32,000 nucleotides of DNA, from assembly GCA_024451685.1 (NCBI GenBank), contig JAMXCW010000002.1, positions 75,042-107,041 on the forward strand. The letters are read 5' to 3'. Shown here one piece after another: positions 1-32,000 of the stretch. Origin of the DNA: Candidatus Bathyanammoxibius amoris. Its GTDB lineage: Bacteria > Planctomycetota > Brocadiia > Brocadiales > Bathyanammoxibiaceae. The translations under genes were made by a program, and so were the position numbers. The notes below the pieces were generated by a model, which was given only the letters and a program-made list of their open reading frames with translations, did not search any database and was not told the DNA's origin. How positions within the stretch are numbered: the first letter of the stretch is position 1; each line of letters begins with the position of its first letter.

Positions 1-391
1 TGGTTAATGCCAGGGTAGTGTTATAGTCGGCGGTGGGGGAGTGAAACAGGGGAATCTGGCCCATAAGATTCATCACCCAGATGTAGATGAATAACGTCCC
101 TATAAAGGCCACAAAAGGCCCGCCGGCCTTACCCATCTGGTCCCTGACAAAGTCGTCCAGGCCTTCCACTGTCAGCTCAAGCAGGGCTTGTTGCGACCCG
201 GGTATTTTCTTGAGATTACTTGTAACCCGGTAGCAGAAAACCACCAGAAAGGTGATTGCCACCCCGGACATTACCACAGGCATCCACTGGTGGAGAGTGA
301 GGCCCAGGAGTGTCTGGTCCATGTCCAGACCCAGAAGGTCCAGGAAGGTCGGTAATTCTACAACCCCCCCCCCTTCAGCCTTGTGTGCCAC
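1..391 (-). CDS. atpB: F0F1 ATP synthase subunit a, N-terminal part (gene continues past window start)
   Basis: My reverse translation gives (GTG)AHKAEGGGVVELPTFLDLLGLDMDQTLLGLTLHQWMPVVMSGVAITFLVVFCYRVTSNLKKIPGSQQALLELTVEGLDDFVRDQMGKAGGPFVAFIGTLFIYIWVMNLMGQIPLFHSPTADYNTTLALT. This contains the subunit-a hallmark SPTADxNTTLAL. The ORF is missing from the track because it runs off the window. GTG at 391 is preceded by GGAGGAGGAGGA 7 nt upstream. ATG at 322 is an alternative start. Confidence 0.8.
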   Translation of the reverse strand, partial: MAHKAEGGGVVELPTFLDLLGLDMDQTLLGLTLHQWMPVVMSGVAITFLVVFCYRVTSNLKKIPGSQQALLELTVEGLDDFVRDQMGKAGGPFVAFIGTLFIYIWVMNLMGQIPLFHSPTADYNTTLALT

Positions 392-824
392 GCCTGTATC
401 CTCCTCCTCCTAAATCTTTATGGTCTACTCTGACAGACCCTTTTAGATAGCTTACAAGAACCATTCCTGCCAGCTTCAAAACAATCACCATCGGCACCAG
501 GCCAATTCCCGCCAGAAAGGCCTCAGGAACGATCGGTAAGTAGTTGAAGATAAGATAAAAAACCCCTACCAGAGAAATGTATTTGAGGATGCTTACCCAT
601 AGGAAGAAACGTTTGGCCCCCTCTCTGTCTCTTGAAGACAGGCGAAGTATTGTCCACCAAAGAATGCCACCTAGAACAACACTCATACCCGACCCCAGGG
701 CCAGACTGAGTGTCAAGGGAAAGGACTGCAGGGAGGTAGAGCACAAGACCATTACCACCGCTAGCACCAAAGATGTGTTAAAGACTCTCCTGGGAAAACC
801 TTCGTCCAGATGGAATTCTTTCAT
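375..824 (-). CDS. atpI: ATP synthase protein I-like small membrane protein
   Basis: 149 aa with about four hydrophobic helices. It lies directly between the AtpZ-like ORF and atpB, and has an ATGA overlap with the upstream ORF at 821-824. The call rests on position and topology, not on a recognised motif. Confidence 0.55.
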   Translation of the reverse strand: MKEFHLDEGFPRRVFNTSLVLAVVMVLCSTSLQSFPLTLSLALGSGMSVVLGGILWWTILRLSSRDREGAKRFFLWVSILKYISLVGVFYLIFNYLPIVPEAFLAGIGLVPMVIVLKLAGMVLVSYLKGSVRVDHKDLGGGGYRRGTQG

Positions 825-1048
825 CTCTTCTTCTCAGACACCAATTTCTTTATTGTCCTGTAGAACTCTAAAAAACCGCCCACAATCCCCAGCAGGAGAA
901 ATACCATCAACAGATACGGAGAAGTGCCTAGATAAGAATCTAAAAAGCTTCCTACCAGGTAACCGCCTACAACTGAACCTACCATAAAGAAACCTAGACC
1001 GGCCGTCCTGCTAAAGAGGCGAACCGAGTCTTTGCCGTTTTCAGGCAT
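821..1048 (-). CDS. AtpZ/AtpR-like (ATPase_gene1 family) two-helix membrane protein
   Basis: 75 aa. GLGFFMVGSVVGGYLVGSFLDSYLGTSPYLLMVFLLLGIVGGFLEFYRTIKK matches the pattern of the small protein encoded upstream of atpI in many atp operons (xxGxxxGxxLDxxLGTSPxxxxxxxxLGxxxG). Confidence 0.7.
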   Translation of the reverse strand: MPENGKDSVRLFSRTAGLGFFMVGSVVGGYLVGSFLDSYLGTSPYLLMVFLLLGIVGGFLEFYRTIKKLVSEKKR

Positions 1049-1151
1049 AAGCGGAAAATCCTATCACAATGACTAGCGATTTAAAAGCGAAATTTCTTCT
1101 TCTCCTCATTAGTTCTCTTCGGCTTGATCCTCACATATGAGGCTCCCGGTC

Positions 1152-1784
1152 TCAGTCCTTCGTGGAGGAAAACGCGATGATAGCCCTTACTGTGTGTCGG
1201 TTAACCCTTGATAAACAATCAATAATGTTCAAGTATAATGGAGATGCCTTGGGTATGCACACCCCGGATATGATCCTGTCTTCGTGTTCTATAGCGTACT
1301 CATCGCCAAGCTCATTAAGGCGCAGCCCTTCTTCCATCACGCACTTTACAATGACGGGATTCCCGGTCAGAAGTGCATCCCCTGCATTGGTGAGGACCTT
1401 ACGGGTATTCTCAAAGAGATATTTTAGTTCCAGGACCGCCTTGTTGGTGAAGAGGATATCCTCCTTTATCTTATTTCTAACGAGAGGCAGCATGCCCTTC
1501 AAGCCCTCTCCGACCAGTTGGAGCTGACCTGCCGCTGCAACAAGTTCCTTTAGTTGCTCTTTTCCCTCTTTGGCTTCACCAGAAATTCCGACCAGAAAAT
1601 CTGTTAGTTCCTTTGCATCCTTGTTTATCTCATCTCCAAGCTCTTCAGCGCGCTTTAGCTTTACCTCGCTGTGATGTACGAACCCATCTATCGTGACGTT
1701 CAGCATCCTCTCTGCCTTAAAACATATCGCACTAAGCCTCTGAGAAGCTTTTTCCAGTTCGCCCTCGTTTACTTCAGATTCCAT
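1152..1784 (-). CDS. PhoU-domain protein (resembles the Na/Pi-cotransporter C-terminal domain)
   Basis: 210 aa, all-helical and charged. The C-terminal part EHEDRIISGVCIPKASPLYLNIIDCLSRVNRHTVRAI resembles the PhoU-repeat signature (H..R...g.c.......ldil..leRi.dH..ni). It starts 13 nt after the hemL stop. Confidence 0.5.
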   Translation of the reverse strand: MESEVNEGELEKASQRLSAICFKAERMLNVTIDGFVHHSEVKLKRAEELGDEINKDAKELTDFLVGISGEAKEGKEQLKELVAAAGQLQLVGEGLKGMLPLVRNKIKEDILFTNKAVLELKYLFENTRKVLTNAGDALLTGNPVIVKCVMEEGLRLNELGDEYAIEHEDRIISGVCIPKASPLYLNIIDCLSRVNRHTVRAIIAFSSTKD

Positions 1785-1797
1785 GTCACAAACCCCG

Positions 1798-3114
1798 TCA
1801 TAAACCCTTCATTGCCTGGCGGCCTGCCTCGATTGTGGCCTCTATGTCCGAATCGCTGTGGGCGGCAGATACAAAAGCGGCCTCAAACTGGGAAGGTGCC
1901 AGATATACGCCCCTTTCCAGCATCCCGTTAAAGTAGCTGGCGTAACGCTTTGTGTCGGAACTCGTTGCCGTCTTGTAATCATAAACGCCATCTGCAGTGT
2001 CCGTAAAAAAGACACACAGCATGGAACCCACCCTTGTATGATACGTCTTGACCCCTGCATCACGTGCTGATTTCTCAAGCCCGTCCGCCAGCTTTTGTGA
2101 TTTCTCTTCAAGCTGCTTATATATATACCCGCCTTTATCCTTTAGTCTTTTCAGGGTGGCTATACCGGCGCTCATGGCCACCGGATTTCCAGACAGGGTT
2201 CCGGCCTGGTAAACGGGGCCAAGCGGGGCTATCTGGTCCATTATGTCCGCCCTGCCGCCATAGGCACCCACCGGCAGGCCGCCACCTATTATCTTCCCTA
2301 ACGTAGTAAGGTCCGGTTTTACGCCAAAGAGCTCCTGCGCGCCGCCCGCCGATACGCGAAAACCCGTCATAACCTCATCAAATATCAAGACGATACCGTG
2401 CCGGTTTGTAATCTCGCGCAACTTCTCCAGATAACCGGGCCTGGGAGGTACAACGCCCATGTTTCCAGCCACCGGTTCCAGGATTATACATGCGACCTCT
2501 TTGCCGCGTTCCCTGCAGAATTCACCAACCGTCTCGCTGTCGTTAAAAGGGAGAATGGCCGTGCTATCAGTATAACCCTTGGGTATGCCAGGACTTGTAG
2601 GCACCCCTAACGTGGTCGCCCCGGACCCTGCTTTGATTAACAGGCCGTCGACATGACCGTGGTAACAGCCTTCAAATTTTATGACCAAATCGCGCCCGGT
2701 AAACCCCCTGGCAAGCCGGACGGCACTCATCGTGGCCTCTGTACCGGAGTTTACCATCCTTACTTTATCAATGGACGGCACTAATTCCTTTATGAGTTCT
2801 GCCAGCCGGGTCTCCAACTCCGTAGGTGCCCCAAAGCTTGAGCCTCTTTTCACGGCGTCATTAACCTCTTTTGTTACCTGCGGGTCGGCATGGCCAAGGA
2901 TTAGAGGTCCCCAGGAGCACACATAGTCTATGTATTCATTGCCGTCTATGTCTTTTATATGGGACCCTGAACCGGATTGTATGAAAACCGGGTGGCCCCC
3001 GACAGGCCCAAAGGCCCTTACGGGGCTGTTGACACCGCCGGGTATGTGCTTTGAAGCCTCACTGAAGGCCGCATCAGACCTGCTGGTGTTCAAGTTCTTG
3101 GTTACAGGCGGCAC
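1798..3114 (-). CDS. hemL: glutamate-1-semialdehyde 2,1-aminomutase
   Basis: 438 aa. Motifs [32 protein letters not shown] and [11 protein letters not shown] (PLP lysine). GTG start with GGAGA 8 nt upstream. Confidence 0.95.
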
Positions 3115-3268
3115 GGTGGTTTCTCCATAAACAGGGCAGAAACCGCAATTTTACAGGGTGTAAGGATTTTGTCAAGAACTTTAGATTTACGGGAGAACCG
3201 CGCTCACACGACAATAAAACGAAGATTCTTCTGCGATTTAAGCGTTCAGGACGCCTTTAAGATTGCTA

Positions 3269-3298
3269 TTGACAATGCCGTTGAGGCTGTGGTATATG
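3269..3298 (+). promoter_or_regulatory. putative sigma70-type promoter for locus A (ACP operon)
   Basis: TTGACA at 3269-3274, then an 18-nt spacer to TATATG at 3293-3298 (or a 17-nt spacer to GTATAT). About 90 nt upstream of the ACP start. Sequence match only. Confidence 0.4.
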
Positions 3299-3389
3299 TT
3301 AGTTTCTTAAAGGGGCTGGGGCTTATTTTATCATTGTCTGTCGCTTTGTCCGATTTGGCATCTTACATAGCACTATAAGGAGGGGAGTT

Positions 3390-3662
3390 TTGAACGTAGA
3401 AGAGATTGAAAAGGAAGTGACGTCCATTGTTGCGGAAGTAACGGAGCTAGAGAGGGACGAGATTTGGAACAAGAGAGACGCCAATTTCTTTAAGGAACTA
3501 GAGATAGACTCCCTTTTAGCCCTGGAGATATTAGCGCTTATTGAAAAGAAGTTCAAGATTCAAATACCAGAAGAAAAGTTGGTAGATATAACATCTTTGA
3601 CCGCTACCATTAACATGACCAAAGATGTGCTGGCCGAGAGCGGAAGGCTGCAGGAAGCTTAG
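3390..3662 (+). CDS. acyl carrier protein, dedicated (amxACP-like)
   Basis: 90 aa. Phosphopantetheine attachment motif LEIDSLLALEI. TTG start with AAGGAGGGGA 4-13 nt upstream. An FF dipeptide (ANFFKELEIDSL) sits where E. coli AcpP has FV. Confidence 0.9.
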   Translation: MNVEEIEKEVTSIVAEVTELERDEIWNKRDANFFKELEIDSLLALEILALIEKKFKIQIPEEKLVDITSLTATINMTKDVLAESGRLQEA

Positions 3663-3697
3663 GCCCAAGAGGCTTGGCCAGAGGGGCCTACAAGACC

Positions 3698-4153
3698 ATG
3701 GATTTCGAGGAGGTAAAGAAGCTCGTCCCGCAAAGGTATCCCTTCCTATTCATAGATAAAGTTGTTGAATTAGAGGAGGGGAAGAGAATCGTCTGCCTCA
3801 AAAATGTTTCTGCGAACGAACCTTTCTTCGTCGGACACTTTCCGGAATACGCCATAATGCCCGGCGTCCTTACCTTGGAAGCCCTGGCCCAGGCATCCAT
3901 AATACTCTTCAAAAAAAGCTTCAAGCAGGACGACAGCCCGGACGCGGTCTTCCTGCTGGCCTCCGCAAAAGTAACCTTTGTAAAGCCTGTCTTCCCCGGG
4001 GATCAACTATACCTGGAGATAGACATAGAAAAGGTTATCTCTAATGCCGCCATTGTGAGTGGCATCGCAAGGGTCGGGGAAAACACAGTCGCCAAGACCA
4101 CTTTGACCTTCGCGACGGCCGATAAAACTTCACTTGGTAAAGGTCGGGAGTAG
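3698..4153 (+). CDS. fabZ: 3-hydroxyacyl-ACP dehydratase
   Basis: The hot-dog dehydratase signature [14 protein letters not shown]...[26 protein letters not shown] carries the catalytic His (GHFP) and Glu (LEALAQ). The track ORF begins at TTG 3674, but ATG 3698 gives the canonical N-terminus [16 protein letters not shown]. Confidence 0.9.
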
Positions 4154-4154
4154 C

Positions 4155-5378
4155 ATGAACACGCGTATAGTTATCACCGGTATAGGTGCGATAACTCCTA
4201 TCGGTTCAACCAAGGATGGCGCGTTTTGGGATGCGGTAGTTTCGGGCAAATCCGGTGTTAGCGATGTTACGTGCTTTGACACGTCCCAGCATAAGGTCCA
4301 CAAGGGCTGTGAGGTGAAGGACTTTGACTATCACGACTATACGGATAACGGCTCGGTCGGGAAAACAGGGAGGGGGTCTCAGCTTGCAGTGGCAGCCACC
4401 AAGCTGGCGCTTGAGGATTCAGGACTGAAACTGGACGAGGTAGACCCCGAGAGGATAGGTGTCTCTGTCGGGACGACCGGCGGTGAGATACAAATACTCG
4501 AAAGAATAGACCACCTCAGACACGAAAAGGAAGAGAGCCAGATAGACAGGCAGCTCTTTCTGCTGCACCCGTGCAATAATATACCCGCCAACATAGCCCG
4601 GGCATTCGGGTTTAAAGGCCCCAACACCATAATACCTACCGCATGCGCGGCGGGCAATTATGCAATCGGTTATGCCTGTGACCTCATAAAGATGGGGAGG
4701 GTGGATTTTATGTTTGCTGGCGGTTCCGACCCGTTTTCAAAGGTCGCTTTTACGGGTTTCAGCCGCCTGGCCGCGGTGGCACCGGACGTATGTCGTCCCT
4801 TCGACAAGAACCGCAAAGGGATGTTGATTGGAGAGGGCGCGGGTATGCTGCTGCTGGAGTCGCTCGACGGTGCGCGGGCAAGGGGGGCCGACATTTATGC
4901 GGAGATTATAGGCTACGGTCTGAGTTGCGATGGCTACCACATCACCATTCCCCATCCTGAGGGCCTCGGCGTAATCTCTTGCGTTAAAAAGGCCCTTCAA
5001 GACGCACGGATTAACCCTGAGGACGTGCAGTACATAAGCGCCCACGGCACGGGTACTGTCGCAAACGATAAAGCTGAAACCATTTCCATAAAAAAGGTCT
5101 TCGGTGAACATGCCGGGAACCTCATGGTGAGTTCTATAAAATCCATGATGGGTCACACTATGGGCGCCGCAAGTGCAATAGAGACGATTGCTTGTGCGCT
5201 GATAGTCAAAGAGGATAAAGTCCCGCCAACCATAAACTACGAGACGAAGGACCCTGAATGCGACCTGGACTATGTACCCAACGTTTCAAGAGAGCGCCGC
5301 GTAGACATCGCCCTTAATACCGCGTACGCCTTTGGTGGTAATAACAGTTGCCTGGTGGTCAAGAAGTTTCTTAATTAA
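4155..5378 (+). CDS. beta-ketoacyl-ACP synthase, FabF-like, catalytic triad intact
   Basis: The Cys-His-His triad is present: [48 protein letters not shown] 4155 lies 1 nt after the fabZ stop. The track start at 4134 (TTG) overlaps fabZ. Confidence 0.9.
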
Positions 5379-5459
5379 ATCACCAACAGGAAGGTTGAGT
5401 TATAATAATTCTCATCCAACCGTTTTTTCGTCTTTGACCGCTTTGAGACAAACAGACAG

Positions 5460-6689
5460 ATGGAAGAAAGAGTAGTAGTTACAGGTATAAGCATTATAAG
5501 CCCGCTCGGCGTGGGCAAGGACAGCTTCTGGGAAAACCTGCAGAACGGTGTCTCCGGCATAAGACCCGTAACCCTTTTTGAAGTGGACGGGTGCAGTTCC
5601 AAGAATGCCGGCGAAATACCGGACTTCGACCCCAGCAAGTTCCTGGGCAAGAAGGGTATCCGGCACTTTGACAGGACGTCGCTGCTGGTAACCGCAGCCT
5701 CAAGTCTCTGCGTCGAGGATGCCGCCGTCAAAGGCGTATATGAAGAGGACGACATGGGCATCGTCCTCGGTTCGACCTTTGGAAGTATCGACAGCATAAG
5801 CAATTTTGACATGGACTCTCTTAACGAGGGGCCTAATTACGTCAACCCGATGGCCTTCCCCAACACGGTCTTAAACGCTCCCGCCAGCCGTGCCTCAATA
5901 TTCTGTCAGGCCAAGGGGCTTAATTCCACCATATCCACGGGTGAATCCAGCGGCGTGGACGCTATTATGTGCGCATCCGACTTCCTCAGGCTCGGCAGGG
6001 TAAAGGCCGTGCTGACTGGCGGTGCGCACGGACTTACGCGGGAAATATTCCACTCTTCCAGCAAGGCCGGTGTGCTGTCGGGGAGCAAGAATACCGGCGG
6101 CAATGAGATTTGTGCTCCTTTCGATAAGAGACGCAACGGCATAGTTTTGGGCGAGGGTGTGGCCATGCTGCTGCTTGAATGTCTGGAGAATGCGCAGGCA
6201 AGAAATGCGAAGATATACGCCGAGATTAAGGGCTATGGCACCAGCTTTAACCCCGGCTGGGACAATAGCGGAGACATGGGCGGCGGTATGAGGGCCAATT
6301 CCCTGGCGCTCGCCAGCGCCGGACTCAAGCCGGAAGATATTTGCCTGATATACGCCAACGCCAATTCAAGCGTAAACGGTGACCGGATGGAGACCGTCGT
6401 TATAAAGGAATCCTTCGGCGACCTCGCAAAGAATATACCCGTAAGCGCGATAAAGTCCATGACCGGAGATTGCCTGGATGCATCAGGGGCGATGCAATGC
6501 GTGGCGTCCGTCATGTCAATCAACACGGGAATTATCCCTCCTACAATCAATTACAAAGAGTCAGACCCCGGCTGCGACCTGGACTACGTGCCAAACAAAA
6601 AGAGGCAGGCACAGATAGACAACGTGCTCGTGGAATCGTTCTCCTATACGGGCAACTGCTCTGCCCTGGTAATGTCCAAATACTCCTAG
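5460..6689 (+). CDS. KS-like protein lacking the whole catalytic triad (chain-length-factor-like partner)
   Basis: Full-length thiolase/KS fold (VVVTGISIISPLG...). Hand alignment to the upstream KS and to E. coli FabF motifs gives Cys->Glu (STISTGESSGVDAI), His->Asn (IYANANSSVNGD) and His->Asp (SAIKSMTGDCLDASGA). Confidence 0.85.
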   Translation: MEERVVVTGISIISPLGVGKDSFWENLQNGVSGIRPVTLFEVDGCSSKNAGEIPDFDPSKFLGKKGIRHFDRTSLLVTAASSLCVEDAAVKGVYEEDDMGIVLGSTFGSIDSISNFDMDSLNEGPNYVNPMAFPNTVLNAPASRASIFCQAKGLNSTISTGESSGVDAIMCASDFLRLGRVKAVLTGGAHGLTREIFHSSSKAGVLSGSKNTGGNEICAPFDKRRNGIVLGEGVAMLLLECLENAQARNAKIYAEIKGYGTSFNPGWDNSGDMGGGMRANSLALASAGLKPEDICLIYANANSSVNGDRMETVVIKESFGDLAKNIPVSAIKSMTGDCLDASGAMQCVASVMSINTGIIPPTINYKESDPGCDLDYVPNKKRQAQIDNVLVESFSYTGNCSALVMSKYS

Positions 6690-6691
6690 AA

Positions 6692-8122
6692 ATGGCGGAC
6701 AACGGCCTTTCTATAAAAAAGAGTGAACTCCGGAGTAAATACGACGTTATCGTAATCGGTGCGGGTATCGGGGGGCTCGTCGCGGGCGCCTTCCTCGCCA
6801 AAAGCGGAAAGAACACACTGGTAGTAGAACAGCACAACATCCCCGGCGGCTACTGCACGTCGTTTAAACGGGGCGGGTTCATCTTTGATTCCGCCGTTCA
6901 CCACATCGGGGGTTGCAGTAAGTACAGTATAGTGGGCAGGTGCCTGAAGGAATTAGGGATAGATATGGAATTCTACAGGCTCGACCCCATGGACACCCTC
7001 ACCTTCCCCTCGTTCTCCATAGACATACCGGCGGACATCGAGACCTACAAGTCCTCCCTGCAACAGAGATACCCGGCCGAGAAGGAAAACGTGTCCAGGT
7101 TCTTCAGTGAATTCATAAAACTCTACCGGGCGATAATAAACGAATCTGAGAAGAGCCCGACACTCGAAAAGTACAGGGGGCGTACTTATCAGGCCATGCT
7201 GGACGACTTCTTCGATGACACGGAGCTGAAGACCGCGCTGGCGGGGCAGTGGGGGTATCTTGGCACGCCCGCGCGCGAGCTTTCAAGCGTCGGCATGTGC
7301 CAGATGCTGGTAAACTATCTCAGAGACGGCGCCTTCTATCCCAAGGGCGGCACTCAAAACTTTGCAGACGCCTTCGCACGATGCATAAGAGACTCAGGCG
7401 GAGACCTGCTCCTGTCTTCAAAGGTGGAAGAGATACTACTCAAGGGCAACCGTGTGGCCGGGGTAAAGCTGGACGGGGGTGACAGGGAGATTGGGGCGGA
7501 GCATATCGTCTCAAATATTGACGCGGGACAGACGTTTTTTGAACTGATAAAGGAAGAGGTTGACCCCGTCTATCTTGAAAGAATGAGAGGGATGAGAGAA
7601 AGCCCTTCATATTTCCTCCTGTATCTCGGCCTTGACCCTGAGGTTGACCTGAGTAGATTCAAAAGAGGCTTTTATCACAGCCCTGACGACCAGTGGAAGT
7701 ATATATCGGCCCCGACAAACGTGGACAAATCCCTGGCCACAAAACTCCGGCAGGAGATAACCGTAGTAGCCACGCTGGATGAAAAGTACGACCAGATTGA
7801 GGACTGGAAGGGCTTGAAAGATAGGTTGACCAGGTGTACAATAAGTTACCTTGAAGATCTTGTGCCAAACCTTAACAGGCACATCGAGGTAGTGGAGGCG
7901 GCCACACCAAAGACCCTCTGGCGGTACACGCTCAACTCAAAGGGGGCCGCGTACGGGTGGGCCGTCACGCTTGAGCAGTCCGGACCGGACAGGCTTGGCA
8001 ATAAAACACCGGTAGGGGGTTTATATCTGGCCGGACATTGGACAAACCCGGGACCAGGCGTCTGCGCCGTTGTGTCCTCGGGTTGGCGCGTGGCAAACAT
8101 GATATTGAGAAACGGGAGATAA
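6692..8122 (+). CDS. FAD-dependent desaturase/oxidoreductase, phytoene desaturase (CrtI)/amine-oxidase family
   Basis: N-terminal dinucleotide fold YDVIVIGAGIGGLVAGAFLAKSGKNTLVVEQHNIPGGY. CrtI-like C-terminus GGLYLAGHWTNPGPGVCAVVSSG. ATG 6692 lies 2 nt after the preceding stop. The track start at 6470 overlaps the KS-like gene and is rejected. Confidence 0.8.
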   Translation: MADNGLSIKKSELRSKYDVIVIGAGIGGLVAGAFLAKSGKNTLVVEQHNIPGGYCTSFKRGGFIFDSAVHHIGGCSKYSIVGRCLKELGIDMEFYRLDPMDTLTFPSFSIDIPADIETYKSSLQQRYPAEKENVSRFFSEFIKLYRAIINESEKSPTLEKYRGRTYQAMLDDFFDDTELKTALAGQWGYLGTPARELSSVGMCQMLVNYLRDGAFYPKGGTQNFADAFARCIRDSGGDLLLSSKVEEILLKGNRVAGVKLDGGDREIGAEHIVSNIDAGQTFFELIKEEVDPVYLERMRGMRESPSYFLLYLGLDPEVDLSRFKRGFYHSPDDQWKYISAPTNVDKSLATKLRQEITVVATLDEKYDQIEDWKGLKDRLTRCTISYLEDLVPNLNRHIEVVEAATPKTLWRYTLNSKGAAYGWAVTLEQSGPDRLGNKTPVGGLYLAGHWTNPGPGVCAVVSSGWRVANMILRNGR

Positions 8123-8127
8123 AGGTT

Positions 8128-9573
8128 ATGAAGAAGATAATGCTGGTAAACCCTCATCCTCCAGGCCGTCACGGTGAGGAGAGCATAAGCGTGATAGTCC
8201 AGATGCCCCTGAATCTGGCCTACATCGCCGCCCTCACGCCGGGCGACGATTGGGAGTTCGATGTAGTTGACGAAAACCTCGAGCTTGCAATGGATGAGAA
8301 TGGAGAGGACATAACCTTTGACCCGCCGGATATAGTCGCGCTTACCGCGCTCACCTATCAGGCTCCCAGGGCATACCAGATAGCCCGGGCCGCCAAGAAA
8401 CACGGCTGTACCACAATAATGGGCGGCATCCACGCCTCCGTGTGTGCGGAAGAGACCCTGCAGTACGTGGACACGGTCGTAACCGGAGAGGCGGAGAACG
8501 TCTGGCCGCAGGTGATAAAGGACTTTGAGAACGGAAAGTTGCAGAGACGCTACGACGGCGGACTCCCCAACCTCTCAGTACTCAAAAATATATATCCCGA
8601 TAGAGAACTTCTGAAGAAAAAGTACGGCTACAAGTTCTCTTCTATAATAACTACTAAAGGCTGTCCCAACCGCTGCGATTTCTGCAGCGTGCCCACCTTC
8701 CAGGGCCAGAAGTTCCGGGAGAGACCGTACGAAGACGTGCTCGACGAGATGGCGGCTACGGACTATAAGGGGCTGATGTTTGCTGAGGACAACTTCTACG
8801 GCCACAGCGACGCCTCCGCGCGGCGCGCCAAACACCTCTTCCAGGGCATGATTGACAGGGGCCTGAAGAAGGACTGGCTCGGCTTTACCGCCCTCAACAT
8901 CTCTCATGACGCCGAGGCCCTCGACCTGATGGCAAAGTCCGGCAACTTCGGTTTTCTCGTCGGCATAGAAAGCACCAACGAAGAGGTGTTGAAGAAAATG
9001 GGTAAGCGGGTGAATTTGAGACTTGGGACCACTAATTATAAAGAATGTATAAGGAAGATACATGATGCGGGTCTCCTCGTCTGGGCCTCGGTGGTATTCG
9101 GCGCCGACGGCGATGGCAAGGATTCGTTCAAGAAGATGGTGGATTTCGTACACGACAGCAAGGTGGACATACTGACCTACGGCCTTGACTGCCCGTTCCC
9201 CAAGACGCCGCTCTTCTACAGGCTCGATTCAGAGAAACGGCTCTTCCGGAGAAATCTGCCGGAGGACTGGGTATATTACGAGACCGCCCATATGGTCCAC
9301 AGGTTCGTTGACATGACCCTGGACGATTTCGTGGACGGCATGCAGTACGTCTACGACCACGTATACGCGGGTGACAACGTCCGCAAGAGGTTCAGGACAA
9401 CCATACAGGAGACCGGCAACCCCCGCAACTCCATGTTCGCCCTCAGGGTGGGTCAGGACTGGGACCAAGTCTTTTTGCAGGTTTTGGACAACCTGCACGA
9501 ACTCCAGGAATCCGGCGATTATTATAAAGACACCTACACCACGCAGGAAAAGACCATCTCCATCCCCGCGTAG
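8128..9573 (+). CDS. B12-binding-domain radical SAM enzyme (paralog 1)
   Basis: Radical SAM cluster motif TTKGCPNRCDFCSVP (CxxxCxxC). N-terminal Rossmann-like B12-binding-type domain (IMLVNPHP...DIVALTALTYQAPRAYQIARAAKKHGCTTIMGGIHAS). ATG 8128 with GGGAGA 9 nt upstream, 5 nt after the desaturase stop. Confidence 0.85.
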   Translation: MKKIMLVNPHPPGRHGEESISVIVQMPLNLAYIAALTPGDDWEFDVVDENLELAMDENGEDITFDPPDIVALTALTYQAPRAYQIARAAKKHGCTTIMGGIHASVCAEETLQYVDTVVTGEAENVWPQVIKDFENGKLQRRYDGGLPNLSVLKNIYPDRELLKKKYGYKFSSIITTKGCPNRCDFCSVPTFQGQKFRERPYEDVLDEMAATDYKGLMFAEDNFYGHSDASARRAKHLFQGMIDRGLKKDWLGFTALNISHDAEALDLMAKSGNFGFLVGIESTNEEVLKKMGKRVNLRLGTTNYKECIRKIHDAGLLVWASVVFGADGDGKDSFKKMVDFVHDSKVDILTYGLDCPFPKTPLFYRLDSEKRLFRRNLPEDWVYYETAHMVHRFVDMTLDDFVDGMQYVYDHVYAGDNVRKRFRTTIQETGNPRNSMFALRVGQDWDQVFLQVLDNLHELQESGDYYKDTYTTQEKTISIPA

Positions 9574-9607
9574 TATCGCTGCATATTATCAGACCAACAA
9601 ATAATGT

Positions 9608-9639
9608 AGGGGCACGGCAATGCCGCGCCCCTTTGTTTT
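9608..9639 (+). terminator. rho-independent terminator of locus A
   Basis: AGGGGCACGGC-AAT-GCCGCGCCCCT forms a stem of 6+4 bp with one internal mismatch. It is followed by TTTGTTTT and lies 35 nt after the radical SAM stop. Confidence 0.7.
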
Positions 9640-9663
9640 ATCTATTCCTCAACAATTATGCGT

Positions 9664-10051
9664 ACGAGATTCTTCGCTGCCCCTTCGCTACGCTCAGGGC
9701 TTCGGCTCAGAATGACAACTCGTGGCGTGGTAGACAACGAGGTTTACCTCGTTGATCAACGACCATATCGAAGACTCGCCATGTTGTTGGGCGAGAAGGC
9801 CGTTGTTTACCAACTACGTTACATTACGCCTGAAAAATCTTTTTATGTAGCGTGGTAGCTCGCTGCCACGTTCTACGTTGGAGCAAGCTCCAACGCTACA
9901 TCGATTGTATATGGCCCCATAAATGGGGCAACTACAGTTGAAAGCCGCAGGGCTAAAGCCCTGCGGCACCCATAGATTAGGTAGGGGGCGGGGTGACCCC
10001 GACCCTACAGTGAATTATAACGTGGAGGGCAGCCATAAGGCCTGCCCCTAC
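9664..10051. repeat. array of short GC-rich hairpins, many flanked by GTAG/CTAC (REP/BIME-like)
   Basis: Stem-loops read directly: 9735-9754 (CAACGAGG/CCTCGTTG), 9851-9870 (CGTGG/CCACG), 9876-9895 (CGTTGGAGC/GCTCCAACG), 9914-9929 (GCCCCAT/ATGGGGC), 9944-9967 (GCCGCAGGGC/GCCCTGCGGC), 9981-10008 (GTAGGGGGCGGGG..CCCCGACCCTAC) and 10027-10048 (GGGCAG/CTGCCC). Confidence 0.6.
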
Positions 10052-10054
10052 AAA

Positions 10055-10768
10055 CTATTTGGGCAGGGGAGCGCCGCACCAGGCGCAGAATGTCCACGTG
10101 GCGGAGACCTCCTCCCCACACTTCGCACATGGAGGGGCATTCACCATCGCGTCGAACGGGGTGTGCCACGTGAAGACCGCCTTCTCGTACGGGCCGTCGG
10201 CATTAAGCACCAGGGTCAGCTTGGATTTCTTGTGTGTGTCAATTACAGGCTCGCCCTTTTTATCCTTGTTCGGGAATATCAGGACGTGCATGTTGGCGCC
10301 GCCGGCGTCGCCCTCCGAGGCCAGTATAGTCTTCATTGCCGCAACGGTCGCCGCAACCATGGGGGGCGGGTCGTCTACGGGCCGGATTTTAGAGCCGTCC
10401 GGCGCCAGCAGCACCGCTCTTTTCCGGACTTCGCTTTCACCCGCATACATAGAGGAGCCGTCGGGCTGCATGATGCTGCTCTGGATGACCATGGTGATGT
10501 ACGGCTTAAGGAACCCCATGTCCTGTTCTATGACGTCCCTTGGCTGACGGGTATCGGTAAGACTTGCCTCCACGTAGAAATCGAACGGCATCCACATGGC
10601 AAGCTGTGTAACGTCACCCAGTATCTCTACTTTCAGTATCTCGGTAACAAAGCTGCCGAGGTCGGCATTTGGCTTCGCGCCGGCTCCCTGCTGGGCAGCC
10701 AGGGTCTGGGGGAACGCGGCGACACAGAACAGAACCGCGGCCATAAAAAGAATCCTTGGGGTCTTCAC
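10055..10768 (-). CDS. exported hypothetical protein with C-terminal CxxC...CxxC zinc-ribbon-like tail
   Basis: 237 aa. Signal peptide MKTPRILFMAAVLFCVAAFPQTLAAQQ. GTG start with AAGGAGAG 5 nt upstream. C-terminus CAKCGEEVSATWTFCAWCG. No family recognised. Confidence 0.6.
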   Translation of the reverse strand: MKTPRILFMAAVLFCVAAFPQTLAAQQGAGAKPNADLGSFVTEILKVEILGDVTQLAMWMPFDFYVEASLTDTRQPRDVIEQDMGFLKPYITMVIQSSIMQPDGSSMYAGESEVRKRAVLLAPDGSKIRPVDDPPPMVAATVAAMKTILASEGDAGGANMHVLIFPNKDKKGEPVIDTHKKSKLTLVLNADGPYEKAVFTWHTPFDAMVNAPPCAKCGEEVSATWTFCAWCGAPLPK

Positions 10769-10829
10769 GGTGCTCTCCTTTCAAAAACGTATTACCTTCA
10801 TGTCTGCCAGCGCGGCCGGACGGTGAAGG

Positions 10830-11174
10830 TTATTCTCCCGTTGGGAATATCATCGTATCGAGGTCTTTTACCAGTTGATACATCCTGCGGGCGTCTTGCA
10901 GGGCCTGTTCCTGGTTTACAAGCGGTATTATCTCTATCTTTGTAAACAGGGGGAACAGCGGCAGCTTTGTCACAATCGCCTCTATCTCCGCGTGGTCGTC
11001 CGCGTCAAAGATGGCCGCCGCGCCGCGGCGCCCGGCCAGTTTGCCGCCTGCCAGGACTTTCCCCCTCTTCTTCATCCTCTCGTAGAACTCCCATTCCTTT
11101 ATCAAGAGTTGAAAGAAATCCCTGACCGGCATCTGGTTAATCTTTTCTATCTCTACCTTTACTAGAAATAGCAT
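10830..11174 (-). CDS. muconolactone delta-isomerase-fold (MIase family) protein
   Basis: 114 aa. MLFLVKVEIE...IFDADDHAEIEAIVTKLPLFPLFTKIEIIPL parallels CatC-type muconolactone isomerases as I remember them (MLFxVxM...N..YSIFDV.S.EELH.LL..LPLFPYM.IEV.PL). GAGGTG RBS 7 nt upstream. Confidence 0.6.
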   Translation of the reverse strand: MLFLVKVEIEKINQMPVRDFFQLLIKEWEFYERMKKRGKVLAGGKLAGRRGAAAIFDADDHAEIEAIVTKLPLFPLFTKIEIIPLVNQEQALQDARRMYQLVKDLDTMIFPTGE

Positions 11175-11300
11175 GGGAGTTCACCTCGCATTTAATGGAC
11201 GTTGTAGAGACAGAACCCGCCGCCCGCCACAAATATGGCGTATTTAGAACCTGCGTCGAGGACTGTCCCTTCGCATTATCCGGCATCGGCCCCGACAGTG

Positions 11301-12044
11301 TTACATGGCCATGCCGCCGTCTACGGTAATTACTTGACCCGTGATATAACTGGCCTCGTCCGAGGCCAGGAAAGCCACCACGCGGGCCACCTCTTCGGTC
11401 TCGCCGACGCGGCCCAGAGGCACCAGCTTCAACATCTCGTCCAGGTATTTCTGCTCTATCGCTTTAACCATATCCGTCTTAATGAAACCCGGCGCCACCG
11501 CGTTTACCCGCACCCCGCGCCTTGCCACCTCCTTGGCCAGGGCCTTGGTAAAACCAACTATCCCGGCCTTTGAGGAGGAATAGTTGGTCTGTCCCGCCAT
11601 GCCGACAAGCCCGCTGACGGAGCTTATGTTTATTATCGAGCCGCTCCGCTGCTTCATCATGGGCAACACGGCGGCCTTGGTGCAGTTGAACACGCCGTTC
11701 AGGTTGGTATCTATCACGGCCCTCCAGTCCTCTTCCGACATCATCATCAATATCTTGTCCCTGGTTATACCGGCGTTGTTTACCAGGATGTCTACCTTTC
11801 CGAGTTCCTTTATGGCATTGCTAATCATCTCTTTTGACCGGGCAAAGTCCGCGACGTCGCTCTGCACGGAAAACGCCTTTACGCCCAGCTTGCTTATCTC
11901 GCCCTCAAGCTCCTTCGCCTTCTCCACGTTCTTCGCGTAGCTGAAGGCCACGTCCGCGCCGTTTCCGGCAAGCTCAAGGGCTATCGCCCTCCCGATACCC
12001 CTGGTACCACCCGTGACAATAGCCGTCTTCCCTTTTAATGACAT
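11301..12044 (-). CDS. fabG: 3-oxoacyl-ACP reductase
   Basis: 247 aa classical SDR. TGGTRGIGRAIA, NNAGI, the Ser...YSSSK catalytic motif and the C-terminal ITGQVITVDGGMAM typical of FabG. Confidence 0.9.
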   Translation of the reverse strand: MSLKGKTAIVTGGTRGIGRAIALELAGNGADVAFSYAKNVEKAKELEGEISKLGVKAFSVQSDVADFARSKEMISNAIKELGKVDILVNNAGITRDKILMMMSEEDWRAVIDTNLNGVFNCTKAAVLPMMKQRSGSIINISSVSGLVGMAGQTNYSSSKAGIVGFTKALAKEVARRGVRVNAVAPGFIKTDMVKAIEQKYLDEMLKLVPLGRVGETEEVARVVAFLASDEASYITGQVITVDGGMAM

Positions 12045-12080
12045 GTTACCTTCTCCACGTTTTATAATGAAACAAGCGAC

Positions 12081-12121
12081 AATCCGCTTCCCGCGGATTC
12101 ATTGGGGCAAAAATTTTGCCC
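12081..12121 (-). other. two adjacent stem-loops in the FadH-like/fabG spacer
   Basis: AATCCGC-TTCCC-GCGGATT (12081-12099) and GGGCAAAA-A-TTTTGCCC (12105-12121). On the minus strand the second is followed by a moderately T-rich stretch. Function unknown. Confidence 0.35.
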
Positions 12122-12128
12122 TGGCAAA

Positions 12129-14135
12129 TTATACAGTAAGTCCTATCTTAAAGCCTTCATGGATCGCCTCCATCGCGGTCCTTACCTGCACGCAGTCGCC
12201 GATAGTATATATCTCAGGCACGAGACCGTTAAGGTGTTTATGGAGCGAGTCGTCGGATATGTACCCGGTAGCAATTATCACCGTTTCCGCGGGTATAAAA
12301 GTCTCCCGGCCGTCCTTTTCATACAACACGCCGCTCTCTGGCTCCTCTTTGACTTCCTTTACCTTTACGGTCGTGACGGCCTTTATGCCTGCGCCCTCCA
12401 TCTCCCTTTCCATCACCCAGCGTGTGGATATCCCGAAACCGCCGGCGACTCTCCTCTTCATCTCGAGAATGGTGACGTTCCTGTGGCCCCTTGAGGATTT
12501 TTCCAATGCGGTCGGCAGGTCTATTATATCATTCTTTAGCAAGAACATCGCCACATCCGGTTTCATACTGCCCAGCTTGGCCACGTAGAGGGCCGTCTCA
12601 CTGCCTACCGTCCCGCCGCCTATTATAACAACCTCACGGCCAACCGGCACCCTCCCGTCCAGTACGTCCTTCGCCAGCACGATGTTATTCCCGTTTATCC
12701 CCGGAATCGGCGGGATGGACGGCGTTGAACCAGTTGACAGTATCAGCACGTTCGGTTTTTCCTTCTTGATTATATCCGGGTTTGCCTCAACGCCCAGGAC
12801 GACCTTCACCTTTTCCTTCTTTATCTGTCTTTCCAGATATTTTATAACGTTTACAAACTCCTCGCGGCCAGGGGGCTTGTAGGCATAGTGCAACTGACCC
12901 CCAAGGATTTTTTCTTTCTCATACAGTGTTACGTCATGGCCTCTCAGCGCGGCCACCCGGGCCGCCTCCATTCCTCCGGGACCGCCCCCTACAACAAGGA
13001 TCTTCCTCTTCTTTGCCGCCGGTGTTATGGTATATTCTTTTTCCCTCCCTGCCCTGGGATTGTACAGGCAGGTGACGGCCCTCATGTTCAAGAGTTCATC
13101 AAAGCAGCCCTGGTTGCATGCTATACACGTCCTTATGTCCTCAAGCCTGCCTTCCTTATATTTATTGGGCAGCTCTGGGTCCGCTATGAGCGGTCTGCCG
13201 ATGGATACCAGGTCTGTCTGCCCGTCCCTGAGCAGCTCTTCCGCAACGGTAAGGTCATTTATCCTGACAGCCGCTATTACGGGTATGTCCACGTTTTCTT
13301 TGATGGAGGTTGCCAGAACCACGTAAGCGGTTCTGGGGATTACCATCAGCATTACGGGTACCTTGCTTTCGTGCCACCCCGGCGACACGTGGAAGGCGTC
13401 CACGCCGAGTCCGGCAAGTCTCTGGGCGATTTGTATATTGTCCTTAATCTTCAGACCGCCCTCCATCAGCTCATCCCCGGAGAGTCTAAAGATTACGGGA
13501 AAATCCTCCCCAGCGGTCTCTTTGACGGCCTCTATGGTTTCAACGGCAAAGCGCAGCCTTTTCTCCGGGCTGCCGCCGTACTCGTCGTTTCTTTTATTGC
13601 TTATTGGTGAGAGGAACTGGTTGATGAGGTATCCCATGCCGCCGTGAATCTCTACGGCATCGAAGCCCGCGTCTTTGGCCCTTTTTGCGGCCAGGGCGTA
13701 GTTTTGTATTACCTGTTTTATCTCCGGGATGCTTAAGGCCCTGGACGTGTCTCTGGCCAGTCGTGAGGGCACGCTCGATGCCGATACGGGCTGCATCTTT
13801 GAGAACAGGCTTGAGGCATAACGCCCGCCATGGAGTATCTGGGCAGCGGCCTTTGTGCCGTGACGGTGCATAGCCCCGGTGAATCTGGCGAGTGAGGGGA
13901 TGTAGCGGTCGTCGTCCAGCCCGAGGATGCTCTTCCACGCCTTGCCGTTCTGTTCCGGATAGCACCCGCCGACAACGATGAGCCCCACACCTCCGTCGGC
14001 CCTCTCCGTATAGAAATCAACAAAACGGTCATTGACAAAGCCGCCGGTAGTGAAGCCAAGGTCCATTGCCGTCATCACGAGACGGTTTTCCAGCTGCAAC
14101 GGGCCTATATTTATTGTGTTAAACAGGCTGACCAT
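12129..14135 (-). CDS. FadH-type 2,4-dienoyl-thioester reductase-like flavoprotein (OYE FMN barrel + 4Fe-4S + FAD/NAD(P)H domains)
   Basis: 668 aa. N-terminal OYE-like barrel (GFDAVEIHGGMGYLINQFLSP). Cys motif CIACNQGCFDELLNMRAVTC (Cx2Cx3Cx11C, as in E. coli FadH). C-terminal Rossmann folds ILVVGGGPGGMEAA and VVIIGGGTVGSETA. Confidence 0.85.
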   Translation of the reverse strand: MVSLFNTINIGPLQLENRLVMTAMDLGFTTGGFVNDRFVDFYTERADGGVGLIVVGGCYPEQNGKAWKSILGLDDDRYIPSLARFTGAMHRHGTKAAAQILHGGRYASSLFSKMQPVSASSVPSRLARDTSRALSIPEIKQVIQNYALAAKRAKDAGFDAVEIHGGMGYLINQFLSPISNKRNDEYGGSPEKRLRFAVETIEAVKETAGEDFPVIFRLSGDELMEGGLKIKDNIQIAQRLAGLGVDAFHVSPGWHESKVPVMLMVIPRTAYVVLATSIKENVDIPVIAAVRINDLTVAEELLRDGQTDLVSIGRPLIADPELPNKYKEGRLEDIRTCIACNQGCFDELLNMRAVTCLYNPRAGREKEYTITPAAKKRKILVVGGGPGGMEAARVAALRGHDVTLYEKEKILGGQLHYAYKPPGREEFVNVIKYLERQIKKEKVKVVLGVEANPDIIKKEKPNVLILSTGSTPSIPPIPGINGNNIVLAKDVLDGRVPVGREVVIIGGGTVGSETALYVAKLGSMKPDVAMFLLKNDIIDLPTALEKSSRGHRNVTILEMKRRVAGGFGISTRWVMEREMEGAGIKAVTTVKVKEVKEEPESGVLYEKDGRETFIPAETVIIATGYISDDSLHKHLNGLVPEIYTIGDCVQVRTAMEAIHEGFKIGLTV

Positions 14136-14152
14136 GTCTCAAGTGTGGAGCA

Positions 14153-14185
14153 CAAAAAATAAAGAAGCAGGGCAAAAGGCCCTGC
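14153..14185 (-). terminator. rho-independent terminator inside locus B (between the KS-like partner and the FadH-like gene)
   Basis: On the minus strand, GCAGGGC-CTTTT-GCCCTGC (perfect 7-bp stem) is followed by TTCTTTATTTTTTG. It starts 30 nt after the stop at 14216 and ends 17 nt before the ATG at 14135. Confidence 0.55.
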
Positions 14186-14215
14186 CGCGCGATATTATAA
14201 CCATTGAAAATGAAA

Positions 14216-15457
14216 TTACATATCACTTTTTTCCACTACGAGGCTGGTGCAGTTTCCATTCAGGTCGAGAGAGTTGACTATTGCCACCTTTATGTCCTGT
14301 TTAAGCTCGTCCCCCAGTACGAAATTCAGCTCGCACTCAGGGTCCGGCACCTTGTAGTTCCTCATCGGAGGGATGGTCGATTTTTCCATGGCCAGCAGGC
14401 AAAAGGCCATTTGCATCGCCCCTGATGCGCCGTAACACTCACCGGTCTGAGACTTTATAGAACTTACCGGTACGTCTCTCAAGCCGTCTCCCAGCAGCGC
14501 TTTAACGGCCCTGGCCTCTATGAGGTCCGTCTGCTTTGAAGAATTACCGTTTGCGCAGATAAGCCCCAAGGAATCCTTTGATTGTCCGGCCTGTTCAAGA
14601 GCCTGCTCCATGGTATTTTTCACTCTCTCTGTCTTTTCTTCCAGGCTGAACCTCCTGGCTCCCATGTAAGCTAGTCCGTGACCGGTGAGCTCCGCATATA
14701 CGCGGGCTCCCCGCCTGCGTGCATATTCCATGTCCTCTATGACAAACACGTAACTGCCCTCACCGAGGATGAAGCCGTTCCTGCGCTTATCAAACGGGGC
14801 GCTTATCTCTGGTTCAGAGTCCTGCGAACCAGCCAGAAGTTTTTGCATAAGAAAGATGATGTAACTGTCGAGCGAGATTTGTTCCACCCCGCCGGCAATG
14901 AGCACATCCACCCTGTTTGTCTGTATCAAGCTAAAGGCGTCGCCGATAGCGTCGGCGCTGGACGTGAATCCTGAGGTAATTGTCCTTGAAGGACCGGTGA
15001 GTTTAAAAAATACTGAAGCAAAGTTTGTAGAGGAATTCAGTGCCACGTCATAGCTGTCCATGGGAAGGAGCTTTTCAGGCCCGCGTTTAAGGATCTCATA
15101 CGTATAATCCGTTGTCTGTGGGTAATTGCCGAGGGCTGAACCTATTACAACGCCCGTGTCATCAGGACAGTGATTGCCGTTCTGGAAGAGTTTAGCGTCT
15201 TCGAGGGCAAGTTTCGTTGCAGACGCAAGAAATTTGGTACCCTTTGTCAGATATTTAAGGCCCTTGTCACCGAGATATTCAGAGGGATTCAGGCCCTTTA
15301 CTTCCGCAGCCAGTTTACAAGGATACCCGGAGACGTCAAGGGACGTGATCGGGGCGATACCGGAATGGCCTCCGGCAAGATTCTTCCAGAATTCCTCATG
15401 CCCAAACCCCAGCGGAGAGATTATACCGATGCCAGTTATTACGGTCCTTTTCTTCAT
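14216..15457 (-). CDS. KS-like protein lacking the whole catalytic triad (second chain-length-factor-like partner)
   Basis: 413 aa KS fold. Cys->Phe (RTITSGFTSSADAIG), His->Asn (ICANGNSSKQTD), His->Glu (SSIKSQTGECYGASGA). Its ATG overlaps the upstream KS stop (ATGA at 15454-15457). Confidence 0.85.
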   Translation of the reverse strand: MKKRTVITGIGIISPLGFGHEEFWKNLAGGHSGIAPITSLDVSGYPCKLAAEVKGLNPSEYLGDKGLKYLTKGTKFLASATKLALEDAKLFQNGNHCPDDTGVVIGSALGNYPQTTDYTYEILKRGPEKLLPMDSYDVALNSSTNFASVFFKLTGPSRTITSGFTSSADAIGDAFSLIQTNRVDVLIAGGVEQISLDSYIIFLMQKLLAGSQDSEPEISAPFDKRRNGFILGEGSYVFVIEDMEYARRRGARVYAELTGHGLAYMGARRFSLEEKTERVKNTMEQALEQAGQSKDSLGLICANGNSSKQTDLIEARAVKALLGDGLRDVPVSSIKSQTGECYGASGAMQMAFCLLAMEKSTIPPMRNYKVPDPECELNFVLGDELKQDIKVAIVNSLDLNGNCTSLVVEKSDM

Positions 15458-16659
15458 ACCCTACCAAAAACAACGCTGGCATTATTACCGCCAAAGGCAA
15501 ACGAGTTATTCAAGGCGAATCTAACCTCTTTGTTTCTTGCCTCATTAGGCACGCAATCCAGGTCGCATTCCGGGTCCTTTGTCTCGTAGTTTATCGTCGG
15601 GGGGAGTTCTCCAAACTTTATGGCCAGGCAGCACACGGCAGACTCAATGGCGCTTGCCGCTCCCATGGTGTGGCCGATCATTGACTTTACCGAGCTGCAT
15701 GGAATCTGCGGGGTTCTCTCTTTAAAGACCGTCTTGACTGCAAGGGTTTCCATTTTGTCATTCAGCGGCGTGCCTGTGCCGTGCGCGCTTATATAATCTA
15801 CGTCCTCATACGAAAGCTTGGCGCATCCCAGTGCCGCCTCCATTGCCCTGATAGCGCCTTCCCCTTTAGGATGGGGAGCGGTCATGTGAAAACCGTCGCT
15901 GCTGAGACCGTAGCCCTTTACTTCAGCATATGTGTTCGCGCCGCGTTTTGTTGCATGCTCCAGAGTCTCAAGTATCAGCATCCCCGCGCCGGCCCCCACG
16001 ACCAGACCCTGTCTGTTTTTATCAAACGGCTGGCATTTCTCCGGCGCCAGGGCCTTCAGGTTGTGGAAGTGCGTAAATTCAGTTTGCGGTACTATGTCGC
16101 TTCCGCCGACTACCATTGCGTTAACCTTTCCTTCCTGCAGCATGTCAAAGGCCCAGCACAGGGCATGGTTTCCGGAGGAGCAGGCGTTAATCAGAATGAT
16201 ATTGGGACCTTCTACGTGAAAATCTTCTGCCAGCTGAGTCGATAAGGTCGCCGGGGGATAACGCAGGACCACGTCCAGACTAAACCCGGAGGCCTTGTCA
16301 CGGGGGTTGTCCCTTAGCTTATGCTCAAAGGCGGAGAGTTCTCCGGCAAGCGTTCCTATGGACATACCGACTTTATCTATTTCCAGGCCCTTGTAGTCAA
16401 ATATGCCGCTATCTTGAAGCGCCTCCCTGGTAGCTACGTAAAGACAATCGTAAACAGTATATCCGTTCTTGGATGGTGGGGTACCGTTGGAGTTCAGACT
16501 TTTTAACTCACAGGCACGGTGAACCTTGTATCTGGAGGTGTCAAAGGTGGTAATTTCCGAGACACCATCCCGGCCATTAAGCATTGCTTCCCAGGATTTT
16601 TTTCTGTCCGAACCAATGGCCGTTACCAAGCCGAGGCCTGTCACAACTACTCTGGGCAT
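15454..16659 (-). CDS. beta-ketoacyl-ACP synthase, FabF-like, catalytic triad intact (second copy)
   Basis: 401 aa. IILINACSSGNHAL (Cys), [15 protein letters not shown] (His), [16 protein letters not shown] (His). Starts 16 nt after the radical SAM stop. Confidence 0.9.
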   Translation of the reverse strand: MPRVVVTGLGLVTAIGSDRKKSWEAMLNGRDGVSEITTFDTSRYKVHRACELKSLNSNGTPPSKNGYTVYDCLYVATREALQDSGIFDYKGLEIDKVGMSIGTLAGELSAFEHKLRDNPRDKASGFSLDVVLRYPPATLSTQLAEDFHVEGPNIILINACSSGNHALCWAFDMLQEGKVNAMVVGGSDIVPQTEFTHFHNLKALAPEKCQPFDKNRQGLVVGAGAGMLILETLEHATKRGANTYAEVKGYGLSSDGFHMTAPHPKGEGAIRAMEAALGCAKLSYEDVDYISAHGTGTPLNDKMETLAVKTVFKERTPQIPCSSVKSMIGHTMGAASAIESAVCCLAIKFGELPPTINYETKDPECDLDCVPNEARNKEVRFALNNSFAFGGNNASVVFGRV

Positions 16660-16675
16660 GATATGGATATCTCTT

Positions 16676-18157
16676 CTAAAAGACCTTCGTGGTTATCAGG
16701 CTGGAGGATTCGTTAAATCTTTCCTTCTTCCCTATCCGGCCCAGGGCCTCCTGGTACTTCCCGGAGGCCTCCAATTTTTGCAGGTTTTCTATGAAATGTG
16801 CGATGACTTCCCGCCAGTCCCAGTTGACCTTGAGGGCAAACATGGCGGAGTTGTTATTGTTCAAGGCCTGCCTCGAGTTTTGGAATCTCGCCCTGATGGA
16901 CTCGGTGGACCATAGCCGCTGCTGCAGGCGCTGTAACCCCTCGGTAAGCTCCTGAATGGAGAGATTGTTAAGGATGTGGACAAGGTGGTGAGACGTGTAA
17001 TATACCCAATCCTCGGGGAAGTTCGTACGGAAAAGCCTGTTACCACCCTCCAGACGTTTGTAAAGGGGGGTATTGATAAACGGGCAAAGTATGCCGCATG
17101 TCATTATGTCAAGGTTGGAACCCAGCACAAATTCCGATACCTCGTCAAAGGTGTCTATAGTGTCGGCATCATTGCCAAATATCACGGTACCCCAGACGGC
17201 TATGCCGTGTTTGCGAATGTTCTTAATGGCTTCATAATATTTATCTATGGTTATCCTCAGGTTGACGTGTTTGTTCATCGATTCCAGGGCTTCTTTATTC
17301 AGTGACTCTATCCCTATTAGCACCCCCACACAACCACTCCTGACCATGTAATCCAGGGTCTCGTCGTCCCTGAATATATTAAGTGACGTAAAACCGAACC
17401 AGTTCTGGTAGATGCCCCTTTCCACCATCTCTTTAAAGAGATTCCTGACCCTGTCGTTTGATTTTTTACTATGGCCGTAAAAATTCTCGTCGGTGAGCAC
17501 CAGCCCCCGGAACTGGCCCTGAATAGCCTCCATCTCGTCAAGCACGTCCTCTACGGGCCTCTCACGGTATTTGCGGCCCTGGGATTGAGGGACGGAGCAA
17601 AACTCACAACTGAAGGGGCACCCGGCAGATGTGGTTATTCCGGAGTAACGGTATTTATATTTCTTCTTCAGAAATTCCCTGTCGGGGTAAACTAACTTCA
17701 GATTTTCCAGCGGTGTAAGGCCGCCTTCGTAAAATTTCTGAAGACGTCCCTGTTCAAAATCCGACAGCAGCTTGTCCCAGATGGAAACGGCCTCTCTCTG
17801 TACGACACAATCTACGTGCTCGGCCACCTCATTGGGATAAATAGTCGCATGCACACCGCCCATTATTACCGGGATTTCCCTCTTCCGGCAGGCAGCGGCG
17901 ATCTGATAGGCACGCGGGGCCTGATAACTGACGGACGTTATCCCCACCAGATCCGCTCCCGGGAAACACAGGTTGCCGTTTTCGTCTACGGCGCTCTCCT
18001 CGGTTTCGTCTATTACGTCAACCTCCCAGCTATCCGGGGTCAGAGATACCAGGTAGCCCAGGTTTACAGGCATCTGGGCCAACACAGAGACGTTCTCCTC
18101 ACCGACGTTTCCTATCGGATGGGGATTTATAAGCACAAGTTTTCTTTTGCTTATCAT
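16676..18157 (-). CDS. B12-binding-domain radical SAM enzyme (paralog 2)
   Basis: 493 aa, colinear with the 8128-9573 product. Shared blocks include NPHP, YQAPRAYQIA, IMGG(I/V)HA, YPDRE(L/F)LKKKY and the CxxxCxxC motif TTSAGCPFSCEFCSVP. I estimate roughly half the residues are identical, by eye. Confidence 0.85.
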   Translation of the reverse strand: MISKRKLVLINPHPIGNVGEENVSVLAQMPVNLGYLVSLTPDSWEVDVIDETEESAVDENGNLCFPGADLVGITSVSYQAPRAYQIAAACRKREIPVIMGGVHATIYPNEVAEHVDCVVQREAVSIWDKLLSDFEQGRLQKFYEGGLTPLENLKLVYPDREFLKKKYKYRYSGITTSAGCPFSCEFCSVPQSQGRKYRERPVEDVLDEMEAIQGQFRGLVLTDENFYGHSKKSNDRVRNLFKEMVERGIYQNWFGFTSLNIFRDDETLDYMVRSGCVGVLIGIESLNKEALESMNKHVNLRITIDKYYEAIKNIRKHGIAVWGTVIFGNDADTIDTFDEVSEFVLGSNLDIMTCGILCPFINTPLYKRLEGGNRLFRTNFPEDWVYYTSHHLVHILNNLSIQELTEGLQRLQQRLWSTESIRARFQNSRQALNNNNSAMFALKVNWDWREVIAHFIENLQKLEASGKYQEALGRIGKKERFNESSSLITTKVF

Positions 18158-18249
18158 TATGTTTCTTTTTCCCGGTATTCTCTTACGTATAAACTCTACG
18201 CTGGATTGTGCCCTCTGGTAAGAACCTTACACACCGGGTGACACTCCCA

Positions 18250-18615
18250 TCAATACGCGCCAGTCACCAATAATACCTGCCCTATGGCGTGGTCTTTTGT
18301 GTGGGTTATTGATACGTCCCATGAGCCGACACCCTTTTCCTCGGCGAGTTCCTTCGCCCTCCCATAAAGTTTAAGGTAAGGACGTCCCGAGGAATCATTG
18401 AGCAACTCAATATCTGTCCACTTCATCCCCGTACCCAGGGCCTTTACCACCGCCTCTTTTACGGCAAACCTGGCGGCCAGGTGTTCAAACTTATTCCTCT
18501 TAGAGAGGCTGTACTCTACCTCCCTGGGGGTGTATATGCGGTCAATAAAGGATTCGTAACGGGTAAAAAGGTCTTTAATTCTTCCAACTTCCACCAGGTC
18601 GATGCCTATGTACAC
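18250..18615 (-). CDS. acpS: holo-ACP synthase (4'-phosphopantetheinyl transferase)
   Basis: 121 aa. IGIDLVEVGRI, RFAVKEAVVKALG and WDVSITHTKDHA are typical AcpS blocks. GTG start with GGGGAG 8 nt upstream. Confidence 0.9.
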   Translation of the reverse strand: MYIGIDLVEVGRIKDLFTRYESFIDRIYTPREVEYSLSKRNKFEHLAARFAVKEAVVKALGTGMKWTDIELLNDSSGRPYLKLYGRAKELAEEKGVGSWDVSITHTKDHAIGQVLLVTGAY

Positions 18616-18665
18616 ACCGATACTCCCCTAGAACTCCTCAAGAGAAAAATAACCCGTGTGTAGGG

Positions 18666-18694
18666 ATTCTATCTATTGTAGTAACAGTTGTCAA
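18666..18694 (-). promoter_or_regulatory. putative sigma70 promoter for locus B (acpS operon)
   Basis: On the minus strand: TTGACA (18694-18689), a 17-nt spacer, then TAGAAT (18671-18666). About 50 nt upstream of the acpS start. Confidence 0.5.
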
Positions 18695-18739
18695 CGAGAA
18701 ATTGACTGGTGGACCAGGTTATGCCTTACGCTCTTAATA

Positions 18740-18767
18740 TTGACAGCACAAAGGGATAGCATATAAT
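18740..18767 (+). promoter_or_regulatory. consensus sigma70 promoter for the MATE gene
   Basis: TTGACA (18740-18745), a 16-nt spacer, then TATAAT (18762-18767). The MATE ATG lies only 11 nt after the -10 element and has no Shine-Dalgarno. Confidence 0.55.
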
Positions 18768-18778
18768 AGCAACTTCTC

Positions 18779-20128
18779 ATGCATATCCTGGAACCCACAG
18801 AAAAAAACCTCAATAAAAACATAGCCCGCCTGGCCATTCCCGCTGCTGCCGAGAACATACTGCACCTGATGGTATTCATTGTGGATATCATCATGGTCGG
18901 CAGGCTGGGGACAGAGGCAATTGCCGCAGTGGGGATGGCGGGGGCGCTGAGTTTTGTACTGACCATGGTGTTTGCCTCAAGTTCTGCCGGCACGGTAAGC
19001 CTTGTGGCCAGATACTCCGGGGCCAAGGACAAGCCTACCGCAGAGCGAGTGGCGACCCAGTCATTGTTATTGGGACTAGTCTTAGGCCTCCTGGCCTTCC
19101 CCCTGCTCTATTTCTCCGCCGTAAACATTCTCTACATGATGAGCGCAGAACCGGATGTGGCCTTGCTTGGCGCCCTCTACTTCAAGATAGTCATATGTTT
19201 TCTCCCCTTCAGACTCATAATGCTGGCCGGTCATGCCGCCTTTAGGGGCGCGGGAGACACGCGAACGCCCATGCTGATTACGCTGGTGATGAACTGTCTG
19301 AACATCCTATTTAACTGGCTGCTCATATTCGGCATATGGATATTCCCCAGGTTGGAGGTGGCAGGCGCCGCCTGGGGCACCGCCATTTCTTATGTAGCAG
19401 GTGCCATTATGGTCGCGGTCATCATCTCCGGCGGCAGGGGGCTGATTACGGTAAAACTGCGCAATGTCCTTTCTCCAGACCCGGACATCATAAAGAGAAT
19501 AGTCAGGATATCGACGCCCGCGGCCATTGATGCCTTTCTTACCCAGGTGGGCTACCTGGTCTTTTTAAAGATAGTGGCTACGTTGGGCACAACGTCCCTG
19601 GCGGCGCATCAGATAGCCATCAGGATAGAGGCCTTCTCGTTTATGCCCGGTTACGCGCTGGCCGTTTCTACGGCCACGCTGGTCGGGCACAGTCTGGGGG
19701 CCAAAAACGAAGACCTCGCCCGGCTGAGCATGAGGCGGAGCTGCATCTACGCCCTCATAGTGATGTGCTCGTTCGGCGTCTTGTTCCTGCTCATTCCGGA
19801 ACCCCTGGCACGCATATTTTCACCTGAACCGAGCGTGTTACAGCTGACCGTAATCTGTGTTATGATTGCGGCGATAGAGCAGCCGGCGCTCGCCATCTAC
19901 ATGGTATACGCCGGCGGGCTGAGGGGAGCGGGAGATACGATGAGCCCGATGTTGATCACCATTATCGGGACGCTATTCATCCACGTGCCCACAGCGTATC
20001 TCTTCGGGATAGTCCTTGGCTGGGGACTGCCGGGCATATGGTTCGGGGCGGCGCTTGACTGGATACTACGCGCCATAGCGGTTTGCATACTCTACCGCCG
20101 GGGAAGGTGGAAGCGGGTAAAGGTTTGA
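18779..20128 (+). CDS. MATE family efflux transporter
   Basis: 449 aa with about 12 hydrophobic helices. N-terminal IARLAIPAAAENILHLMVFIVDIIMVGRLG and repeated RGAGDT motifs (FRGAGDTRTPM, LRGAGDTMSPM) are typical of MatE repeats. Confidence 0.85.
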   Translation: MHILEPTEKNLNKNIARLAIPAAAENILHLMVFIVDIIMVGRLGTEAIAAVGMAGALSFVLTMVFASSSAGTVSLVARYSGAKDKPTAERVATQSLLLGLVLGLLAFPLLYFSAVNILYMMSAEPDVALLGALYFKIVICFLPFRLIMLAGHAAFRGAGDTRTPMLITLVMNCLNILFNWLLIFGIWIFPRLEVAGAAWGTAISYVAGAIMVAVIISGGRGLITVKLRNVLSPDPDIIKRIVRISTPAAIDAFLTQVGYLVFLKIVATLGTTSLAAHQIAIRIEAFSFMPGYALAVSTATLVGHSLGAKNEDLARLSMRRSCIYALIVMCSFGVLFLLIPEPLARIFSPEPSVLQLTVICVMIAAIEQPALAIYMVYAGGLRGAGDTMSPMLITIIGTLFIHVPTAYLFGIVLGWGLPGIWFGAALDWILRAIAVCILYRRGRWKRVKV

Positions 20129-20165
20129 AGTAAACCATCCTCCATACAATTAGAGGGGAAGAAAG

Positions 20166-20726
20166 GTGTTTAAAATGGACTATATCAGAAAACCATTGTT
20201 TGCCATCGTCTTTACCGTCTTGATTGGATTTAGCCCTGCGTTTCCGGGTATGGAGTCTCGCACGGCCTATGGTATTGAGACAGACAGAAACAAAGAGGCC
20301 TTGTTAGAAACAAAGAAATGCCAGGGGTGCGACCTGCATGGTGTTAACCTGGCGGGGTTGGAACTGCAAGGCGCCAACCTGAGACGCGCCAAACTTGTTG
20401 AATCAAACCTTCAGGGTGCCGACCTGAGTGGGGCTGACATGAAGATGAGTCTCTTGAGGCGGGCCAACCTTGCCGGCGCTAAAATGGTTAATGCCGACCT
20501 GACAGGTGCATACCTTCTGGGCGCCAACCTGGAAGGAGCCAACCTTAAGGGAGTTGACCTTGCCAGTGCCACTCTGGATAATGCCAATCTGCAAGGCGCC
20601 AATCTGGAAGGCGCAAACCTGGCCTTCGTCGGTGTTGGAGAAGCGGACTTTAAGGGTGTAACGGGCCTTACCCCGGGGCAGAAAAAATATCTACGGTATG
20701 AAGGCGCCAAAAACGTACCCGAATGA
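20166..20726 (+). CDS. pentapeptide-repeat protein with N-terminal signal/anchor
   Basis: About 30 consecutive A(D/N)LxG-type pentapeptides (GANLRRAKLVESNLQGADLSGADM...GANLEGANLKGVDLASATLDNANLQGANLEGANL). Hydrophobic N-terminus PLFAIVFTVLIGFSPAF. The start is either GTG 20166 or ATG 20175. Confidence 0.8.
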   Translation: MFKMDYIRKPLFAIVFTVLIGFSPAFPGMESRTAYGIETDRNKEALLETKKCQGCDLHGVNLAGLELQGANLRRAKLVESNLQGADLSGADMKMSLLRRANLAGAKMVNADLTGAYLLGANLEGANLKGVDLASATLDNANLQGANLEGANLAFVGVGEADFKGVTGLTPGQKKYLRYEGAKNVPE

Positions 20727-20773
20727 TAGGAAACGATTACACGGTTCACTTGACCTAATAACAAATTTTTGCC

Positions 20774-20942
20774 GAGCAAGCTCTGCCGCTACATCGTTGT
20801 GTAGGTGTCATTCTGAGTTTCTTGAGCGAAGAATCTATAATAATGTTAGATTTTCGGGGGTGCCGCAGGTCTTTAGACCTGCGGAGAAGGCGAATCCGCC
20901 TCTGGCGTGACTTCGATCGTTCAAGTCCCTCAGTAATGACAT
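20774..20942. repeat. composite short-repeat/MITE-like element related to the 9.66-10.05 kb array
   Basis: Inverted termini GTGTCATTCTGAG (20805-20817) and CTCAGTAATGACAT (20929-20942). Internal hairpin CCGCAGGTC-TTTA-GACCTGCGG (20863-20884). The segment 20774-20804 aligns with 9881-9910. Confidence 0.5.
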
Positions 20943-20971
20943 TTGCGCAGGGATTTCAGGGCCGAAGCAGT

Positions 20972-21457
20972 CTAGTCCTTCTTTGCCACGCCCTTTTTCG
21001 ACAGTGTGACCCAGTCCGACCAATCCTCCCACTCGACAAACCGGGTCTTGTCGGTAAGCCAGTACTCGGTGCCCTTCCGCGTGCGGTTACAGACCATGTA
21101 GTCGGTGGTCTTGGTCTGTCTCTGGACGACGGGCCTGTAGTAATGGCATTCTACCTGGTGGAAGACTATCTTGGACTTGTCCTCTACCGGTATCAATTCC
21201 AGGTCCTCCGGTGTCAGTTCGCCCTTTTCGAGCATTTCCTTCGGTACGGCCACCTCGTACACAAGTTTCTCTTCCACCTTTATCGTCGCCATCTCCGGGT
21301 TGTAAGTCTCGTCCGGCACGGGGATAGTCGGGGCATTTCCCGTCATGAATATGTTCCGGCTGTAGGTACCCTGCACGGAGGTCTGGCAGGTCAAAATAAA
21401 AGAAAGCGCGCAGATTGCAGATACTGCGAGAAGACATCCCCTTTTTGAGAACTTCAT
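20972..21457 (-). CDS. exported hypothetical protein
   Basis: 161 aa. Signal-like N-terminus MKFSKRGCLLAVSAICALSFILTCQTSVQG, with a non-canonical lipobox. No family recognised. Confidence 0.5.
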   Translation of the reverse strand: MKFSKRGCLLAVSAICALSFILTCQTSVQGTYSRNIFMTGNAPTIPVPDETYNPEMATIKVEEKLVYEVAVPKEMLEKGELTPEDLELIPVEDKSKIVFHQVECHYYRPVVQRQTKTTDYMVCNRTRKGTEYWLTDKTRFVEWEDWSDWVTLSKKGVAKKD

Positions 21458-21595
21458 TTCTTAAATACCCTCCCATTAGACACGAACCGTAAAACCTAAA
21501 ATTCTTGAGATATTATAGTCCTGGTACGGGCCTCAGTCAATAAGCCCTTTTACGTAAATATCCTGCTGTAAAGCAATTGACGCATAAGGTCAGAG

Positions 21596-22507
21596 GTGCT
21601 ATATTTCGTAGACAATTTTATTGTGAGGGGACTGGTGGAAGAGGCTATCCGCAAGGCGGACACACTCATAGAGGCCCTGCCGTACATTAAGGCCTTCAGG
21701 GACAAACTGATTGTAATAAAGCTGGGCGGCAGCGCCCTGGCCGCGGGGGGTGAACTGCGCGGGCTTCTTGAGGACGTCATCTTCATGAAGACGGTGGGCA
21801 TGAGGCCCATACTCGTCCACGGAGGCGGGCCCCACATTACCGAGGAAATGGCAAAGAGGGGCAAAAAACCCAAGTTTGTTCAGGGACACCGCGTTACCGA
21901 CCAGGAGACACTTGATATAGTGGTAGACATCCTGATAAACGACGTTAATAAGGGTATACTGGACGAGCTTAAGGGTCTGGGGGACGAGGGAGTCAATCTG
22001 TGGAGGAATGGGCGTCCCCCGCTGAAGGCTGAACAATATATGGCAACGGACGAGGGTGGTAAAAAGATAGACCTGGGCCGTGTGGGGGAACTCTTGTCGA
22101 TAGAAGAAAAGGCGTTTCGTAAGGCATGCAATGCTGGTAAGATACCTGTAATAGCGCCGGTTGCGCGGGGCCGGGACGGCCTGTTAAATGTAAATGCTGA
22201 CAATGTGGCGTCCTTCATGGCCGGTTCCTTGAAGGCCGAGAAGCTGGTGTTTCTCTCAGACACGCACGGTATTATGACGGACCCTTCTTGTGATGATACC
22301 ACGGTATCCAGCCTGTCGAAGGCTGAGGTAATGTCGCTTGTCGCGAGCGGGGTAATCGCGGGCGGCATGCTGCCCAAGTCATGGGCGTGCCTCAGGGCGA
22401 TTGAACATGGGGTGAAGAAGGCCCACATAATTGACGGCAGGATACCCCACTCACTTCTACTAGAGATATTTACGGACAAGGGGATAGGCACACAAATAGT
22501 GCTATGA
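21596..22507 (+). CDS. argB: acetylglutamate kinase
   Basis: LIEALPYIKAFRDKLIVIKLGGSAL, ILVHGGGPHI, FVQGHRVTD and NVNADNVA are ArgB blocks. The true start is more likely GTG 21635 (AGGGGA 5 nt upstream) than the track start at 21596. Confidence 0.9.
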   Translation: MLYFVDNFIVRGLVEEAIRKADTLIEALPYIKAFRDKLIVIKLGGSALAAGGELRGLLEDVIFMKTVGMRPILVHGGGPHITEEMAKRGKKPKFVQGHRVTDQETLDIVVDILINDVNKGILDELKGLGDEGVNLWRNGRPPLKAEQYMATDEGGKKIDLGRVGELLSIEEKAFRKACNAGKIPVIAPVARGRDGLLNVNADNVASFMAGSLKAEKLVFLSDTHGIMTDPSCDDTTVSSLSKAEVMSLVASGVIAGGMLPKSWACLRAIEHGVKKAHIIDGRIPHSLLLEIFTDKGIGTQIVL

Positions 22508-23304
22508 GCAACGCGGGTCGGACGAAATTCGGCAGGTTCTTCATAGTCATTGGTAACGGGTTTCTGAATTTCGCGCAATCCGTGGGCGAGATGTGCCAGT
22601 TGCTGGCCGCATCCATACTGTGGTGCCGGGCGGTGTTTAAGAACCTGGACAAGGTTCTCGCCCAGATGGGCAAGGTAGGTGCGGACACGCTGCCCATTGC
22701 GAGCCTGACGGCGTTATTTATCGGGTTCGTACTCGCCCTGCAGATGGGCGTCGCGCTACAGACGTATGGCCAGGAAAAAAGTATCGGCGCGGTTGTGGCT
22801 ATATCTATGGCACGAGAACTGGGTCCGGTCCTGACGGCTATACTGGTCATTGGGAGGATAGGCGCCGCCATTACCGCCGAGCTAGCCACAATGAGCGTCT
22901 CTGAAGAGATTGATGCCATGAAGACACTTGGCATCAATCCCGTGCGCTATCTGGTTATGCCCAGGCTCCTCGCCTGCGTCATCATGTTGCCGTTGCTGGT
23001 CGTCTACGTGGACCTGGTGGGAATGATAGGCGGGGCCGCCGTGGCAAAGGCATATTTCGGCGTACCGTTCTTCATATACATTGAGAACCTAGAGGAGTGG
23101 CTGACCTTTGGGGATATTGCTCAAGGGATGGTAAAGGGGGCGGTCTTTGGCGTCATTATTGCGATAGTAAGCTGTCAGCGCGGGCTCGCCACGGTAGGCG
23201 GACCCGGCGAGGTGGGTCTTGCCACGACCAACTCAGTGGTTTTTTCCTTTGTAAGCGTTTACATATCCAATTATTTTGTTACCAGGCTATGGTTACTGCA
23301 ATAA
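22504..23304 (+). CDS. mlaE: lipid-asymmetry ABC transporter permease
   Basis: 266 aa. The MlaE-family pattern GADTLPIASLTALFIGFVLALQ...ARELGPVLTAILVIGRIGAAITAELATMSVSEEIDAMKTLGINP. Its ATG overlaps the argB stop (ATGA at 22504-22507). Confidence 0.85.
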   Translation: MSNAGRTKFGRFFIVIGNGFLNFAQSVGEMCQLLAASILWCRAVFKNLDKVLAQMGKVGADTLPIASLTALFIGFVLALQMGVALQTYGQEKSIGAVVAISMARELGPVLTAILVIGRIGAAITAELATMSVSEEIDAMKTLGINPVRYLVMPRLLACVIMLPLLVVYVDLVGMIGGAAVAKAYFGVPFFIYIENLEEWLTFGDIAQGMVKGAVFGVIIAIVSCQRGLATVGGPGEVGLATTNSVVFSFVSVYISNYFVTRLWLLQ

Positions 23305-24086
23305 ATTCAGAGATAAAAGAGGTCGAAGGAGAGACGGCAATTGAGGTGCGCCAGCTACACAAATGGTTCAGAGGTAATCATGTCCTCAGGGGCCTCGACC
23401 TCAAGATTTACGACGGAACATCGACTGTCATAGTAGGCGGCAGCGGTGCGGGCAAAAGCGTACTCCTAAAACATATAATCGGTCTGGCCAGGCCCGCTTC
23501 GGGCAATATATATATCTACGGCGAGGAGCTCACGGGCAAGACTGGTAAGCATCTTGAGGCTATTCAGCGGAAATTTGCAATGGTCTTTCAGGGTTCGGCG
23601 CTCTTGAACTCTCTTACGGTGGCTGAGAACGTTGGTCTTGGCCTCACCGAACAGCGCAGGTTCAGCAAGAAACATATAGCTGGGATTGTGAGGGAGAAGC
23701 TCGCCCTCGTGGGGCTTGAGGGCAAGGACTCACAGCTCCCCGGGGAATTGAGCGGCGGAATGAAGAAGAGAGTGGGGGTAGCCAGGGCACTGGCGATGGA
23801 CCCTGAAATACTCCTGTTCGACGAACCGACCACGGGCCTTGACCCGGTGATGGCCGAACGCATAGACACACTGATAGACGACTTGAAGAGCAAATTAAAG
23901 AAGACGACTGTCATAGTAACCCATGACATGGATTCCGCTTTTAAGTTGTCAGATCGTATTGTTATGATATATGATGGTAAGATAGTGGAAGAGGGTTCAC
24001 CTGAGGAGTTCTTGCACAGCACAAACCCGGTGGTCGAACAATTTACAAGCAGGTTTAAGAGGCAAGGGGCTAAGGAAAACCCTTGA
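23289..24086 (+). CDS. mlaF: ABC transporter ATP-binding protein
   Basis: Walker A GGSGAGKS, signature LSGGMKKRVGVARAL, Walker B ILLFDEPTTGLD. ATG 23289 overlaps the mlaE end by 16 nt. The track start at 23097 is rejected. Confidence 0.9.
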   Translation: MVTAINSEIKEVEGETAIEVRQLHKWFRGNHVLRGLDLKIYDGTSTVIVGGSGAGKSVLLKHIIGLARPASGNIYIYGEELTGKTGKHLEAIQRKFAMVFQGSALLNSLTVAENVGLGLTEQRRFSKKHIAGIVREKLALVGLEGKDSQLPGELSGGMKKRVGVARALAMDPEILLFDEPTTGLDPVMAERIDTLIDDLKSKLKKTTVIVTHDMDSAFKLSDRIVMIYDGKIVEEGSPEEFLHSTNPVVEQFTSRFKRQGAKENP

Positions 24087-24105
24087 TACAGGGAGGTGTG
24101 TCGTT

Positions 24106-25062
24106 ATGGCGTCACCGGCACAGGCAAAAAAGGTTGGTATATTTTTCATCATCGGTATGGTCATACTTGGGCTCATAACCTTCAGGGTAGAGCAGGTAGG
24201 ACGTTTTTTCAAAAAGCACAACGATTACAAGGCCTATTTTCAGAGTTCCAAGGGCCTGAAGAGGGGCTCAAGGGTAACCCTCTCCGGGATGGACATCGGG
24301 GAGGTCAAGCGTGTAGACATTGAAGCCGGTAAGATACTGGTAACGATGGCCGTTGGCAGAAATATTCCAATCAGAAAGGGTTCTGTCGCGGTAATCGTCC
24401 CCGATTTCCTGTTCGGCAAGAGTTACATAGACATAAGCCTGGTACCGCCCAATAGACCCCCGCTCCCCCCCGGCAGTGTGATGGAGAGTGCTAACGTCCC
24501 CGGATTCAGTGACATGCTGGTGAAGCTCGACCTGGCAATGGGCAGTCTTGACATCCTCACCGATACCCTCAAGAGCGCTCAGACAATCCTGGCAAGACTG
24601 GAGCGCGGGGAGGGTACAATAGGAAAACTATTTGCCGACGATGAGATATTCGACGATCTCAAGGGCACGGTAACAAACGCCAACGAGATTATGGAAAGGA
24701 TGGCCCGTGGAGAAGGAACTATTGGCAAACTCCTGGTGGACGACAAGTTCTTTGACGACCTCAACGAGGCGGTAACTAACGCAAACGTAATCATGGCCAA
24801 GATGGCCAAGGGTGAGGGCACCATGGGCAAGCTAATCGCAGACGAGGAACTCTTTAATGACCTCAACGAGGCTGTAGGAAATGCCAACATCATCCTAGGC
24901 AAGATGGTCAGAGGCGAGGGTACCCTGGGTAAGCTGGTCAGGAGCGAAGACCTTCACGAAGACCTAAAAAATATGATGGCCAACCTGGCAGAGACGGTTA
25001 ACGGGTTCAGGGCCATGATGCCGCAGGGCGCCTTCAGCAGTGTAATGTATAGTTCCTTCTAG
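24106..25062 (+). CDS. mlaD: MCE-domain substrate-binding protein with C-terminal repeat extension
   Basis: N-terminal anchor VGIFFIIGMVILGLITF. MCE domain (YKAYFQSSKGLKRGSRVTLSGMDIGEVKRVDI). Four GEGT(I/M/L)GKL repeats follow. Confidence 0.85.
   Translation: MASPAQAKKVGIFFIIGMVILGLITFRVEQVGRFFKKHNDYKAYFQSSKGLKRGSRVTLSGMDIGEVKRVDIEAGKILVTMAVGRNIPIRKGSVAVIVPDFLFGKSYIDISLVPPNRPPLPPGSVMESANVPGFSDMLVKLDLAMGSLDILTDTLKSAQTILARLERGEGTIGKLFADDEIFDDLKGTVTNANEIMERMARGEGTIGKLLVDDKFFDDLNEAVTNANVIMAKMAKGEGTMGKLIADEELFNDLNEAVGNANIILGKMVRGEGTLGKLVRSEDLHEDLKNMMANLAETVNGFRAMMPQGAFSSVMYSSF
24604..25011 (+). repeat. 4 x 102-bp in-frame tandem repeat inside mlaD
   Basis: Units start at 24604, 24706, 24808 and 24910 and encode (R/K)GEGT(I/M/L)GKLxxDxxxFxDLxxxVxNANxIxxxMx. 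The fourth unit is degenerate. Confidence 0.8.
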
Positions 25063-25074
25063 GGGGTGCATCTA

Positions 25075-25527
25075 CTAATCTACCGATTGCTGGTACATGA
25101 AGGCAGCCTTCTCCAGGAGAAGGCTTGTAACTTCCTGTGTGGACTCTTCCACTATTGTTGGCAGCTGGGTCTCGTCCGTAAACGATTCCATCGGGACGCT
25201 GTAGACGTTATACCTCTGTTCGCTTCCCCAGTAGGTGTAGACCCAGACGTTGGCCGTCTTGATAGTGCCGTCGGAGAAGAAATCGAAGAAGACCAGCCAG
25301 CCCTTCAGGCCCAATAGATCGTTCTCGGCCAGCTGCCTCCGCAGCTCCTCGATGAACGGTTTTTCAAAACGTTCCTTTGCCGCCATCGCCTCTTTCTTTT
25401 CCCCAGCGGTGAAATCGCGTGCGGGAAGGCTCCTCACCCCCTTCACAAAACCAACACCCCATTCCTCCGACATGCCTGTGCATCCGGTAAGGAAAAGCGC
25501 CAAGAGTACAACACAGGTTAGTTTCAT
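25075..25527 (-). CDS. lipoprotein, function unknown
   Basis: 150 aa. The signal peptide has a canonical lipobox: MKLTCVVLLALFLTGC. Confidence 0.65.
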   Translation of the reverse strand: MKLTCVVLLALFLTGCTGMSEEWGVGFVKGVRSLPARDFTAGEKKEAMAAKERFEKPFIEELRRQLAENDLLGLKGWLVFFDFFSDGTIKTANVWVYTYWGSEQRYNVYSVPMESFTDETQLPTIVEESTQEVTSLLLEKAAFMYQQSVD

Positions 25528-25744
25528 CTTGTATCTTTTAACATCACACCTTTGGTGTGGCTTTCCGTCTCAGGCGGATTCAACCCCTCGGAACGACTAG
25601 TACAAAACGTACGTAGAATTTTCCAACAATTTAATAACATCTTCCGAACTCAAAAGCAATTATAATAATATATCGAGCCCATGACAAGGGCTGCGGCAGC
25701 GCACTATGTCACCTTGAGAAAAATCACTTCGAAAGAGGTTATAC

Positions 25745-25773
25745 TTGATTGTGCTTTTTTGGTGTGCGATAAT
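25745..25773 (+). promoter_or_regulatory. putative sigma70 promoter upstream of argD
   Basis: TTGATT (25745-25750), a 17-nt spacer, then GATAAT (25768-25773). 37 nt upstream of the argD ATG. Sequence match only. Confidence 0.35.
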
Positions 25774-25810
25774 ACCGCACTCAGCCGCGACATGATTTAA
25801 GGTAAGGCCA

Positions 25811-27004
25811 ATGAAAGTTGACACTAACAGCACAATAGAAAGCTTCAAAAGGTACGTCATGCCGAACTACATCCGGAACCCGGTGGTGCTGACCCGGGGC
25901 AAGGGCGTACACCTCTGGGATAGTGACGGTAAGAGGTATCTGGATCTGTTTTCCGGTTGGGCAGTAAGCAACCTGGGACACTGTCATCCCAGGGTGTCAA
26001 ATGCCGTCAGCAGGCAGGCAAAGCTCCTGGTCCATGCCCCGAATATATTTTACACAGAGGCCCAGGGCGGGCTGGCCAAACTCATATCAAACAACTCCTT
26101 CGGCGGTCTGTGCTTCTTCTGTAACAGCGGCGCCGAGGCCAACGAGGCCGCCATCAAGCTGGCCAGGATACATTACAGCCCCCTGGAAAAGTATAAGATA
26201 ATCACCATGCACGACTCCTTCCACGGGCGTACCATGGGGGCGCTCTCTGCAACCGCGCAACCAAAGTATCATAAGGGCTTTTCGCCGATGCTTGAGGGTT
26301 TTACCTTCGTACCGTTTAACGACCTCGACGCGGTGAAAGAGGCCGCTGACGACAAGACCTGCGCGGTAATGCTGGAGACTATACAGGGGGAAGGCGGGAT
26401 AAACATCGCATCACAGGATTATCTAAAAGGTCTCAGGCGCCTCTGCGACGAGCTGAGGCTGCTCCTCATCCTGGACGAGGTCCAGTGCGGCATGGGGCGG
26501 ACGGGTAAATACTTCGCCTATCACCACTATGGGATAACACCCGACATTATGACGCTGGCCAAGTCTCTGGGAAACGGTACGGCCATTGGCGCGATGGAGG
26601 CGAGGGCCGGCCTTGCCGAGAGTATGGTCCCCGGCAGTCATGCCTCCACCTTCGGTGGCAACCCGCTTGCCTGCGCCGCCGGCATAGCCGTCTTTGAGAC
26701 CATCCAAATGGAAGGGCTGTTGGAGAACGCCTCGGAGATGGGAAGCTATTCCATGGAGAGACTGAATTCCCTTGCAGAAAAGTTCCCCGGCATTATAAAA
26801 GAGGTGAGGGGTATTGGCCTTATGATAGGTATTGAGCTGCATAACGAGGGCGCGACTATAGTAAAGAAGTGTATGGAGAGTGGCCTCCTCCTTAACTGCA
26901 CACACGAAAACGTTATCCGGTTTATGCCACCGCTTAACGTGAAGAAGAAGCACGTAGACACCGGGATAGACATCCTGGAGGGCGTGCTCGAAGAATGTAA
27001 GTAA
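25811..27004 (+). CDS. argD: acetylornithine aminotransferase
   Basis: 397 aa class-III aminotransferase. GWAVSNLGHCHP, FFCNSGAEANEAAIKLAR, LILDEVQCGMGRTGKYFAY, TLAKSLGNG (PLP Lys). Confidence 0.9.
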   Translation: MKVDTNSTIESFKRYVMPNYIRNPVVLTRGKGVHLWDSDGKRYLDLFSGWAVSNLGHCHPRVSNAVSRQAKLLVHAPNIFYTEAQGGLAKLISNNSFGGLCFFCNSGAEANEAAIKLARIHYSPLEKYKIITMHDSFHGRTMGALSATAQPKYHKGFSPMLEGFTFVPFNDLDAVKEAADDKTCAVMLETIQGEGGINIASQDYLKGLRRLCDELRLLLILDEVQCGMGRTGKYFAYHHYGITPDIMTLAKSLGNGTAIGAMEARAGLAESMVPGSHASTFGGNPLACAAGIAVFETIQMEGLLENASEMGSYSMERLNSLAEKFPGIIKEVRGIGLMIGIELHNEGATIVKKCMESGLLLNCTHENVIRFMPPLNVKKKHVDTGIDILEGVLEECK

Positions 27005-27030
27005 ATGTTTACGAAAGAGTACGGACAGAT

Positions 27031-27960
27031 ATGCCACCTGAACATCTCCTTACTGTAGCAGACTTATCTCTTGATGACATAGACAAGATCTTCAACATGA
27101 CCGGGGAGATGAAGTCTTCGCCGGCCAGGGGGGACGGGACGAAACCCCTTGATGGGAGGACCCTGGCGCTGGTGTTCGAGAAGAGTTCGCTCAGGACGCG
27201 GGTGTCTTTTGACGTAGCCATGAGGCAGTTAGGAGGAGGGGTTACCTATCTGAGCCATCAGGATATAGACCTGGGTCACCGCGAATCGGTCAAGGACGTC
27301 GCCACGACCCTTTCAAGGTACGTGGACGCAATAGCCGTCAGAACCTTTGCCCACAAGACCGTGCTGGAGATGGCGAAGGACTCCACCGTACCGGTAATCA
27401 ACGCCCTCTCCGACTACGCCCATCCCTGCCAGGCGCTGACGGACCTGTATACGATTATGGAAAAGCGCGGGACACTTAAGGACGTGAAGGTCTCATTTGT
27501 CGGCGACGGCAACAACGTGGCCCGCTCCCTCGCGCTCCTTTGCGCACGGTTGGGCGTTGCCTTCCGCGTCGCCTCTCCAAAGGGGTACGAACTGGACAGG
27601 GGATTTCTCGACACGCTGAAAACGCTGGCAGAGGGAAACTCCCTGACGCTCAGCAATGACCCGAAGGAAGTGGCCCGGGATGCCGACGTCCTCTATACGG
27701 ATTCCTGGGTGAGCATGGGGCAGGAGGCGGAGGCGGAAAAGAGGCGAAGGGATTTTAGGAATTACCGTGTTGACGCCGCACTGGTGGCGCTGGCAAAGGG
27801 GGATGCGCTGGTTATGCACTGCCTTCCCGCCCACCGCGGCGAAGAGATAACGAGCGAGGTATTGGACGGCCCCAATTCCATCGTGTACGACCAGGCGGAA
27901 AATCGCCTGCACGTGCAGAAGGCGATACTAAAACTACTACTTCTTCCAGACAGGAAATGA
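27031..27960 (+). CDS. argF: ornithine carbamoyltransferase
   Basis: [12 protein letters not shown] (carbamoyl-phosphate site), [17 protein letters not shown] (ornithine-site DxxxSMG) and [10 protein letters not shown]. Confidence 0.92.
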
Positions 27961-27961
27961 C

Positions 27962-28699
27962 ATGAGAGCAAACGGCAGAAAACCGGACGAACTCAGACCT
28001 GTGGTTATACACAGGGGCTACACGAAGTATGCCGCAGGTTCTGTGCTGATAGAGATGGGAGACACAAGGGTAATCTGTACCGCCAGTGTAGAGGACGGGG
28101 TTCCCCGTCACCGCCTGGGCAGCGGGCATGGCTGGATAACGGCGGAGTACTCACTCCTTCCGGGCTCCACCAGTACCCGCACCACCAGGGAAGTAAGCCG
28201 GGGCCGTATTAACGGGCGCACACAGGAGATACAACGCCTTATCGGCAGGTGCATGAGGGCGGTGGCCGATATGACAAAACTCGGCGAAAGGACTATATGG
28301 ATCGACTGCGACGTCATTCAGGCCGACGGGGGGACCCGCACCGCCGCCATAACCGGCGCATACGTGGCCCTCGTAGACGCCCTTAATAAAATGAAAAAAA
28401 GGGAATTAATTCGCCAACTACCCCTGAAAGACACCGTCGCTGCGGTGAGCACTGGACTTGTAAACAACGAGGTGCTGCTGGATATGGACTACCGCGAAGA
28501 CGTCGCCGCACAGGTGGACATGAACATCGTCATGACCGGTAACGGGAAATTCATTGAGATACAGGGTACCGGGGAGGAGCACACGTACAGCGACGGCCAG
28601 CTGACCGAGATGCTTGCAGTGGCCAGGAAGGGTATCGCGGAACTGACCGGACTGCAGAAAGAGGCATTGGGCGGTATAGAAACAACTTCGACTCCCTAG
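27962..28699 (+). CDS. rph: ribonuclease PH
   Basis: [42 protein letters not shown] and [20 protein letters not shown] are RNase PH blocks. Starts 1 nt after the argF stop. Confidence 0.92.
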
Positions 28700-28777
28700 A
28701 AGAATCTAGCCGTAGAAATCTCATCTCCTGGTTACGTCTCGACAAAAGGGCTTGACGAAGAATCGGCTATTAATATC

Positions 28778-29392
28778 GTGCGCCAGATACTCATAGGCAC
28801 AACCAACCCGCATAAACTCAAGGAGGTTCGTGAAATCCTCCGTGACCTGCCCGTAGAACTCATCAGCCCTGAGAAACTCGCCCAACTGCCTGAAATTATC
28901 GAAGACGGCCATACCTTCAGCGAGAATGCCGTCAAAAAGGCCGTGGAGTGGGCAAAGGCAACAGGTTACTGTACTATGGCCGATGACTCAGGGCTTGAGG
29001 TGGATGCCCTGGGCGGCGAACCGGGCGTATTTTCCGCCCGGTATGGAGGCAAAAACACCACGTATGAGGACAACAACATAAAACTCCTTAACGCCCTTGA
29101 GGGCGTACCAACAGCCCGGCGCACCGCAAGATTTCACTGCACTATTGCGCTCGCCAGGCCGGAGGGTCTCATCTTCGTAGTAGAGGGGGAATGCGCCGGA
29201 ATAATAGCCGAAGGGCCCAGGGGCAGTCACGGGTTCGGCTACGACCCGGTCTTCTACGTTCCTGAATGCGGCAAGACCTTCGCCGAACTGGGACCGGAGA
29301 TAAAGAACCAGATGAGCCACCGCACCCGCGCACTCAAGAAATTCGGGGAAAGATTGTTGAGGTTGCTGGACACAATGCCCTCTTCATCCTGA
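28778..29392 (+). CDS. rdgB: non-canonical purine NTP pyrophosphatase (RdgB/HAM1)
   Basis: ILIGTTNPHKLKE, DDSGLEVDALGGEPGVFSARY, GFGYDPVF and SHRTRAL are family blocks. GTG start. Confidence 0.88.
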   Translation: MRQILIGTTNPHKLKEVREILRDLPVELISPEKLAQLPEIIEDGHTFSENAVKKAVEWAKATGYCTMADDSGLEVDALGGEPGVFSARYGGKNTTYEDNNIKLLNALEGVPTARRTARFHCTIALARPEGLIFVVEGECAGIIAEGPRGSHGFGYDPVFYVPECGKTFAELGPEIKNQMSHRTRALKKFGERLLRLLDTMPSSS

Positions 29393-29658
29393 CAGGATAT
29401 GCACACCCACCCTGCAACATTATAGGGGCATCCGCCCGCCCCAAAAATGGCGAATTTCCAACCTAAGGCGGACAACGTGTCCCTGCTTCAGCCAACTCAA
29501 TTTGACTTCAACCCGTGTTTGTGTTAGCGTATAATGTTTTATAAGTCAGTATCTTGGGACAATTATAATGGCGTTTTATTGTCGTGTAGTACCCCAAATT
29601 CTTGTTGCGCTTAATTGCATGGGCGGGGTAACCCCACCCCTGCTCTTAACATAATATT

Positions 29659-31458
29659 ATGGACACAAAACAGATACGGAATTTTTGCATAATCGCCCAC
29701 ATAGACCACGGCAAGAGCACCCTGGCCGACAGGCTGCTTGAGTACACCCAGACCTTGAGCTCCAGGGAGCTAAGGGAACAGGTCCTTGACAATATGGACC
29801 TTGAGCGCGAGAGGGGCATAACCATAAAGGCCAGCACCGTCACGCTTACGCACATGAGAGACGGCAGGGAGTACGTGTTAAATCTTATCGACACACCGGG
29901 GCACGTGGACTTCAGTTACGAGGTAAGCCGGAGTCTCGCCGCCTGCGAGGGTGCGCTTCTGCTGGTAGACGCTTCCCAGGGCGTTGAGGCCCAGACGGTT
30001 GCCAACACCTTTCTGGCGCGGGACCACAACCTTAAGATAATACCCGCCGTAAACAAGACAGACCTGCAGCAGGCAAGGCCGGAAGAGGTAATTGAGGAGA
30101 TGGAGCACACGCTGGACATCTTGCCCGAAGAGGTAATTCGTGTCAGCGCAAAGACAGGGTCAGGGGTGGAGGACATCTTAGAGGCCATTATCGAACGGGT
30201 ACCACCGCCCAAGGGCGATAGCGCCGGGCCTCTGCGCGCGCTCATATTCGATTCAGTATATGACGGGTACCGCGGGGTCATTGTTTACGTCCGCATCTTT
30301 GACGGCTCTCTGACCCCCGGCGACAAGGTCTACATGATGAAAAAGGACCGGACGTTTGAGGTCGCCGAGGTCGGTATATTTAAGCCCGGCATGACCGCCA
30401 CCGACAAACTCGGGACGGGGGAGGTCGGCTATTTCGTAGCGAACATAAAGACCATACAGGACGTGGAGGTTGGCGACACGATAACGAATTCCAGGGAAAG
30501 GGCCCACAAGCCCCTGCCCGGCTACAAGAAGCCCCTTCCTATGGTGTACTGCGGCCTGTACCCCACGATGGATACAGACCTTGTGCCCCTGAGGGCTGCG
30601 CTGGAGAAACTGGCCCTTAACGACTCTTCCTTTACCTTTGAACCGGAGCAATCGCTTGCCCTGGGCTTCGGTTTCCGCTGCGGGTTTTTGGGGCTCCTCC
30701 ATATGGAGATAGTCCAGGAGAGGCTGGAGAGGGAAAGTAACGTCAATCTCATACAGACCGCCCCCAGTGTAACCTACGAGATCCTTACCAGAAACGGCGA
30801 TGTGCTTACTATAGACAATCCGGAGAAAGTGCCACCCACAACAGAGATAGCGGAATTCCGCGAGCCGATTGTAAACATCAATATCATATTCCCCGTAGAA
30901 TTTATGGGTGCGGTTATGCAACTGGCCAAAGAACGACACGGGAAATATAAGAAGACGGAATATCTCAGCCAGAAGCGCGTGATGCTCAGTTATGAGCTTC
31001 CCCTGGTGGAGATGATATTTGATCTCCACGACAGATTGAAATCCGCCACCAGAGGTTACGGGACACTCGACTACACCTTCACAGGCTACAAACCCGCAGA
31101 CCTCGTGAAGCTGGACATACTTGTAGGCGGCAGGAAAGTCGACGCCCTGTCCTCCGTCGTACACAGGGGCGAGGCGCACAGCAGGGGAAAAAAGTTTGTA
31201 AAGAAACTGAGGAAGGAGATTCCCCGGCACATGTTTGAGGTGGCGATTCAGGCGGCTGTCGGTTCGAGGGTAATAGCACGCGAGACCATTACGCCCCTGA
31301 GGAAGAACGTAACCGCCAAATGCTACGGTGGTGACGTCACCAGAAAGAGAAAATTGCTGGAGAAACAAAAGGCCGGCAAGAAACGCATGAAAAATATTGG
31401 CAGTGTGGAGATACCCCAGGAGGCTTTTCTCTCAGTAATGGCAACCAACAATGAATAA
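29659..31458 (+). CDS. lepA: translation elongation factor 4
   Basis: [35 protein letters not shown], and a C-terminal LepA-specific domain (GYGTLDY...[24 protein letters not shown]). Confidence 0.95.
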
Positions 31459-32000
31459 GGACAAAACCGGTATGGTCTCAAGGGTCCTGAACTGGTTCAG
31501 GGCGGCCGACGAGGAGCAACAAGAAAAATCCCGCTTCCATATAATAAGGGAGAACGTCCAGTGGATCGCCATTTCAATCATCATCGCCCTGGGCATACGC
31601 TATTTTATAATGGAGGCCTTTAAGATACCGACCGGGTCAATGGCCCCGACCCTCGTAGGGGTACATAAACACGTCGAATGCCCGAATTGCGGATGGAATT
31701 TCACAAGAGACCACCACAGTTCAAAGGCAACATGCCCCAACTGCCTCTTTCAGACCAGTGTGTACAAAAATAAATCCCGCGGCGGGAACAGGATATTTGT
31801 AAGCAAGCTTACCTATAATTTCCATGAGCCCGAGAGATGGGATGTAATAGTCTTCAAGTACCCGCTTGTGGACGTCAGGTGTAAGGACTGCGGTTATGTT
31901 ATGTTTGACAAGATATCGGCTGAGGGGATGAAGTGCGAGAAATGTGGTTCGACCAGGCTTAAATACAAGCGGAAAAACTACATTAAACGTCTCGTGGGAC
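31451..32000 (+). CDS. lepB: signal peptidase I, N-terminal part (runs off window end), with Cys-rich insertions
   Basis: My translation gives [16 protein letters not shown]...[33 protein letters not shown]...RIFVSKLTY...WDVIVFKYP...NYIKRLVG. It has the catalytic-Ser box PTGSMAPTL and box YIKRLVG. The ATG overlaps the lepA end by 8 nt. The ORF is not in the track because no stop lies in the window. Confidence 0.85.

Follow-up and report, generated by a model that had tools for sequence, protein, structure and literature searches.

The window analysed here, a 32,000-nucleotide stretch of contig JAMXCW010000002.1 from Candidatus Bathyanammoxibius amoris, carries two of the four candidate ladderane clusters of Kuenenia stuttgartiensis set tail to tail. 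We favour, at a probability of roughly 0.6, a reading in which the two loci, A and B, act jointly, and their most likely product, judged from sequence, is the ladderane tail of anammoxosome lipids. The window adds a further member to a candidate system that is already known but still unproven; it is not a new system. No ladderanes were obtained when 34 Kuenenia candidates were expressed in E. coli (PMC4790861), and no candidate gene has been linked to ladderanes by experiment (PMC10139942, PMC13459092); an earlier sequence-only reading of this DNA had described an unresolved pathway and failed heterologous expression, and the literature agrees (PMC4790861, PMC10139942, PMC13459092).

The ORF listing, the Pfam and NCBIfam scans and gene calling done independently on the source contig yielded 14 genes in two convergent blocks, with the domain content that the sequence-only reading had assigned. 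Locus A occupies 3390–9573 on the plus strand, and locus B begins with four genes running from 18615 to 14216 on the minus strand. As had been claimed, each locus has its own ketosynthase (KS) pair, with Cys-His-Lys-His columns in both KS and the triad lost in both partners, and its own radical SAM (rSAM) paralogue, the two being 48% identical. FabD, FabH, FabI, thioesterase and acyltransferase domains were likewise absent from the other window ORFs scanned; the description of the pathway as self-contained went too far, since FabD and an enoyl reductase must be supplied elsewhere.

The uncultured source is a member of the Brocadiales nearest to Ca. Bathyanammoxibiaceae. Its best-matching proteins carry the label Ca. 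Brocadiales (99% and 88% identity), so that, on the question of whether best hits lie mainly in organisms making no ladderanes, the reading stands. Among the comparison loci, L003 from the Bathyanammoxibiaceae MAG RIFCSPHIGHO2_12_FULL_52_36 (GC 0.52) shows 67–84% identity to the window. Members of this family carry hzsABC, and hydrazine-synthase genes are reported missing from that incomplete MAG; the paper PMC9723696 on Bathyanammoxibiaceae makes no mention of ladderanes or lipids. No hzs or hdh genes lie within the window, and the source is presumed to be an anammox bacterium from its relatives and the literature.

On gene order and identities of 65–83% to solved proteins, locus A is assigned as the orthologue of Kuenenia Cluster I (kuste3603–3608), with which it shares the same six-gene order, a closer relation than the likeness previously noted. 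It opens with an amxACP-type acyl carrier protein orthologous to Kuste3603 (3390..3662, plus strand; PF00550, E 1e-12), which matches K. stuttgartiensis amxACP (7auf) at ~83% identity (E 5e-40, against ~1e-6 for canonical ACPs). The amxFabZ-type 3-hydroxyacyl-ACP dehydratase that follows (kuste3604 orthologue; 3674..4153, plus; PF07977) shares ~75% identity with amxFabZ (7qv0/8ayi), at an E-value of 2e-64 where canonical FabZ proteins give ~1e-31. The amxFabF2-type ketosynthase (kuste3605; 4155..5378, plus; Pfam KS N- and C-terminal domains, catalytic residues intact) is ~75% identical to 9s5h_B (E 1e-203), and its chain-length-factor-like inactive partner of amxFabFmut type (kuste3606; 5460..6689, plus) is ~65% identical to 9s5h_C (E 3e-157), with Glu/Asn/Lys/Asp at the catalytic columns, identical in L003. 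Next comes a CrtI/amine-oxidase-family FAD protein ('phytoene dehydrogenase-like', kuste3607 type; 6692..8122, plus; PF01593 and PF13450), which scores 159 bits against TIGR02734 (crtI_fam), below the cutoff of 238, and is 59–81% identical to its counterparts in Brocadiales loci and 42–46% in non-anammox loci. The last gene encodes a cobalamin-type (class B) rSAM enzyme (kuste3608 type; 8128..9573, plus; PF02310 and PF04055, CPNRCDFC motif), sharing 71% identity with Kuenenia protein P0015 and 99% with a protein from a Ca. Brocadiales MAG; against TIGR04072 it reaches 75 bits (cutoff 360). Intergenic gaps are 11, 1, 81, 2 and 5 nt; the supposed overlap of FabZ with the first KS does not exist, the latter beginning at 4155. 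Locus A is closed by a putative terminator between the convergent loci, a strong GC-rich palindromic hairpin (9608..9632, assigned to neither strand) with an 11-bp stem of which nine pairs are GC, T-runs on either side and TTTGTTTT next on the plus strand.

The four-gene core with which locus B begins is, by the same kind of comparison, the orthologue of a second Kuenenia candidate cluster, kuste2802–2805. A Sigma-70-like promoter match lies upstream (18666..18694, minus; TTGACA-17-TAGAAT, 11/12 matches, a consensus match only). The holo-ACP synthase AcpS (kuste2802 type; 18250..18615, minus; PF01648, E 5e-19) is 55–69% identical to its counterparts in L004, L005 and L090 and is the first gene of the cluster every time; to call it a private PPTase was an overstatement, Kuste2802 being the sole acpS listed for the Kuenenia genome (Table 1, PMC2649909). 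It is followed by a second cobalamin-type rSAM enzyme (kuste2803 type; 16676..18157, minus; PF04055 and PF02310, CPFSCEFC motif), 66–86% identical to those of L004, L005, L090, L093 and L095, a type set apart as its own clade (100% bootstrap) in a neighbour-joining tree. The KS (kuste2804 type; 15454..16659, minus; Pfam KS domains) is 47% identical to that of locus A and 57–80% to those of the same five loci, and both KS enzymes are predicted from their catalytic columns to be active. It overlaps by 4 nt the chain-length-factor-like inactive KS (Kuste2805 type; 14216..15457, minus; Pfam KS domains), whose columns read Phe/Asn/Lys/Glu, as in L004, L005, L090 and L093; Kuste2805 carries the same diagnostic signature as Phe163, Asn298 and Glu333 (Table 2, PMC2649909). 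This signature, the recurrence of the gene set in a Brocadia sp. genome and Ca. Subterrananammoxibius, and gene functions matching those given for kuste2802–2805 (PMC4790861) support the assignment. Since that cluster is already published as a candidate (PMC2649909, PMC4790861), neither the second KS pair nor the second rSAM is a new addition to the candidate set, as the sequence-only reading had taken them to be.

Beyond this core, locus B continues with a FadH-like two-domain flavoprotein (12129..14135, minus), which combines an OYE FMN domain (PF00724, E 5e-76) with an FAD/NAD(P) domain (PF07992, Pyr_redox_2) and a C-x2-C-x3-C-x11-C motif and meets no NCBIfam equivalog cutoff. Its orthologues in Kuenenia, Brocadia and Scalindua are 58–62% identical, and the gene adjoins the dead KS on its downstream side in L005, L090, L093 and L095. 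A FabG-type 3-oxoacyl-ACP reductase of the SDR family (11301..12044, minus; PF13561, PF00106 and PF08659) recurs in L082, L085, L090, L091, L092, L093 and L095. The 114-residue muconolactone-isomerase (MIase)-fold protein (10830..11174, minus; PF02426, E 5.5e-14; TIGR03221 39.6 bits, below the cutoff of 130.6) is the best conserved of the locus B proteins, at 85–91% identity in L090 and L095, 65–67% in L092 and L093 and 42% in L091; its homologues bear the names Ca. Scalinduaceae and Ca. Scalindua sediminis, and none turned up under the names Kuenenia, Brocadia or Jettenia. Last is a 237-residue signal-peptide protein, secreted or anchored (10055..10768, minus), with a C-terminal zinc ribbon as its only Pfam hits. 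It is 48% identical in L095, where its neighbours reach 79–91%, was found in neither L090 nor any other locus compared, and is probably not a pathway member.

The arrangement of the two loci varies between genomes. They converge in the window and likewise in L095 (86% rSAM identity), diverge in L093 and are colinear in L085 and L091, and the colinear clusters hold one FabZ and one FabG alongside two KS/chain-length factor (CLF) pairs. Adjacency in several genomes and three orientations suggests that A and B function together. The proposal that their juxtaposition reveals which further genes belong to the pathway survives in part: the linkage is seen again in independent genomes, as are FabG and the MIase-fold gene, and FadH has its orthologues in Kuenenia, Brocadia and Scalindua, but the secreted protein does not recur and the MIase-fold protein was not met under the Kuenenia, Brocadia or Jettenia names. 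In the literature searched we did not find the physical linkage of A and B in several lineages and three orientations, the ~60% identical FadH-like orthologues, the isomerase-fold protein in Scalinduaceae, or Cluster-I-type or twin clusters in MAGs labelled Acidobacteria, Myxococcota or Planctomycetota.

In the proposed mechanism, AcpS would load the dedicated amxACP, and in each locus the active KS and its inactive partner would form a KS/CLF heterodimer. A single shared FabG and a single shared FabZ would convert beta-keto to enoyl groups, giving short unsaturated chains on the ACP, and the CrtI-like flavoprotein, FadH-like dienoyl-type reductase and isomerase-fold protein may determine how many double bonds there are and where they lie. 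The two cobalamin-type rSAM paralogues could then form C–C bonds, either closing rings or joining two separately built pieces; two KS/CLF pairs and two rSAMs would fit the published model of two parts built separately and later joined. Of these steps, only KS/CLF, ACP and FabZ biochemistry has been demonstrated in any organism. In Brocadia fulgida, the pair orthologous to that of locus A is a KS/CLF heterodimer that self-primes by malonyl-ACP decarboxylation and, in crosslinking assays, prefers C6 and C8 over long C16 (bioRxiv 10.64898/2026.05.19.726425); amxFabZ prefers chains of up to C6–C8 (PMC10139942), and the B12-type rSAM enzymes GrsA and GrsB make rings in lipid tails (PMC13459092).

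Clusters outside the anammox lineage bear on the nature of the product. Cluster-I-type and twin clusters occur in MAGs of GC 0.57–0.67 labelled Acidobacteria, Planctomycetota and Myxococcota, which are not known ladderane producers: L082 ('Acidobacteria bacterium 13_1_40CM_2_60_7', GC 0.60) lies beside glycoside hydrolases, L085 is from Planctomycetota (GC 0.57), L087 from Myxococcota (GC 0.67), and L091 (GC 0.66) also holds Polyketide_cyc2, FGE-sulfatase, extra KS pairs and a CHS/FabH-like gene. These carriers argue against a cassette exclusive to anammox bacteria, and twin architecture in genomes unlike theirs makes it a weaker ladderane diagnostic. They would fit a widespread type-II-PKS-like pathway to another specialised lipid or polyene, such as a polyunsaturated or differently cyclised acyl chain, with the cassette inherited or acquired by anammox bacteria and the rings made by other genes, for instance kuste3335–3352 with their own rSAM and methyltransferase genes. 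Also consistent with such a product are the synteny that Rattray et al. found between other Kuenenia lipid clusters and Desulfotalea, a producer of polyunsaturated hydrocarbons but not of ladderanes, the antiSMASH 'ladderane' clusters whose presence and expression are reported from many non-anammox phyla (PMC9902471), and the position of both rSAMs outside TIGR04072 ('rSAM_ladder_B12'). We nevertheless consider it unlikely: the Brocadiales versions form tight clades (99–100% bootstrap) kept in all anammox families sampled, Kuenenia expresses Cluster I highly (PMC4790861, PMC10139942), and what the other carriers make could be a related compound. In the neighbour-joining trees deep nodes lack support, so the second KS/CLF/rSAM sets of the non-anammox clusters can be matched to locus B only tentatively; in L085 each of the two rSAMs has the other as its nearest relative.

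The adjacency itself might instead be a lineage-specific rearrangement without function, with locus B an independent unit around a housekeeping AcpS, as the single acpS listed for Kuenenia would allow, and FadH, FabG and the MIase-fold gene ordinary neighbours. A and B are unlinked in Kuenenia and in L002, L003, L004, L005 and L090 (7–10 kb of flank available), and the Kuenenia FadH gene sits beside an enoyl-CoA hydratase. Against a joint unit there is also a terminator-like hairpin that separates FadH from the dead KS of locus B (14166..14186, minus; 8-bp stem, six GC pairs, tail TCTTTATTTT). Locus B, claimed as a single operon, is co-directional throughout, but this hairpin splits the core from FadH–FabG–MIase, and the locus may therefore be two transcription units. 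Chance remains a poor explanation of linkage in three orientations among lineages whose proteins are only 40–70% identical; moreover, FabG and the MIase-fold gene accompany the KS/CLF/rSAM set in L090, L091, L092, L093 and L095, and locus B encodes neither an ACP nor a dehydratase and so depends on partners of the kind found in locus A. We regard functionless adjacency as distinctly improbable and retain joint action of A and B as the preferred reading.

Set against the known systems, the window differs in arrangement. The two Kuenenia clusters lie far apart (locus tags 36xx and 28xx, PMC2649909), whereas here they meet tail to tail. In both Brocadia and Kuenenia the clusters are distant and locus B ends at the dead KS, the AcpS–rSAM–KS–CLF core standing alone in Brocadia (L004); in the window locus B runs on, with FadH next to a dead KS where that of Kuenenia is distant from every KS. 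The longer form seen here, which retains the FadH-like, FabG and isomerase-fold genes, is probably ancestral.

Locus A, on the + strand, encodes an acyl carrier protein (ACP, 3390-3662), FabZ (3674-4153), an active ketosynthase (KS, 4155-5378), a KS paralogue without the catalytic triad (dead KS, 5460-6689), a flavoprotein of the CrtI/amine-oxidase family (6692-8122) and a radical SAM (rSAM) enzyme with a B12 domain (8128-9573). Read as ACP-FabZ-FabF2-FabFmut-PDH-like-B12 rSAM on a single strand, this arrangement matches the order and orientation of Cluster I, KustE3603-3608, which comprises amxACP, amxFabZ, amxFabF2, amxFabFmut, a phytoene-dehydrogenase-like protein and a B12 rSAM (bioRxiv 10.64898/2026.05.19.726425; PMC10139942). 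Three homologous loci from other genomes, L002, L003 and L095, share the Cluster I order. The locus A ACP is ~83% identical to Kuenenia stuttgartiensis amxACP (Kuste3603, 7auf; E 5e-40), canonical ACPs reaching just ~1e-6, and FabZ is ~75% identical to amxFabZ (7qv0, 8ayi; E 2e-64), compared with ~1e-31 (4e-31) for canonical FabZ. The KS and dead KS match chain B (~75% identity, E 1e-203) and chain C (~65%, E 3e-157) of 9s5h, presumably the entry for the amxFabF2/amxFabFmut heterodimer that the 2026 preprint describes. At 71% and 72% identity, the rSAM matches a Kuenenia and a Brocadia protein, respectively. Because locus A matches both the solved amx structures and the published gene list, the sequence comparison is decisive in placing it as a Cluster I orthologue. 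The sequence-only reading had pointed to a resemblance to kuste3603-3608 and proposed a ladderane candidate cluster; the resemblance is real, with the same order and 65-83% identity to solved amx proteins, and the proposal is right as a statement of orthology. Ladderane synthesis has been shown for no Cluster I member (PMC10139942, PMC13459092).

Locus B, on the - strand, encodes AcpS (18615-18250), a second B12 rSAM (18157-16676), an active KS (16659-15454) and its own dead KS (15457-14216), a FadH-like two-domain OYE/FAD protein (14135-12129), FabG (12044-11301), a muconolactone-isomerase-fold (MIase-fold) protein of 114 aa (11174-10830) and a secreted protein of 237 aa (10768-10055) that carries a signal peptide and has a zinc ribbon at its C-terminus. 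The first four genes stand in the order of kuste2802-2805, in which Kuste2802 is acpS, Kuste2803 a B12-domain rSAM and Kuste2805 a non-canonical FabB with Phe163, Asn298 and Glu333 (PMC2649909), and which Javidpour et al. give as 'a complete cluster' (PMC4790861). At 49-75% identity, the order AcpS-rSAM-KS-dead KS is common to L004 (Brocadia sp., GC 0.453), where unrelated genes come after; L005 (Ca. Subterrananammoxibius californiae, GC 0.441), which continues into FadH; and L090 (a 460-kb contig, GC 0.449), which continues through FadH, FabG and an 85% identical MIase-fold gene and carries this block alone. The locus B dead KS has the exact Phe/Asn/Glu of Kuste2805, as do its counterparts in these three loci and in L093 (a 5.1-Mb contig, GC 0.34). 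Locus B, initially read as new, opens with four genes that make up the second published candidate cluster, kuste2802-2805. Neither kuste2804 nor kuste2805 is mentioned in the 2026 preprint (bioRxiv 10.64898/2026.05.19.726425). AcpS probably serves the whole cell as its holo-ACP synthase and is not private to the pathway.

Aligned with one another, the four KS-like proteins of the window show Cys/His/Lys/His in the catalytic columns of both active KS, Glu/Asn/Lys/Asp in the triad-less paralogue of locus A and Phe/Asn/Lys/Glu in that of locus B. Between the loci, the KS are 47%, the dead KS 37% and the rSAMs 48% identical. Adjacency, together with the 4-nt overlap in locus B, leads us to infer that both pairs would form active/inactive heterodimers of a KS and a chain-length-factor-like paralogue (CLF). 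The locus A pair has B. fulgida orthologues that do form a KS/CLF heterodimer; this amxFabF2/amxFabFmut complex decarboxylates malonyl-amxACP and, in crosslinking assays, favours C6 and C8 over long C16 substrates (bioRxiv 10.64898/2026.05.19.726425). In neighbour-joining trees, run with 100 bootstraps, the sequences fall into KS1, KS2, CLF1 and CLF2 groups that include non-anammox genes, with weak deep support. In the locus A-type dead KS, Glu takes the place of the catalytic Cys and Asp that of the second His, both in the window (5460-6689) and in Bathyanammoxibiaceae (L003, 4277-5503); in Brocadiaceae (L002, 1540-2745), Val and Glu occupy those positions. The locus B type is Phe/Asn/Lys/Glu without exception across the Brocadiales-type loci seen.

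Both rSAMs carry PF02310 and PF04055 and a CX3CX2C core, with the motifs CPNRCDFC and CPFSCEFC; the PF02310 match of the locus B enzyme (31.4 bits) falls just below the cutoff of 32.1. By these features, both are class B rSAM enzymes, predicted to depend on cobalamin. Membership of TIGR04072 ('rSAM_ladder_B12') was rejected, at 74.7 bits for locus A and 83.3 bits for locus B against a cutoff of 360. In a neighbour-joining tree, likewise with 100 bootstraps, the Brocadiales A-type and B-type enzymes form tight clades (bootstrap 99% and 100%), and non-anammox sequences form separate groups on an unsupported backbone. We considered the second rSAM of a colinear Planctomycetota cluster, L085, as an orthologue of the locus B enzyme; because the two L085 rSAMs pair as sisters and the deep nodes are unsupported, this orthology is not claimed. 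A third Brocadiales paralogue clade (bootstrap 100%; L088 1-1353, L089 10001-11443) consists of single genes without a nearby KS, 53-56% identical to both window enzymes, in metagenome-assembled genomes (MAGs) labelled Brocadiaceae, Brocadiales, Ca. Tripitaka sp. and Hypogeohydataceae. A scan of genome contigs with the rSAM alignment used generic patterns (GCPxxCxFC among them), returned four close loci among the matches listed and missed Kuenenia, so it is unusable as a phyletic profile.

Beyond the published core, locus B continues into a FadH-like protein with PF00724 at residues 3-330 and PF07992 at residues 378-661. Its translation carries the four-Cys motif CIACNQGCFDELLNMRAVTC (C-x2-C-x3-C-x11-C), the motif assigned to the FadH Fe-S cluster. 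It scores below the NCBIfam equivalog cutoffs for mycofactocin OYE_2 (532 versus 793 bits), BaiCD (507 versus 825) and bilirubin reductase (474 versus 750). In four lineages, locus B has this gene attached, and orthologues at 58-62% identity are named Kuenenia stuttgartiensis, Brocadia spp. and Scalindua sp. In Kuenenia (L094, GC 0.408), the FadH-like gene (60% identical) lies away from any KS and is directly followed 3' by an enoyl-CoA hydratase (ECH, 12172-12978); a PlsY-type glycerol-3-phosphate acyltransferase (16713-17339) lies ~4 kb beyond. The MIase-fold protein matches the Pfam MIase domain at 52.5 bits (cutoff 26.7). It scores below the equivalog cutoff of TIGR03221 for muconolactone delta-isomerase (39.6 bits, cutoff 130.6), and among solved enzymes matches only at E 1e-4 (3znj) and 0.011 (1mli). 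Its homologues are named Ca. Bathyanammoxibius, Ca. Scalinduaceae and Ca. Scalindua sediminis; a word-indexed search, which relatives below ~45% identity may escape, gave zero with the names Kuenenia, Brocadia or Jettenia. The secreted zinc-ribbon protein was rejected as a pathway member, being 48% identical in L095, compared with 79-91% for its neighbours, and absent elsewhere. Term searches gave no 'dienoyl' or isomerase gene in Rattray 2009 (PMC2649909) and no 'dienoyl' gene in Javidpour 2016 (PMC4790861); the entries consulted in the latter's 34-gene E. coli table include no FadH-like, ECH or isomerase-fold gene.

The gene set, drawn from a six-frame ORF list, Pfam and NCBIfam scans and gene calls made independently for the source contig, agrees with the 14-gene layout and domain content first read from the sequence. 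Intergenic gaps are 1-81 nt in locus A and -4 to 126 nt in locus B. A palindromic hairpin with an 11-bp stem followed by TTTGTTTT (9608-9632) closes locus A, a terminator-like hairpin (14166-14186) lies between the dead KS and FadH of locus B, and a near-consensus promoter match lies 5' of AcpS. The 481-bp spacer between the convergent loci (9574-10054) is dense in GC-rich palindromes (9608-9632, ~9850-9900, 9945-9968 and 10027-10052) and matches no Rfam family. Near the rSAM genes, a search for a cobalamin riboswitch or other RNA element gave zero Rfam matches at gathering thresholds and zero tRNAs. A 340-aa ORF (9923-10945, +) antisense through the secreted-protein gene has neither domain nor homologue support and is probably spurious. 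The other window ORFs comprise an ATP synthase operon, aminotransferases, MatE, a pentapeptide-repeat protein, an amino-acid kinase, ornithine carbamoyltransferase (arginine biosynthesis), MlaE/F/D, RNase PH, Ham1 and LepA; FabD, FabH, FabI, a thioesterase and an acyltransferase are, as the sequence-only reading noted, not among them. The MlaE/MlaF/MlaD lipid-transport operon (22504-25062) lies ~4 kb past AcpS, and in L088 (Ca. Hypogeohydataceae) MlaD-MlaF-MlaE (1523-4245) directly adjoins the stand-alone rSAM, which belongs to the same family as the window enzymes. This proximity may be fortuitous or may reflect a tie to lipid trafficking.

The source is likely an anammox bacterium, a reading that its relatives, not the genes of the window, support; the hydrazine synthase and hydrazine dehydrogenase markers (hzs, hdh) are absent from the window genes. 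ENA ERZ23499028 scaffold_687 (49 kb) encodes an identical rSAM protein, as does a larger contig, and the closest proteins are named Ca. Brocadiales (99% and 88%), followed by Ca. Tripitaka californicus (80%). Among the matches listed, the closest species-representative locus is L003, from RIFCSPHIGHO2_12_FULL_52_36 (GC 0.52), 67-84% identical over Cluster I. After Cluster I, L003 carries a Rieske/cytochrome b/multihaem gene set, and such complexes are typical of anammox bacteria. RIFCSPHIGHO2_12_FULL_52_36 belongs to Ca. Bathyanammoxibiaceae, a family reported with hzsABC; it is an incomplete MAG from which the hydrazine-synthase genes themselves are reported missing (PMC9723696). The window GC of 0.527 fits Bathyanammoxibiaceae, not Kuenenia or Brocadia (about 0.40-0.45).

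The two loci are neighbours in several genomes. In the window (ENA scaffold_687, GC 0.527), A and B converge, and they converge in L095 (a 182-kb contig, GC 0.526), which is 75-91% identical to the window and shares its ATP-synthase and aminotransferase flank. Where the window has just the hairpin-rich spacer, L095, an 86%-identical relative, has a SIR2-domain gene (11496-12581). L093 is divergent: KS-FabZ-ACP is read in one direction and B-type rSAM-KS-CLF-FadH-ECH-FabG-MIase in the other, and its Cluster I appears rearranged. The L093 FabZ is 75% identical to the 8ayd entry, presumably S. brodae amxFabZ. Between the L093 MIase-fold gene and an opposite-strand A-type rSAM lie genes for a HEPN protein, a DDE transposase and a nucleotidyltransferase-like protein (10428-14132). 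L002 (Brocadiaceae, GC 0.395) and L003 (Bathyanammoxibiaceae, GC 0.521) have Cluster I, with locus B absent from the next 7-10 kb. From these layouts, we infer that the A-B neighbourhood is not universal yet recurs, in three orientations, convergent, divergent and, in the L085 and L091 clusters, colinear; we found no published description of the twin clusters or their linkage. That A and B behave as one unit across distant lineages argues for their joint expression.

Further rSAMs, 53-62% identical to the locus A enzyme, include some in similarly designed clusters of genomes that do not look anammox. L082 (GCA_036790625.1, GC 0.60), a protein of which is also named 'Acidobacteria bacterium 13_1_40CM_2_60_7', carries ACP-FabZ-KS-CLF-PDH-rSAM-FabG (PDH being the CrtI-like protein) with FabH opposite and glycoside hydrolases adjoining. 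L085 (GCA_008501825.1, QQUA01000023, Planctomycetota, GC 0.57) has a single operon, ACP-FabZ-KS-CLF-PDH-rSAM-rSAM-KS-short CLF-FabG, and L087 (a Myxococcota MAG, GC 0.67) has rSAM-rSAM-KS. On L092 (ENA ERZ27247351, GC 0.52), the order is rSAM-KS-CLF-ECH-FabG-MIase; ~2.5 kb from this locus-B-like module lie genes (5888-7410) for two phospholipid head-group enzymes, a CDP-alcohol phosphatidyltransferase and a phosphatidylserine decarboxylase. The metagenome contig L091 (JGI 3300082212, GC 0.66) holds an enlarged cassette (4101-21437) that reads ACP, FabZ, FGE-sulfatase, Polyketide_cyc2, KS, CLF, PDH, rSAM, rSAM, MIase, KS, CLF, ferredoxin, ECH, FabG, two more KS as a third KS pair and a chalcone-synthase (CHS)/FabH-like gene.

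Cluster I was described as 'encountered exclusively' in ladderane producers (PMC10139942). The presence of Cluster-I-like clusters in non-anammox-looking genomes implies that this exclusivity is limited to the close Brocadiales form and does not extend to the architecture; antiSMASH-type 'ladderane' clusters were already known from other phyla (PMC9902471). The twin cassette consists of two KS/CLF pairs, two cobalamin rSAMs, one ACP, FabZ, FabG, the CrtI-like flavoprotein and the isomerase-fold protein. A far-reaching and rather improbable extension is that it constitutes an old, mobile lipid-tail pathway beyond anammox, working in uncultured high-GC Planctomycetota, Acidobacteriota and Myxococcota to make ladderane-like or otherwise ring-strained lipids. 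Were this so, a ladderane-type biomarker would no longer be strict proof of anammox, the pathway could be solved in organisms that are easier to work with, and FadH-ECH and the isomerase-fold protein would be components missing from earlier reconstitution attempts.

Since 2002, the route to ladderanes has been an unsolved problem, and as of 2026 no ring-forming enzyme was known and no reconstitution had succeeded (a 2026 review; bioRxiv 10.64898/2026.05.19.726425). Orthology to the candidate clusters makes the window another copy of what was published in 2009 and does not solve this problem: the candidate system is already known and its function unproven, and the window is an added member from an uncultured, deep-branching lineage. 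In a possible scheme, the common FabG and FabZ would yield enoyl intermediates, with FabD and possibly an enoyl reductase supplied from elsewhere; amxFabZ prefers chains up to C6-C8 (PMC10139942). The CrtI-like, FadH-like and isomerase-fold proteins may set the double-bond pattern; kuste3607 does not replace CrtI. The rSAM paralogues could then form C-C bonds, for which B12-type rSAM ring synthases of archaeal lipids are a precedent, and the two KS/CLF pairs and two rSAMs would match the 'type b' model, in which two parts are built apart and then joined (PMC10139942). The FadH-like (with ECH in Kuenenia), FabG and isomerase-fold genes travel with both candidate clusters and appear to be missing from the 34 genes expressed in E. 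coli. Modest new leads are this FadH-ECH/FabG/MIase extension, the recurring A-B linkage and the non-anammox relatives, whose cassettes cast doubt on the exclusivity of Cluster I to ladderane producers.

Compared with Kuenenia Cluster I, locus A has intact and mutated catalytic triads at the same positions. It differs in its host, a different family-level uncultured lineage (GC 0.53 versus about 0.41); in the Glu/Asn/Asp of its dead KS, which is Val/Asn-or-Cys/Glu in the Brocadia and Kuenenia counterparts; and in adjoining a second candidate cluster. Locus B shares with kuste2802-2805 the gene order, the dead-KS substitutions and a B12-domain class B rSAM. The Brocadia version stops after the dead KS and the Kuenenia FadH-ECH pair is located elsewhere, whereas in locus B, L090, L093 and L095 (partly L005) the core continues into FadH-like, FabG and MIase-fold genes, to which L093 adds ECH.

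The wider comparisons are with type II polyketide synthases (PKS) and archaeal ring synthases. Type II PKS KS/CLF systems, including the highly reducing ishigamide pair Iga11/Iga12, likewise set an active KS beside an inactive paralogue and use discrete ACP, ketoreductase and dehydratase proteins, and the anammox orthologue has been shown to prime itself by decarboxylating malonyl-ACP, a type II PKS trait. In aromatic PKS CLFs, Gln replaces the catalytic Cys, whereas the window CLFs carry Glu (locus A) or Phe (locus B); the window system also has no cyclase or aromatase and is coupled to two cobalamin rSAMs and a CrtI-like flavoprotein. TIGR04072, named for ladderane-associated lipid clusters, describes the same broad B12 and rSAM class as the window enzymes, but these form a distinct subfamily without a matching curated model. 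The archaeal GDGT ring synthases GrsA/GrsB share with them an N-terminal B12-type Rossmann domain and the CX3CX2C core, and by analogy their role in lipid-tail ring formation is proposed for the window rSAMs. Grs acts on an isoprenoid tetraether to make cyclopentane rings, whereas the window candidates would act on an ACP-bound acyl chain to make cyclobutane rings.

Follow-up and report, generated by a model that had tools for sequence, protein, structure and literature searches.

The locus analysed here raises the question of whether two adjacent ketosynthase genes encode two FabF enzymes or the two halves of a single condensing enzyme. The window is a stretch of 32,000 nucleotides from Candidatus Bathyanammoxibius amoris (contig JAMXCW010000002.1), and the two genes, which we call KS1 and KS2, lie on its forward strand. 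The preliminary description had read their products as an active ketosynthase (KS) with a triad-less partner, together forming a heterodimer resembling a KS and its chain-length factor (CLF), in which a shared tunnel controls chain length. The idea of a KS/dead-KS heterodimer has already been published for orthologous proteins and is not new. The features of the locus are as follows.

3390-3662, forward strand: amxACP ortholog (anammox-specific acyl carrier protein); Pfam PP-binding; TTG start after AAGGAGGGG
3701-4153, forward strand: amxFabZ ortholog (3-hydroxyacyl-ACP dehydratase); Pfam FabA
4155-5378, forward strand: KS1, active ketosynthase subunit (amxFabF2 ortholog); 407 aa, ATG at 4155, stop at 5378
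5379-5459, forward strand: KS1-KS2 spacer of 81 nt; conserved motif TCATCCAACCGTT in the alignment with L002, L003 and L005
5460-6689, forward strand: KS2, triad-less partner subunit (amxFabFmut ortholog); 409 aa, ATG at 5460, stop at 6689
5856-5900, forward strand: tunnel-lining segment of KS2, residues 133-147, FPNTVLNAPASRASI; contains Phe133/Thr136/Val137
6692-8122, forward strand: phytoene-desaturase-like FAD oxidoreductase (kuste3607 type); Pfam Amino_oxidase and NAD_binding_8
8128-9573, forward strand: B12-binding radical SAM enzyme (kuste3608 type); Pfam B12-binding and Radical_SAM

From 3390 to 9573 the genes run ACP-FabZ-KS-KS-desaturase-like-B12 radical SAM, the same six-gene order as kuste3603-3608. 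This order is kept in three related loci (L002, L003 and L005), and the desaturase-like and radical SAM genes are equally placed in these three and in a more distant contig, L006. The ACP scores 138 bits against PDB 7AUF and 124 bits against chain E of 9S5I, compared with about 31 bits for ordinary ACPs; the FabZ scores 213 bits against PDB 8AYI/7QV0 (amxFabZ), compared with about 105 bits for canonical FabZ. Judged by gene order and sequence, the locus is the ortholog of the anammox "Cluster I" (kuste3603-3608), a suspected gene cluster for ladderane lipids. It differs from the clusters of the characterised proteins in adjoining a kuste2802-2805-type cluster, which in those lies elsewhere in the genome. 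Operon junctions other than the KS1-KS2 spacer were reported as 1-12 nt; the ACP gene ends at 3662 and the FabZ gene starts at 3701. A search for an RNA fold in the KS1-KS2 spacer gave nothing significant (z = -0.18).

Both ketosynthases carry full-length N- and C-terminal Pfam ketoacyl-synt domains, and they differ at the catalytic residues. KS1 has the triad Cys164/His297/His334 (codons 4644-4646, 5043-5045 and 5154-5156), together with the gate residue Phe393, Phe202 and Met336. In the same columns KS2 has Glu162/Asn300/Asp337 (codons 5943-5945, 6357-6359 and 6468-6470), and it retains an invariant Lys332. The columns were located by HMMER alignment to B. subtilis FabF (4LS5/4LS6), by a MAFFT alignment with E. 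coli FabF (NC_000913) and 120 homologs, and by a four-way alignment of all ketosynthases of the window; the three agree, and E. coli FabF C164/H304/H341 (initiator Met counted) falls on C164/H297/H334 of KS1 and E162/N300/D337 of KS2. The preliminary description was therefore right that the first protein keeps Cys-His-His, in the motifs that it quoted, and that the second has Glu, Asn and Asp at the aligned positions while keeping full ketosynthase length and fold motifs; realignment with E. coli FabF and the homologs, which might have restored a Cys/His/His to KS2, left E162/N300/D337 in place. Among the 120 best homolog clusters of KS2, none has C-H-H; the combinations found instead are T-C-E, V-C-E, V-N-E and E-N-D or E-N-E. 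Since, in addition, the structure of an ortholog with 62% identity has been solved and shows the mutated triad, the loss of the triad in KS2 is neither chance nor an alignment artefact.

Orthologs of both proteins have been studied in other anammox bacteria. Rattray et al. 2009 listed the active-site residues missing from Kuste3606 (replaced by Val/Asn/Glu) and from Kuste2805 (Phe/Asn/Glu), and suggested for these proteins a possible role in recruiting a ladderane unit made beforehand (PMC2649909). A preprint of May 2026 (bioRxiv 10.64898/2026.05.19.726425) reports that amxFabF2 and amxFabFmut are each inactive alone and do not crosslink, that the K. stuttgartiensis and B. fulgida proteins co-purify when co-expressed, and that the pair decarboxylates malonyl-amxACP and yields acetoacetyl-amxACP; no product longer than acetoacetyl-ACP was seen in vitro. 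The heterodimer has been crystallised both by itself and in complex with amxACP; it has only one catalytic tunnel, to whose lining the dead subunit contributes Phe135/Thr138/Val139, and mutations of this tunnel in the dead subunit shift the chain-length preference. The tunnel of amxFabFmut falls short of the sole triad, and docking of amxACP at the amxFabFmut entrance was not predicted. In the authors' terms the complex is a KS/chain-length-factor-like heterodimer, and they consider the ligation proposal refuted. Co-purification, pair-only activity and the crystal structures of these orthologs support the reading of the pair as a KS/CLF-like heterodimer and not two FabFs, and the tunnel mutants lend the same support to the claim that the heterodimer tunnel controls chain length.

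The transfer of these results to the window depends on orthology, which is solid. KS1 is 72% identical to amxFabF2 of Brocadia fulgida (680 bits to 9S5H_B, 242 bits to 9S5H_C) and KS2 is 62% identical to its amxFabFmut (527 bits to 9S5H_C, 230 bits to 9S5H_B), so that each subunit matches its own counterpart best. These identities, the identical six-gene synteny and the match of ACP and FabZ to the solved amxACP and amxFabZ together carry the assignment. The window proteins keep the residues that serve catalysis, gating and the tunnel in the crystallised pair: Phe133/Thr136/Val137 of KS2 correspond to B. fulgida Phe135/Thr138/Val139, and Phe393 of KS1 to the gate Phe394. The characterised heterodimers (amxFabFhet of B. 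fulgida, K. stuttgartiensis KustE3605/3606 and Scalindua brodae) share with the window the operon order, the triad kept in the first ketosynthase and lost in the second, and the gate Phe and tunnel Phe/Thr/Val. They differ at two positions of the dead subunit, where KS2 has Glu in place of the Cys (Val, or Thr in Scalindua, is all that the preprint reports) and Asp in place of the second His (Glu in the characterised proteins), and in their hosts, the window coming from a deep-branching Bathyanammoxibius-type anammox bacterium whose family is said to diverge earlier than Brocadiaceae and Scalinduaceae (PMC12758564). The entries 9S5H and 9S5I were tied to the preprint by organism, chain composition and residue numbering; 9S5H as a literature search term returned no match.

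KS1 and KS2 are thus very probably the Bathyanammoxibius-type amxFabF2 and amxFabFmut, with an obligate heterodimer as the most likely assembly, in which only KS1 would be catalytic and KS2 would act as a dead scaffold. From the orthology we infer that the proteins of the window behave like the crystallised ones. Co-expressed from the ACP-FabZ-KS-KS-PDH-rSAM operon, the two would assemble as an obligate heterodimer; Cys164 of KS1 would accept the acyl chain from amxACP, His297 and His334 would serve malonyl-amxACP decarboxylation and the oxyanion hole, and Phe393 would gate the tunnel. The helix-loop-helix of KS2 (Phe133/Thr136/Val137) would reach across the dimer interface to close and shape the acyl tunnel of KS1, and KS2 would thereby stabilise KS1 and bias the accepted chain length.

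The same division of labour is known from type II polyketide synthases (PKS). The act KS-alpha/CLF pair (ActI-ORF1/ORF2, PDB 1TQY) is likewise the product of two neighbouring genes, one encoding an active KS and the other a full-length paralog that lacks the triad, and forms a heterodimer with one active site and a tunnel shaped by the dead subunit. However, act CLF has Gln at the Cys position where KS2 has Glu, and the act system makes an aromatic polyketide, whereas the pathway of the window includes a FabZ and is fatty-acid-like. KS2 scores 264 bits against B. subtilis FabF and 127 bits against act CLF, the best structural match of its AlphaFold2 (AF2) model is B. subtilis FabF, and no CLF chain occurs among the best 50 structural matches of that model. 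We therefore rejected membership of KS2 in the type II PKS CLF (KS-beta) clade, its nearest relatives by sequence and fold being FabFs and its residue Glu, not Gln. The basis of this placement is the ranking of scores and folds, together with a rough NJ tree in which E. coli FabF was the sole outgroup. By sequence, KS2 appears to be FabF-derived and CLF-like in function only. Assignment of either protein to the housekeeping FabF equivalog was also rejected: the four ketosynthases of the window score 445, 331, 401 and 320 bits on TIGR03150 (444.8 for KS1 and 331.2 for KS2), all below the fabF cut-off of 493.75, and KS2 has no triad. Housekeeping FabF (E. coli b1095, B. subtilis 4LS5) has the same thiolase fold, a similar length and both Pfam domains, and KS1 shares its full catalytic apparatus, but it is a homodimer with two active sites.

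Conservation within the KS2 family points to the same role. Across 44 diverse members, conservation peaks in residues 133-147 (entropy 0.06 bits; the mean is 0.84), where Phe133, Thr136 and Val137 are invariant in 44/44, whereas the column that once held the Cys ranks with the most variable (Val/Glu/Thr, 1.56 bits). A conserved tunnel helix beside a varying former active site is the pattern expected of a tunnel-forming, non-catalytic partner. Natural fusions offer a further line of evidence. We searched 1.84 billion representatives exhaustively, and the best 150 include 78 stand-alone triad-less ketosynthases, 41 KS-dead-KS fusions and 14 single C-H-H proteins; the fusions, of about 800 aa, carry a C-H-H ketosynthase in their N-terminal half and a triad-less one in their C-terminal half, and provide a Rosetta-stone argument for a 1:1 complex. 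Structure modelling was less informative. [quoted passage not shown] The published interface charge of this motif is negative on FabF2 and positive on FabFmut. Our linear net-charge counts (-3 and +1 for KS1, -4 and +1 for KS2), which cannot probe surface potential, are similar for both subunits even in the B. fulgida proteins and do not discriminate between them.

Could KS2 instead be an enzyme in its own right? It would then use a non-canonical Glu162/Asn300/Asp337/Lys332 pocket, either for priming decarboxylation, as proposed for the Gln of PKS CLFs, or for coupling a ladderane to a short chain in the sense of Rattray et al. 2009. The replacing residues are conserved in the Bathyanammoxibius-type clade and have polar or acidic side chains, Lys332 is invariant, and Glu is the second commonest residue at the Cys position of distant triad-less relatives (18/119), where Gln is also present. 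In the portion of the preprint available to us, moreover, the priming activity of the orthologs is not pinned to one subunit by mutagenesis (bioRxiv 10.64898/2026.05.19.726425). However, the Cys position is Val, Thr or Glu and the first His position Asn or Cys across orthologs, which is unexpected for catalytic residues, and this variation of its column argues that Glu162 is non-catalytic. The orthologous dead subunit is inert by itself, the short reach of its tunnel and the lack of predicted ACP docking count against a second active site, and the ligation role has been declared refuted by the preprint authors. No sign of a catalytic role for Glu at this position was seen in our comparisons, and we consider a catalytic KS2 improbable. 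The E-N-D or E-N-E type comprises about 25 homolog clusters, sister to the Val/Thr clade in a rough NJ tree, and Glu at the Cys position, on this sequence evidence, marks the Bathyanammoxibius-type clade, a small new point.

It would be a different matter if the two proteins formed separate homodimers, KS1 as an ordinary dedicated FabF and KS2 as a homodimeric acyl-ACP binding or regulatory protein. The amxFabFmut of Scalindua brodae, expressed alone, did crystallise as a homodimer, and the KS1 and KS2 genes, 81 nt apart, show no translational coupling. Yet the single proteins neither work nor crosslink and co-elute when co-expressed (bioRxiv 10.64898/2026.05.19.726425), the natural fusions argue for a 1:1 complex, and the strongest conservation of KS2 falls in the helix that reaches into the partner, so that we give separate homodimers very little credence. 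Functionless decay is the least credible reading of all. All three catalytic residues of KS2 are gone, as in a decaying duplicate, but the gene is of full length with intact domains, recurs with conserved synteny in over 120 homolog clusters that span all anammox families, and shows a dN/dS of 0.09-0.11 against three related MAG loci. The value for KS1 is 0.07-0.09, and purifying selection on KS2 is about as strong as that on KS1. These selection and conservation data refute a pseudogene, which leaves the decaying duplicate with next to no probability.

For the presumed heterodimer of KS1 and KS2, the nature of the chain that it would make is a separate matter. The ortholog heterodimer prefers C8 and C6 probes over C16, in a crosslinking reaction that is non-physiological, and the preprint authors read this preference, as with amxFabZ, as pointing to the short linear lipid part. 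There is thus a hint that the product of the pair in vivo may be a short C6-C8 segment. The preliminary description had also considered a polyenoyl-ACP intermediate. The ishigamide polyene enzymes Iga11/Iga12 (PDB 6KXD-F) and the aryl-polyene pairs resemble the locus in combining a KS, a CLF-like partner and a dehydratase with ACP-bound chains; the preprint names Iga11 as the nearest structural homolog of amxFabF2, and in our search Iga11 ranked with the top PDB matches of KS1 (319 bits). This likeness to a polyene-forming enzyme leaves the polyenoyl-ACP idea standing as a speculation. In contrast, KS2 is not close to Iga12, which is not among its best 60 PDB matches, and in the chain-length data on the orthologs of the window it is saturated C6-C8 probes that are favoured. 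According to a 2026 review, the polycyclisation route to ladderanes lacks experimental support (PMC13459092).

The biosynthesis of ladderane lipids has yet to be solved, and the KS/dead-KS heterodimer is among its few experimentally supported parts. For the window, our analysis mainly provides a secure annotation of the ladderane-associated Cluster I in a deep-branching anammox family. Its comparative additions are modest: the Glu-type variant of the dead subunit, the move of selective constraint away from the old active site and onto the tunnel helix, and the proximity of two KS/dead-KS loci, which are fused in one distant lineage. The second pair of the window lies at 14216-16659; it is of the kuste2804/2805 type, with KS3 at 15454-16659 and KS4 at 14216-15457, and its dead subunit has F-N-E. 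In L006, the orthologs of both loci are fused in one operon, ACP-FabZ-KS-deadKS-PDH-rSAM x3-KS-deadKS, which supports a link between them. The two pairs could then be two stages of one assembly line and not independent systems, a reading that we hold to be unlikely. Each heterodimer would have its own tunnel; the short linear segment would come from one pair, and the second pair would elongate a radical-SAM-modified, ring-bearing chain, as in the stepwise-elongation model of ladderane synthesis. In a variant of this unlikely reading, the acidic Glu/Asp pocket of the Bathyanammoxibius-type KS2 would be ancestral and would have kept a binding role. The neighbourhood and fusion of the loci could steer reconstitution towards their joint expression. 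In the rough NJ tree, KS1 groups with KS3, and KS4 is sister to the whole amxFabFmut family, which suggests, as a lead from a tree with a single outgroup, the joint duplication of both members of an ancestral KS/dead-KS pair. At the tunnel positions, F133/T136/V137 of KS2 stand against the smaller S135/V138/A139 of KS4.

The window holds another pair of an active ketosynthase and a dead ketosynthase, that is, a full-length one without the Cys-His-His triad, at 14216-16659 on the minus strand, inside an operon that runs from 18615 to 10830:

18250-18615, minus strand, AcpS
16676-18157, minus strand, B12 rSAM
15454-16659, minus strand, KS3, the active ketosynthase
14216-15457, minus strand, KS4, the dead ketosynthase
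12129-14135, minus strand, OYE/FAD reductase
11301-12044, minus strand, SDR
10830-11174, minus strand, muconolactone-isomerase-like protein

KS3 retains Cys160/His293/His330, and its gene is joined by an ATGA overlap to that of KS4, which carries Phe164/Asn303/Glu340 in the triad positions, the same replacements as in Kuste2805. The tunnel residues of KS4, S135/V138/A139, are smaller. By analogy, KS3 and KS4 should also form a heterodimer; the 2026 preprint on the amxFabF2/amxFabFmut heterodimer (bioRxiv 10.64898/2026.05.19.726425) does not cover this pair.

The two KS/dead-KS loci are convergent neighbours in the window, whereas they lie far apart in Kuenenia. Orthologs of both were observed within a single operon in L006 (Logan SRR32147499 contig, 1-12079), from a lineage more distant from the window (48-61% identity), in the order ACP-FabZ-KS-deadKS(E-G-E)-PDH-rSAM-rSAM-rSAM-KS-deadKS, with Gln in the Cys position of the final dead KS. 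This gene order suggests that the two loci function jointly.

Among the best 150 relatives of KS2, the dead ketosynthase of the Cluster I operon, about 41 are uncharacterised fusions of an active and a triad-less ketosynthase (~800 aa each; P0150 and P0154-P0157 included), and the annotation of one of them gives a Candidatus Helarchaeota archaeon MAG as its source. Dead-triad residues are highly varied among these relatives, and the second His position is Glu in 78 of the 119 triad-less ones.

Within Cluster I, KS1 and KS2 are separated by an 81-nt spacer (5379-5459), in contrast to 1-12 nt at all other junctions. Its motif TCATCCAACCGTT is kept across four related loci, and no significant RNA fold was detected in the spacer.

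Between the two convergent lipid operons lies a 340-aa ORF (9923-10945, plus strand) with no Pfam match. Anammox catabolic genes (hzs, hdh) are absent from the 32,000-nt window. The remaining genes (18779-25062 and 25811-31458) look like housekeeping functions and include a MatE transporter, a pentapeptide-repeat protein, an amino-acid kinase, MlaE/MlaF/MlaD, a class-III aminotransferase, ornithine carbamoyltransferase, RNase PH, a Ham1-family protein and LepA.

Follow-up and report, generated by a model that had tools for sequence, protein, structure and literature searches.

The biosynthesis of ladderane lipids has been a question for 20 years. The prime candidate gene set, Cluster I, comprises KustE3603-3608 of Kuenenia, which encode an acyl carrier protein (ACP), a FabZ, a ketosynthase (KS), a dead KS, a “phytoene dehydrogenase homolog” (PDH), and a radical SAM enzyme (rSAM) (gene list in PMC4790861). 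PDH, which was described in 2009 (PMC2649909), is one of two enzymes in this cluster that are not fatty acid synthesis (FAS) enzymes. Rattray 2009 proposed that PDH desaturates a chain for the rSAM (PMC2649909), and the proposal was repeated by Javidpour 2016 (PMC4790861), by Dietl 2023 (PMC10139942), and in a 2026 review (PMC13459092). Anaerobic desaturation by PDH feeding the rSAM is thus a known, published hypothesis; the first-pass annotation of the DNA studied here offered it as an idea of its own, but it has been in print since 2009.

Even the link between Cluster I and ladderane synthesis is unproven (PMC10139942). E. coli expressing kuste3603-3608 showed no detectable change in fatty acids, which may be because the proteins were insoluble, and kuste3607 in E. 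coli produced no lycopene from phytoene (PMC4790861). As an MBP fusion, kuste3607 was obtained in soluble form by Javidpour 2016. Polyunsaturated fatty acids (PUFAs) were seen neither in anammox bacteria nor in E. coli carrying the genes, the ladderane part showed isotope labelling inconsistent with desaturation of a long saturated chain, and amxFabZ strongly favoured C6-C8 substrates (PMC10139942). The published counterpart of the dead KS, amxFabF-mut, heterodimerises with the active KS (preprint, bioRxiv 10.64898/2026.05.19.726425).

The better characterised relatives of PDH carry out more than one kind of chemistry. CrtI passes its electrons to O2 or a quinone; under anoxic conditions with reduced FAD it acts as an isomerase (PMC3382138). 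The earlier statement that such enzymes work without O2 therefore holds insofar as a quinone can replace it, but one of the two acceptors is needed (PMC3382138). Reductive cyclisation of polyenes is known from two other phytoene-dehydrogenase homologs, IkaB and PtmB2 (PMC5361873, PMC11724479).

Results

A CrtI-like gene within a Cluster I operon

We analysed a stretch of 32,000 nucleotides (the window) from a deep-branching anammox lineage with a small genome (2.07 Mb, 95% complete); among named genomes, Brocadiales MAGs are its closest relatives. The host encodes hydrazine synthase (HZS_alpha, 70 bits), marking it as an anammox bacterium. The genes relevant here fall into two loci, A (Cluster I type) and B:

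3390..3662, + strand: ACP, amxACP type, first Cluster I gene (Pfam PP-binding, 48.6 bits)
3674..4153, + strand: FabZ-type 3-hydroxyacyl-ACP dehydratase, amxFabZ type (Pfam FabA, 89.6 bits)
4134..5378, + strand: active ketosynthase, amxFabF2 type (ketoacyl-synt N and C domains)
5460..6689, + strand: dead ketosynthase, amxFabF-mut, a chain-length-factor-like partner (KS fold)
6692..8122, + strand: PDH, CrtI-superfamily FAD flavoenzyme, kuste3607 ortholog (profile, structure, tree, synteny)
8128..9573, + strand: cobalamin-binding radical SAM enzyme, kuste3608 type (B12-binding and Radical_SAM domains)
11301..12044, - strand: FabG-type ketoreductase, locus B, convergent (adh_short_C2, 243 bits, and KR domain)
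12129..14135, - strand: FadH-like (OYE plus FAD/NAD) 2,4-dienoyl-reductase-type enzyme, locus B (Oxidored_FMN, 256 bits; Pyr_redox_2, 114 bits)
14216..16659, - strand: second dead-KS/KS pair, kuste2805/2804 type, locus B (KS domains, active-site columns)
16676..18157, - strand: second B12 radical SAM enzyme, kuste2803 type, locus B (Radical_SAM and B12-binding domains)
18250..18615, - strand: AcpS-type phosphopantetheinyl transferase, head of locus B (Pfam ACPS, 68.9 bits)

The PDH gene was an open frame of 476 amino acids plus a stop, with no internal stop codons. Its ATG at 6692 follows the TAG of the upstream KS gene (6687-6689) after a 2-nt gap, and its own TAA (8120-8122) is separated by 5 nt from the ATG of the B12 radical SAM gene at 8128; frame, length, and both gaps agreed with the first-pass annotation. 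The chosen start is supported because homologs of 475-477 amino acids align across 100% of their length. The phytoene-desaturase-like termini previously described were also present, with DVIVIGAGIGGL at residues 18-29, EQHNIPGGY at residues 46-54, and GLYLAGHWTNPGPGV at residues 443-457. Pfam matched PDH to Amino_oxidase (PF01593, 80.8 bits; cut-off 19.8) and to FAD Rossmann families including PF13450 (55.3 bits), and the traits of the amine-oxidase/CrtI superfamily were found together: an N-terminal GxGxxG FAD Rossmann fold, a C-terminal FAD motif, and the fold. Among solved structures, the best sequence match was CrtI (4dgk, E 3.4e-24), followed by 3ka7 and CrtD (4rep). Foldseek searches with the AlphaFold model returned 4rep, 3ka7, and 4dgk as top matches, each with probability 1.00; the model has a pLDDT of 75.5, and its confidence is low precisely where PDH has its invariant motifs (residues 56-72 and 407-431). 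By these matches PDH is an FAD enzyme in a large branch of the CrtI/CrtISO superfamily.

The neighbours were as expected for Cluster I. The ACP opens a conserved six-gene order seen in about 70 anammox loci, and the amxFabZ-type gene, syntenic across all loci, scored 147.5 bits on the NCBIfam FabZ model NF000582 (cut-off 113). The catalytic TACAAG, HGTGT, and GH motifs of the active KS were all intact. Its partner, already suspected to be dead, has indeed lost all three active-site residues, by Cys to Glu, His to Asn/Ala (HGTGT to ANANSS), and His to Asp (GH to GD) substitutions. The downstream gene proved to be a radical SAM gene, as had been claimed, and a kuste3608-type rSAM (69-90% identity) invariably came next after PDH across anammox loci. 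Pfam, structure matches, and gene order together support the view that a CrtI-superfamily FAD enzyme sits inside a dedicated ACP/FabZ/KS operon.

PDH, a CrtI-like enzyme universal among anammox bacteria

The ACP-FabZ-KS-deadKS-PDH-rSAM order of the window matches kuste3603-3608 (PMC4790861), and it was intact in each anammox locus of sufficient length, including those of Kuenenia, Brocadia, Jettenia, Scalindua, Anammoxibacter, and Loosdrechtia. PDH was 55-82% identical to its counterparts in named anammox genera and 56-58% identical to the orthologs from the genus Kuenenia (L040, L051). In a FastTree phylogeny it grouped with PDHs from named anammox genera, apart from other CrtI-like proteins, in an anammox clade (support 91) nested within a 23-row clade (support 97). 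Judged by sequence and position, PDH is the ortholog of Kuenenia kuste3607, the PDH of Cluster I. Of 61 Brocadiales genomes, 57 had a kuste3607-type PDH, and each of the 21 sampled genera was represented among them; three of the four absences were contig-end truncations. G013, a genome from the same family as the host, carries hydrazine synthase yet showed neither a PDH nor an rSAM_A ortholog, which may reflect gene loss or a gap in the assembly. In the host, PDH was the sole CrtI-like gene, and a second paralog of the kuste3336 type was absent from the genome. Such kuste3336-type copies occur sporadically in anammox bacteria and are at times broken. Across the 61 Brocadiales genomes surveyed, the kuste3607-type PDH alone among CrtI-like enzymes is universal in anammox bacteria.

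PDH falls outside the carotenoid and HpnE families

The first-pass annotation had argued against a carotenoid role from the lack of crtB and crtE nearby. This now extends to the whole genome (95% complete), in which a search for squalene/phytoene synthases (PF00494) found none. Across Brocadiales, PF00494 was above cut-off in just one of 61 genomes and absent from the other 60. PDH missed every curated CrtI, CrtD, CrtISO, and HpnE cut-off. It scored 158.9 bits on crtI_fam (TIGR02734; cut-off 238.1), a model passed by all of our controls (Pantoea CrtI, 771 bits; Thermus CrtI, 542; Staphylococcus CrtN, 429; CrtP, 326), 148.6 bits on carot_isom (CrtISO/CrtH, TIGR02730; cut-off 586.9), and 45.3 bits on HpnE (TIGR03467; cut-off 283). 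The scores of PDH on the CrtI, CrtD, and carotenoid-isomerase models were roughly equal. In the tree, the CrtI/CrtN/CrtP carotenoid clade (support 99) was separate from the 94-row clade containing PDH, so that the tight clustering with carotenoid desaturases raised earlier as a possible objection was not seen, and PDH also fell outside the HpnE clade. Ten representatives of the neighbouring clades missed every curated family cut-off as well; the branch to which PDH belongs is therefore functionally unnamed. Looking up the clusters of the nearest representatives likewise returned hardly any names. Because PF00494 is absent, crtI_fam is missed, PDH lies outside the carotenoid clade, and kuste3607 is inactive on phytoene, a carotenoid role for PDH is very unlikely. 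On the PF00494 search, the HMM cut-offs, and the tree we rejected both carotenoid and HpnE functions.

Relatives of the cluster outside anammox bacteria

The complete six-gene unit, with the same dead KS, was found in four non-anammox MAG loci; carriers of the PDH-rSAM cluster belong to Acidobacteriota, Spirochaetales, and Planctomycetota. This contradicts the description of the cluster as “encountered exclusively” in ladderane producers. In three of the non-anammox loci (L069, L070, and L083), which hold KS/dead KS, DH, ACP, and KR, FabG homologs close the PDH operon, and beyond the named genes nothing else matched window proteins. The L070 operon, with seven genes, is the most compact natural set.

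Searching metagenomes with a sister-clade alignment yielded more distant loci. Non-anammox metagenome loci were compared where 3 kb of flank or more was available; they are related, and the counts are not independent. A KS gene lay within 6 kb in 8 of the 15 whose CrtI-like protein scored at least 220 bits to PDH and in 3 of the 38 whose CrtI-like protein was more distant. An rSAM_A-like gene was nearby in none of the eight KS-linked loci. No enoyl-reductase family was found among the subset of open reading frames scanned with Pfam in three of these eight, the cassettes L106, L176, and L123, whose CrtI-like enzymes are 33-39% identical to PDH. Histidine kinases come after the cassettes in L176 and L123, and L176 also has a methyltransferase, which points to a small lipid signal as the cassette product rather than a membrane lipid. 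A PDH homolog of B. cereus adjoins an NRPS. Two plasmid homologs (H8 and H50) were examined as polycyclic-tetramate-type (PTM) clusters and proved not to be such clusters.

Discussion

The window holds no new kind of gene, and the comparative results narrow the ladderane question. They identify PDH as a kuste3607-type FAD enzyme, make a carotenoid role very unlikely, and suggest that the enzyme probably acts on an ACP-tethered enoyl or polyenoyl chain. The six-gene unit extends beyond anammox bacteria, and relatives of PDH stand beside KS cores without an rSAM and, among the open reading frames scanned in three of them, with no enoyl-reductase match; an enoyl- or polyenoyl-ACP is therefore the most likely substrate. 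The fact that these relatives accompany KS/dead-KS/FabZ/ACP cores in which no rSAM is present ties the flavoenzyme to an ACP-bound intermediate and not to a finished fatty acid. In such a pathway, a 2-enoyl or conjugated polyenoyl thioester would be assembled on the operon’s ACP by the active and dead KS together with a FabG-type reductase and the cluster’s own FabZ. PDH would then act on the C=C bonds of this thioester, altering their saturation or their geometry, and anammox bacteria would hand the product on to the neighbouring B12 radical SAM enzyme. As to direction, we give a reductive or redox-neutral reaction (saturase, cis-trans isomerase, or reductive cyclase) close to an even chance; oxidative desaturation extending a conjugated system, the published view, is a serious possibility that we hold somewhat more doubtfully, and chemistry of some other sort seems improbable.

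The label “phytoene desaturase family protein” in public records, together with a host that has a squalene-hopene cyclase and no known squalene synthase, might suggest that PDH is a true isoprenoid enzyme whose place in the operon is coincidental. It would then either desaturate carotenoids or, like HpnE, form squalene as a reductase. The pattern of cyclase without synthase is already described for anammox bacteria, and some step of squalene supply is therefore unexplained (PMC7306690). Yet the host lacks the PF00494 enzyme that would form the substrate, PDH stays below all the isoprenoid cut-offs and outside both clades, the six-gene order is invariant throughout Brocadiales, and phytoene was not converted by kuste3607. 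Nor can Cluster I be replacing the missing synthase, a proposal that we rejected since non-anammox carriers of the cluster (G061, G062, and G064) possess PF00494 genes and two carriers (G061 and G063) have no cyclase. We regard an isoprenoid function as extremely improbable. A less remote alternative, though still an improbable one, is that PDH introduces multiple double bonds, independently of O2, into a long, complete saturated acyl chain, and that the rSAM cyclises the resulting PUFA. The CrtI-family fold and FAD site, the position of the gene immediately 5′ of the rSAM gene, repeated proposals (PMC2649909, PMC4790861, PMC13459092), and the ability of quinones to replace O2 for CrtI (PMC3382138) are all compatible with it. 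It sits poorly with the lack of PUFAs in anammox bacteria and upon heterologous expression, with the labelling of the ladderane part, and with the C6-C8 preference of amxFabZ (PMC10139942). The relatives of PDH that accompany KS/ACP cores without an rSAM also argue against it. Flavin dehydrogenation requires an activated C-H bond, either at an allylic position or alpha to a thioester, and a saturated mid-chain offers none.

What remains to be weighed is the form that reductive or redox-neutral chemistry on an enoyl- or polyenoyl-ACP might take: PDH might saturate the chain in place of an enoyl reductase that the cluster seems to lack, interconvert cis and trans double bonds, or close polyenes into rings reductively, as IkaB and PtmB2 do. 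This is a tentative reading. It would fit the composition of Cluster I and its non-anammox versions (KS/dead KS, DH, and ACP, with a KR in L069, L070, and L083) and the similar make-up of the distant cores L106, L176, and L123, and PDH shows no preference among the desaturase and isomerase models. The active KS is structurally nearest to the polyene-forming ishigamide KS (preprint, bioRxiv 10.64898/2026.05.19.726425), and the family includes isomerases (PMC3382138) as well as phytoene-dehydrogenase homologs that turn polyenes into carbocycles (PMC5361873, PMC11724479). However, the FadH-like reductase of locus B could already reduce dienoyl intermediates, and polyene intermediates have not been reported in anammox bacteria (PMC10139942). 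We also consider, as a rather unlikely generalisation, that PDH is no chain desaturase and is instead the dedicated enoyl- or polyenoyl-ACP flavoenzyme of a widespread KS/dead-KS/FabZ/ACP module that lacks an enoyl reductase. If so, the non-anammox PDH-rSAM cluster would mean either that ladderane-like strained lipids exist beyond anammox bacteria or that the product of Cluster I is not the ladderane rings. The non-anammox six-gene units provide alternative source organisms for Cluster I proteins, and the combined comparative results indicate which substrates are worth offering to PDH.

Comparison with known systems

Relative to Kuenenia, PDH occupies the same place in the six-gene operon, with the same proposed role. 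The window differs in that locus A (kuste3603-3608 type) and locus B (kuste2802-2805 type) adjoin convergently, and in that locus B adds FadH-like, FabG, and MIase-fold genes to the kuste2802-2805 set. The distant cassettes L106, L123, and L176 resemble Cluster I in having a dedicated ACP, a FabZ, an active and a dead KS, and a CrtI-like enzyme, but they have no adjacent B12 radical SAM gene.

PDH is about 25% identical to Pantoea ananatis CrtI (4dgk), with which it shares the fold and the N- and C-terminal FAD-binding motifs. The GPT(V/I) motif that follows the Rossmann fold of CrtI is replaced in PDH by an invariant AVHHIGGC, and the loop with the proposed catalytic residues R148/D149/R152 is deleted in the PDH clade according to the multiple alignment. 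A pairwise HMMER alignment places CrtI R148 opposite PDH R146, whereas the multiple alignment shows the loop deletion instead. We therefore dropped the transfer of R148, D149, and R152 to PDH and make no residue-by-residue transfer of mechanism.

The closest precedent for a CrtI-like enzyme ahead of ring formation is found in the PTM enzymes IkaB, PtmB2, and HSAF OX1-3, which we compared with PDH by description. These CrtI-superfamily flavoenzymes convert polyketide-derived polyenes into carbocycles with 5- and 6-membered rings (PMC5361873, PMC11724479). They take free tetramate polyenes made by an iterative PKS/NRPS, whereas the presumed substrate of PDH is bound to an ACP. The gene neighbourhood of PDH is of the type II KS/ACP kind and not a PKS/NRPS one.

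Genomic setting and orthology of PDH

The phytoene dehydrogenase homolog (PDH) is encoded in one of two convergent lipid loci, A and B, in the window.

Gene content of the two loci and of the interval between them
Locus A, (+): ACP, FabZ, ketosynthase (KS), catalytically inactive (dead) KS, flavoenzyme (PDH), B12-radical SAM enzyme (rSAM)
PDH, 6692-8122 (+): ORF of 476 open codons
Locus B, (-): AcpS, B12-rSAM, KS, dead KS, FadH-like reductase, FabG-type SDR, muconolactone-isomerase-fold protein
9923-10945 (+): 340-aa ORF between the convergent loci

A gap of 2 nt separates the PDH gene from the TAG stop codon of the preceding ketosynthase gene, whose product lacks the Cys-His-His triad in an active-site alignment, and a gap of 5 nt separates it from the ATG start codon of the following gene, for the B12-binding radical SAM enzyme. 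Pfam assigned the protein to the Amino_oxidase and FAD Rossmann families; its nearest solved structures by sequence, CrtI 4dgk, 3ka7 and CrtD 4rep, were again the top matches by fold for its AlphaFold model (pLDDT 75.5). Translation, Pfam and structure search thus bore out the description in the first-pass annotation, including the ORF, the motifs quoted from it, both intergenic gaps, the dead KS upstream and the CrtI-like family. The 340-aa ORF had no match in Pfam or NCBIfam, and since its 3′ end overlaps the minus-strand isomerase-fold gene region, this ORF is possibly not a genuine gene.

The host genome (2.07 Mb, 95% complete) includes a gene for the alpha subunit of hydrazine synthase, and the closest PDH homologs are those of Brocadiales, Scalindua and related MAGs; this identifies the host as a deep-branching anammox bacterium. 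Gene order in locus A is exactly that of kuste3603-3608 of Kuenenia (table in PMC4790861), named “Cluster I” by the Barends group, and was constant over all six genes in every anammox locus of sufficient length (~70 loci, all named genera). PDH is the ortholog of kuste3607, “phytoene dehydrogenase homolog (PDH),” and within anammox bacteria an ordinary one, found in 57 of the 61 Brocadiales genomes, which cover 21 of 21 genera; three of the four genomes without it are truncated there at contig ends. One genome of the host's own family (G013; 94% complete, 10 contigs, hydrazine synthase present) contained neither PDH nor an ortholog of the locus A radical SAM enzyme (rSAM_A), its best rSAM matches being just 53% and 49% identical, which reflects either a true loss of Cluster I or a gap in the assembly.

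A second paralog, of the kuste3336 type, is ~27–33% identical to PDH in our alignments, lies 3′ of rSAM-FabG-FabZ, and is restricted to some genomes of one family; it was not found in the host genome.

Paralogs of the kuste3336 type
G004:C1:3735642-3737069
G018:C1:859479-860939, in-frame stop codons
G054:C1:230626-232058, in-frame stop codons
G012:C81:17112-17720, in-frame stop codons

This paralog is dispensable or decaying, in contrast to the kuste3607 type, whose single-copy universality is one useful by-product of this analysis.

The first-pass annotation had proposed that PDH desaturates an acyl chain anaerobically to supply the neighboring rSAM. Rattray et al. 2009 (PMC2649909) described, in Kuenenia, Desulfotalea, Geobacter and Pelobacter, fatty acid synthesis clusters that include genes for radical SAM and phytoene-dehydrogenase-like proteins, and proposed that anaerobic desaturation feeds ladderane formation. 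Dietl et al. 2023 (PMC10139942), a 2026 preprint (bioRxiv 10.64898/2026.05.19.726425) and a 2026 review (PMC13459092) repeat the desaturase idea and call PDH uncharacterised. The proposal is therefore not new, but a rediscovery of a published hypothesis.

PDH is separate from carotenoid desaturases

A profile search found no member of the squalene/phytoene synthase family (PF00494) in the host genome, and only one of the 61 sampled Brocadiales genomes had a match over cut-off, in agreement with Santana-Molina et al. 2020 (PMC7306690). A squalene-hopene cyclase (480 bits) is encoded in the host genome outside the window (G000:C27:64971-65927); its occurrence in anammox bacteria without a squalene/phytoene synthase is already in print (PMC7306690). 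PDH, the sole CrtI-like gene of the host genome, scored 158.9 bits against the NCBIfam model crtI_fam (cut-off 238.1), on which reference proteins from annotated plasmid carotenoid clusters scored 326–771 bits, and fell far under the cut-off of every equivalog (CrtD, CrtISO, CrtO, HpnE).

We built a FastTree phylogeny, with local support values only, of 102 sequences: anammox and non-anammox PDHs, kuste3336-type paralogs, 50%-identity representatives, and references other than named CrtISO, RetSat, TIGR02733-CrtD and polycyclic tetramate macrolactam (PTM) sequences. CrtI, CrtN, CrtP and related C30 enzymes formed one clade (support 99), outside a 94-row clade (support 93) containing PDH. The anammox PDH clade (support 91) was nested in a 23-row clade (support 97), and the kuste3336-type paralogs formed a separate clade (support 96). 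None of 10 representatives of the clades neighboring PDH exceeded any curated cut-off, and the branch containing PDH, with over 1,400 representatives (E≤1e-30), is functionally unnamed. PDH thus stood apart from genuine carotenoid desaturases in both models and tree, and neither of the outcomes that the first-pass annotation had named as refuting its proposal was observed; a carotenoid role is very unlikely. Javidpour et al. 2016 (PMC4790861) found that neither kuste3607 nor kuste3336 could take the place of CrtI in making lycopene.

Complete clusters outside anammox bacteria

A pattern scan over 185,579 species genomes yielded four MAG loci with non-anammox labels (taken from record titles).

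Non-anammox Cluster I loci
L069:4844-15260, Spirochaetales
L083:4810-15300, Planctomycetota PNC17
L070:4912-11717, Acidobacteriota
L071:4681-10978, Blastocatellia

All four carried the whole unit ACP-FabZ-KS-deadKS-PDH-rSAM, dead KS included, with the same active/dead KS pattern as the window and identities to it of 42–48% for PDH and 55–63% for rSAM. In the Spirochaetales and PNC17 loci further genes follow in the operon, for another rSAM, another KS/dead-KS pair and a final FabG, so that the window's loci A and B appear as one co-linear fused operon; the Acidobacteriota operon consists of the six genes plus FabG. A GC content of 50–69%, the length of two of the contigs (382 and 479 kb) and the failure to find hydrazine synthase in their genomes, except for a weak partial match in G064, argue that they are not mis-binned anammox contigs. 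These complete clusters, a second useful by-product, contradict Dietl et al. 2023 (PMC10139942), who describe it as “encountered exclusively” in organisms that produce ladderanes; antiSMASH “ladderane-type” clusters in other phyla have been reported previously.

Distant relatives accompany ketosynthase cores

We scanned metagenomes with an alignment of the sister clades of PDH and analyzed those non-anammox loci that had 3 kb or more of flanking sequence. A KS-type gene lay within 6 kb in 8 of 15 loci whose CrtI-like protein scored at least 220 bits to PDH, versus 3 of 38 more distant CrtI-like loci (Fisher p ~8e-4, the loci not being independent). No rSAM_A-like gene lay within 6 kb of the CrtI-like gene in any of the eight KS-linked loci.

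Gene cassettes at three of the eight loci
L176, 2426-13349: methyltransferase, FabG, dead KS, FabZ, KS, ACP, CrtI-like, two histidine kinases
L123, 2458-14488: FabG, dead KS, ACP, FabZ, KS, KS-like, CrtI-like, 7TM histidine kinase
L106: two KS/dead-KS pairs, FabZ, ACP, CrtI-like, FabG

The eight loci, these three included, show that the flavoenzyme goes with a dedicated ACP, KS/dead-KS pair, dehydratase and ketoreductase; the radical SAM enzyme is an add-on to this cassette. This rSAM-independent link is a third useful by-product. No enoyl reductase was seen among the annotated ORFs of the three cassettes, a subset of ORFs having been scanned. The L176 and L123 cores, which precede histidine kinases, look like systems in which a small lipid signal is made and sensed.

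A CrtI-like oxidoreductase encoded on plasmid pVKMB-370_1 of Bacillus cereus (L090:4938-6416; 31% identical, 225 bits) is nearer to PDH than any true CrtI. Two NRPS genes lie directly downstream and a phosphopantetheinyl transferase is close by, making this another carrier-protein-pathway context for the branch.

Proposed function

PDH belongs to the FAD enzymes of the CrtI superfamily and is strictly linked, within one operon, to a set of ACP-based chain-building genes; its probable substrates are enoyl or polyenoyl chains carried on ACP. Flavoenzyme dehydrogenation requires an activated C-H, which fits the lengthening of an existing enoyl or polyene system and misfits attack in the middle of a saturated chain. 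The same substrate is suggested by the preference of amxFabZ, active only on amxACP-bound substrates with C6–C8 preferred (Dietl et al., PMC10139942), and by the active KS, whose closest structural match is the polyene-forming ishigamide KS (bioRxiv 10.64898/2026.05.19.726425). KS/dead KS, FabG and amxFabZ would deliver an ACP-bound 2-enoyl or conjugated polyenoyl chain to PDH.

The direction of the reaction appears roughly evenly balanced between oxidative and reductive or neutral chemistry. The CrtI, CrtD and isomerase models give PDH equal scores, the GPT(V/I) motif of CrtI is replaced by an invariant AVHHIGGC, the CrtI loop with the proposed catalytic residues is deleted, and the AlphaFold model is unreliable precisely there; we therefore commit only to the enoyl/polyenoyl-ACP substrate. 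PDH might be a desaturase with O2 or quinone as acceptor, like the oxidative desaturases of its superfamily (PMC3382138). With about equal probability it might be an isomerase, like the superfamily members that work with reduced FAD (PMC3382138), or a reductive polyene cyclase, like the phytoene-dehydrogenase homologs of PTM pathways (PMC5361873, PMC11724479).

What the first reader, a model, noticed from the sequence alone, without database searches (positions are those of the whole stretch)
8128..9573. Two paralogous B12-domain radical SAM enzymes, one ending locus A and one (16676-18157) heading locus B
Both proteins have an N-terminal B12-binding-type Rossmann domain and a CxxxCxxC cluster (CPNRCDFC and CPFSCEFC). 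They also share long colinear blocks: NPHP, YQAPRAYQIA, YPDRE(L/F)LKKKY, RERP(Y/V)EDVLDEM and NLPEDWVYY/NFPEDWVYY.

Class B (cobalamin) radical SAM enzymes perform methylations and unusual C-C bond formations on unactivated carbons.

Embedding them in ACP/KS operons with 5-16 nt spacing argues that their substrate is an acyl-ACP or lipid tail. Having two diverged copies suggests two different radical steps, for example two cyclisation modes giving [3]- versus [5]-ladderane-type tails, or methylation plus cyclisation. This last part is speculation.
Basis: partly seen in the sequence, partly recalled or inferred. Interest (0 to 1): 0.75.

Follow-up and report, generated by a model that had tools for sequence, protein, structure and literature searches.

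The report
Known candidate ladderane radical SAM pair
The two genes are real, related B12-type radical SAM enzymes, but they are the counterparts in a deep-branching anammox bacterium of two long-known and still uncharacterised candidate genes for making ladderane membrane lipids, so this is a rediscovery rather than a new system.

Summary
ORFs 8128-9573 (+, 481 aa) and 16676-18157 (-, 493 aa) are 48% identical paralogues (E 2e-175). Both have an N-terminal B12-binding-type Rossmann domain, an invariant CX3CX2C radical SAM core and a helical C-terminal domain.

The window comes from the anammox bacterium Candidatus Bathyanammoxibius amoris. The two proteins are orthologues of Kuenenia stuttgartiensis Kuste3608 and Kuste2803. 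Locus A reproduces "Cluster I" (amxACP-FabZ-KS-inactive KS-phytoene desaturase-like-rSAM). Locus B reproduces Kuste2802-2805 (AcpS-rSAM-KS-inactive KS), extended here by an OYE-type reductase and FabG.

These genes have been proposed as ladderane enzymes since 2009, and Kuste2803 is called "ladderane synthase" in the B12-rSAM literature. No activity has been shown. The finding is therefore already known.

Three points add a little:
- The two clusters lie next to each other in this lineage.
- MAGs not labelled as anammox bacteria (GC 50-70%) carry both modules fused in one operon, and the A/B duplication predates Brocadiales. This weakens the [3]- versus [5]-ladderane idea and the old argument that Kuste2803 is anammox-specific.
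- The genome has a third paralogue elsewhere.

Most likely role: radical C-H activation and C-C bond formation on ACP-bound acyl intermediates. This is inferred, not shown.

The parts
3390..3662 (+). Acyl carrier protein (amxACP orthologue, Kuste3603-type), first gene of locus A
   Evidence: Pfam PP-binding 48.6 bits. It is 73-93% identical to the ACP at the head of the same cassette in all Brocadiales loci.
3674..4153 (+). FabZ-type 3-hydroxyacyl-ACP dehydratase (amxFabZ orthologue)
   Evidence: Pfam FabA 89.6 bits. NCBIfam fabZ scores 149.7 bits, just under the cut-off of 155. Syntenic in all loci.
4134..5378 (+). Active ketosynthase KS_A (amxFabF2, Kuste3605-type)
   Evidence: ketoacyl-synt N and C domains. 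The Cys/His/His triad is intact: TACAAG, AHGTGT, GHTMGA.
5460..6689 (+). Inactive ketosynthase homologue KSmut_A (amxFabFmut / chain-length-factor-like, Kuste3606-type)
   Evidence: KS fold, but the triad is replaced by Glu/Asn/Asp. The Brocadia orthologues form a KS/CLF-like heterodimer (preprint read).
6692..8122 (+). Phytoene-desaturase-like flavoprotein (PDH, Kuste3607-type). The start ATG is at 6692, 2 nt after the KSmut_A stop
   Evidence: Amino_oxidase 80.8 bits. crtI_fam scores 158.9 bits, below the cut-off of 238. Start checked.
8128..9573 (+). rSAM-A: B12-domain radical SAM protein, orthologue of Kuste3608, last gene of locus A
   Evidence: It is 71-72% identical to the Kuenenia copy P0015. 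The Brocadiales A clade has 100% bootstrap support. AF2 model: pLDDT 88.8.
9608..9632 (.). G+C-rich 11-bp-stem hairpin with T-rich sequence on both sides, 35 nt after the rSAM-A stop. Likely terminator at the junction of the convergent loci
   Evidence: Terminator scan and the sequence itself.
10055..10768 (-). Small protein with a hydrophobic N-terminal stretch that looks like a signal peptide and a C-terminal zinc ribbon, lying between the two loci. Membership in the system is uncertain
   Evidence: Zn_Ribbon_1 25 bits. Only a weak counterpart (37%) in L003. The signal-peptide reading is by eye from the translation, not a prediction tool.
10830..11174 (-). Muconolactone-isomerase-like small protein (ferredoxin-like alpha+beta barrel), last gene on the locus-B strand
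   Evidence: Pfam MIase 52.5 bits. Conserved close to family rSAM genes in L003 (90%), L058 (65%) and L070 (53%).
11301..12044 (-). FabG-type 3-oxoacyl-ACP reductase
   Evidence: adh_short_C2 243 bits. A FabG lies downstream of the B-type KS pair in the fused non-anammox operons L068, L069, L076 and L080, within about 0.8 kb or less.
12129..14135 (-). OYE / 2,4-dienoyl-CoA-reductase-like FMN+FAD flavoenzyme, a candidate enoyl or dienoyl reductase of the pathway
   Evidence: Oxidored_FMN 256 bits plus Pyr_redox_2 114 bits. Present downstream of the B module in the window and in L003, but absent from the Kuenenia-type B locus.
14216..15457 (-). Inactive ketosynthase homologue KSmut_B (Kuste2805-type)
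   Evidence: Triad replaced by Phe/Asn/Glu. This is the same signature that Rattray et al. list for Kuste2805.
15454..16659 (-). Active ketosynthase KS_B (Kuste2804-type). It overlaps KSmut_B by 4 nt
   Evidence: KS domains. Cys/His/His intact.
16676..18157 (-). rSAM-B: B12-domain radical SAM protein, orthologue of Kuste2803
   Evidence: The 90% cluster of P0172 (68% identity) contains CAJ73554.1 from K. stuttgartiensis. The Brocadiales B clade has 96% bootstrap support. The same AcpS-rSAM-KS-KS order is seen in L081.
18250..18615 (-). Holo-ACP synthase AcpS (Kuste2802-type), first gene of locus B
   Evidence: NCBIfam pantethn_trn 94.7 bits and acpS 84.3 bits, both above cut-off.
18666..18694 (-). 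Sigma-70-like promoter match (11 of 12) upstream of AcpS
   Evidence: This is a consensus match only.

Best explanation
The two genes encode the Candidatus Bathyanammoxibius amoris orthologues of K. stuttgartiensis Kuste3608 (rSAM-A) and Kuste2803 (rSAM-B). Both are three-domain, class-B-type radical SAM enzymes belonging to the two FASII-like gene clusters long proposed to make ladderane lipids.

Each enzyme is closely linked on the same strand to its own pair of an active ketosynthase and a catalytically dead, chain-length-factor-like ketosynthase.

Proposed mechanism:
- The [4Fe-4S] cluster on CX3CX2C cleaves SAM to a 5'-deoxyadenosyl radical.
- The radical abstracts hydrogen from an unactivated carbon of an acyl chain held on the dedicated ACP.
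- The substrate radical is steered towards carbon-carbon bond formation (ring closure or coupling), probably with help from cobalamin bound in the N-terminal Rossmann domain.
- This happens while the KS/CLF pairs, FabG, FabZ and a reductase extend the chain.

Shown here: domain architecture, orthology, conserved synteny, the KS active-site states, and the presence of cobalamin-contact motifs.

Inferred: the ACP-bound substrate, cobalamin use, the type of reaction, and the link to ladderanes.
For: Identity and orthology:
- Identical or near-identical database entries are named Ca. Bathyanammoxibius amoris. Copy A is MCQ4573970.1 and copy B is MCQ4573977.1, on one 230,592-bp contig.
- Kuenenia relatives: 71% identity for A (P0015). 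For B, P0172 is 68% identical, and its cluster holds CAJ73554.1.
- Tree of 62 sequences: Brocadiales A clade 100% bootstrap, Brocadiales B clade 96%.

Synteny:
- ACP-FabZ-KS-KSmut-PDH-rSAM is found in every Brocadiales locus that reached far enough upstream of the rSAM-A gene to show the neighbours.
- AcpS-rSAM-KS-KS is found in the Kuenenia-type locus L081.
- KSmut_B carries the Phe/Asn/Glu signature published for Kuste2805.

Architecture:
- Pfam B12-binding + Radical_SAM + weak DUF4070.
- AF2 model with pLDDT 88.8. Best folds are AprD4, TsrM, MgmA, TokK, CysS and OxsB.
- C179/C183/C186 and G99-G100 are invariant in all 61 family members. The downstream motif [G/A/C]-x-T-x-[V/L/M] and a (G/R/K)-E motif match the cobalamin contacts described for OxsB, TsrM and TokK.

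Literature:
- Cluster I and Kuste2802-2805 are the standard ladderane candidates.
- The KS pair of Cluster I forms a KS/CLF-like heterodimer.
- Kuste2803 is listed as a proposed cyclobutane-forming enzyme and as 'ladderane synthase'.
Against: - No enzyme of either cluster has been tied experimentally to ladderanes. Heterologous expression gave no ladderanes, and the radical SAM proteins were mostly insoluble or not obtained.
- The same two-rSAM cassette occurs in MAGs not labelled as anammox bacteria, with GC 50-70%. Ladderane-like clusters are reported in many non-anammox phyla, and D. psychrophila has a syntenic cluster but no ladderanes. The cassette alone is therefore probably not sufficient for, or specific to, ladderane formation.
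- The best structural match is AprD4, which as far as I recall has a B12-like domain but no cobalamin (for the match; the cofactor statement is my own knowledge).
- Copy B scores just under the Pfam B12-binding cut-off. The whole B clade has Arg/Lys in place of Gly in the 'GE' cobalamin-tail motif.
- There is no cobalamin riboswitch in the window.
Confidence: 0.55

Rival explanations
1. They are cobalamin-dependent C-methyltransferases that methylate unactivated carbons of ACP-bound acyl chains. The result would be either mid-chain methyl-branched fatty acids or methyl groups that are later turned into small rings.
For: - Most characterised class B radical SAM enzymes are methylases. TsrM, TokK, CysS and MgmA are among the best structural matches. 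The best NCBIfam partial match is the PhpK P-methyltransferase family.
- The cobalamin motifs are present.
- The cassette occurs outside anammox bacteria, where ladderanes are unknown.
- Installing methyl groups as a route to cyclopropyl intermediates is one published proposal.
- From my own knowledge, not tested here: anammox bacteria and several anaerobes contain 10-methylhexadecanoic acid, whose anaerobic origin is unclear.
Against: - Scores against every methylase family are far below their cut-offs.
- In the published similarity network Kuste2803 groups with the non-methylating enzymes HpnJ and BchE.
- Tight pairing with dedicated KS/CLF pairs and a desaturase-like enzyme is more elaborate than a single methyl branch would need.
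Confidence: 0.2
2. They are cobalamin-independent, AprD4-like radical enzymes (dehydratase, desaturase or isomerase) acting on hydroxy- or enoyl-ACP intermediates. The pathway would make polyunsaturated or otherwise unusual chains and would be shared with non-anammox bacteria. The ladderane-specific step would lie elsewhere.
For: - AprD4 is the best match by sequence profile (E 2.8e-15) and by fold (TM 0.67-0.73).
- Fused cassettes occur in MAGs not labelled as anammox bacteria.
- Rattray et al. proposed an anaerobic polyunsaturated-lipid pathway shared with D. psychrophila, which makes C31:8/9 hydrocarbons but no ladderanes.
Against: - The GG and downstream cobalamin motifs are invariant or nearly so across the family. 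That is unexpected if the cofactor site were vestigial.
- Identity to AprD4 is only 17-18%.
- No polyunsaturated fatty acids have been found in anammox bacteria or in E. coli expressing the cluster.
Confidence: 0.15
3. They are tetrapyrrole-modifying enzymes, as some database names say (bacteriochlorophyllide d C-12(1)- or C-8(2)-methyltransferase, BchE-like).
For: The Kuenenia orthologues carry these names in public databases. There are partial matches to the BchE model at about 80 bits.
Against: - BchE scores 83/80 bits against a cut-off of 481.
- The conserved neighbours are ACP, AcpS, KS, FabZ and FabG, not pigment genes.
- From my own knowledge: anammox bacteria are not phototrophs.
Confidence: 0.02

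Closest known systems
Kuenenia stuttgartiensis Kuste3608 (radical SAM gene of 'Cluster I', KustE3603-3608)
   Same: Orthologue of rSAM-A: 71-72% identity, the same clade (100% bootstrap), and the same six-gene cassette in the same order.
   Different: In this genome the cassette lies 1.7 kb from the second cluster, in convergent orientation. In the Brocadia, Kuenenia and Scalindua loci examined, no B module lies within 10 kb.
Kuenenia stuttgartiensis Kuste2803 (CAJ73554.1), called the proposed 'ladderane synthase'
   Same: Orthologue of rSAM-B: 67-68% identity, the Brocadiales B clade (96% bootstrap), and the same AcpS-rSAM-KS-inactive KS order with the Phe/Asn/Glu signature in the dead KS.
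   Different: Here the operon continues with an OYE-type reductase, FabG and a muconolactone-isomerase-like gene, none of which is in the Kuenenia-type locus. Contrary to the 2009 view that Kuste2803 has almost no relatives elsewhere, B-type copies about 53% identical exist in non-anammox MAGs.
BchE, HpnJ and OxsB (cobalamin-dependent radical SAM enzymes that do ring chemistry instead of methylation)
   Same: The same overall architecture. According to the literature they lie in the same region of the class B similarity network as Kuste2803. They are the mechanistic precedent for cobalamin-assisted C-C bond formation or rearrangement.
   Different: Scores are far below the family cut-offs: BchE 83/80 against 481, HpnJ 73/75 against 578. 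The OxsB fold match has only 13-15% identity. The gene contexts differ.
AprD4 (PDB 6fd2), radical SAM 1,2-diol dehydratase
   Same: Best solved-structure match by sequence profile and by fold.
   Different: Identity is 17-18%. The substrate is an aminoglycoside. As far as I recall it does not use cobalamin, whereas this family keeps the GG and downstream cobalamin motifs.
NCBIfam TIGR04072 rSAM_ladder_B12 ('lipid biosynthesis B12-binding/radical SAM protein')
   Same: The name and general architecture. It is the second-best (copy B) or fourth-best (copy A) partial match.
   Different: It is a different family. Window copies score 75 and 83 bits, and even the Kuenenia proteins score only 77-87 bits, against a cut-off of 360.
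Type II polyketide KS/CLF systems with an iterative radical SAM tailoring enzyme (ishigamide Iga11/12; jawsamycin Jaw5)
   Same: An active KS paired with a dead KS, next to a radical SAM enzyme that may act during chain growth.
   Different: According to the review, Jaw5 acts through a SAM-derived methylene radical to build cyclopropanes; I recall it as HemN-like, without a B12 domain. Here there are two KS/CLF pairs, each with its own B12-domain enzyme.

Membership tests
Class B (cobalamin-dependent) radical SAM enzymes | N-terminal Rossmann-type B12-binding domain | tested here: met
   Pfam PF02310 scores 49.9 bits for copy A (cut-off 32.1) and 31.4 bits for copy B, marginally below. The AF2 model shows a five-strand Rossmann domain, and the fold matches TsrM, TokK, CysS and OxsB.
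Class B (cobalamin-dependent) radical SAM enzymes | CX3CX2C motif for the SAM-cleaving [4Fe-4S] cluster | tested here: met
   C179, C183 and C186 (copy A numbering) are invariant in all 61 family members and in the outgroup.
Class B (cobalamin-dependent) radical SAM enzymes | Base-off cobalamin contact motifs: G-x-S/T-x-X after beta3, Gly-Gly on beta4, Gly-Glu at alpha5 | tested here: met
   [G/A/C]71-x-T73-x-[V/L/M]75 is present. G99-G100 is invariant. G120-E121 is present in the A clade, but the whole B clade has [R/K]120-E121 (motifs as defined in the review read). Copy B therefore meets two and a half of the three motifs.
Class B (cobalamin-dependent) radical SAM enzymes | Cobalamin is actually bound and needed for activity | not testable with these tools
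   The best structural match is AprD4, which as far as I recall lacks cobalamin. No riboswitch was found in the window.
Kuste3608-type radical SAM of ladderane 'Cluster I' | Orthology to Kuste3608, and position as last gene of amxACP-FabZ-KS-KSmut-PDH-rSAM | tested here: met
   71% identity to the Kuenenia copy P0015. Brocadiales A clade at 100% bootstrap. The cassette is conserved in every Brocadiales locus with enough upstream sequence.
Kuste2803-type radical SAM ('ladderane synthase' candidate) | Orthology to CAJ73554.1, and position in AcpS-rSAM-KS-KSmut with the Phe/Asn/Glu dead KS | tested here: met
   The equation CAJ73554 = Kuste2803 rests on consecutive numbering from Kuste2805 = CAJ73556.
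Ladderane-forming enzyme (functional class) | Catalyses cyclobutane ring formation, and the host makes ladderanes | not testable with these tools
   No biochemical evidence exists for any orthologue. No lipid data for Bathyanammoxibius were found in the papers searched.
TIGR04072 rSAM_ladder_B12 | Score at or above the curated cut-off of 360 bits | tested here: not met
   74.7 and 83.3 bits. The Kuenenia orthologues score 77 and 87 bits.
BchE / HpnJ / HpnR / PhpK / TsrM-type / MCR glutamine methylase equivalogs | Score at or above each family's curated cut-off | tested here: not met
   All matches score 45-100 bits against cut-offs of 251-775.

The most novel reading that the evidence does not exclude
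The two radical SAM/KS-CLF modules are halves of one ancient, horizontally mobile operon. That operon still exists in fused form in MAGs labelled as delta-proteobacteria, Spirochaetales and other non-anammox Planctomycetota, with the same parts nearby in Blastocatellia. If the cassette really builds the cyclobutane ladder, then ladderane-like strained-ring lipids are made outside anammox bacteria and have been overlooked.
Probability: 0.1. Interest if true: 0.85.

Novelty: already known. Interest (0 to 1): 0.35.

Why it matters
How ladderanes are made is a twenty-year-old open problem. No enzyme forming linearly fused cyclobutanes is known, and these two proteins are the main suspects. The finding does not add a new suspect.

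The Bathyanammoxibius arrangement is still practically useful. Within 15 kb it gathers:
- a dedicated ACP and its activating AcpS;
- two KS/CLF pairs;
- a ketoreductase, a dehydratase and a candidate enoyl reductase;
- a desaturase-like enzyme and a small isomerase-like protein;
- both radical SAM enzymes.

This is a compact, nearly self-contained parts list for reconstitution, from a lineage whose proteins have not yet been tried.

The fused versions in unrelated, high-GC bacteria offer further orthologues that may be easier to express. They also provide a direct test of whether the cassette is specific to ladderanes.

Tried and rejected
- NCBIfam equivalogs for every characterised class B family were tested. 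None reaches its cut-off, including the tempting 'rSAM_ladder_B12' model. That model is a different family.
- The tetrapyrrole annotation of the Kuenenia orthologues was rejected on scores and gene context.
- Rfam scan of the window for a cobalamin riboswitch or any other RNA: nothing found.
- Exact look-up of the third paralogue P0084 to get its annotated context: not on record. I read its context from loci L078 and L072 instead. It sits after menaquinone (futalosine-route) genes and next to an MlaEFD transporter, not next to fatty-acid genes.
- A Biopython bootstrap run timed out. I replaced it with my own neighbour-joining and bootstrap script. The tree is distance-based, not maximum likelihood.
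- I checked whether the non-anammox loci could be mis-binned Brocadiales DNA. Their GC is 57-70% (49.8% for the Blastocatellia contig) against 37-55% in Brocadiales loci. Most lie on contigs of 0.38-1.8 Mb, and the Blastocatellia and Spirochaetales ones on contigs of about 60 kb. Contamination is therefore unlikely, though the taxonomic labels are the depositors' own.
- The membrane-spanning-lipid synthase literature was checked for a link and none was found.
- I did not use the 1.84-billion-protein profile search or the last word-indexed search. They return no names or context that would change the verdict.
Full report
**1. What is in the sequence**

The window carries two convergent operon-like gene strings.

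Locus A, + strand:
- ACP, 3390-3662
- FabZ-type dehydratase, 3674-4153
- ketosynthase KS_A, 4134-5378
- second KS homologue, 5460-6689
- phytoene-desaturase-like flavoprotein, 6692-8122
- rSAM-A, 8128-9573

Locus B, - strand:
- AcpS, 18250-18615
- rSAM-B, 16676-18157
- KS_B, 15454-16659
- second KS homologue, 14216-15457
- OYE/2,4-dienoyl-reductase-like flavoenzyme, 12129-14135
- FabG, 11301-12044
- muconolactone-isomerase-like small protein, 10830-11174
- zinc-ribbon protein, 10055-10768

A strong hairpin at 9608-9632 sits between the two strings. The flanking genes are housekeeping genes: hemL, a MATE exporter, arginine biosynthesis genes, RNase PH and LepA.

**2.

- The two radical SAM proteins are 48% identical over 466 residues (E 2e-175).
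- Both have Radical_SAM and B12-binding Pfam matches. Copy B's B12 match is 31.4 bits against a cut-off of 32.1.
- The 5-nt and 16-nt gene spacings were confirmed.
- Correction: AcpS, not rSAM-B, heads locus B.
- Correction: the genome has a third family member on another contig.

**3. Where the window comes from and what the genes are**

Database entries 99-100% identical to the two proteins are named Candidatus Bathyanammoxibius amoris. They are MCQ4573970.1 and MCQ4573977.1, seven accession numbers apart on a 230,592-bp contig. This matches the seven-gene distance in the window.

- rSAM-A is 71-72% identical to the Kuenenia and Brocadia proteins that end the amxACP cassette.
- rSAM-B is 68% identical to a 90% cluster that includes K. 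stuttgartiensis CAJ73554.1.
- Rattray et al. give Kuste2805 = CAJ73556, so CAJ73554 is Kuste2803 by consecutive numbering.
- In a 62-sequence neighbour-joining tree (475 columns, 300 bootstraps), the Brocadiales A-type proteins form a clade with 100% support and the Brocadiales B-type proteins a clade with 96% support.

Synteny agrees with this:
- All Brocadiales loci recovered from the species-representative genome collection that reached far enough upstream of the rSAM-A gene show ACP-FabZ-KS-KSmut-PDH-rSAM.
- The Kuenenia-type B locus is AcpS-rSAM-KS-KS.

The second KS of each pair has lost the Cys/His/His triad. In locus A it is Glu/Asn/Asp. In locus B it is Phe/Asn/Glu, the published Kuste2805 signature.

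These are therefore the two gene clusters KustE3603-3608 ("Cluster I") and Kuste2802-2805. They were proposed as ladderane biosynthesis genes in 2009 and have been studied since.

**4. State of knowledge**

- The ACP and FabZ of Cluster I have been characterised.
- The two KS homologues form a KS/chain-length-factor-like heterodimer.
- The desaturase-like protein is not a CrtI.
- The radical SAM enzymes have resisted expression and have no demonstrated activity.
- Reviews of cobalamin-dependent radical SAM enzymes already list Kuste2803 as the proposed cyclobutane-forming enzyme. A 2026 paper calls it "ladderane synthase" and groups it with the non-methylating members BchE, HpnJ, OxsB and PbsB.
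- A 2026 review still says the enzymes that install the rings are unknown. It lists three models: polycyclisation of a polyene, ligation of separately made parts, and stepwise ring formation during elongation.

**5. Family membership**

- Neither window protein, nor the Kuenenia orthologues, reaches the cut-off of any curated NCBIfam model. This includes TIGR04072 "rSAM_ladder_B12" (75-87 bits against 360), which must describe a different family.
- There is no close solved structure. The best sequence and fold matches are AprD4, TsrM, MgmA, TokK, CysS and OxsB, at 13-18% identity.
- The AF2 model is confident (pLDDT 88.8, pTM 0.88). It shows a Rossmann domain, a partial TIM-barrel radical SAM core and a helical C-terminal domain.
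- Compared with the cobalamin-contact motifs defined from OxsB, TsrM and TokK, the family keeps an invariant Gly-Gly, a [G/A/C]-x-T-x-[V/L/M] motif after beta3, and an invariant Glu at the start of alpha5.
- The Gly before that Glu is kept in the A clade but is Arg or Lys in the entire B clade.
- Cobalamin binding is therefore plausible but unproven. The top structural hit, AprD4, as far as I recall lacks cobalamin.

**6. What the comparison adds**

(a) *Adjacency.* In the window, and in a related MAG (L003), loci A and B are adjacent and convergent. In the Brocadia, Kuenenia and Scalindua loci examined, no B module lies within 10 kb of locus A.

(b) *Extended locus B.* In this lineage locus B also carries an OYE-type reductase, FabG and a muconolactone-isomerase-like gene. 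The Kuenenia-type locus has none of them. Together the two loci encode almost a full dedicated elongation cycle.

(c) *Fused versions outside anammox bacteria.*
- MAGs labelled as delta-proteobacteria (L068, L069), a Planctomycetota MAG (L076) and a Spirochaetales MAG (L080) carry both modules on one strand in one string: ACP-FabZ-KS-KSmut-PDH-rSAM-rSAM(-rSAM)-KS-KSmut-FabG.
- A Blastocatellia MAG (L064 and L067, one contig) has the two modules on the same strand, with about 11 kb between the end of the A cassette and the start of the B-type KS pair.
- Another Planctomycetota MAG (L070) and an Acidobacteriota MAG (L074) show the A cassette followed directly by FabG.
- These loci have GC 50-70%. 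Most lie on contigs of 0.38-1.8 Mb; the Blastocatellia and Spirochaetales ones are on contigs of about 60 kb.
- In the tree the B-like copies of the delta-proteobacterial and Blastocatellia MAGs join the Brocadiales B clade (84% support). The A-like copies of these MAGs sit around the Brocadiales A clade.

The A/B duplication therefore predates the anammox lineage, and the adjacent arrangement in Bathyanammoxibius looks like a remnant of an ancestral single cluster.

This weakens the 2009 argument that Kuste2803 is special because it has almost no relatives elsewhere. It also makes it unlikely that the two copies arose to make [3]- versus [5]-ladderanes.

Ladderane-like clusters in non-anammox phyla are already known in a general way, from the D. 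psychrophila synteny and from antiSMASH surveys. This point is incremental.

**7. Mechanism**

- I consider it about 97% certain that these are the Kuste3608 and Kuste2803 orthologues.
- I put about 55% on the fuller statement: they act as radical C-H-activating, C-C-bond-forming enzymes on ACP-bound intermediates supplied by their neighbouring KS/CLF pairs in specialised (ladderane) lipid synthesis.
- Rivals: cobalamin-dependent methylation of acyl chains (0.2), an AprD4-like cobalamin-free dehydratase or desaturase role in a shared unusual-lipid pathway (0.15), and the tetrapyrrole annotation (0.02).

**8. Verdict**

The novelty rating is "already known". Interest is moderate, because the underlying question is important but this finding does not by itself make it more testable. 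What it does offer is a compact gene set and some new orthologues for reconstitution.

Noticed in passing
window 10830-11174 (-): A 114-aa muconolactone-isomerase-like protein (Pfam MIase 52.5 bits) ends the locus-B strand. Homologues lie close to family radical SAM genes in L003 (90%), L058 (Anammoxibacter, 65%) and L070 (a non-anammox Planctomycetota MAG, 53%). Small alpha+beta-barrel proteins of this kind act as cyclases or isomerases in polyketide pathways (my own knowledge). It is not mentioned in the ladderane-cluster papers I read and could be an overlooked pathway component.
   Followed up: partly
not in the window; P0084 (MCQ4574301.1), loci L072, L073, L075, L077, L078, L079: There is a third paralogue of the family, 54-57% identical to rSAM-A. 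Among the sequences sampled it forms its own clade (100% bootstrap), drawn from MAGs labelled Brocadiales, Brocadiia or Planctomycetota that also carry A-type copies close to the window's. It is not next to fatty-acid genes. It follows menaquinone (MqnA, MqnC-like) and APS-kinase genes and is convergent with an MlaD-MlaF-MlaE lipid transporter.
   Followed up: partly
window 22504-25062 (+): An MlaE / ABC ATPase / MlaD lipid-transport operon lies about 4 kb from locus B. A second MlaEFD set lies beside the third paralogue in L078 and L072. Rattray et al. noted a VacJ/MlaA-like gene in a Kuenenia cluster. Repeated proximity of Mla-type transporters to this enzyme family may be meaningful or may be chance.
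   Followed up: no
L068 and L069 (about 5300-20100), L076, L080, L064+L067: MAGs not labelled as anammox bacteria carry large fused versions of the cluster. In L068/L069 there are up to three KS/dead-KS pairs and four B12-domain radical SAM genes on one strand. GC is 49.8% (Blastocatellia), 57% (L076) and 69% (L068, L069, L080).
   Followed up: partly
L064 (Blastocatellia MAG, contig DASRDY010000236.1): This cassette is unusually close to the Brocadiales one (ACP 77%, KS 68%, rSAM 63%, against 45-58% in the other non-anammox loci), and its GC is 49.8%. This suggests fairly recent horizontal transfer between lineages, or a wrong taxonomic label.
   Followed up: no
rSAM-A residue 120 (codon at window 8485-8487) and its rSAM-B counterpart Arg121: The 'Gly-Glu' cobalamin-tail motif is G-E in the A clade, the third paralogue and most other members, but R/K-E in the entire B clade, both anammox and non-anammox. 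It is one of 28 positions that are fixed but different between the A and B clades.
   Followed up: partly
window 12129-14135 (-) and 14166-14186: The OYE/2,4-dienoyl-reductase-like flavoenzyme and FabG are attached to the B module only in this lineage. A terminator-like hairpin lies between the dead KS and the reductase gene, so the two parts may be transcribed at different levels.
   Followed up: no
window 18740-18767 (+) and 18694-18666 (-): A perfect 12/12 sigma-70 consensus promoter match faces the MATE exporter gene. An 11/12 match faces AcpS and locus B. They lie back to back in the 163-bp divergent intergenic region.
   Followed up: no
window 10055-10768 (-): A 237-aa protein with a hydrophobic N-terminal stretch that looks like a signal peptide (by eye) and a C-terminal zinc ribbon lies between the two loci. 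It is poorly conserved (37% in L003) and its function is unknown.
   Followed up: no

Follow-up and report, generated by a model that had tools for sequence, protein, structure and literature searches.

The locus examined here raises the question of what a small member of the muconolactone isomerase (MIase) family might do among the lipid genes of an anammox bacterium. The assembly of ladderanes by these organisms has been an open question for more than twenty years; candidate genes have been listed (34 in Rattray 2009; see also Javidpour 2016), and heterologous hosts have yielded no ladderane. The window, that is, the whole 32,000-nucleotide stretch of Candidatus Bathyanammoxibius amoris that was analyzed (contig JAMXCW010000002.1, positions 75,042 to 107,041), carries on its minus strand a 114-aa ORF with an ATG start (10830..11174), the product of which matches Pfam PF02426 and falls within a non-CatC subfamily. 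A Shine-Dalgarno-like GAGGTG, as read from the sequence, lies 7 nt before the ATG on the same strand (11182..11187, read 11187-11182). The ORF and its sequence are exactly as the original prediction quoted them, except that the segment given there as the C-terminus, '...LPLFPLFTKIEIIPL', is followed by 29 more residues. The gene is judged to be real because its product has 60 database homologs and 66 distinct anammox-type ortholog sequences, and because dN/dS against relatives within the same family is 0.05-0.12; it is under strong purifying selection. Promoter and terminator scans around the gene recovered weak, chance-level sites only. A weak promoter-like site lies inside the gap that separates the gene from fabG in the window.

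The family assignment suggested by length and terminal motifs is borne out by profile search: PF02426 matches with an E-value of 5.5e-14 and 52.5 bits, against a gathering cut-off of 26.7, over protein residues 1-87 and profile positions 1-86 of 90. MIase is the sole family recovered in the Pfam scan of the protein; YCII and DUF3303 remain below threshold, and no polyketide-cyclase family is matched. The YCII-related assignment (PF03795) was set aside at 22.1 bits against a gathering threshold of 24, and Foldseek comparison with the YCII-type proteins TftG and HI0828 is likewise weaker (TM 0.59-0.62, normalized to the query). The AlphaFold model (pLDDT 92.2) predicts a ferredoxin-like beta-alpha-beta-beta-alpha-beta fold that is superposable on the muconolactone isomerase MLI and the related enzyme ClcF. 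With this predicted model as the query, the top 13 Foldseek matches are all ClcF or MLI, with an rmsd of 1.4-1.9 Å over 88 residues and TM scores of 0.80-0.87 normalized to the target; they include 3znu, 1mli, and 3zo7, the last being the entry 'ClcF E27A with substrate'. A profile of the subfamily matches both 1MLI (1.4e-18) and ClcF (1e-16), in alignments that run without gaps for approximately 90 residues and pair the E27 positions. The product is a divergent MIase-family member in which the fold of MLI and ClcF and their catalytic Glu27 are both retained.

The resemblance to these two enzymes is substantial, and so are the departures from them. MLI (CatC of P. putida, 1MLI; EC 5.3.3.4) belongs to the same Pfam family, aligns ungapped over those residues, superposes at 1.7 Å, and shares the MLF(L/H)V N-terminus, Glu27, G38, G48, F56-D57, and the LPLFP...IE..PL motif; however, identity is only about 27%, the context is one of lipid rather than cat/pca genes, and residues 88-109 are modeled by AlphaFold as a long extra C-terminal helix, for which the CatC-like sequences, with a length of 91-99 aa, leave no room. 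ClcF, the 5-chloromuconolactone dehalogenase of Rhodococcus opacus 1CP (3ZNJ, 3ZNU, 3ZO7, and 4FPI), is the best structural match (TM 0.83-0.87, 1.4-1.7 Å). It also conserves Glu27, and it provides a precedent for retuning the family so that it accepts another substrate and catalyzes another reaction, in this case an elimination. At 24-26% identity, however, ClcF retains the CatC-type W40, W44, R45, Y50, and N52, and its substrate is a chlorinated lactone of the aerobic route by which chlorocatechol is degraded.

The active site of the subfamily is remodeled relative to CatC. The CatC-type residues W40, W44, R45, Y50, N52, and S54 are replaced by [V/I]40, G44, K45, R50, A52, and A54, and Glu27 alone is kept; the window protein carries V40, G44, K45, R50, A52, and A54, of which the last five are subfamily-invariant, while position 40 is either V or I. 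The CatC class was itself defined by W44, R45, and N52, but the remaining three positions are independent of that definition, and among CatC-type sequences W40 is found in 46 of 57, Y50 in 42 of 57, and S54 in 51 of 57. Y50 and N52 reportedly have roles in ClcF, for which the backing here is their conservation in CatC-type sequences. Across the 66 distinct anammox-type sequences, invariant residues are E27, W28, R33, G43, G44, and K45, together with G48, R50, G51, A52, A54, and E81; E27 is also invariant in all four sequences of the FabH-associated type described below. To judge by these substitutions, the loss of the bulky or polar side chains of W40, W44, Y50, N52, and S54 in favor of V or I, G, R, A, and A should open and de-polarize the pocket, and the invariant K45, R50, and R33 could grip phosphopantetheine or the acyl carrier protein (ACP). 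E27 is often missing from remoter non-CatC branches of the MIase family, and one metagenomic relative (P0010, 89-90% identity) has Ala at this position.

Most database records for such proteins read 'muconolactone Delta-isomerase', and the Pfam match is in keeping with that name. Hardly any credence can nevertheless be given to a true CatC of the beta-ketoadipate pathway. The NCBIfam CatC equivalog TIGR03221 scores 39.6 bits against a cut-off of 130.6, all six CatC-type residues listed above are replaced, and the protein stands apart from the CatC clade in the tree with 100/99 support. The observation that the window holds no other aromatic pathway genes extends to the whole 2.07-Mb genome, which is 95% complete: the intradiol dioxygenase family (PF00775) and the enol-lactonase PcaD (TIGR02427) have no match there, and the best score for muconate cycloisomerase (TIGR02534) is 19 bits against 335, such that catechol/protocatechuate dioxygenase, cycloisomerase, and enol-lactonase are all missing; the genome has a single MIase-family gene. 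Moreover, anammox hosts are strict anaerobes, whereas the beta-ketoadipate pathway requires O2-dependent ring cleavage. On equivalog score, replaced residues, tree, and missing pathway genes, a true CatC function was rejected; the database name is a misnomer, and would mislead readers into assuming that strict anaerobes degrade aromatics.

The gene lies, as originally predicted, directly 3' of fabG, 126 nt downstream of a 247-aa 3-oxoacyl-ACP reductase gene (11301..12044, minus strand; TIGR01830 335.1 bits against 297.75). Three other SDR paralogs in the genome fall below that cut-off, at 207-224 bits, and in six of six anammox genomes tested, that of the window included, the partner FabG is the sole FabG above the equivalog cut-off. 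In 75 of 78 MIase-like loci the gene immediately upstream, in the same orientation, is a FabG; the spacing ranges from -7 to 471 nt, and this adjacency and orientation span five families despite extensive rearrangement of the surroundings. In Brocadia/Kuenenia-type genomes the pair persists amid unrelated neighbors, including a transposase and a reverse transcriptase, while the ketosynthase (KS) pair and the FadH-like gene have parted from the MIase-like gene. The proposed linkage with FabG, FadH-like, and KS-pair genes is thus strongly conserved, but the MIase-like gene is tied most tightly and most universally to FabG rather than to the KS pair or FadH. Of the two outcomes named beforehand as refuting the original proposal, a lack of any significant MIase-family match and a lack of conserved linkage to lipid genes, neither was observed.

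The pair nonetheless belongs to a larger unit. Upstream of fabG, and likewise on the minus strand, the window encodes a 668-aa FadH-like OYE/FAD oxidoreductase (12129..14135; Pfam Oxidored_FMN and Pyr_redox_2), a 413-aa ketosynthase paralog (14216..15457; ketoacyl-synt) that scores 320 bits against 493.75 for the fabF equivalog, a 401-aa ketosynthase identified by Pfam (15454..16659), a 493-aa B12-binding radical SAM enzyme (16676..18157; Radical_SAM and B12-binding), and, as the first gene of the block, an AcpS-type phosphopantetheinyl transferase (18250..18615; ACPS). With the cluster identity taken from Javidpour 2016, the last four are the counterparts of kuste2805, kuste2804, kuste2803, and kuste2802, respectively. 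Downstream, on the same strand, a 237-aa protein with a C-terminal zinc ribbon (10055..10768; Zn_Ribbon_1 at cut-off, no NCBIfam match) has a homolog at the same position only in a same-genus genome (loci L029 and L051), and its gene is outside the conserved unit. The ancestral block is AcpS, B12-radical SAM, KS, dead KS, FadH-like, (crotonase), FabG, and MIase, with the MIase-like gene last. The whole block is syntenic in two families (f1 and f2) and part of another (f4), while loci of family f3 keep FadH, crotonase, FabG, and MIase; the FadH-like gene is syntenic in f1, f2, f3, and some f4 loci. The block is fragmented in Brocadia/Kuenenia-type genomes, where FadH and crotonase have moved together to another site. 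A crotonase-type hydratase/isomerase is found in the same block in most other anammox families, and so the MIase-like protein is not the sole isomerase candidate; in the window's own family, however, the cluster crotonase is absent altogether, which leaves the MIase-like protein as the sole isomerase-type fold in the block. A dedicated FabZ is encoded in the window's locus A.

This arrangement extends one of the candidate ladderane clusters already in the literature, that of Kuenenia stuttgartiensis. The genes kuste2802-2805 (Rattray 2009; Javidpour 2016) are the counterparts of the window's AcpS, B12-radical SAM enzyme, ketosynthase, and non-canonical ketosynthase, kuste2805 being the 'non-canonical FabB' of that cluster (Javidpour 2016), and the longer version of the cluster that occurs in f1, f2, and part of f4 has the MIase-like gene as its last member. 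The published cluster, however, comprises four genes only, and the published list of 34 candidates is without the FadH-like, crotonase, FabG, and MIase-like genes, which in Kuenenia and Brocadia are found elsewhere in the genome than the kuste2802-2805-type cluster. The original suspicion that such a protein is missing from ladderane discussions holds for the candidates listed in Rattray 2009 and in Javidpour 2016: the word 'isomerase' does not occur in the former and occurs once in the latter, in the title of a CrtI reference. A literature search found no link between ladderane and muconolactone, or between Brocadia and muconolactone, and what it found joining anammox with muconolactone is irrelevant.

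The double-bond isomerase or cyclase-like helper role originally envisaged draws on the retention of Glu27 and on gene context, which together would point to acyl-ACP lipid biosynthesis rather than aromatic catabolism. We tentatively favor, with somewhat less than even confidence, a Glu27-dependent proton-transfer enzyme that shifts double bonds in ACP-bound acyl intermediates. Glu27 would act as a single base, taking a proton beside the carbonyl and handing it back at a position two carbons along (a 1,3-proton shift); this is the chemistry by which MLI moves a double bond beside a carbonyl, but the substrate would be an unsaturated or beta-functionalized acyl chain bound as an ACP thioester, instead of a butenolide. 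The outcome would be an exchange of the double bond between alpha,beta and beta,gamma, a reaction of the kind catalyzed by FabA or FabM. In the anaerobic synthesis of unsaturated fatty acids these two enzymes isomerize enoyl-ACP from trans-2 to cis-3, FabA having a hot-dog fold and FabM a crotonase fold. The likeness is one of functional analogy: FabA and FabM are encoded among fab genes and, as part of the FAS II cycle, move the double bond of an ACP thioester from alpha,beta to beta,gamma. There is no sequence relationship, and the MIase-like protein, with its ferredoxin-like fold, would be at most a functional analog. Together with FabG, FabZ, the FadH-like enzyme, and the crotonase where present, it may set double-bond positions in short polyunsaturated intermediates, and current ladderane models have short polyunsaturated intermediates handed to radical SAM enzymes. 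Kuenenia is reported to be without FabA (Rattray 2009), and amxFabZ takes substrates up to C6 only, on amxACP (Dietl 2023). The C6 limit of amxFabZ is close to the size of muconolactone, also C6.

Several findings weigh against this preferred reading: the block crotonase of most anammox families could supply an enoyl-isomerase activity; the partner FabG is the cell's general reductase, such that the pair may serve ordinary fatty-acid synthesis; and Glu27 is replaced in P0010 and often lost in remote branches. It is also possible, though unlikely, that the protein performs other acid/base chemistry on ACP-bound lipid intermediates. It might dehydrate the 3-hydroxyacyl product of FabG by a ClcF-like beta-elimination, tautomerize 3-oxoacyl-ACP between keto and enol forms, or act as a TcmI-like template or cyclase, presenting a folded polyunsaturated chain to the radical SAM enzyme. 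An eliminating enzyme, ClcF, is indeed among the best sequence and structural matches, the substrate and product of the tightest partner are 3-oxo- and 3-hydroxyacyl-ACP, and crotonase and FabZ-type enzymes may already cover isomerization and dehydration in many lineages, such that a different step could fall to this protein. The dedicated FabZ of locus A counts against this reading. The sequence does not separate elimination from isomerization. A templating role would accord with a 2026 review, according to which polycyclization may need 'an additional enzyme to stabilise the high-energy system'. The MIase-like protein shares the broad dimeric alpha+beta-barrel superfamily with proteins of the TcmI cyclase/ActVA-Orf6 type; the recovery of no polyketide-cyclase family by Pfam counts against this reading. 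Sequence matches to proteins of that type are not significant, and Foldseek matches to them are weak (for example RslO4, E 7e-3, TM approximately 0.39). That superfamily includes polyketide cyclases, and the TcmI/ActVA-Orf6-type members, which tailor the products of type II polyketide pathways, are small ferredoxin-like proteins encoded beside KS/CLF/KR genes. Their substrates are poly-beta-keto or polyene chains, either ACP-bound or just released, and many of these proteins require O2.

A non-catalytic partner with a MIase fold, whether an oligomeric scaffold, an adaptor that binds ACP or FabG, or a regulator of the reductase, is unlikely. Two-gene conservation with FabG amid so much other movement is typical of subunit pairs; R33, K45, R50, and the lineage-specific C-terminal helix could form a protein-protein or ACP-docking surface; a natural variant carries A27; and MLI-family proteins form large homo-oligomers, a homodecamer having been cited for the muconolactone isomerase family. 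Against this stand the invariance of Glu27 in the 66 anammox-type and four FabH-type sequences, set against its frequent loss in remote branches, and the fact that positions near-invariant in CatC-type sequences are here the most strictly conserved part of the protein, with new residues, which suggests a site that has been retuned rather than one that has decayed. The neighborhood itself could mislead, if a generic small stress or tautomerase-like protein with a lipid-unrelated role were merely co-transcribed with FabG. The variable spacing, together with the weak promoter-like site in the gap, would allow separate transcription, and remote family members are found alone in unrelated contexts. 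This explanation is very unlikely, however, given adjacency and orientation kept at nearly all loci in five families, as well as an independent second architecture in non-anammox genomes, in which the gene lies beside FabH-like and KR/KS/radical SAM genes.

The distribution of the subfamily is closely, but not exclusively, tied to anammox bacteria. The subfamily is found in 38 of 41 Brocadiales genomes and in all 28 of high quality, whereas approximately 285 genomes of other Planctomycetota yielded one weak match (G196, 35% identity), with no lipid genes in its neighborhood. The GTDB-wide scan for the subfamily used a narrow alignment, and at least three genomes that lack HzsA (G326, G327, and G328) encode relatives at 44-55% identity and carry similar radical SAM/KS/KR clusters; in the class of G326, MIase-like relatives occur in two of 81 genomes. 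The absence of hydrazine synthase was judged with the full HzsA protein. Pfam HZS_alpha was rejected as an anammox marker, as it is unspecific, matching a Bacteroides control and giving weak half-domain matches. A contig labeled 'Thermodesulfobacteriota' (L067) was likewise rejected as an independent lineage, its MIase-like protein being identical to that of a Scalindua genome; it is probably mis-binned. The subfamily is, then, not strictly confined to anammox bacteria, with rare relatives in genomes that lack hydrazine synthase. In these nearest non-anammox relatives the gene directly follows a FabH-like KAS III, with KR, KS, dead-KS, B12-radical SAM, and desaturase-like genes 3-9 kb away, and one relative sits in a KS-KS-FadH-crotonase-FabG-MIase block. 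The carriers of the non-anammox clusters include PNC17-type and Bin8-type Planctomycetota and a Blastocatellia-labeled MAG. B12-radical SAM homologs in non-anammox genomes carrying MIase-like genes are 47-53% identical to that of the window. The remoter non-CatC branch (P0081-like) has no lipid genes on the three contigs examined, and the lipid link is accordingly limited to the anammox clade together with the clade most closely sister to it; membership in the MIase family does not by itself predict a lipid role.

Taken together, these observations make the MIase-like protein an overlooked, testable candidate for the ladderane-type lipid pathway. Its phyletic pattern, with presence in nearly all anammox genomes searched and nearly no other Planctomycetota, matches the pattern used by Liao et al., and the chemistry of its family, in which a double bond is moved beside a carbonyl, is what polyene-based ladderane models need. 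The protein is small and likely soluble, so its expression should pose little difficulty, and its omission may be one reason why reconstitution attempts have failed. Ladderane-like gene sets that include it are also present in a few genomes without hydrazine synthase. A bolder reading, which we regard as quite unlikely, is that the protein is a previously unlisted and essential ladderane component that, with the canonical FabG, shapes the double bonds of short ACP-bound polyenoyl chains for cyclobutane closure by the B12-radical SAM enzyme; in that case, strained or cyclic lipids of a related and as yet undescribed kind would be the products of the similar clusters carried by non-anammox Planctomycetota and by an Acidobacteriota-labeled MAG.

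The muconolactone-isomerase (MIase)-like gene is read from the minus strand of the window at 10830-11174, with an ATG start preceded at 7 nt by a GAGGTG motif, and begins 126 nt beyond the stop of FabG. The 114-aa product reported in the original prediction matches this ORF exactly; the "C-terminal motif" LPLFPLFTKIEIIPL described there is not the C-terminus, as 29 residues follow it. Two overlapping plus-strand ORFs (9923-10945 and 10875-11165) were rejected as antisense artefacts, because the minus-strand frame has 60 homologues in the database and 66 distinct anammox-type orthologue sequences in the genomes fetched, and shows pairwise dN/dS of 0.05-0.12 against relatives that are 80-91% identical.

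The protein scores 52.5 bits on the Pfam MIase profile (PF02426), whose cut-off is 26.7, bearing out the family suggested originally. The subfamily profile matches muconolactone isomerase (1MLI; E 1.4e-18) and the 5-chloromuconolactone dehalogenase ClcF (E about 1e-16), aligning without gaps across about 90 residues. The AlphaFold model (pLDDT 92.2) has the order beta1-alpha1-beta2-beta3-alpha2-beta4 with an extra long helix at residues 88-109, and its best 13 PDB matches in Foldseek are ClcF and MLI chains (rmsd 1.4-1.9 Å, 88 residues), including 3zo7, an entry named "ClcF E27A with substrate." Membership of the MIase family and fold is therefore established. The family's catalytic residue, Glu27, does not vary among the 66 anammox-type and four sister-clade sequences; a metagenomic homologue on a 21-kb contig (P0010, 89-90% identity) has Ala at this position, which could reflect either a sequencing error or a genuinely inactive copy.

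The protein lies outside the orthologous groups of both ClcF and CatC, the true muconolactone Delta-isomerase. Orthology with CatC is excluded because the protein fails the NCBIfam equivalog TIGR03221 (39.6 where 130.6 is required), a 53-sequence tree of the family sets CatC-like sequences apart from every other with support of 100/99, characteristic residues are replaced, and the catabolic pathway is absent. CatC-type representatives carry W40, W44, R45, Y50, N52, and S54—of which W44, R45, and N52 define the class here, while W40, Y50, and S54 are independent of that definition—and all six are replaced in anammox proteins, by V/I40, G44, K45, R50, A52, and A54, each invariant across the 66 sequences except position 40. 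The window's genome (95% complete) lacks an intradiol dioxygenase, a muconate cycloisomerase (best score 19 bits vs. 335), and PcaD, and contains no other MIase-family gene, so that the lack of other aromatic pathway genes, originally remarked for the window, holds genome-wide. The CatC likeness of the original prediction thus stands for family and fold but not for orthology, and the database name "muconolactone Delta-isomerase" is misleading.

The gene belongs to a lipid locus running entirely on the minus strand: AcpS (18250-18615), a B12-radical SAM protein (B12-rSAM; 16676-18157), a ketosynthase (KS; 15454-16659), a second, non-canonical KS (14216-15457), a FadH-like OYE/FAD enzyme (12129-14135), FabG (11301-12044, 247 aa), the MIase-like gene, and a Zn-ribbon protein (10055-10768). 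The first four are counterparts of kuste2802-2805, one of the published candidate ladderane clusters of Kuenenia stuttgartiensis (Javidpour 2016; Rattray 2009). Between AcpS and the plus-strand MatE gene (18666-18767) lie two near-consensus sigma-70-like promoters, back to back: the plus strand carries TTGACA-16-TATAAT (12/12) and the minus strand TTGACA-17-TAGAAT (11/12), the latter plausibly the promoter of the entire AcpS-to-MIase locus. Strong terminator-like hairpins occur on the minus strand at 9608-9632 (11 pairs, 9 GC), where two lipid loci converge, and at 14166-14186 (8 pairs), inside the locus between the second KS and the FadH-like gene.

Linkage with lipid genes, which the original prediction proposed to look for in other genomes, proved conserved when the locus proteins were searched by tblastn against 20 and then 65 further loci. 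In 75 of the 78 anammox-type loci with enough flank, some genomes being represented twice among these, the gene immediately upstream on that strand is FabG; gaps range from -7 to 471 nt (median 140). The exceptions are loci L019 and L091, and a third, L096, which is a truncated match. The full block AcpS-rSAM-KS-KS-FadH-FabG-MIase is syntenic in the window's family, in Scalinduaceae, and in part of Brocadiaceae; another anammox family (f3) keeps FadH-crotonase-FabG-MIase; and Brocadia/Kuenenia-type genomes of Brocadiaceae retain only the FabG-MIase pair, among unrelated neighbors (transposase, reverse transcriptase, glycosyltransferase, DUF520, MscS channel). An RVT_1 reverse transcriptase gene (L015:7302-8198, genome G026) and a DDE transposase gene (L013:7240-8226, a Brocadia locus) each lie within 2-3 kb of such an isolated pair, in keeping with rearrangement through mobile elements.

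A crotonase-family gene (ECH_1, 260-266 aa) stands between FadH and FabG in Scalinduaceae, f3, FadH-bearing Brocadiaceae, and one non-anammox locus (e.g., L017:7998-8798 in Scalindua genome G031, and L049:6468-7250; 35 further loci). It is not present at this position in the window (12045-12128), and the 14 genomes of the window's family contain no orthologue (best match 33-36% identity). In Brocadia/Kuenenia-type genomes FadH and crotonase have relocated as a pair to another site. Together with the distribution of the block, this indicates that an ancestral block came apart as three modules, namely AcpS-rSAM-KS-KS, FadH-crotonase, and FabG-MIase. The MIase-like protein, but not the other isomerase-type fold, the crotonase, occurs in all five families.

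Among the four SDR paralogues of the window's genome, the partner FabG alone exceeds the TIGR01830 equivalog cut-off (334.7 vs. 297.75; the others score 207-224). In five further anammox genomes, spanning three families, the partner is likewise the sole equivalog-level FabG, and in the Scalindua genome it alone matches at E<1e-55. By these scores it is the canonical reductase of the genome. The ordinary fab cluster (FabH ... FabF; contig C25 of the same genome, 15433-19398) leaves no room for fabG, in agreement with the gene table of Rattray 2009; therefore, ordinary and special fatty-acid synthesis probably share a single FabG.

The window's genome (2.07 Mb) represents a deep-branching Brocadiales family; "Candidatus Bathyanammoxibius" is among the source names of its protein's close homologues. 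The MIase-like protein occurs in 38 of 41 Brocadiales genomes from five families, including all 28 of high quality. In a 301-genome sample of the phylum, every Brocadiales genome has it; the roughly 285 others yielded one weak match (G196, 35% identity) with no lipid genes in its surroundings. When one genome per GTDB species was scanned with a pattern, 65 loci emerged, of which only a handful lay outside Brocadiales.

The nearest relatives outside anammox (44-55% identity) join the anammox proteins in a clade supported at 95/96. Some show a second architecture—a FabH-like KAS III followed, in some cases after a ferredoxin, by the MIase-like gene—found in the Planctomycetota MAGs PNC17 (G326; L033/L037, QQUA01000023.1) and Bin8 (G327; L065, SHNF01000009.1) and in two metagenome contigs, with KR, KS, short dead KS, B12-rSAM, and phytoene-desaturase-like genes 3-9 kb away. 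The PNC17 KR shares 52% identity with the window's FabG, against 31-32% with FabG's paralogues, and the PNC17 KS shares 40% with the window's KS. In an 81-genome sample of the class of these two MAGs, which includes no Brocadiales genome, they alone carry the gene. At two FabH-type loci (L033:10323-12967 and L036:10341-12784) one or two proteins of about 375-415 aa come after the MIase-like gene; they are homologous from one locus to the other (45-49% identity), with no Pfam or NCBIfam match, save one weak GNAT match, and no homologue found in the window's genome. A Blastocatellia-labelled MAG (G328; L049, DASRDY010000328.1) carries KS-KS-FadH-crotonase-FabG-MIase, with three B12-rSAM homologues on the same 61-kb contig. 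None of the three MAGs has hydrazine synthase. Judged by gene content, then, genomes without hydrazine synthase carry ladderane-cluster-like sets that include the MIase-like gene and B12-rSAM pairs or triplets. A Thermodesulfobacteriota-labelled MAG (L067, CAXMPV010000010.1) was rejected as a further lineage: its MIase-like protein does not differ from the one in a Scalindua genome (L023), and its contig, which has the Scalindua-type KS-FadH-ECH-FabG-MIase block, is probably mis-binned. More remote non-CatC branches (P0081-like) often lack E27 and, on the three contigs looked at, have unrelated gene contexts.

It is likely that the MIase-like protein works in acyl-ACP lipid biosynthesis. A role unrelated to lipids is improbable, given the persistent coupling with the canonical FabG and the independent FabH/KR/KS/rSAM association elsewhere, and a true CatC, which would have to account for the failed TIGR03221 score, replaced residues, and absent pathway, is scarcely credible. 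The protein would act on acyl intermediates bound to ACP. For the reaction itself, the simplest and leading proposal, though somewhat less likely than not, is its family's own mechanism: Glu27 would remove a proton alpha or gamma to the carbonyl (a thioester instead of the family's lactone) and redeliver it two carbons off, so that a double bond moves from alpha,beta to beta,gamma or back. Y50 and N52 reportedly have roles in ClcF. Replacement of W40, W44, Y50, N52, and S54 by V, G, R, A, and A should widen and de-polarise the predicted pocket, and R33, K45, and R50, all invariant, are candidates for binding phosphopantetheine or ACP. The protein would thereby work as FabA or FabM does, yet it is unrelated to either.

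The absence of FabA from Kuenenia (Rattray 2009) is consistent with such a shift, as is the restriction of amxFabZ on amxACP to substrates up to C6, about the size of muconolactone (Dietl 2023); a 2026 review summarizing polyene-based ladderane models, in which an extra enzyme may be needed, also fits. The main caveats are that most lineages also have the crotonase and that the partner FabG is a general-purpose enzyme. That the protein instead performs other acid/base chemistry or templated cyclisation on these ACP-bound intermediates is rather unlikely, and a non-catalytic role as partner of FabG or ACP slightly more so.

The literature searched contains nothing connecting such a protein with ladderanes or anammox lipids. 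Neither Rattray 2009 nor Javidpour 2016 lists it among the candidates, as the original prediction had supposed of ladderane discussions generally. Its presence and absence match the pattern of Liao et al., and it could be a fifth such gene. With its function proposed from sequence and gene context, the MIase-like protein offers a solid and cheap-to-test lead on a long-standing problem.

Follow-up and report, generated by a model that had tools for sequence, protein, structure and literature searches.

What does a ketosynthase (KS) homologue without a catalytic triad do beside an intact ketosynthase in an anammox-type planctomycete, and does this pair (pair B) share the task of a second such pair (pair A) on the same stretch of DNA? 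The window, i.e., the whole stretch that we analysed, comprises 32,000 nt of Candidatus Bathyanammoxibius amoris (Planctomycetota; Brocadiia; Brocadiales; Bathyanammoxibiaceae) and corresponds to positions 75,042-107,041 of the forward strand of contig JAMXCW010000002.1 (assembly GCA_024451685.1). Both genes of pair B are encoded on the minus strand, which an earlier note on this DNA had left unstated:

15454..16659, minus strand: KS_B, active FabF-like ketosynthase, 401 aa, counterpart of kuste2804 (PF00109 + PF02801)
14216..15457, minus strand: CLF_B, catalytically dead partner, 413 aa, counterpart of kuste2805 (PF00109 + PF02801)

The ketoacyl-synthase domains PF00109 and PF02801 are full-length in both proteins (E-values 1e-23 to 1e-37). 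KS_B carries the motifs NACSSG, SAHGTGT and IGHTMG, and CLF_B has TSGFTSS, CANGNSS and QTGECYG at the triad positions; motifs and domains of both reading frames thus agree with the original description of an intact KS followed by a dead one. More specifically, KS_B keeps Cys163, His303, Thr305, Thr307, Asp311, Lys335, His340, Glu349 and Phe400 (E. coli FabF numbering, MAFFT alignment). For CLF_B, a HMMER alignment to B. subtilis FabF (4ls5) places Phe164 at the catalytic Cys, Asn303 at the first His and Glu340 at the second His, and the MAFFT table in E. coli FabF numbering confirms these replacements, just as they had first been read. The same table shows Gln349 to be present, Lys335 and Asp311 to be retained and the gate Phe400 to be missing. 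Compared with the canonical FabF homodimer (E. coli, B. subtilis), the fold is the same and KS_B retains all catalytic residues, whereas CLF_B lacks the triad and gate Phe400, and both proteins stay under the cutoff of the NCBIfam fabF equivalog TIGR03150 (400.8 bits for KS_B and 320.3 for CLF_B; cutoff 493.75). Matches to the NCBIfam models for cispentacin AmcF/AmcE and for rSAM_ladder_B12 were all below their cutoffs, and these names were therefore not assigned.

With all three triad residues lost, CLF_B might be taken for a decaying, pseudogene-like duplicate, or its Phe for an assembly error. This reading is refuted by a full-length open reading frame, a confidently predicted fold and the sequence conservation of the family. 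The Phe/Asn/Glu triad is kept in 119 of 121 homologs of the B partner (52-98% identity) from many independent assemblies, so the Phe is real and the artefact that the earlier note had named as a way to overturn its claim is ruled out. CLF_B has a dN/dS of 0.07-0.13, equal to the value of KS_B, which together with the conserved Phe/Asn/Glu argues for a functional protein. The AF2 model of CLF_B (pLDDT 86.7) has a TM score of 0.90 to B. subtilis FabF. FabFs are the best matches in a structural search because the fold library is older than 9s5h, the solved pair discussed below; the search confirms the fold and nothing further.

The surrounding genes identify the locus. Downstream and upstream of pair B, the following are encoded on the same strand:

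18250..18615, minus strand: AcpS holo-ACP synthase, counterpart of kuste2802, first gene of locus B (PF01648, E = 4.8e-19)
16676..18157, minus strand: rSAM_B, B12-binding radical SAM enzyme, counterpart of kuste2803 (PF02310 + PF04055)
12129..14135, minus strand: OYE/FadH-like flavin reductase of the 2,4-dienoyl-reductase type, 668 aa (PF00724 + PF07992)
11301..12044, minus strand: FabG-type 3-oxoacyl-ACP reductase (TIGR01830, 335 bits, above the cutoff of 297.75)
10830..11174, minus strand: muconolactone-isomerase-fold protein, last conserved gene of locus B (PF02426, E = 5.5e-14)

Five close loci were found by a scan of a genome collection with a single protein, and more distant ones were added via exact-protein look-ups. 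By Pfam domains and coordinates, the order AcpS, B12 radical SAM, FabF and non-canonical KS is found here and in L002, L004, L006, L007 and L008, with AcpS in the identical position in each; in the window, 16 nt separate rSAM_B from KS_B downstream of it. In 12/12 loci, the gene immediately preceding the B-type partner encodes a KS of the KS_B type with Cys-His-His. The FadH-like reductase follows the partner gene in all six related loci that are long enough (L002, L004, L006, L007, L008 and L011), and the isomerase-fold gene also comes after FabG in L006, L007 and L008.

This order matches that of kuste2802-2805 in Kuenenia (PMC2649909, PMC4790861), tabulated in 2009 as AcpS, B12 radical SAM, FabF and a 'non-canonical FabB' with Phe/Asn/Glu (PMC2649909). 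The residues listed for kuste2805 (Phe163/Asn298/Asn300/Lys328/Glu333/Gln342; Rattray 2009, Table 2, PMC2649909) and those of CLF_B are alike in the Phe/Asn/Glu triad, the Gln at Glu342/349 and the retained Lys. Pair B was matched to kuste2804/2805 via these published residues and synteny; no Kuenenia sequence is among the 120 matches listed, in which the named ones include Scalindua, Brocadiales and Hypogeohydataceae. As judged from gene order and residues, locus B most likely represents the anammox kuste2802-2805 cluster in this organism. Pair B is therefore not new as a gene pair: it was already catalogued in 2009 as a candidate for ladderane-lipid synthesis, an identity that had been missed in the earlier note. 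Unlike the published kuste2802-2805, locus B and most loci that we read continue with the FadH-like reductase, FabG and the isomerase-fold gene. When kuste2802-2805 were expressed in E. coli, most of the protein was insoluble and no new fatty acid appeared (Javidpour 2016, PMC4790861). In Kuenenia the AcpS gene is the sole one of its kind; the presence of AcpS in locus B is no proof of a dedicated link to the acyl carrier protein amxACP.

How the two proteins of pair B work together is best approached through their closest solved relatives. The best PDB match of KS_B is amxFabF2 (9s5h_B, 408 bits versus about 300 for FabFs) and that of CLF_B is amxFabFmut (9s5h_C, 307 bits), ahead of FabF 4ls5 (247 bits) and the actinorhodin chain length factor (CLF) 1tqy_B (135 bits). 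A 2026 preprint shows amxFabF2/amxFabFmut, the pair of Cluster I, to be a KS/chain-length-factor-like heterodimer (bioRxiv 10.64898/2026.05.19.726425; PDB 9s5h, 9s5i) whose subunits co-purify and are active only together. Like pair B, it combines an active KS (intact triad, gate Phe) with a FabF-derived dead partner. Natural fusions of about 800 aa, in which a Cys-His-His KS is followed by a dead KS, exist in the same superfamily and in the same order. Given the homology to 9s5h, the gene linkage and these fusions, KS_B and CLF_B most likely form a heterodimer. In such a complex, the chemistry would fall to KS_B: transfer of the acyl group to its Cys, malonyl-ACP decarboxylation and Claisen condensation. 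CLF_B cannot catalyse and would complete the dimer as its other half, with a helix-loop-helix that walls the acyl tunnel.

Several features of the predicted interface bear on this proposal. The helix QTEFTHFHNLK of KS_B is unchanged in 8/8 orthologs, and the interface helix motifs differ between pairs A and B. The sole low-confidence part of the CLF_B model, residues 110-139, overlaps the motif at residues 110-130 that has no density in a partner-only crystal of the pair A type (bioRxiv 10.64898/2026.05.19.726425). In pair A, a charge-asymmetric interface disfavours homodimers (same preprint); when net charge was summed for segments 110-140 and 196-206, it separated neither the subunits of pair B nor even those of the solved B. 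fulgida pair.

KS_B could instead be an ordinary FabF-type homodimer, with CLF_B in a non-condensing role, e.g., as an acyl-ACP binding protein or scaffold for the neighbouring radical SAM enzyme. Every catalytic residue is intact in KS_B, the amxFabFmut of S. brodae can crystallise as a homodimer (bioRxiv 10.64898/2026.05.19.726425), and CLF_B keeps Lys335, Asp311 and a conserved pocket (judged by the near-invariant triad, 119/121) that is more uniform than that of the A partner. We nevertheless regard this alternative as rather improbable, since the subunits of pair A are inactive alone, the partner gene is immediately downstream of the KS in all 12 loci, KS-partner fusions exist and the helix-loop-helix of CLF_B is predicted to be unstructured alone.

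An active KS beside an inactive homologue that shapes the tunnel is also known from type II polyketide synthases (actinorhodin KS/CLF, 1TQY) and from highly reducing type II systems (ishigamide Iga11/Iga12, 6KXD), as proposed here for pair B. CLF_B differs from the type II CLFs in having Phe164 instead of Gln at the Cys position, and its scores place it nearer to FabF (4ls5) than to the actinorhodin CLF (1tqy_B); by sequence it is a FabF-derived analogue outside the type II CLF family. In that family, a conserved Gln replaces the active-site Cys. CLF_B might act as a priming decarboxylase, as Gln-bearing CLF/KSQ proteins of type II polyketide synthases do. The pair A heterodimer does start chains by decarboxylating malonyl-ACP, an activity attributed to its intact subunit (bioRxiv 10.64898/2026.05.19.726425). 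That attribution, the Phe in place of Gln, the loss of both His residues and the gap between 135 bits to the actinorhodin CLF and 247 bits to FabF make priming by CLF_B very unlikely. In vitro, pair A gave only decarboxylation and formation of acetoacetyl-ACP (bioRxiv 10.64898/2026.05.19.726425).

To relate the heterodimer proposed for pair B to pair A, the genes of locus A are required:

3390..3662, plus strand: amxACP-type acyl carrier protein (PF00550)
3674..4153, plus strand: amxFabZ-type dehydratase (PF07977; NF000582, 147.5 bits, above the cutoff of 113)
4134..5378, plus strand: KS_A, amxFabF2 type, likely ATG at 4155 (clusters with B. fulgida amxFabF2 in trees)
5460..6689, plus strand: CLF_A, amxFabFmut type, Glu162/Asn300/Asp337 (from sequence)
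6692..8122, plus strand: CrtI/phytoene-desaturase-like flavoenzyme (PF01593; TIGR02734, 158 bits, below cutoff)
8128..9573, plus strand: rSAM_A, B12-binding radical SAM enzyme

The dehydratase scores 149.7 bits to TIGR01750 (fabZ), slightly under the cutoff of 155.15. Locus A corresponds to Cluster I (kuste3603-3608), and in the window's clade locus B is arranged tail to tail with it. A separate B12 radical SAM enzyme accompanies each pair; the two paralogs, rSAM_A and rSAM_B, are 48% identical over the full length. As for the flavoenzyme nearby, locus B encodes a reductase and locus A a desaturase-like enzyme.

KS_A and KS_B share 47% identity and CLF_A and CLF_B 37%, and the A and B families are each separately conserved across Brocadiia, in line with the earlier view that the pairs are old paralogs and no recent duplication. 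That view had been drawn from the triad residues, and the Glu162/Asn300/Asp337 of the locus A partner does differ from the B triad as had been said; the deduction itself is unsound, since the same positions vary among A-partner orthologs (T/C/E, V/C/E, V/N/E, E/N/E and E/N/D) and are thus a poor guide to age. At the Cys position, the B partner has Phe, as opposed to Val, Thr or Glu in A partners. The pairs had also been called independently diverged, which does not hold for the dead partners. In a tree with 150 library representatives (all trees were neighbour-joining with Kimura distances), the smallest clade with both dead partners (bootstrap 1.0) comprises 63 proteins that all lack Cys-His-His, and CLF_A and CLF_B have in common Asn303, Gln349, Lys335 and Asp311; amxFabFmut, in the same all-inactive clade as CLF_B, shares with it Asn303, Gln349 and Lys335. 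The all-inactive clade and the common residues place the inactivation before the split of the A and B partners. On this sequence evidence the dead partners descend from a common inactive ancestor and were not inactivated independently. In a tree of 32 sequences with only FabF/FabB outgroups, CLF_A and CLF_B were exclusive sisters (bootstrap 1.0); once the 150 representatives were added, this grouping appeared in 0/100 replicates, and a duplication of the pair inside the anammox lineage was therefore dropped.

What sets the two pairs apart is the tunnel. In the pair A partner, mutagenesis of Phe135 and Val139 alters chain preference, and it is these two residues that narrow the tunnel near C8 (bioRxiv 10.64898/2026.05.19.726425). 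Positions 135/139 are Ser/Ala in 121/121 B-type partners and Phe/Val in 121/121 A-type partners. These replacements predict longer or bulkier substrates for pair B, whose tunnel is probably roomier than that of pair A. In CLF_B the Ser is followed by Tyr (PMDSYDVALN versus PMDFPNTVLN), which might refill part of the space, so that the roomier tunnel is not proven. The single recent clade with near-identical tunnels that the earlier note had named as refuting its claim is at odds with the old paralogy and the different tunnel residues. Its proposal of two substrate windows gains support at the level of sequence from these residues, and a different window for pair B is predicted.

The earlier note had further placed both pairs on the same ACP. 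A phmmer scan of all reading frames of the window found no second ACP, so the amxACP-type gene of locus A is the single one there. In L014, a B-type pair directly adjoins amxACP-like and amxFabZ-like genes. In L013, modules A and B are found in one operon; the two modules are thus adjacent in two independent arrangements. These observations make a shared ACP plausible. In the mechanism that we propose, pair B would share the amxACP-type carrier with pair A, accept acyl-ACP intermediates that are longer or bulkier, and work with rSAM_B, the FadH-like reductase, FabG and the small isomerase-fold protein. We consider this explanation as a whole, i.e., an obligate 1:1 heterodimer of KS_B and CLF_B with a roomier tunnel acting on an amxACP-type carrier in this organism's kuste2802-2805 cluster, to be moderately probable from sequence and homology.

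The association with ladderane lipids is circumstantial for these genes, and pair B may be a heterodimer that serves a different lipid or polyketide pathway, its closeness to locus A reflecting a general toolkit for unusual fatty acids. Related modules of radical SAM enzyme, KS and partner occur in loci with GC contents of 37%, 56% and 58%, L014 also has an aminotransferase and an AMP-ligase, and the clusters are syntenic with Deltaproteobacteria that make no ladderanes (Rattray et al., PMC2649909). Against this, homologs of at least 52% identity are labelled Brocadiales, Scalindua, Hypogeohydataceae or Planctomycetota (the one exception being on a 1.7-kb contig), and modules A and B stand side by side in both arrangements. 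We therefore judge a non-ladderane role unlikely, yet the most serious of the alternatives.

Less general than the pair itself is its translational arrangement. Three further features of locus B concern its expression:

15454..15457, minus strand: ATGA start/stop overlap of the KS_B TGA with the CLF_B ATG (TCAT on the plus strand)
18666..18694, minus strand: sigma-70-like promoter match upstream of AcpS (TTGACA-17-TAGAAT, 11/12; a consensus match only)
14166..14186, minus strand: terminator-like hairpin and T-run in the 80-nt gap after CLF_B (from sequence)

The overlap on which the claim of ATGA coupling was based is present, and the same overlap is found in L001, L002, L003 and L005. It is restricted to the window's own clade (5/5); in other Brocadiia lineages the two genes are separated by 0-27 nt, in one case by 167 nt, and KS_A and CLF_A by 81 nt without overlap. 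Start/stop overlaps occur in some actinorhodin-type KS/CLF gene pairs. L001, L002 and L005 all keep the hairpin, and in L002 one pair has changed in a compensatory manner.

Ladderane lipid synthesis is a long-standing open problem, and the sole biochemical foothold on its condensing step is the Cluster I FabF-pair heterodimer of 2026, with its C6-C8 preference. Features, conservation, synteny, purifying selection and paralogy were obtained here from the sequence, and a link of pair B to ladderanes is suggested by circumstantial evidence. Were pair B an ordinary second elongase, the gain would be modest, the pair and its odd active site having been on record since 2009. Pair B is equally conserved, differs in its tunnel residues and comes with a separate radical SAM paralog, which makes it a candidate for those steps that are not carried out by pair A. 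It is open to the experiments made with pair A, i.e., co-expression, acyl-ACP crosslinking probes and tunnel swaps, and the compactness of the loci in this lineage suggests a defined set of genes that could be reconstituted. More speculatively, a three-gene module of B12 radical SAM enzyme, KS and dead partner may exist in two forms that succeed each other on one amxACP-bound chain, a scheme to which we give only a small chance: A, with a desaturase-like flavoenzyme and a narrow-tunnel partner, would take the early short-chain steps, and B, with a dienoyl-reductase-like flavoenzyme and a small-residue tunnel, would then take long or cyclised intermediates. If this were true, the locus pair of about 15 kb (3390-18615) would approximate the minimal gene set for ladderane-type chains.

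Two fatty-acid-type loci lie in the window, locus A on the plus strand and locus B on the minus strand. Each carries a Cys-His-His ketosynthase (KS_A, KS_B) and a catalytically dead KS-like partner (CLF_A, CLF_B), referred to below as pair A and pair B.

Genes of loci A and B in the window
3390-3662, plus: ACP (locus A)
3674-4153, plus: FabZ-like (locus A)
4134-5378, plus: KS_A (locus A)
5460-6689, plus: CLF_A, dead partner (locus A)
6692-8122, plus: CrtI-like flavoenzyme (locus A)
8128-9573, plus: B12 radical SAM (locus A)
18615..18250, minus: AcpS (locus B)
18157..16676, minus: B12 radical SAM (locus B)
16659..15454, minus: KS_B (locus B)
15457..14216, minus: CLF_B, dead partner (locus B)
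14135..12129, minus: OYE/FadH-like reductase (locus B)
12044..11301, minus: FabG (locus B)
11174..10830, minus: muconolactone-isomerase-fold protein, PF02426 (locus B)

Pair B is the counterpart of the known kuste2804/2805. The order AcpS, B12 radical SAM, FabF and non-canonical KS in K. stuttgartiensis kuste2802-2805 is that of locus B, and CLF_B matches Kuste2805 (F/N/N/K/E/Q) at the positions tabulated by Rattray et al. 2009 (PMC2649909), namely Phe163, Asn298, Asn300, Lys328, Glu333 and Gln342. Among the matches listed, CLF_B homologs (52-98% identity) are labelled Brocadiales, Scalindua, Hypogeohydataceae and Planctomycetota, and the closest genomes, at 77-84% identity, are MAGs from Brocadiales or Planctomycetota. 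Expression of kuste2802-2805 in E. coli gave no new product, according to Javidpour et al. 2016 (PMC4790861).

Locus A is Cluster I (kuste3603-3608), whose FabF pair is described in a May 2026 preprint (bioRxiv 10.64898/2026.05.19.726425). In that preprint, the two proteins co-purify, are active only jointly (malonyl-amxACP decarboxylation and acetoacetyl-ACP formation) and constitute a KS/chain-length-factor-like heterodimer; kuste2804/2805 go unmentioned there. The best PDB matches of pair B are the chains of this Cluster I structure, 9s5h: KS_B matches the KS chain 9s5h_B at 408 bits versus ~300 for FabFs, and CLF_B matches the dead chain 9s5h_C at 307 bits, with FabF at 247 and the actinorhodin CLF at 135. 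To read pair B as a second, putative amxFabFhet-type heterodimer would be a reasonable extension.

All KS and dead-KS motifs quoted in the earlier note were found in the translated window. Aligned to B. subtilis FabF with HMMER, CLF_B has Phe164, Asn303 and Glu340 exactly at the positions of the Cys/His/His triad; a residue table in E. coli FabF numbering agrees, and in it KS_B retains Cys163, His303, Thr305, Thr307, Asp311, Lys335, His340, Glu349 and Phe400. Bases 15454-15457 read TCAT on the plus strand, so that on the coding strand the ATG of CLF_B overlaps the TGA of KS_B (ATGA). This 4-nt overlap, presented previously as a classical arrangement, is instead clade-specific: the window shares it with four close relatives, the Scalindua japonica junction is TAGATG with zero gap, and gaps in other lineages are 2, 23, 27 and 167 nt. 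The general part is the tight linkage of KS and partner.

An intact Cys-His-His KS of KS_B type stands directly upstream of the B-type partner in 12/12 loci examined, and the KS interface helix QTEFTHFHNLK is unchanged in 8/8 orthologs although overall identity is only 61-83%. An exhaustive search over 1.84 billion cluster representatives revealed that FabF-derived dead partners form a large superfamily, many of whose members carry Phe in place of the Cys and Glu in place of the second His. The same search returned numerous fusions of ~800 aa (P0243-P0362) in which a Cys-His-His KS at the N-terminus is joined to a dead KS at the C-terminus, the domain order being the gene order in the window; one (L012) is part of a type II PKS-like cluster that also encodes two ACPs, a cyclase, a ketoreductase and an acyltransferase. 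These natural fusions offer independent support for physical association within the superfamily.

CLF_B is a non-catalytic protein that is folded and maintained. The F/N/E triad is kept in 119/121 homologs, and across four members of the window's clade the partner has a dN/dS of 0.07-0.13, the KS one of 0.085-0.115. The AF2 model of CLF_B is a confident one (pLDDT 86.7, pTM 0.89) and superposes on FabF with a TM of 0.90, its sole low-confidence stretch being a helix-loop-helix at residues 110-139. In the crystal of amxFabFmut, the Cluster I dead partner, alone, residues 110-130 lack density, and the helix-loop-helix is resolved in the heterodimer (bioRxiv 10.64898/2026.05.19.726425).

Pairs A and B are old paralogs of distinct lineages, as previously proposed. 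Identity is 47% between the two ketosynthases, 37% between the two partners and 30-35% between KS and partner. In a 197-sequence tree, the smallest clade holding both CLF_A and CLF_B has 63 members and zero intact triads (bootstrap 1.0), while the clade of KS_A and KS_B is entirely Cys-His-His (0.95). Exclusive sisterhood of CLF_A and CLF_B, seen in a small tree, was recovered in 0/100 bootstraps with the 197 sequences. Both partners fall in one all-inactive clade and share Asn303, Gln349, Lys335 and Asp311; they come from a single ancestor that had already lost activity, so inactivation was not independent, contrary to the independent divergence given in the earlier note. The age argument made there from triad residues is not reliable, because those positions vary among A-partner orthologs: 121 homologs include T/C/E (49), V/C/E (35), E/N/D (15), V/N/E (12) and E/N/E (10). 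CLF_A (5460-6689) is E/N/D, with Glu at the Cys position; the B partner is, in contrast, near-invariant. The preprint gives Val or Thr at this position in Cluster I (bioRxiv 10.64898/2026.05.19.726425).

The same preprint mutated Phe135 and Val139 of the Cluster I partner and reports that they affect chain preference, with C6-C8 favoured. These tunnel positions are Phe/Val in 121/121 A-type partners (motif PMDFPNTVLN) versus Ser/Ala in 121/121 B-type partners (PMxSYDVALN), and the nearest CLF_B outgroup families also have small residues (Ser/Ala or Gly/Ala). This fits a pair B tunnel wider or longer than that of pair A, which stays a prediction since a Tyr beside the tunnel position could compensate. 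Two substrate windows, as first envisaged, are thus plausible but still predicted, and CLF_A and CLF_B are probably non-redundant. A separate B12 radical SAM paralog accompanies each pair (8128-9573, plus; 16676-18157, minus), and the two are 48% identical over full length. As this divergence matches that of KS_A and KS_B, radical SAM, KS and partner look like a module in two forms. The flavoenzymes are opposite in type, desaturase-like in locus A and dienoyl-reductase-like in locus B.

Several features surround these genes. The small PF02426 protein, last gene of locus B, is kept across Brocadiia (L006, L007, L008); no mention of it was found in the accessible text of ladderane papers. Between the loci, 10055-10768 (minus) encodes a protein of 237 aa whose N-terminus resembles a signal peptide and which has a zinc ribbon at its C-terminus. 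Inside the 80-nt gap from CLF_B to the FadH-like gene, a GC-rich hairpin precedes a T-run (14166-14186, minus); it is conserved in three relatives, where one pair has changed in a compensatory way, and could be a terminator or attenuator separating AcpS, radical SAM, KS and partner as their own transcript. Near-perfect, divergent sigma-70-type promoter matches (18666-18694, minus, 11/12; 18740-18767, plus, 12/12) both sit in the interval that separates AcpS from a MATE efflux gene (18779-20128). The flanks (21596-31458) are ordinary housekeeping genes. A MATE transporter and a pentapeptide-repeat protein were assigned by Pfam; argB-, Mla-type ABC/MCE-, argD-, argF-, rph-, rdgB- and lepA-like genes, and a hemL-like gene (1798-3114), from translations only. 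Neither Pfam nor translations gave any sign of a mobile element among the flanking genes in the window.

The window has only one ACP gene. Its loci (3390-9573, plus; 18615-10830, minus) are convergent neighbours ~1.3 kb apart, as in L002, and in the metagenomic locus L013 A-type and B-type modules are co-directional in a single operon; L013 also has three B12 radical SAM genes in a row. In Scalindua and Hypogeohydataceae loci, the two ladderane-candidate clusters, Cluster I and the kuste2802-2805 type, lie far apart. In L014, a B-type pair directly adjoins amxACP-like (51% identity) and amxFabZ-like (43%) genes. The L014 run (3840-13796, GC 58%) reads radical SAM, amxACP-like, FabZ-like, radical SAM, B-type KS and partner, enoyl-CoA hydratase, aminotransferase and AMP-ligase; it may be a related pathway with a different product. 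AcpS is the sole gene of its kind in Kuenenia and so may be housekeeping. Pair B offers a direct experimental way into the making of ladderanes.
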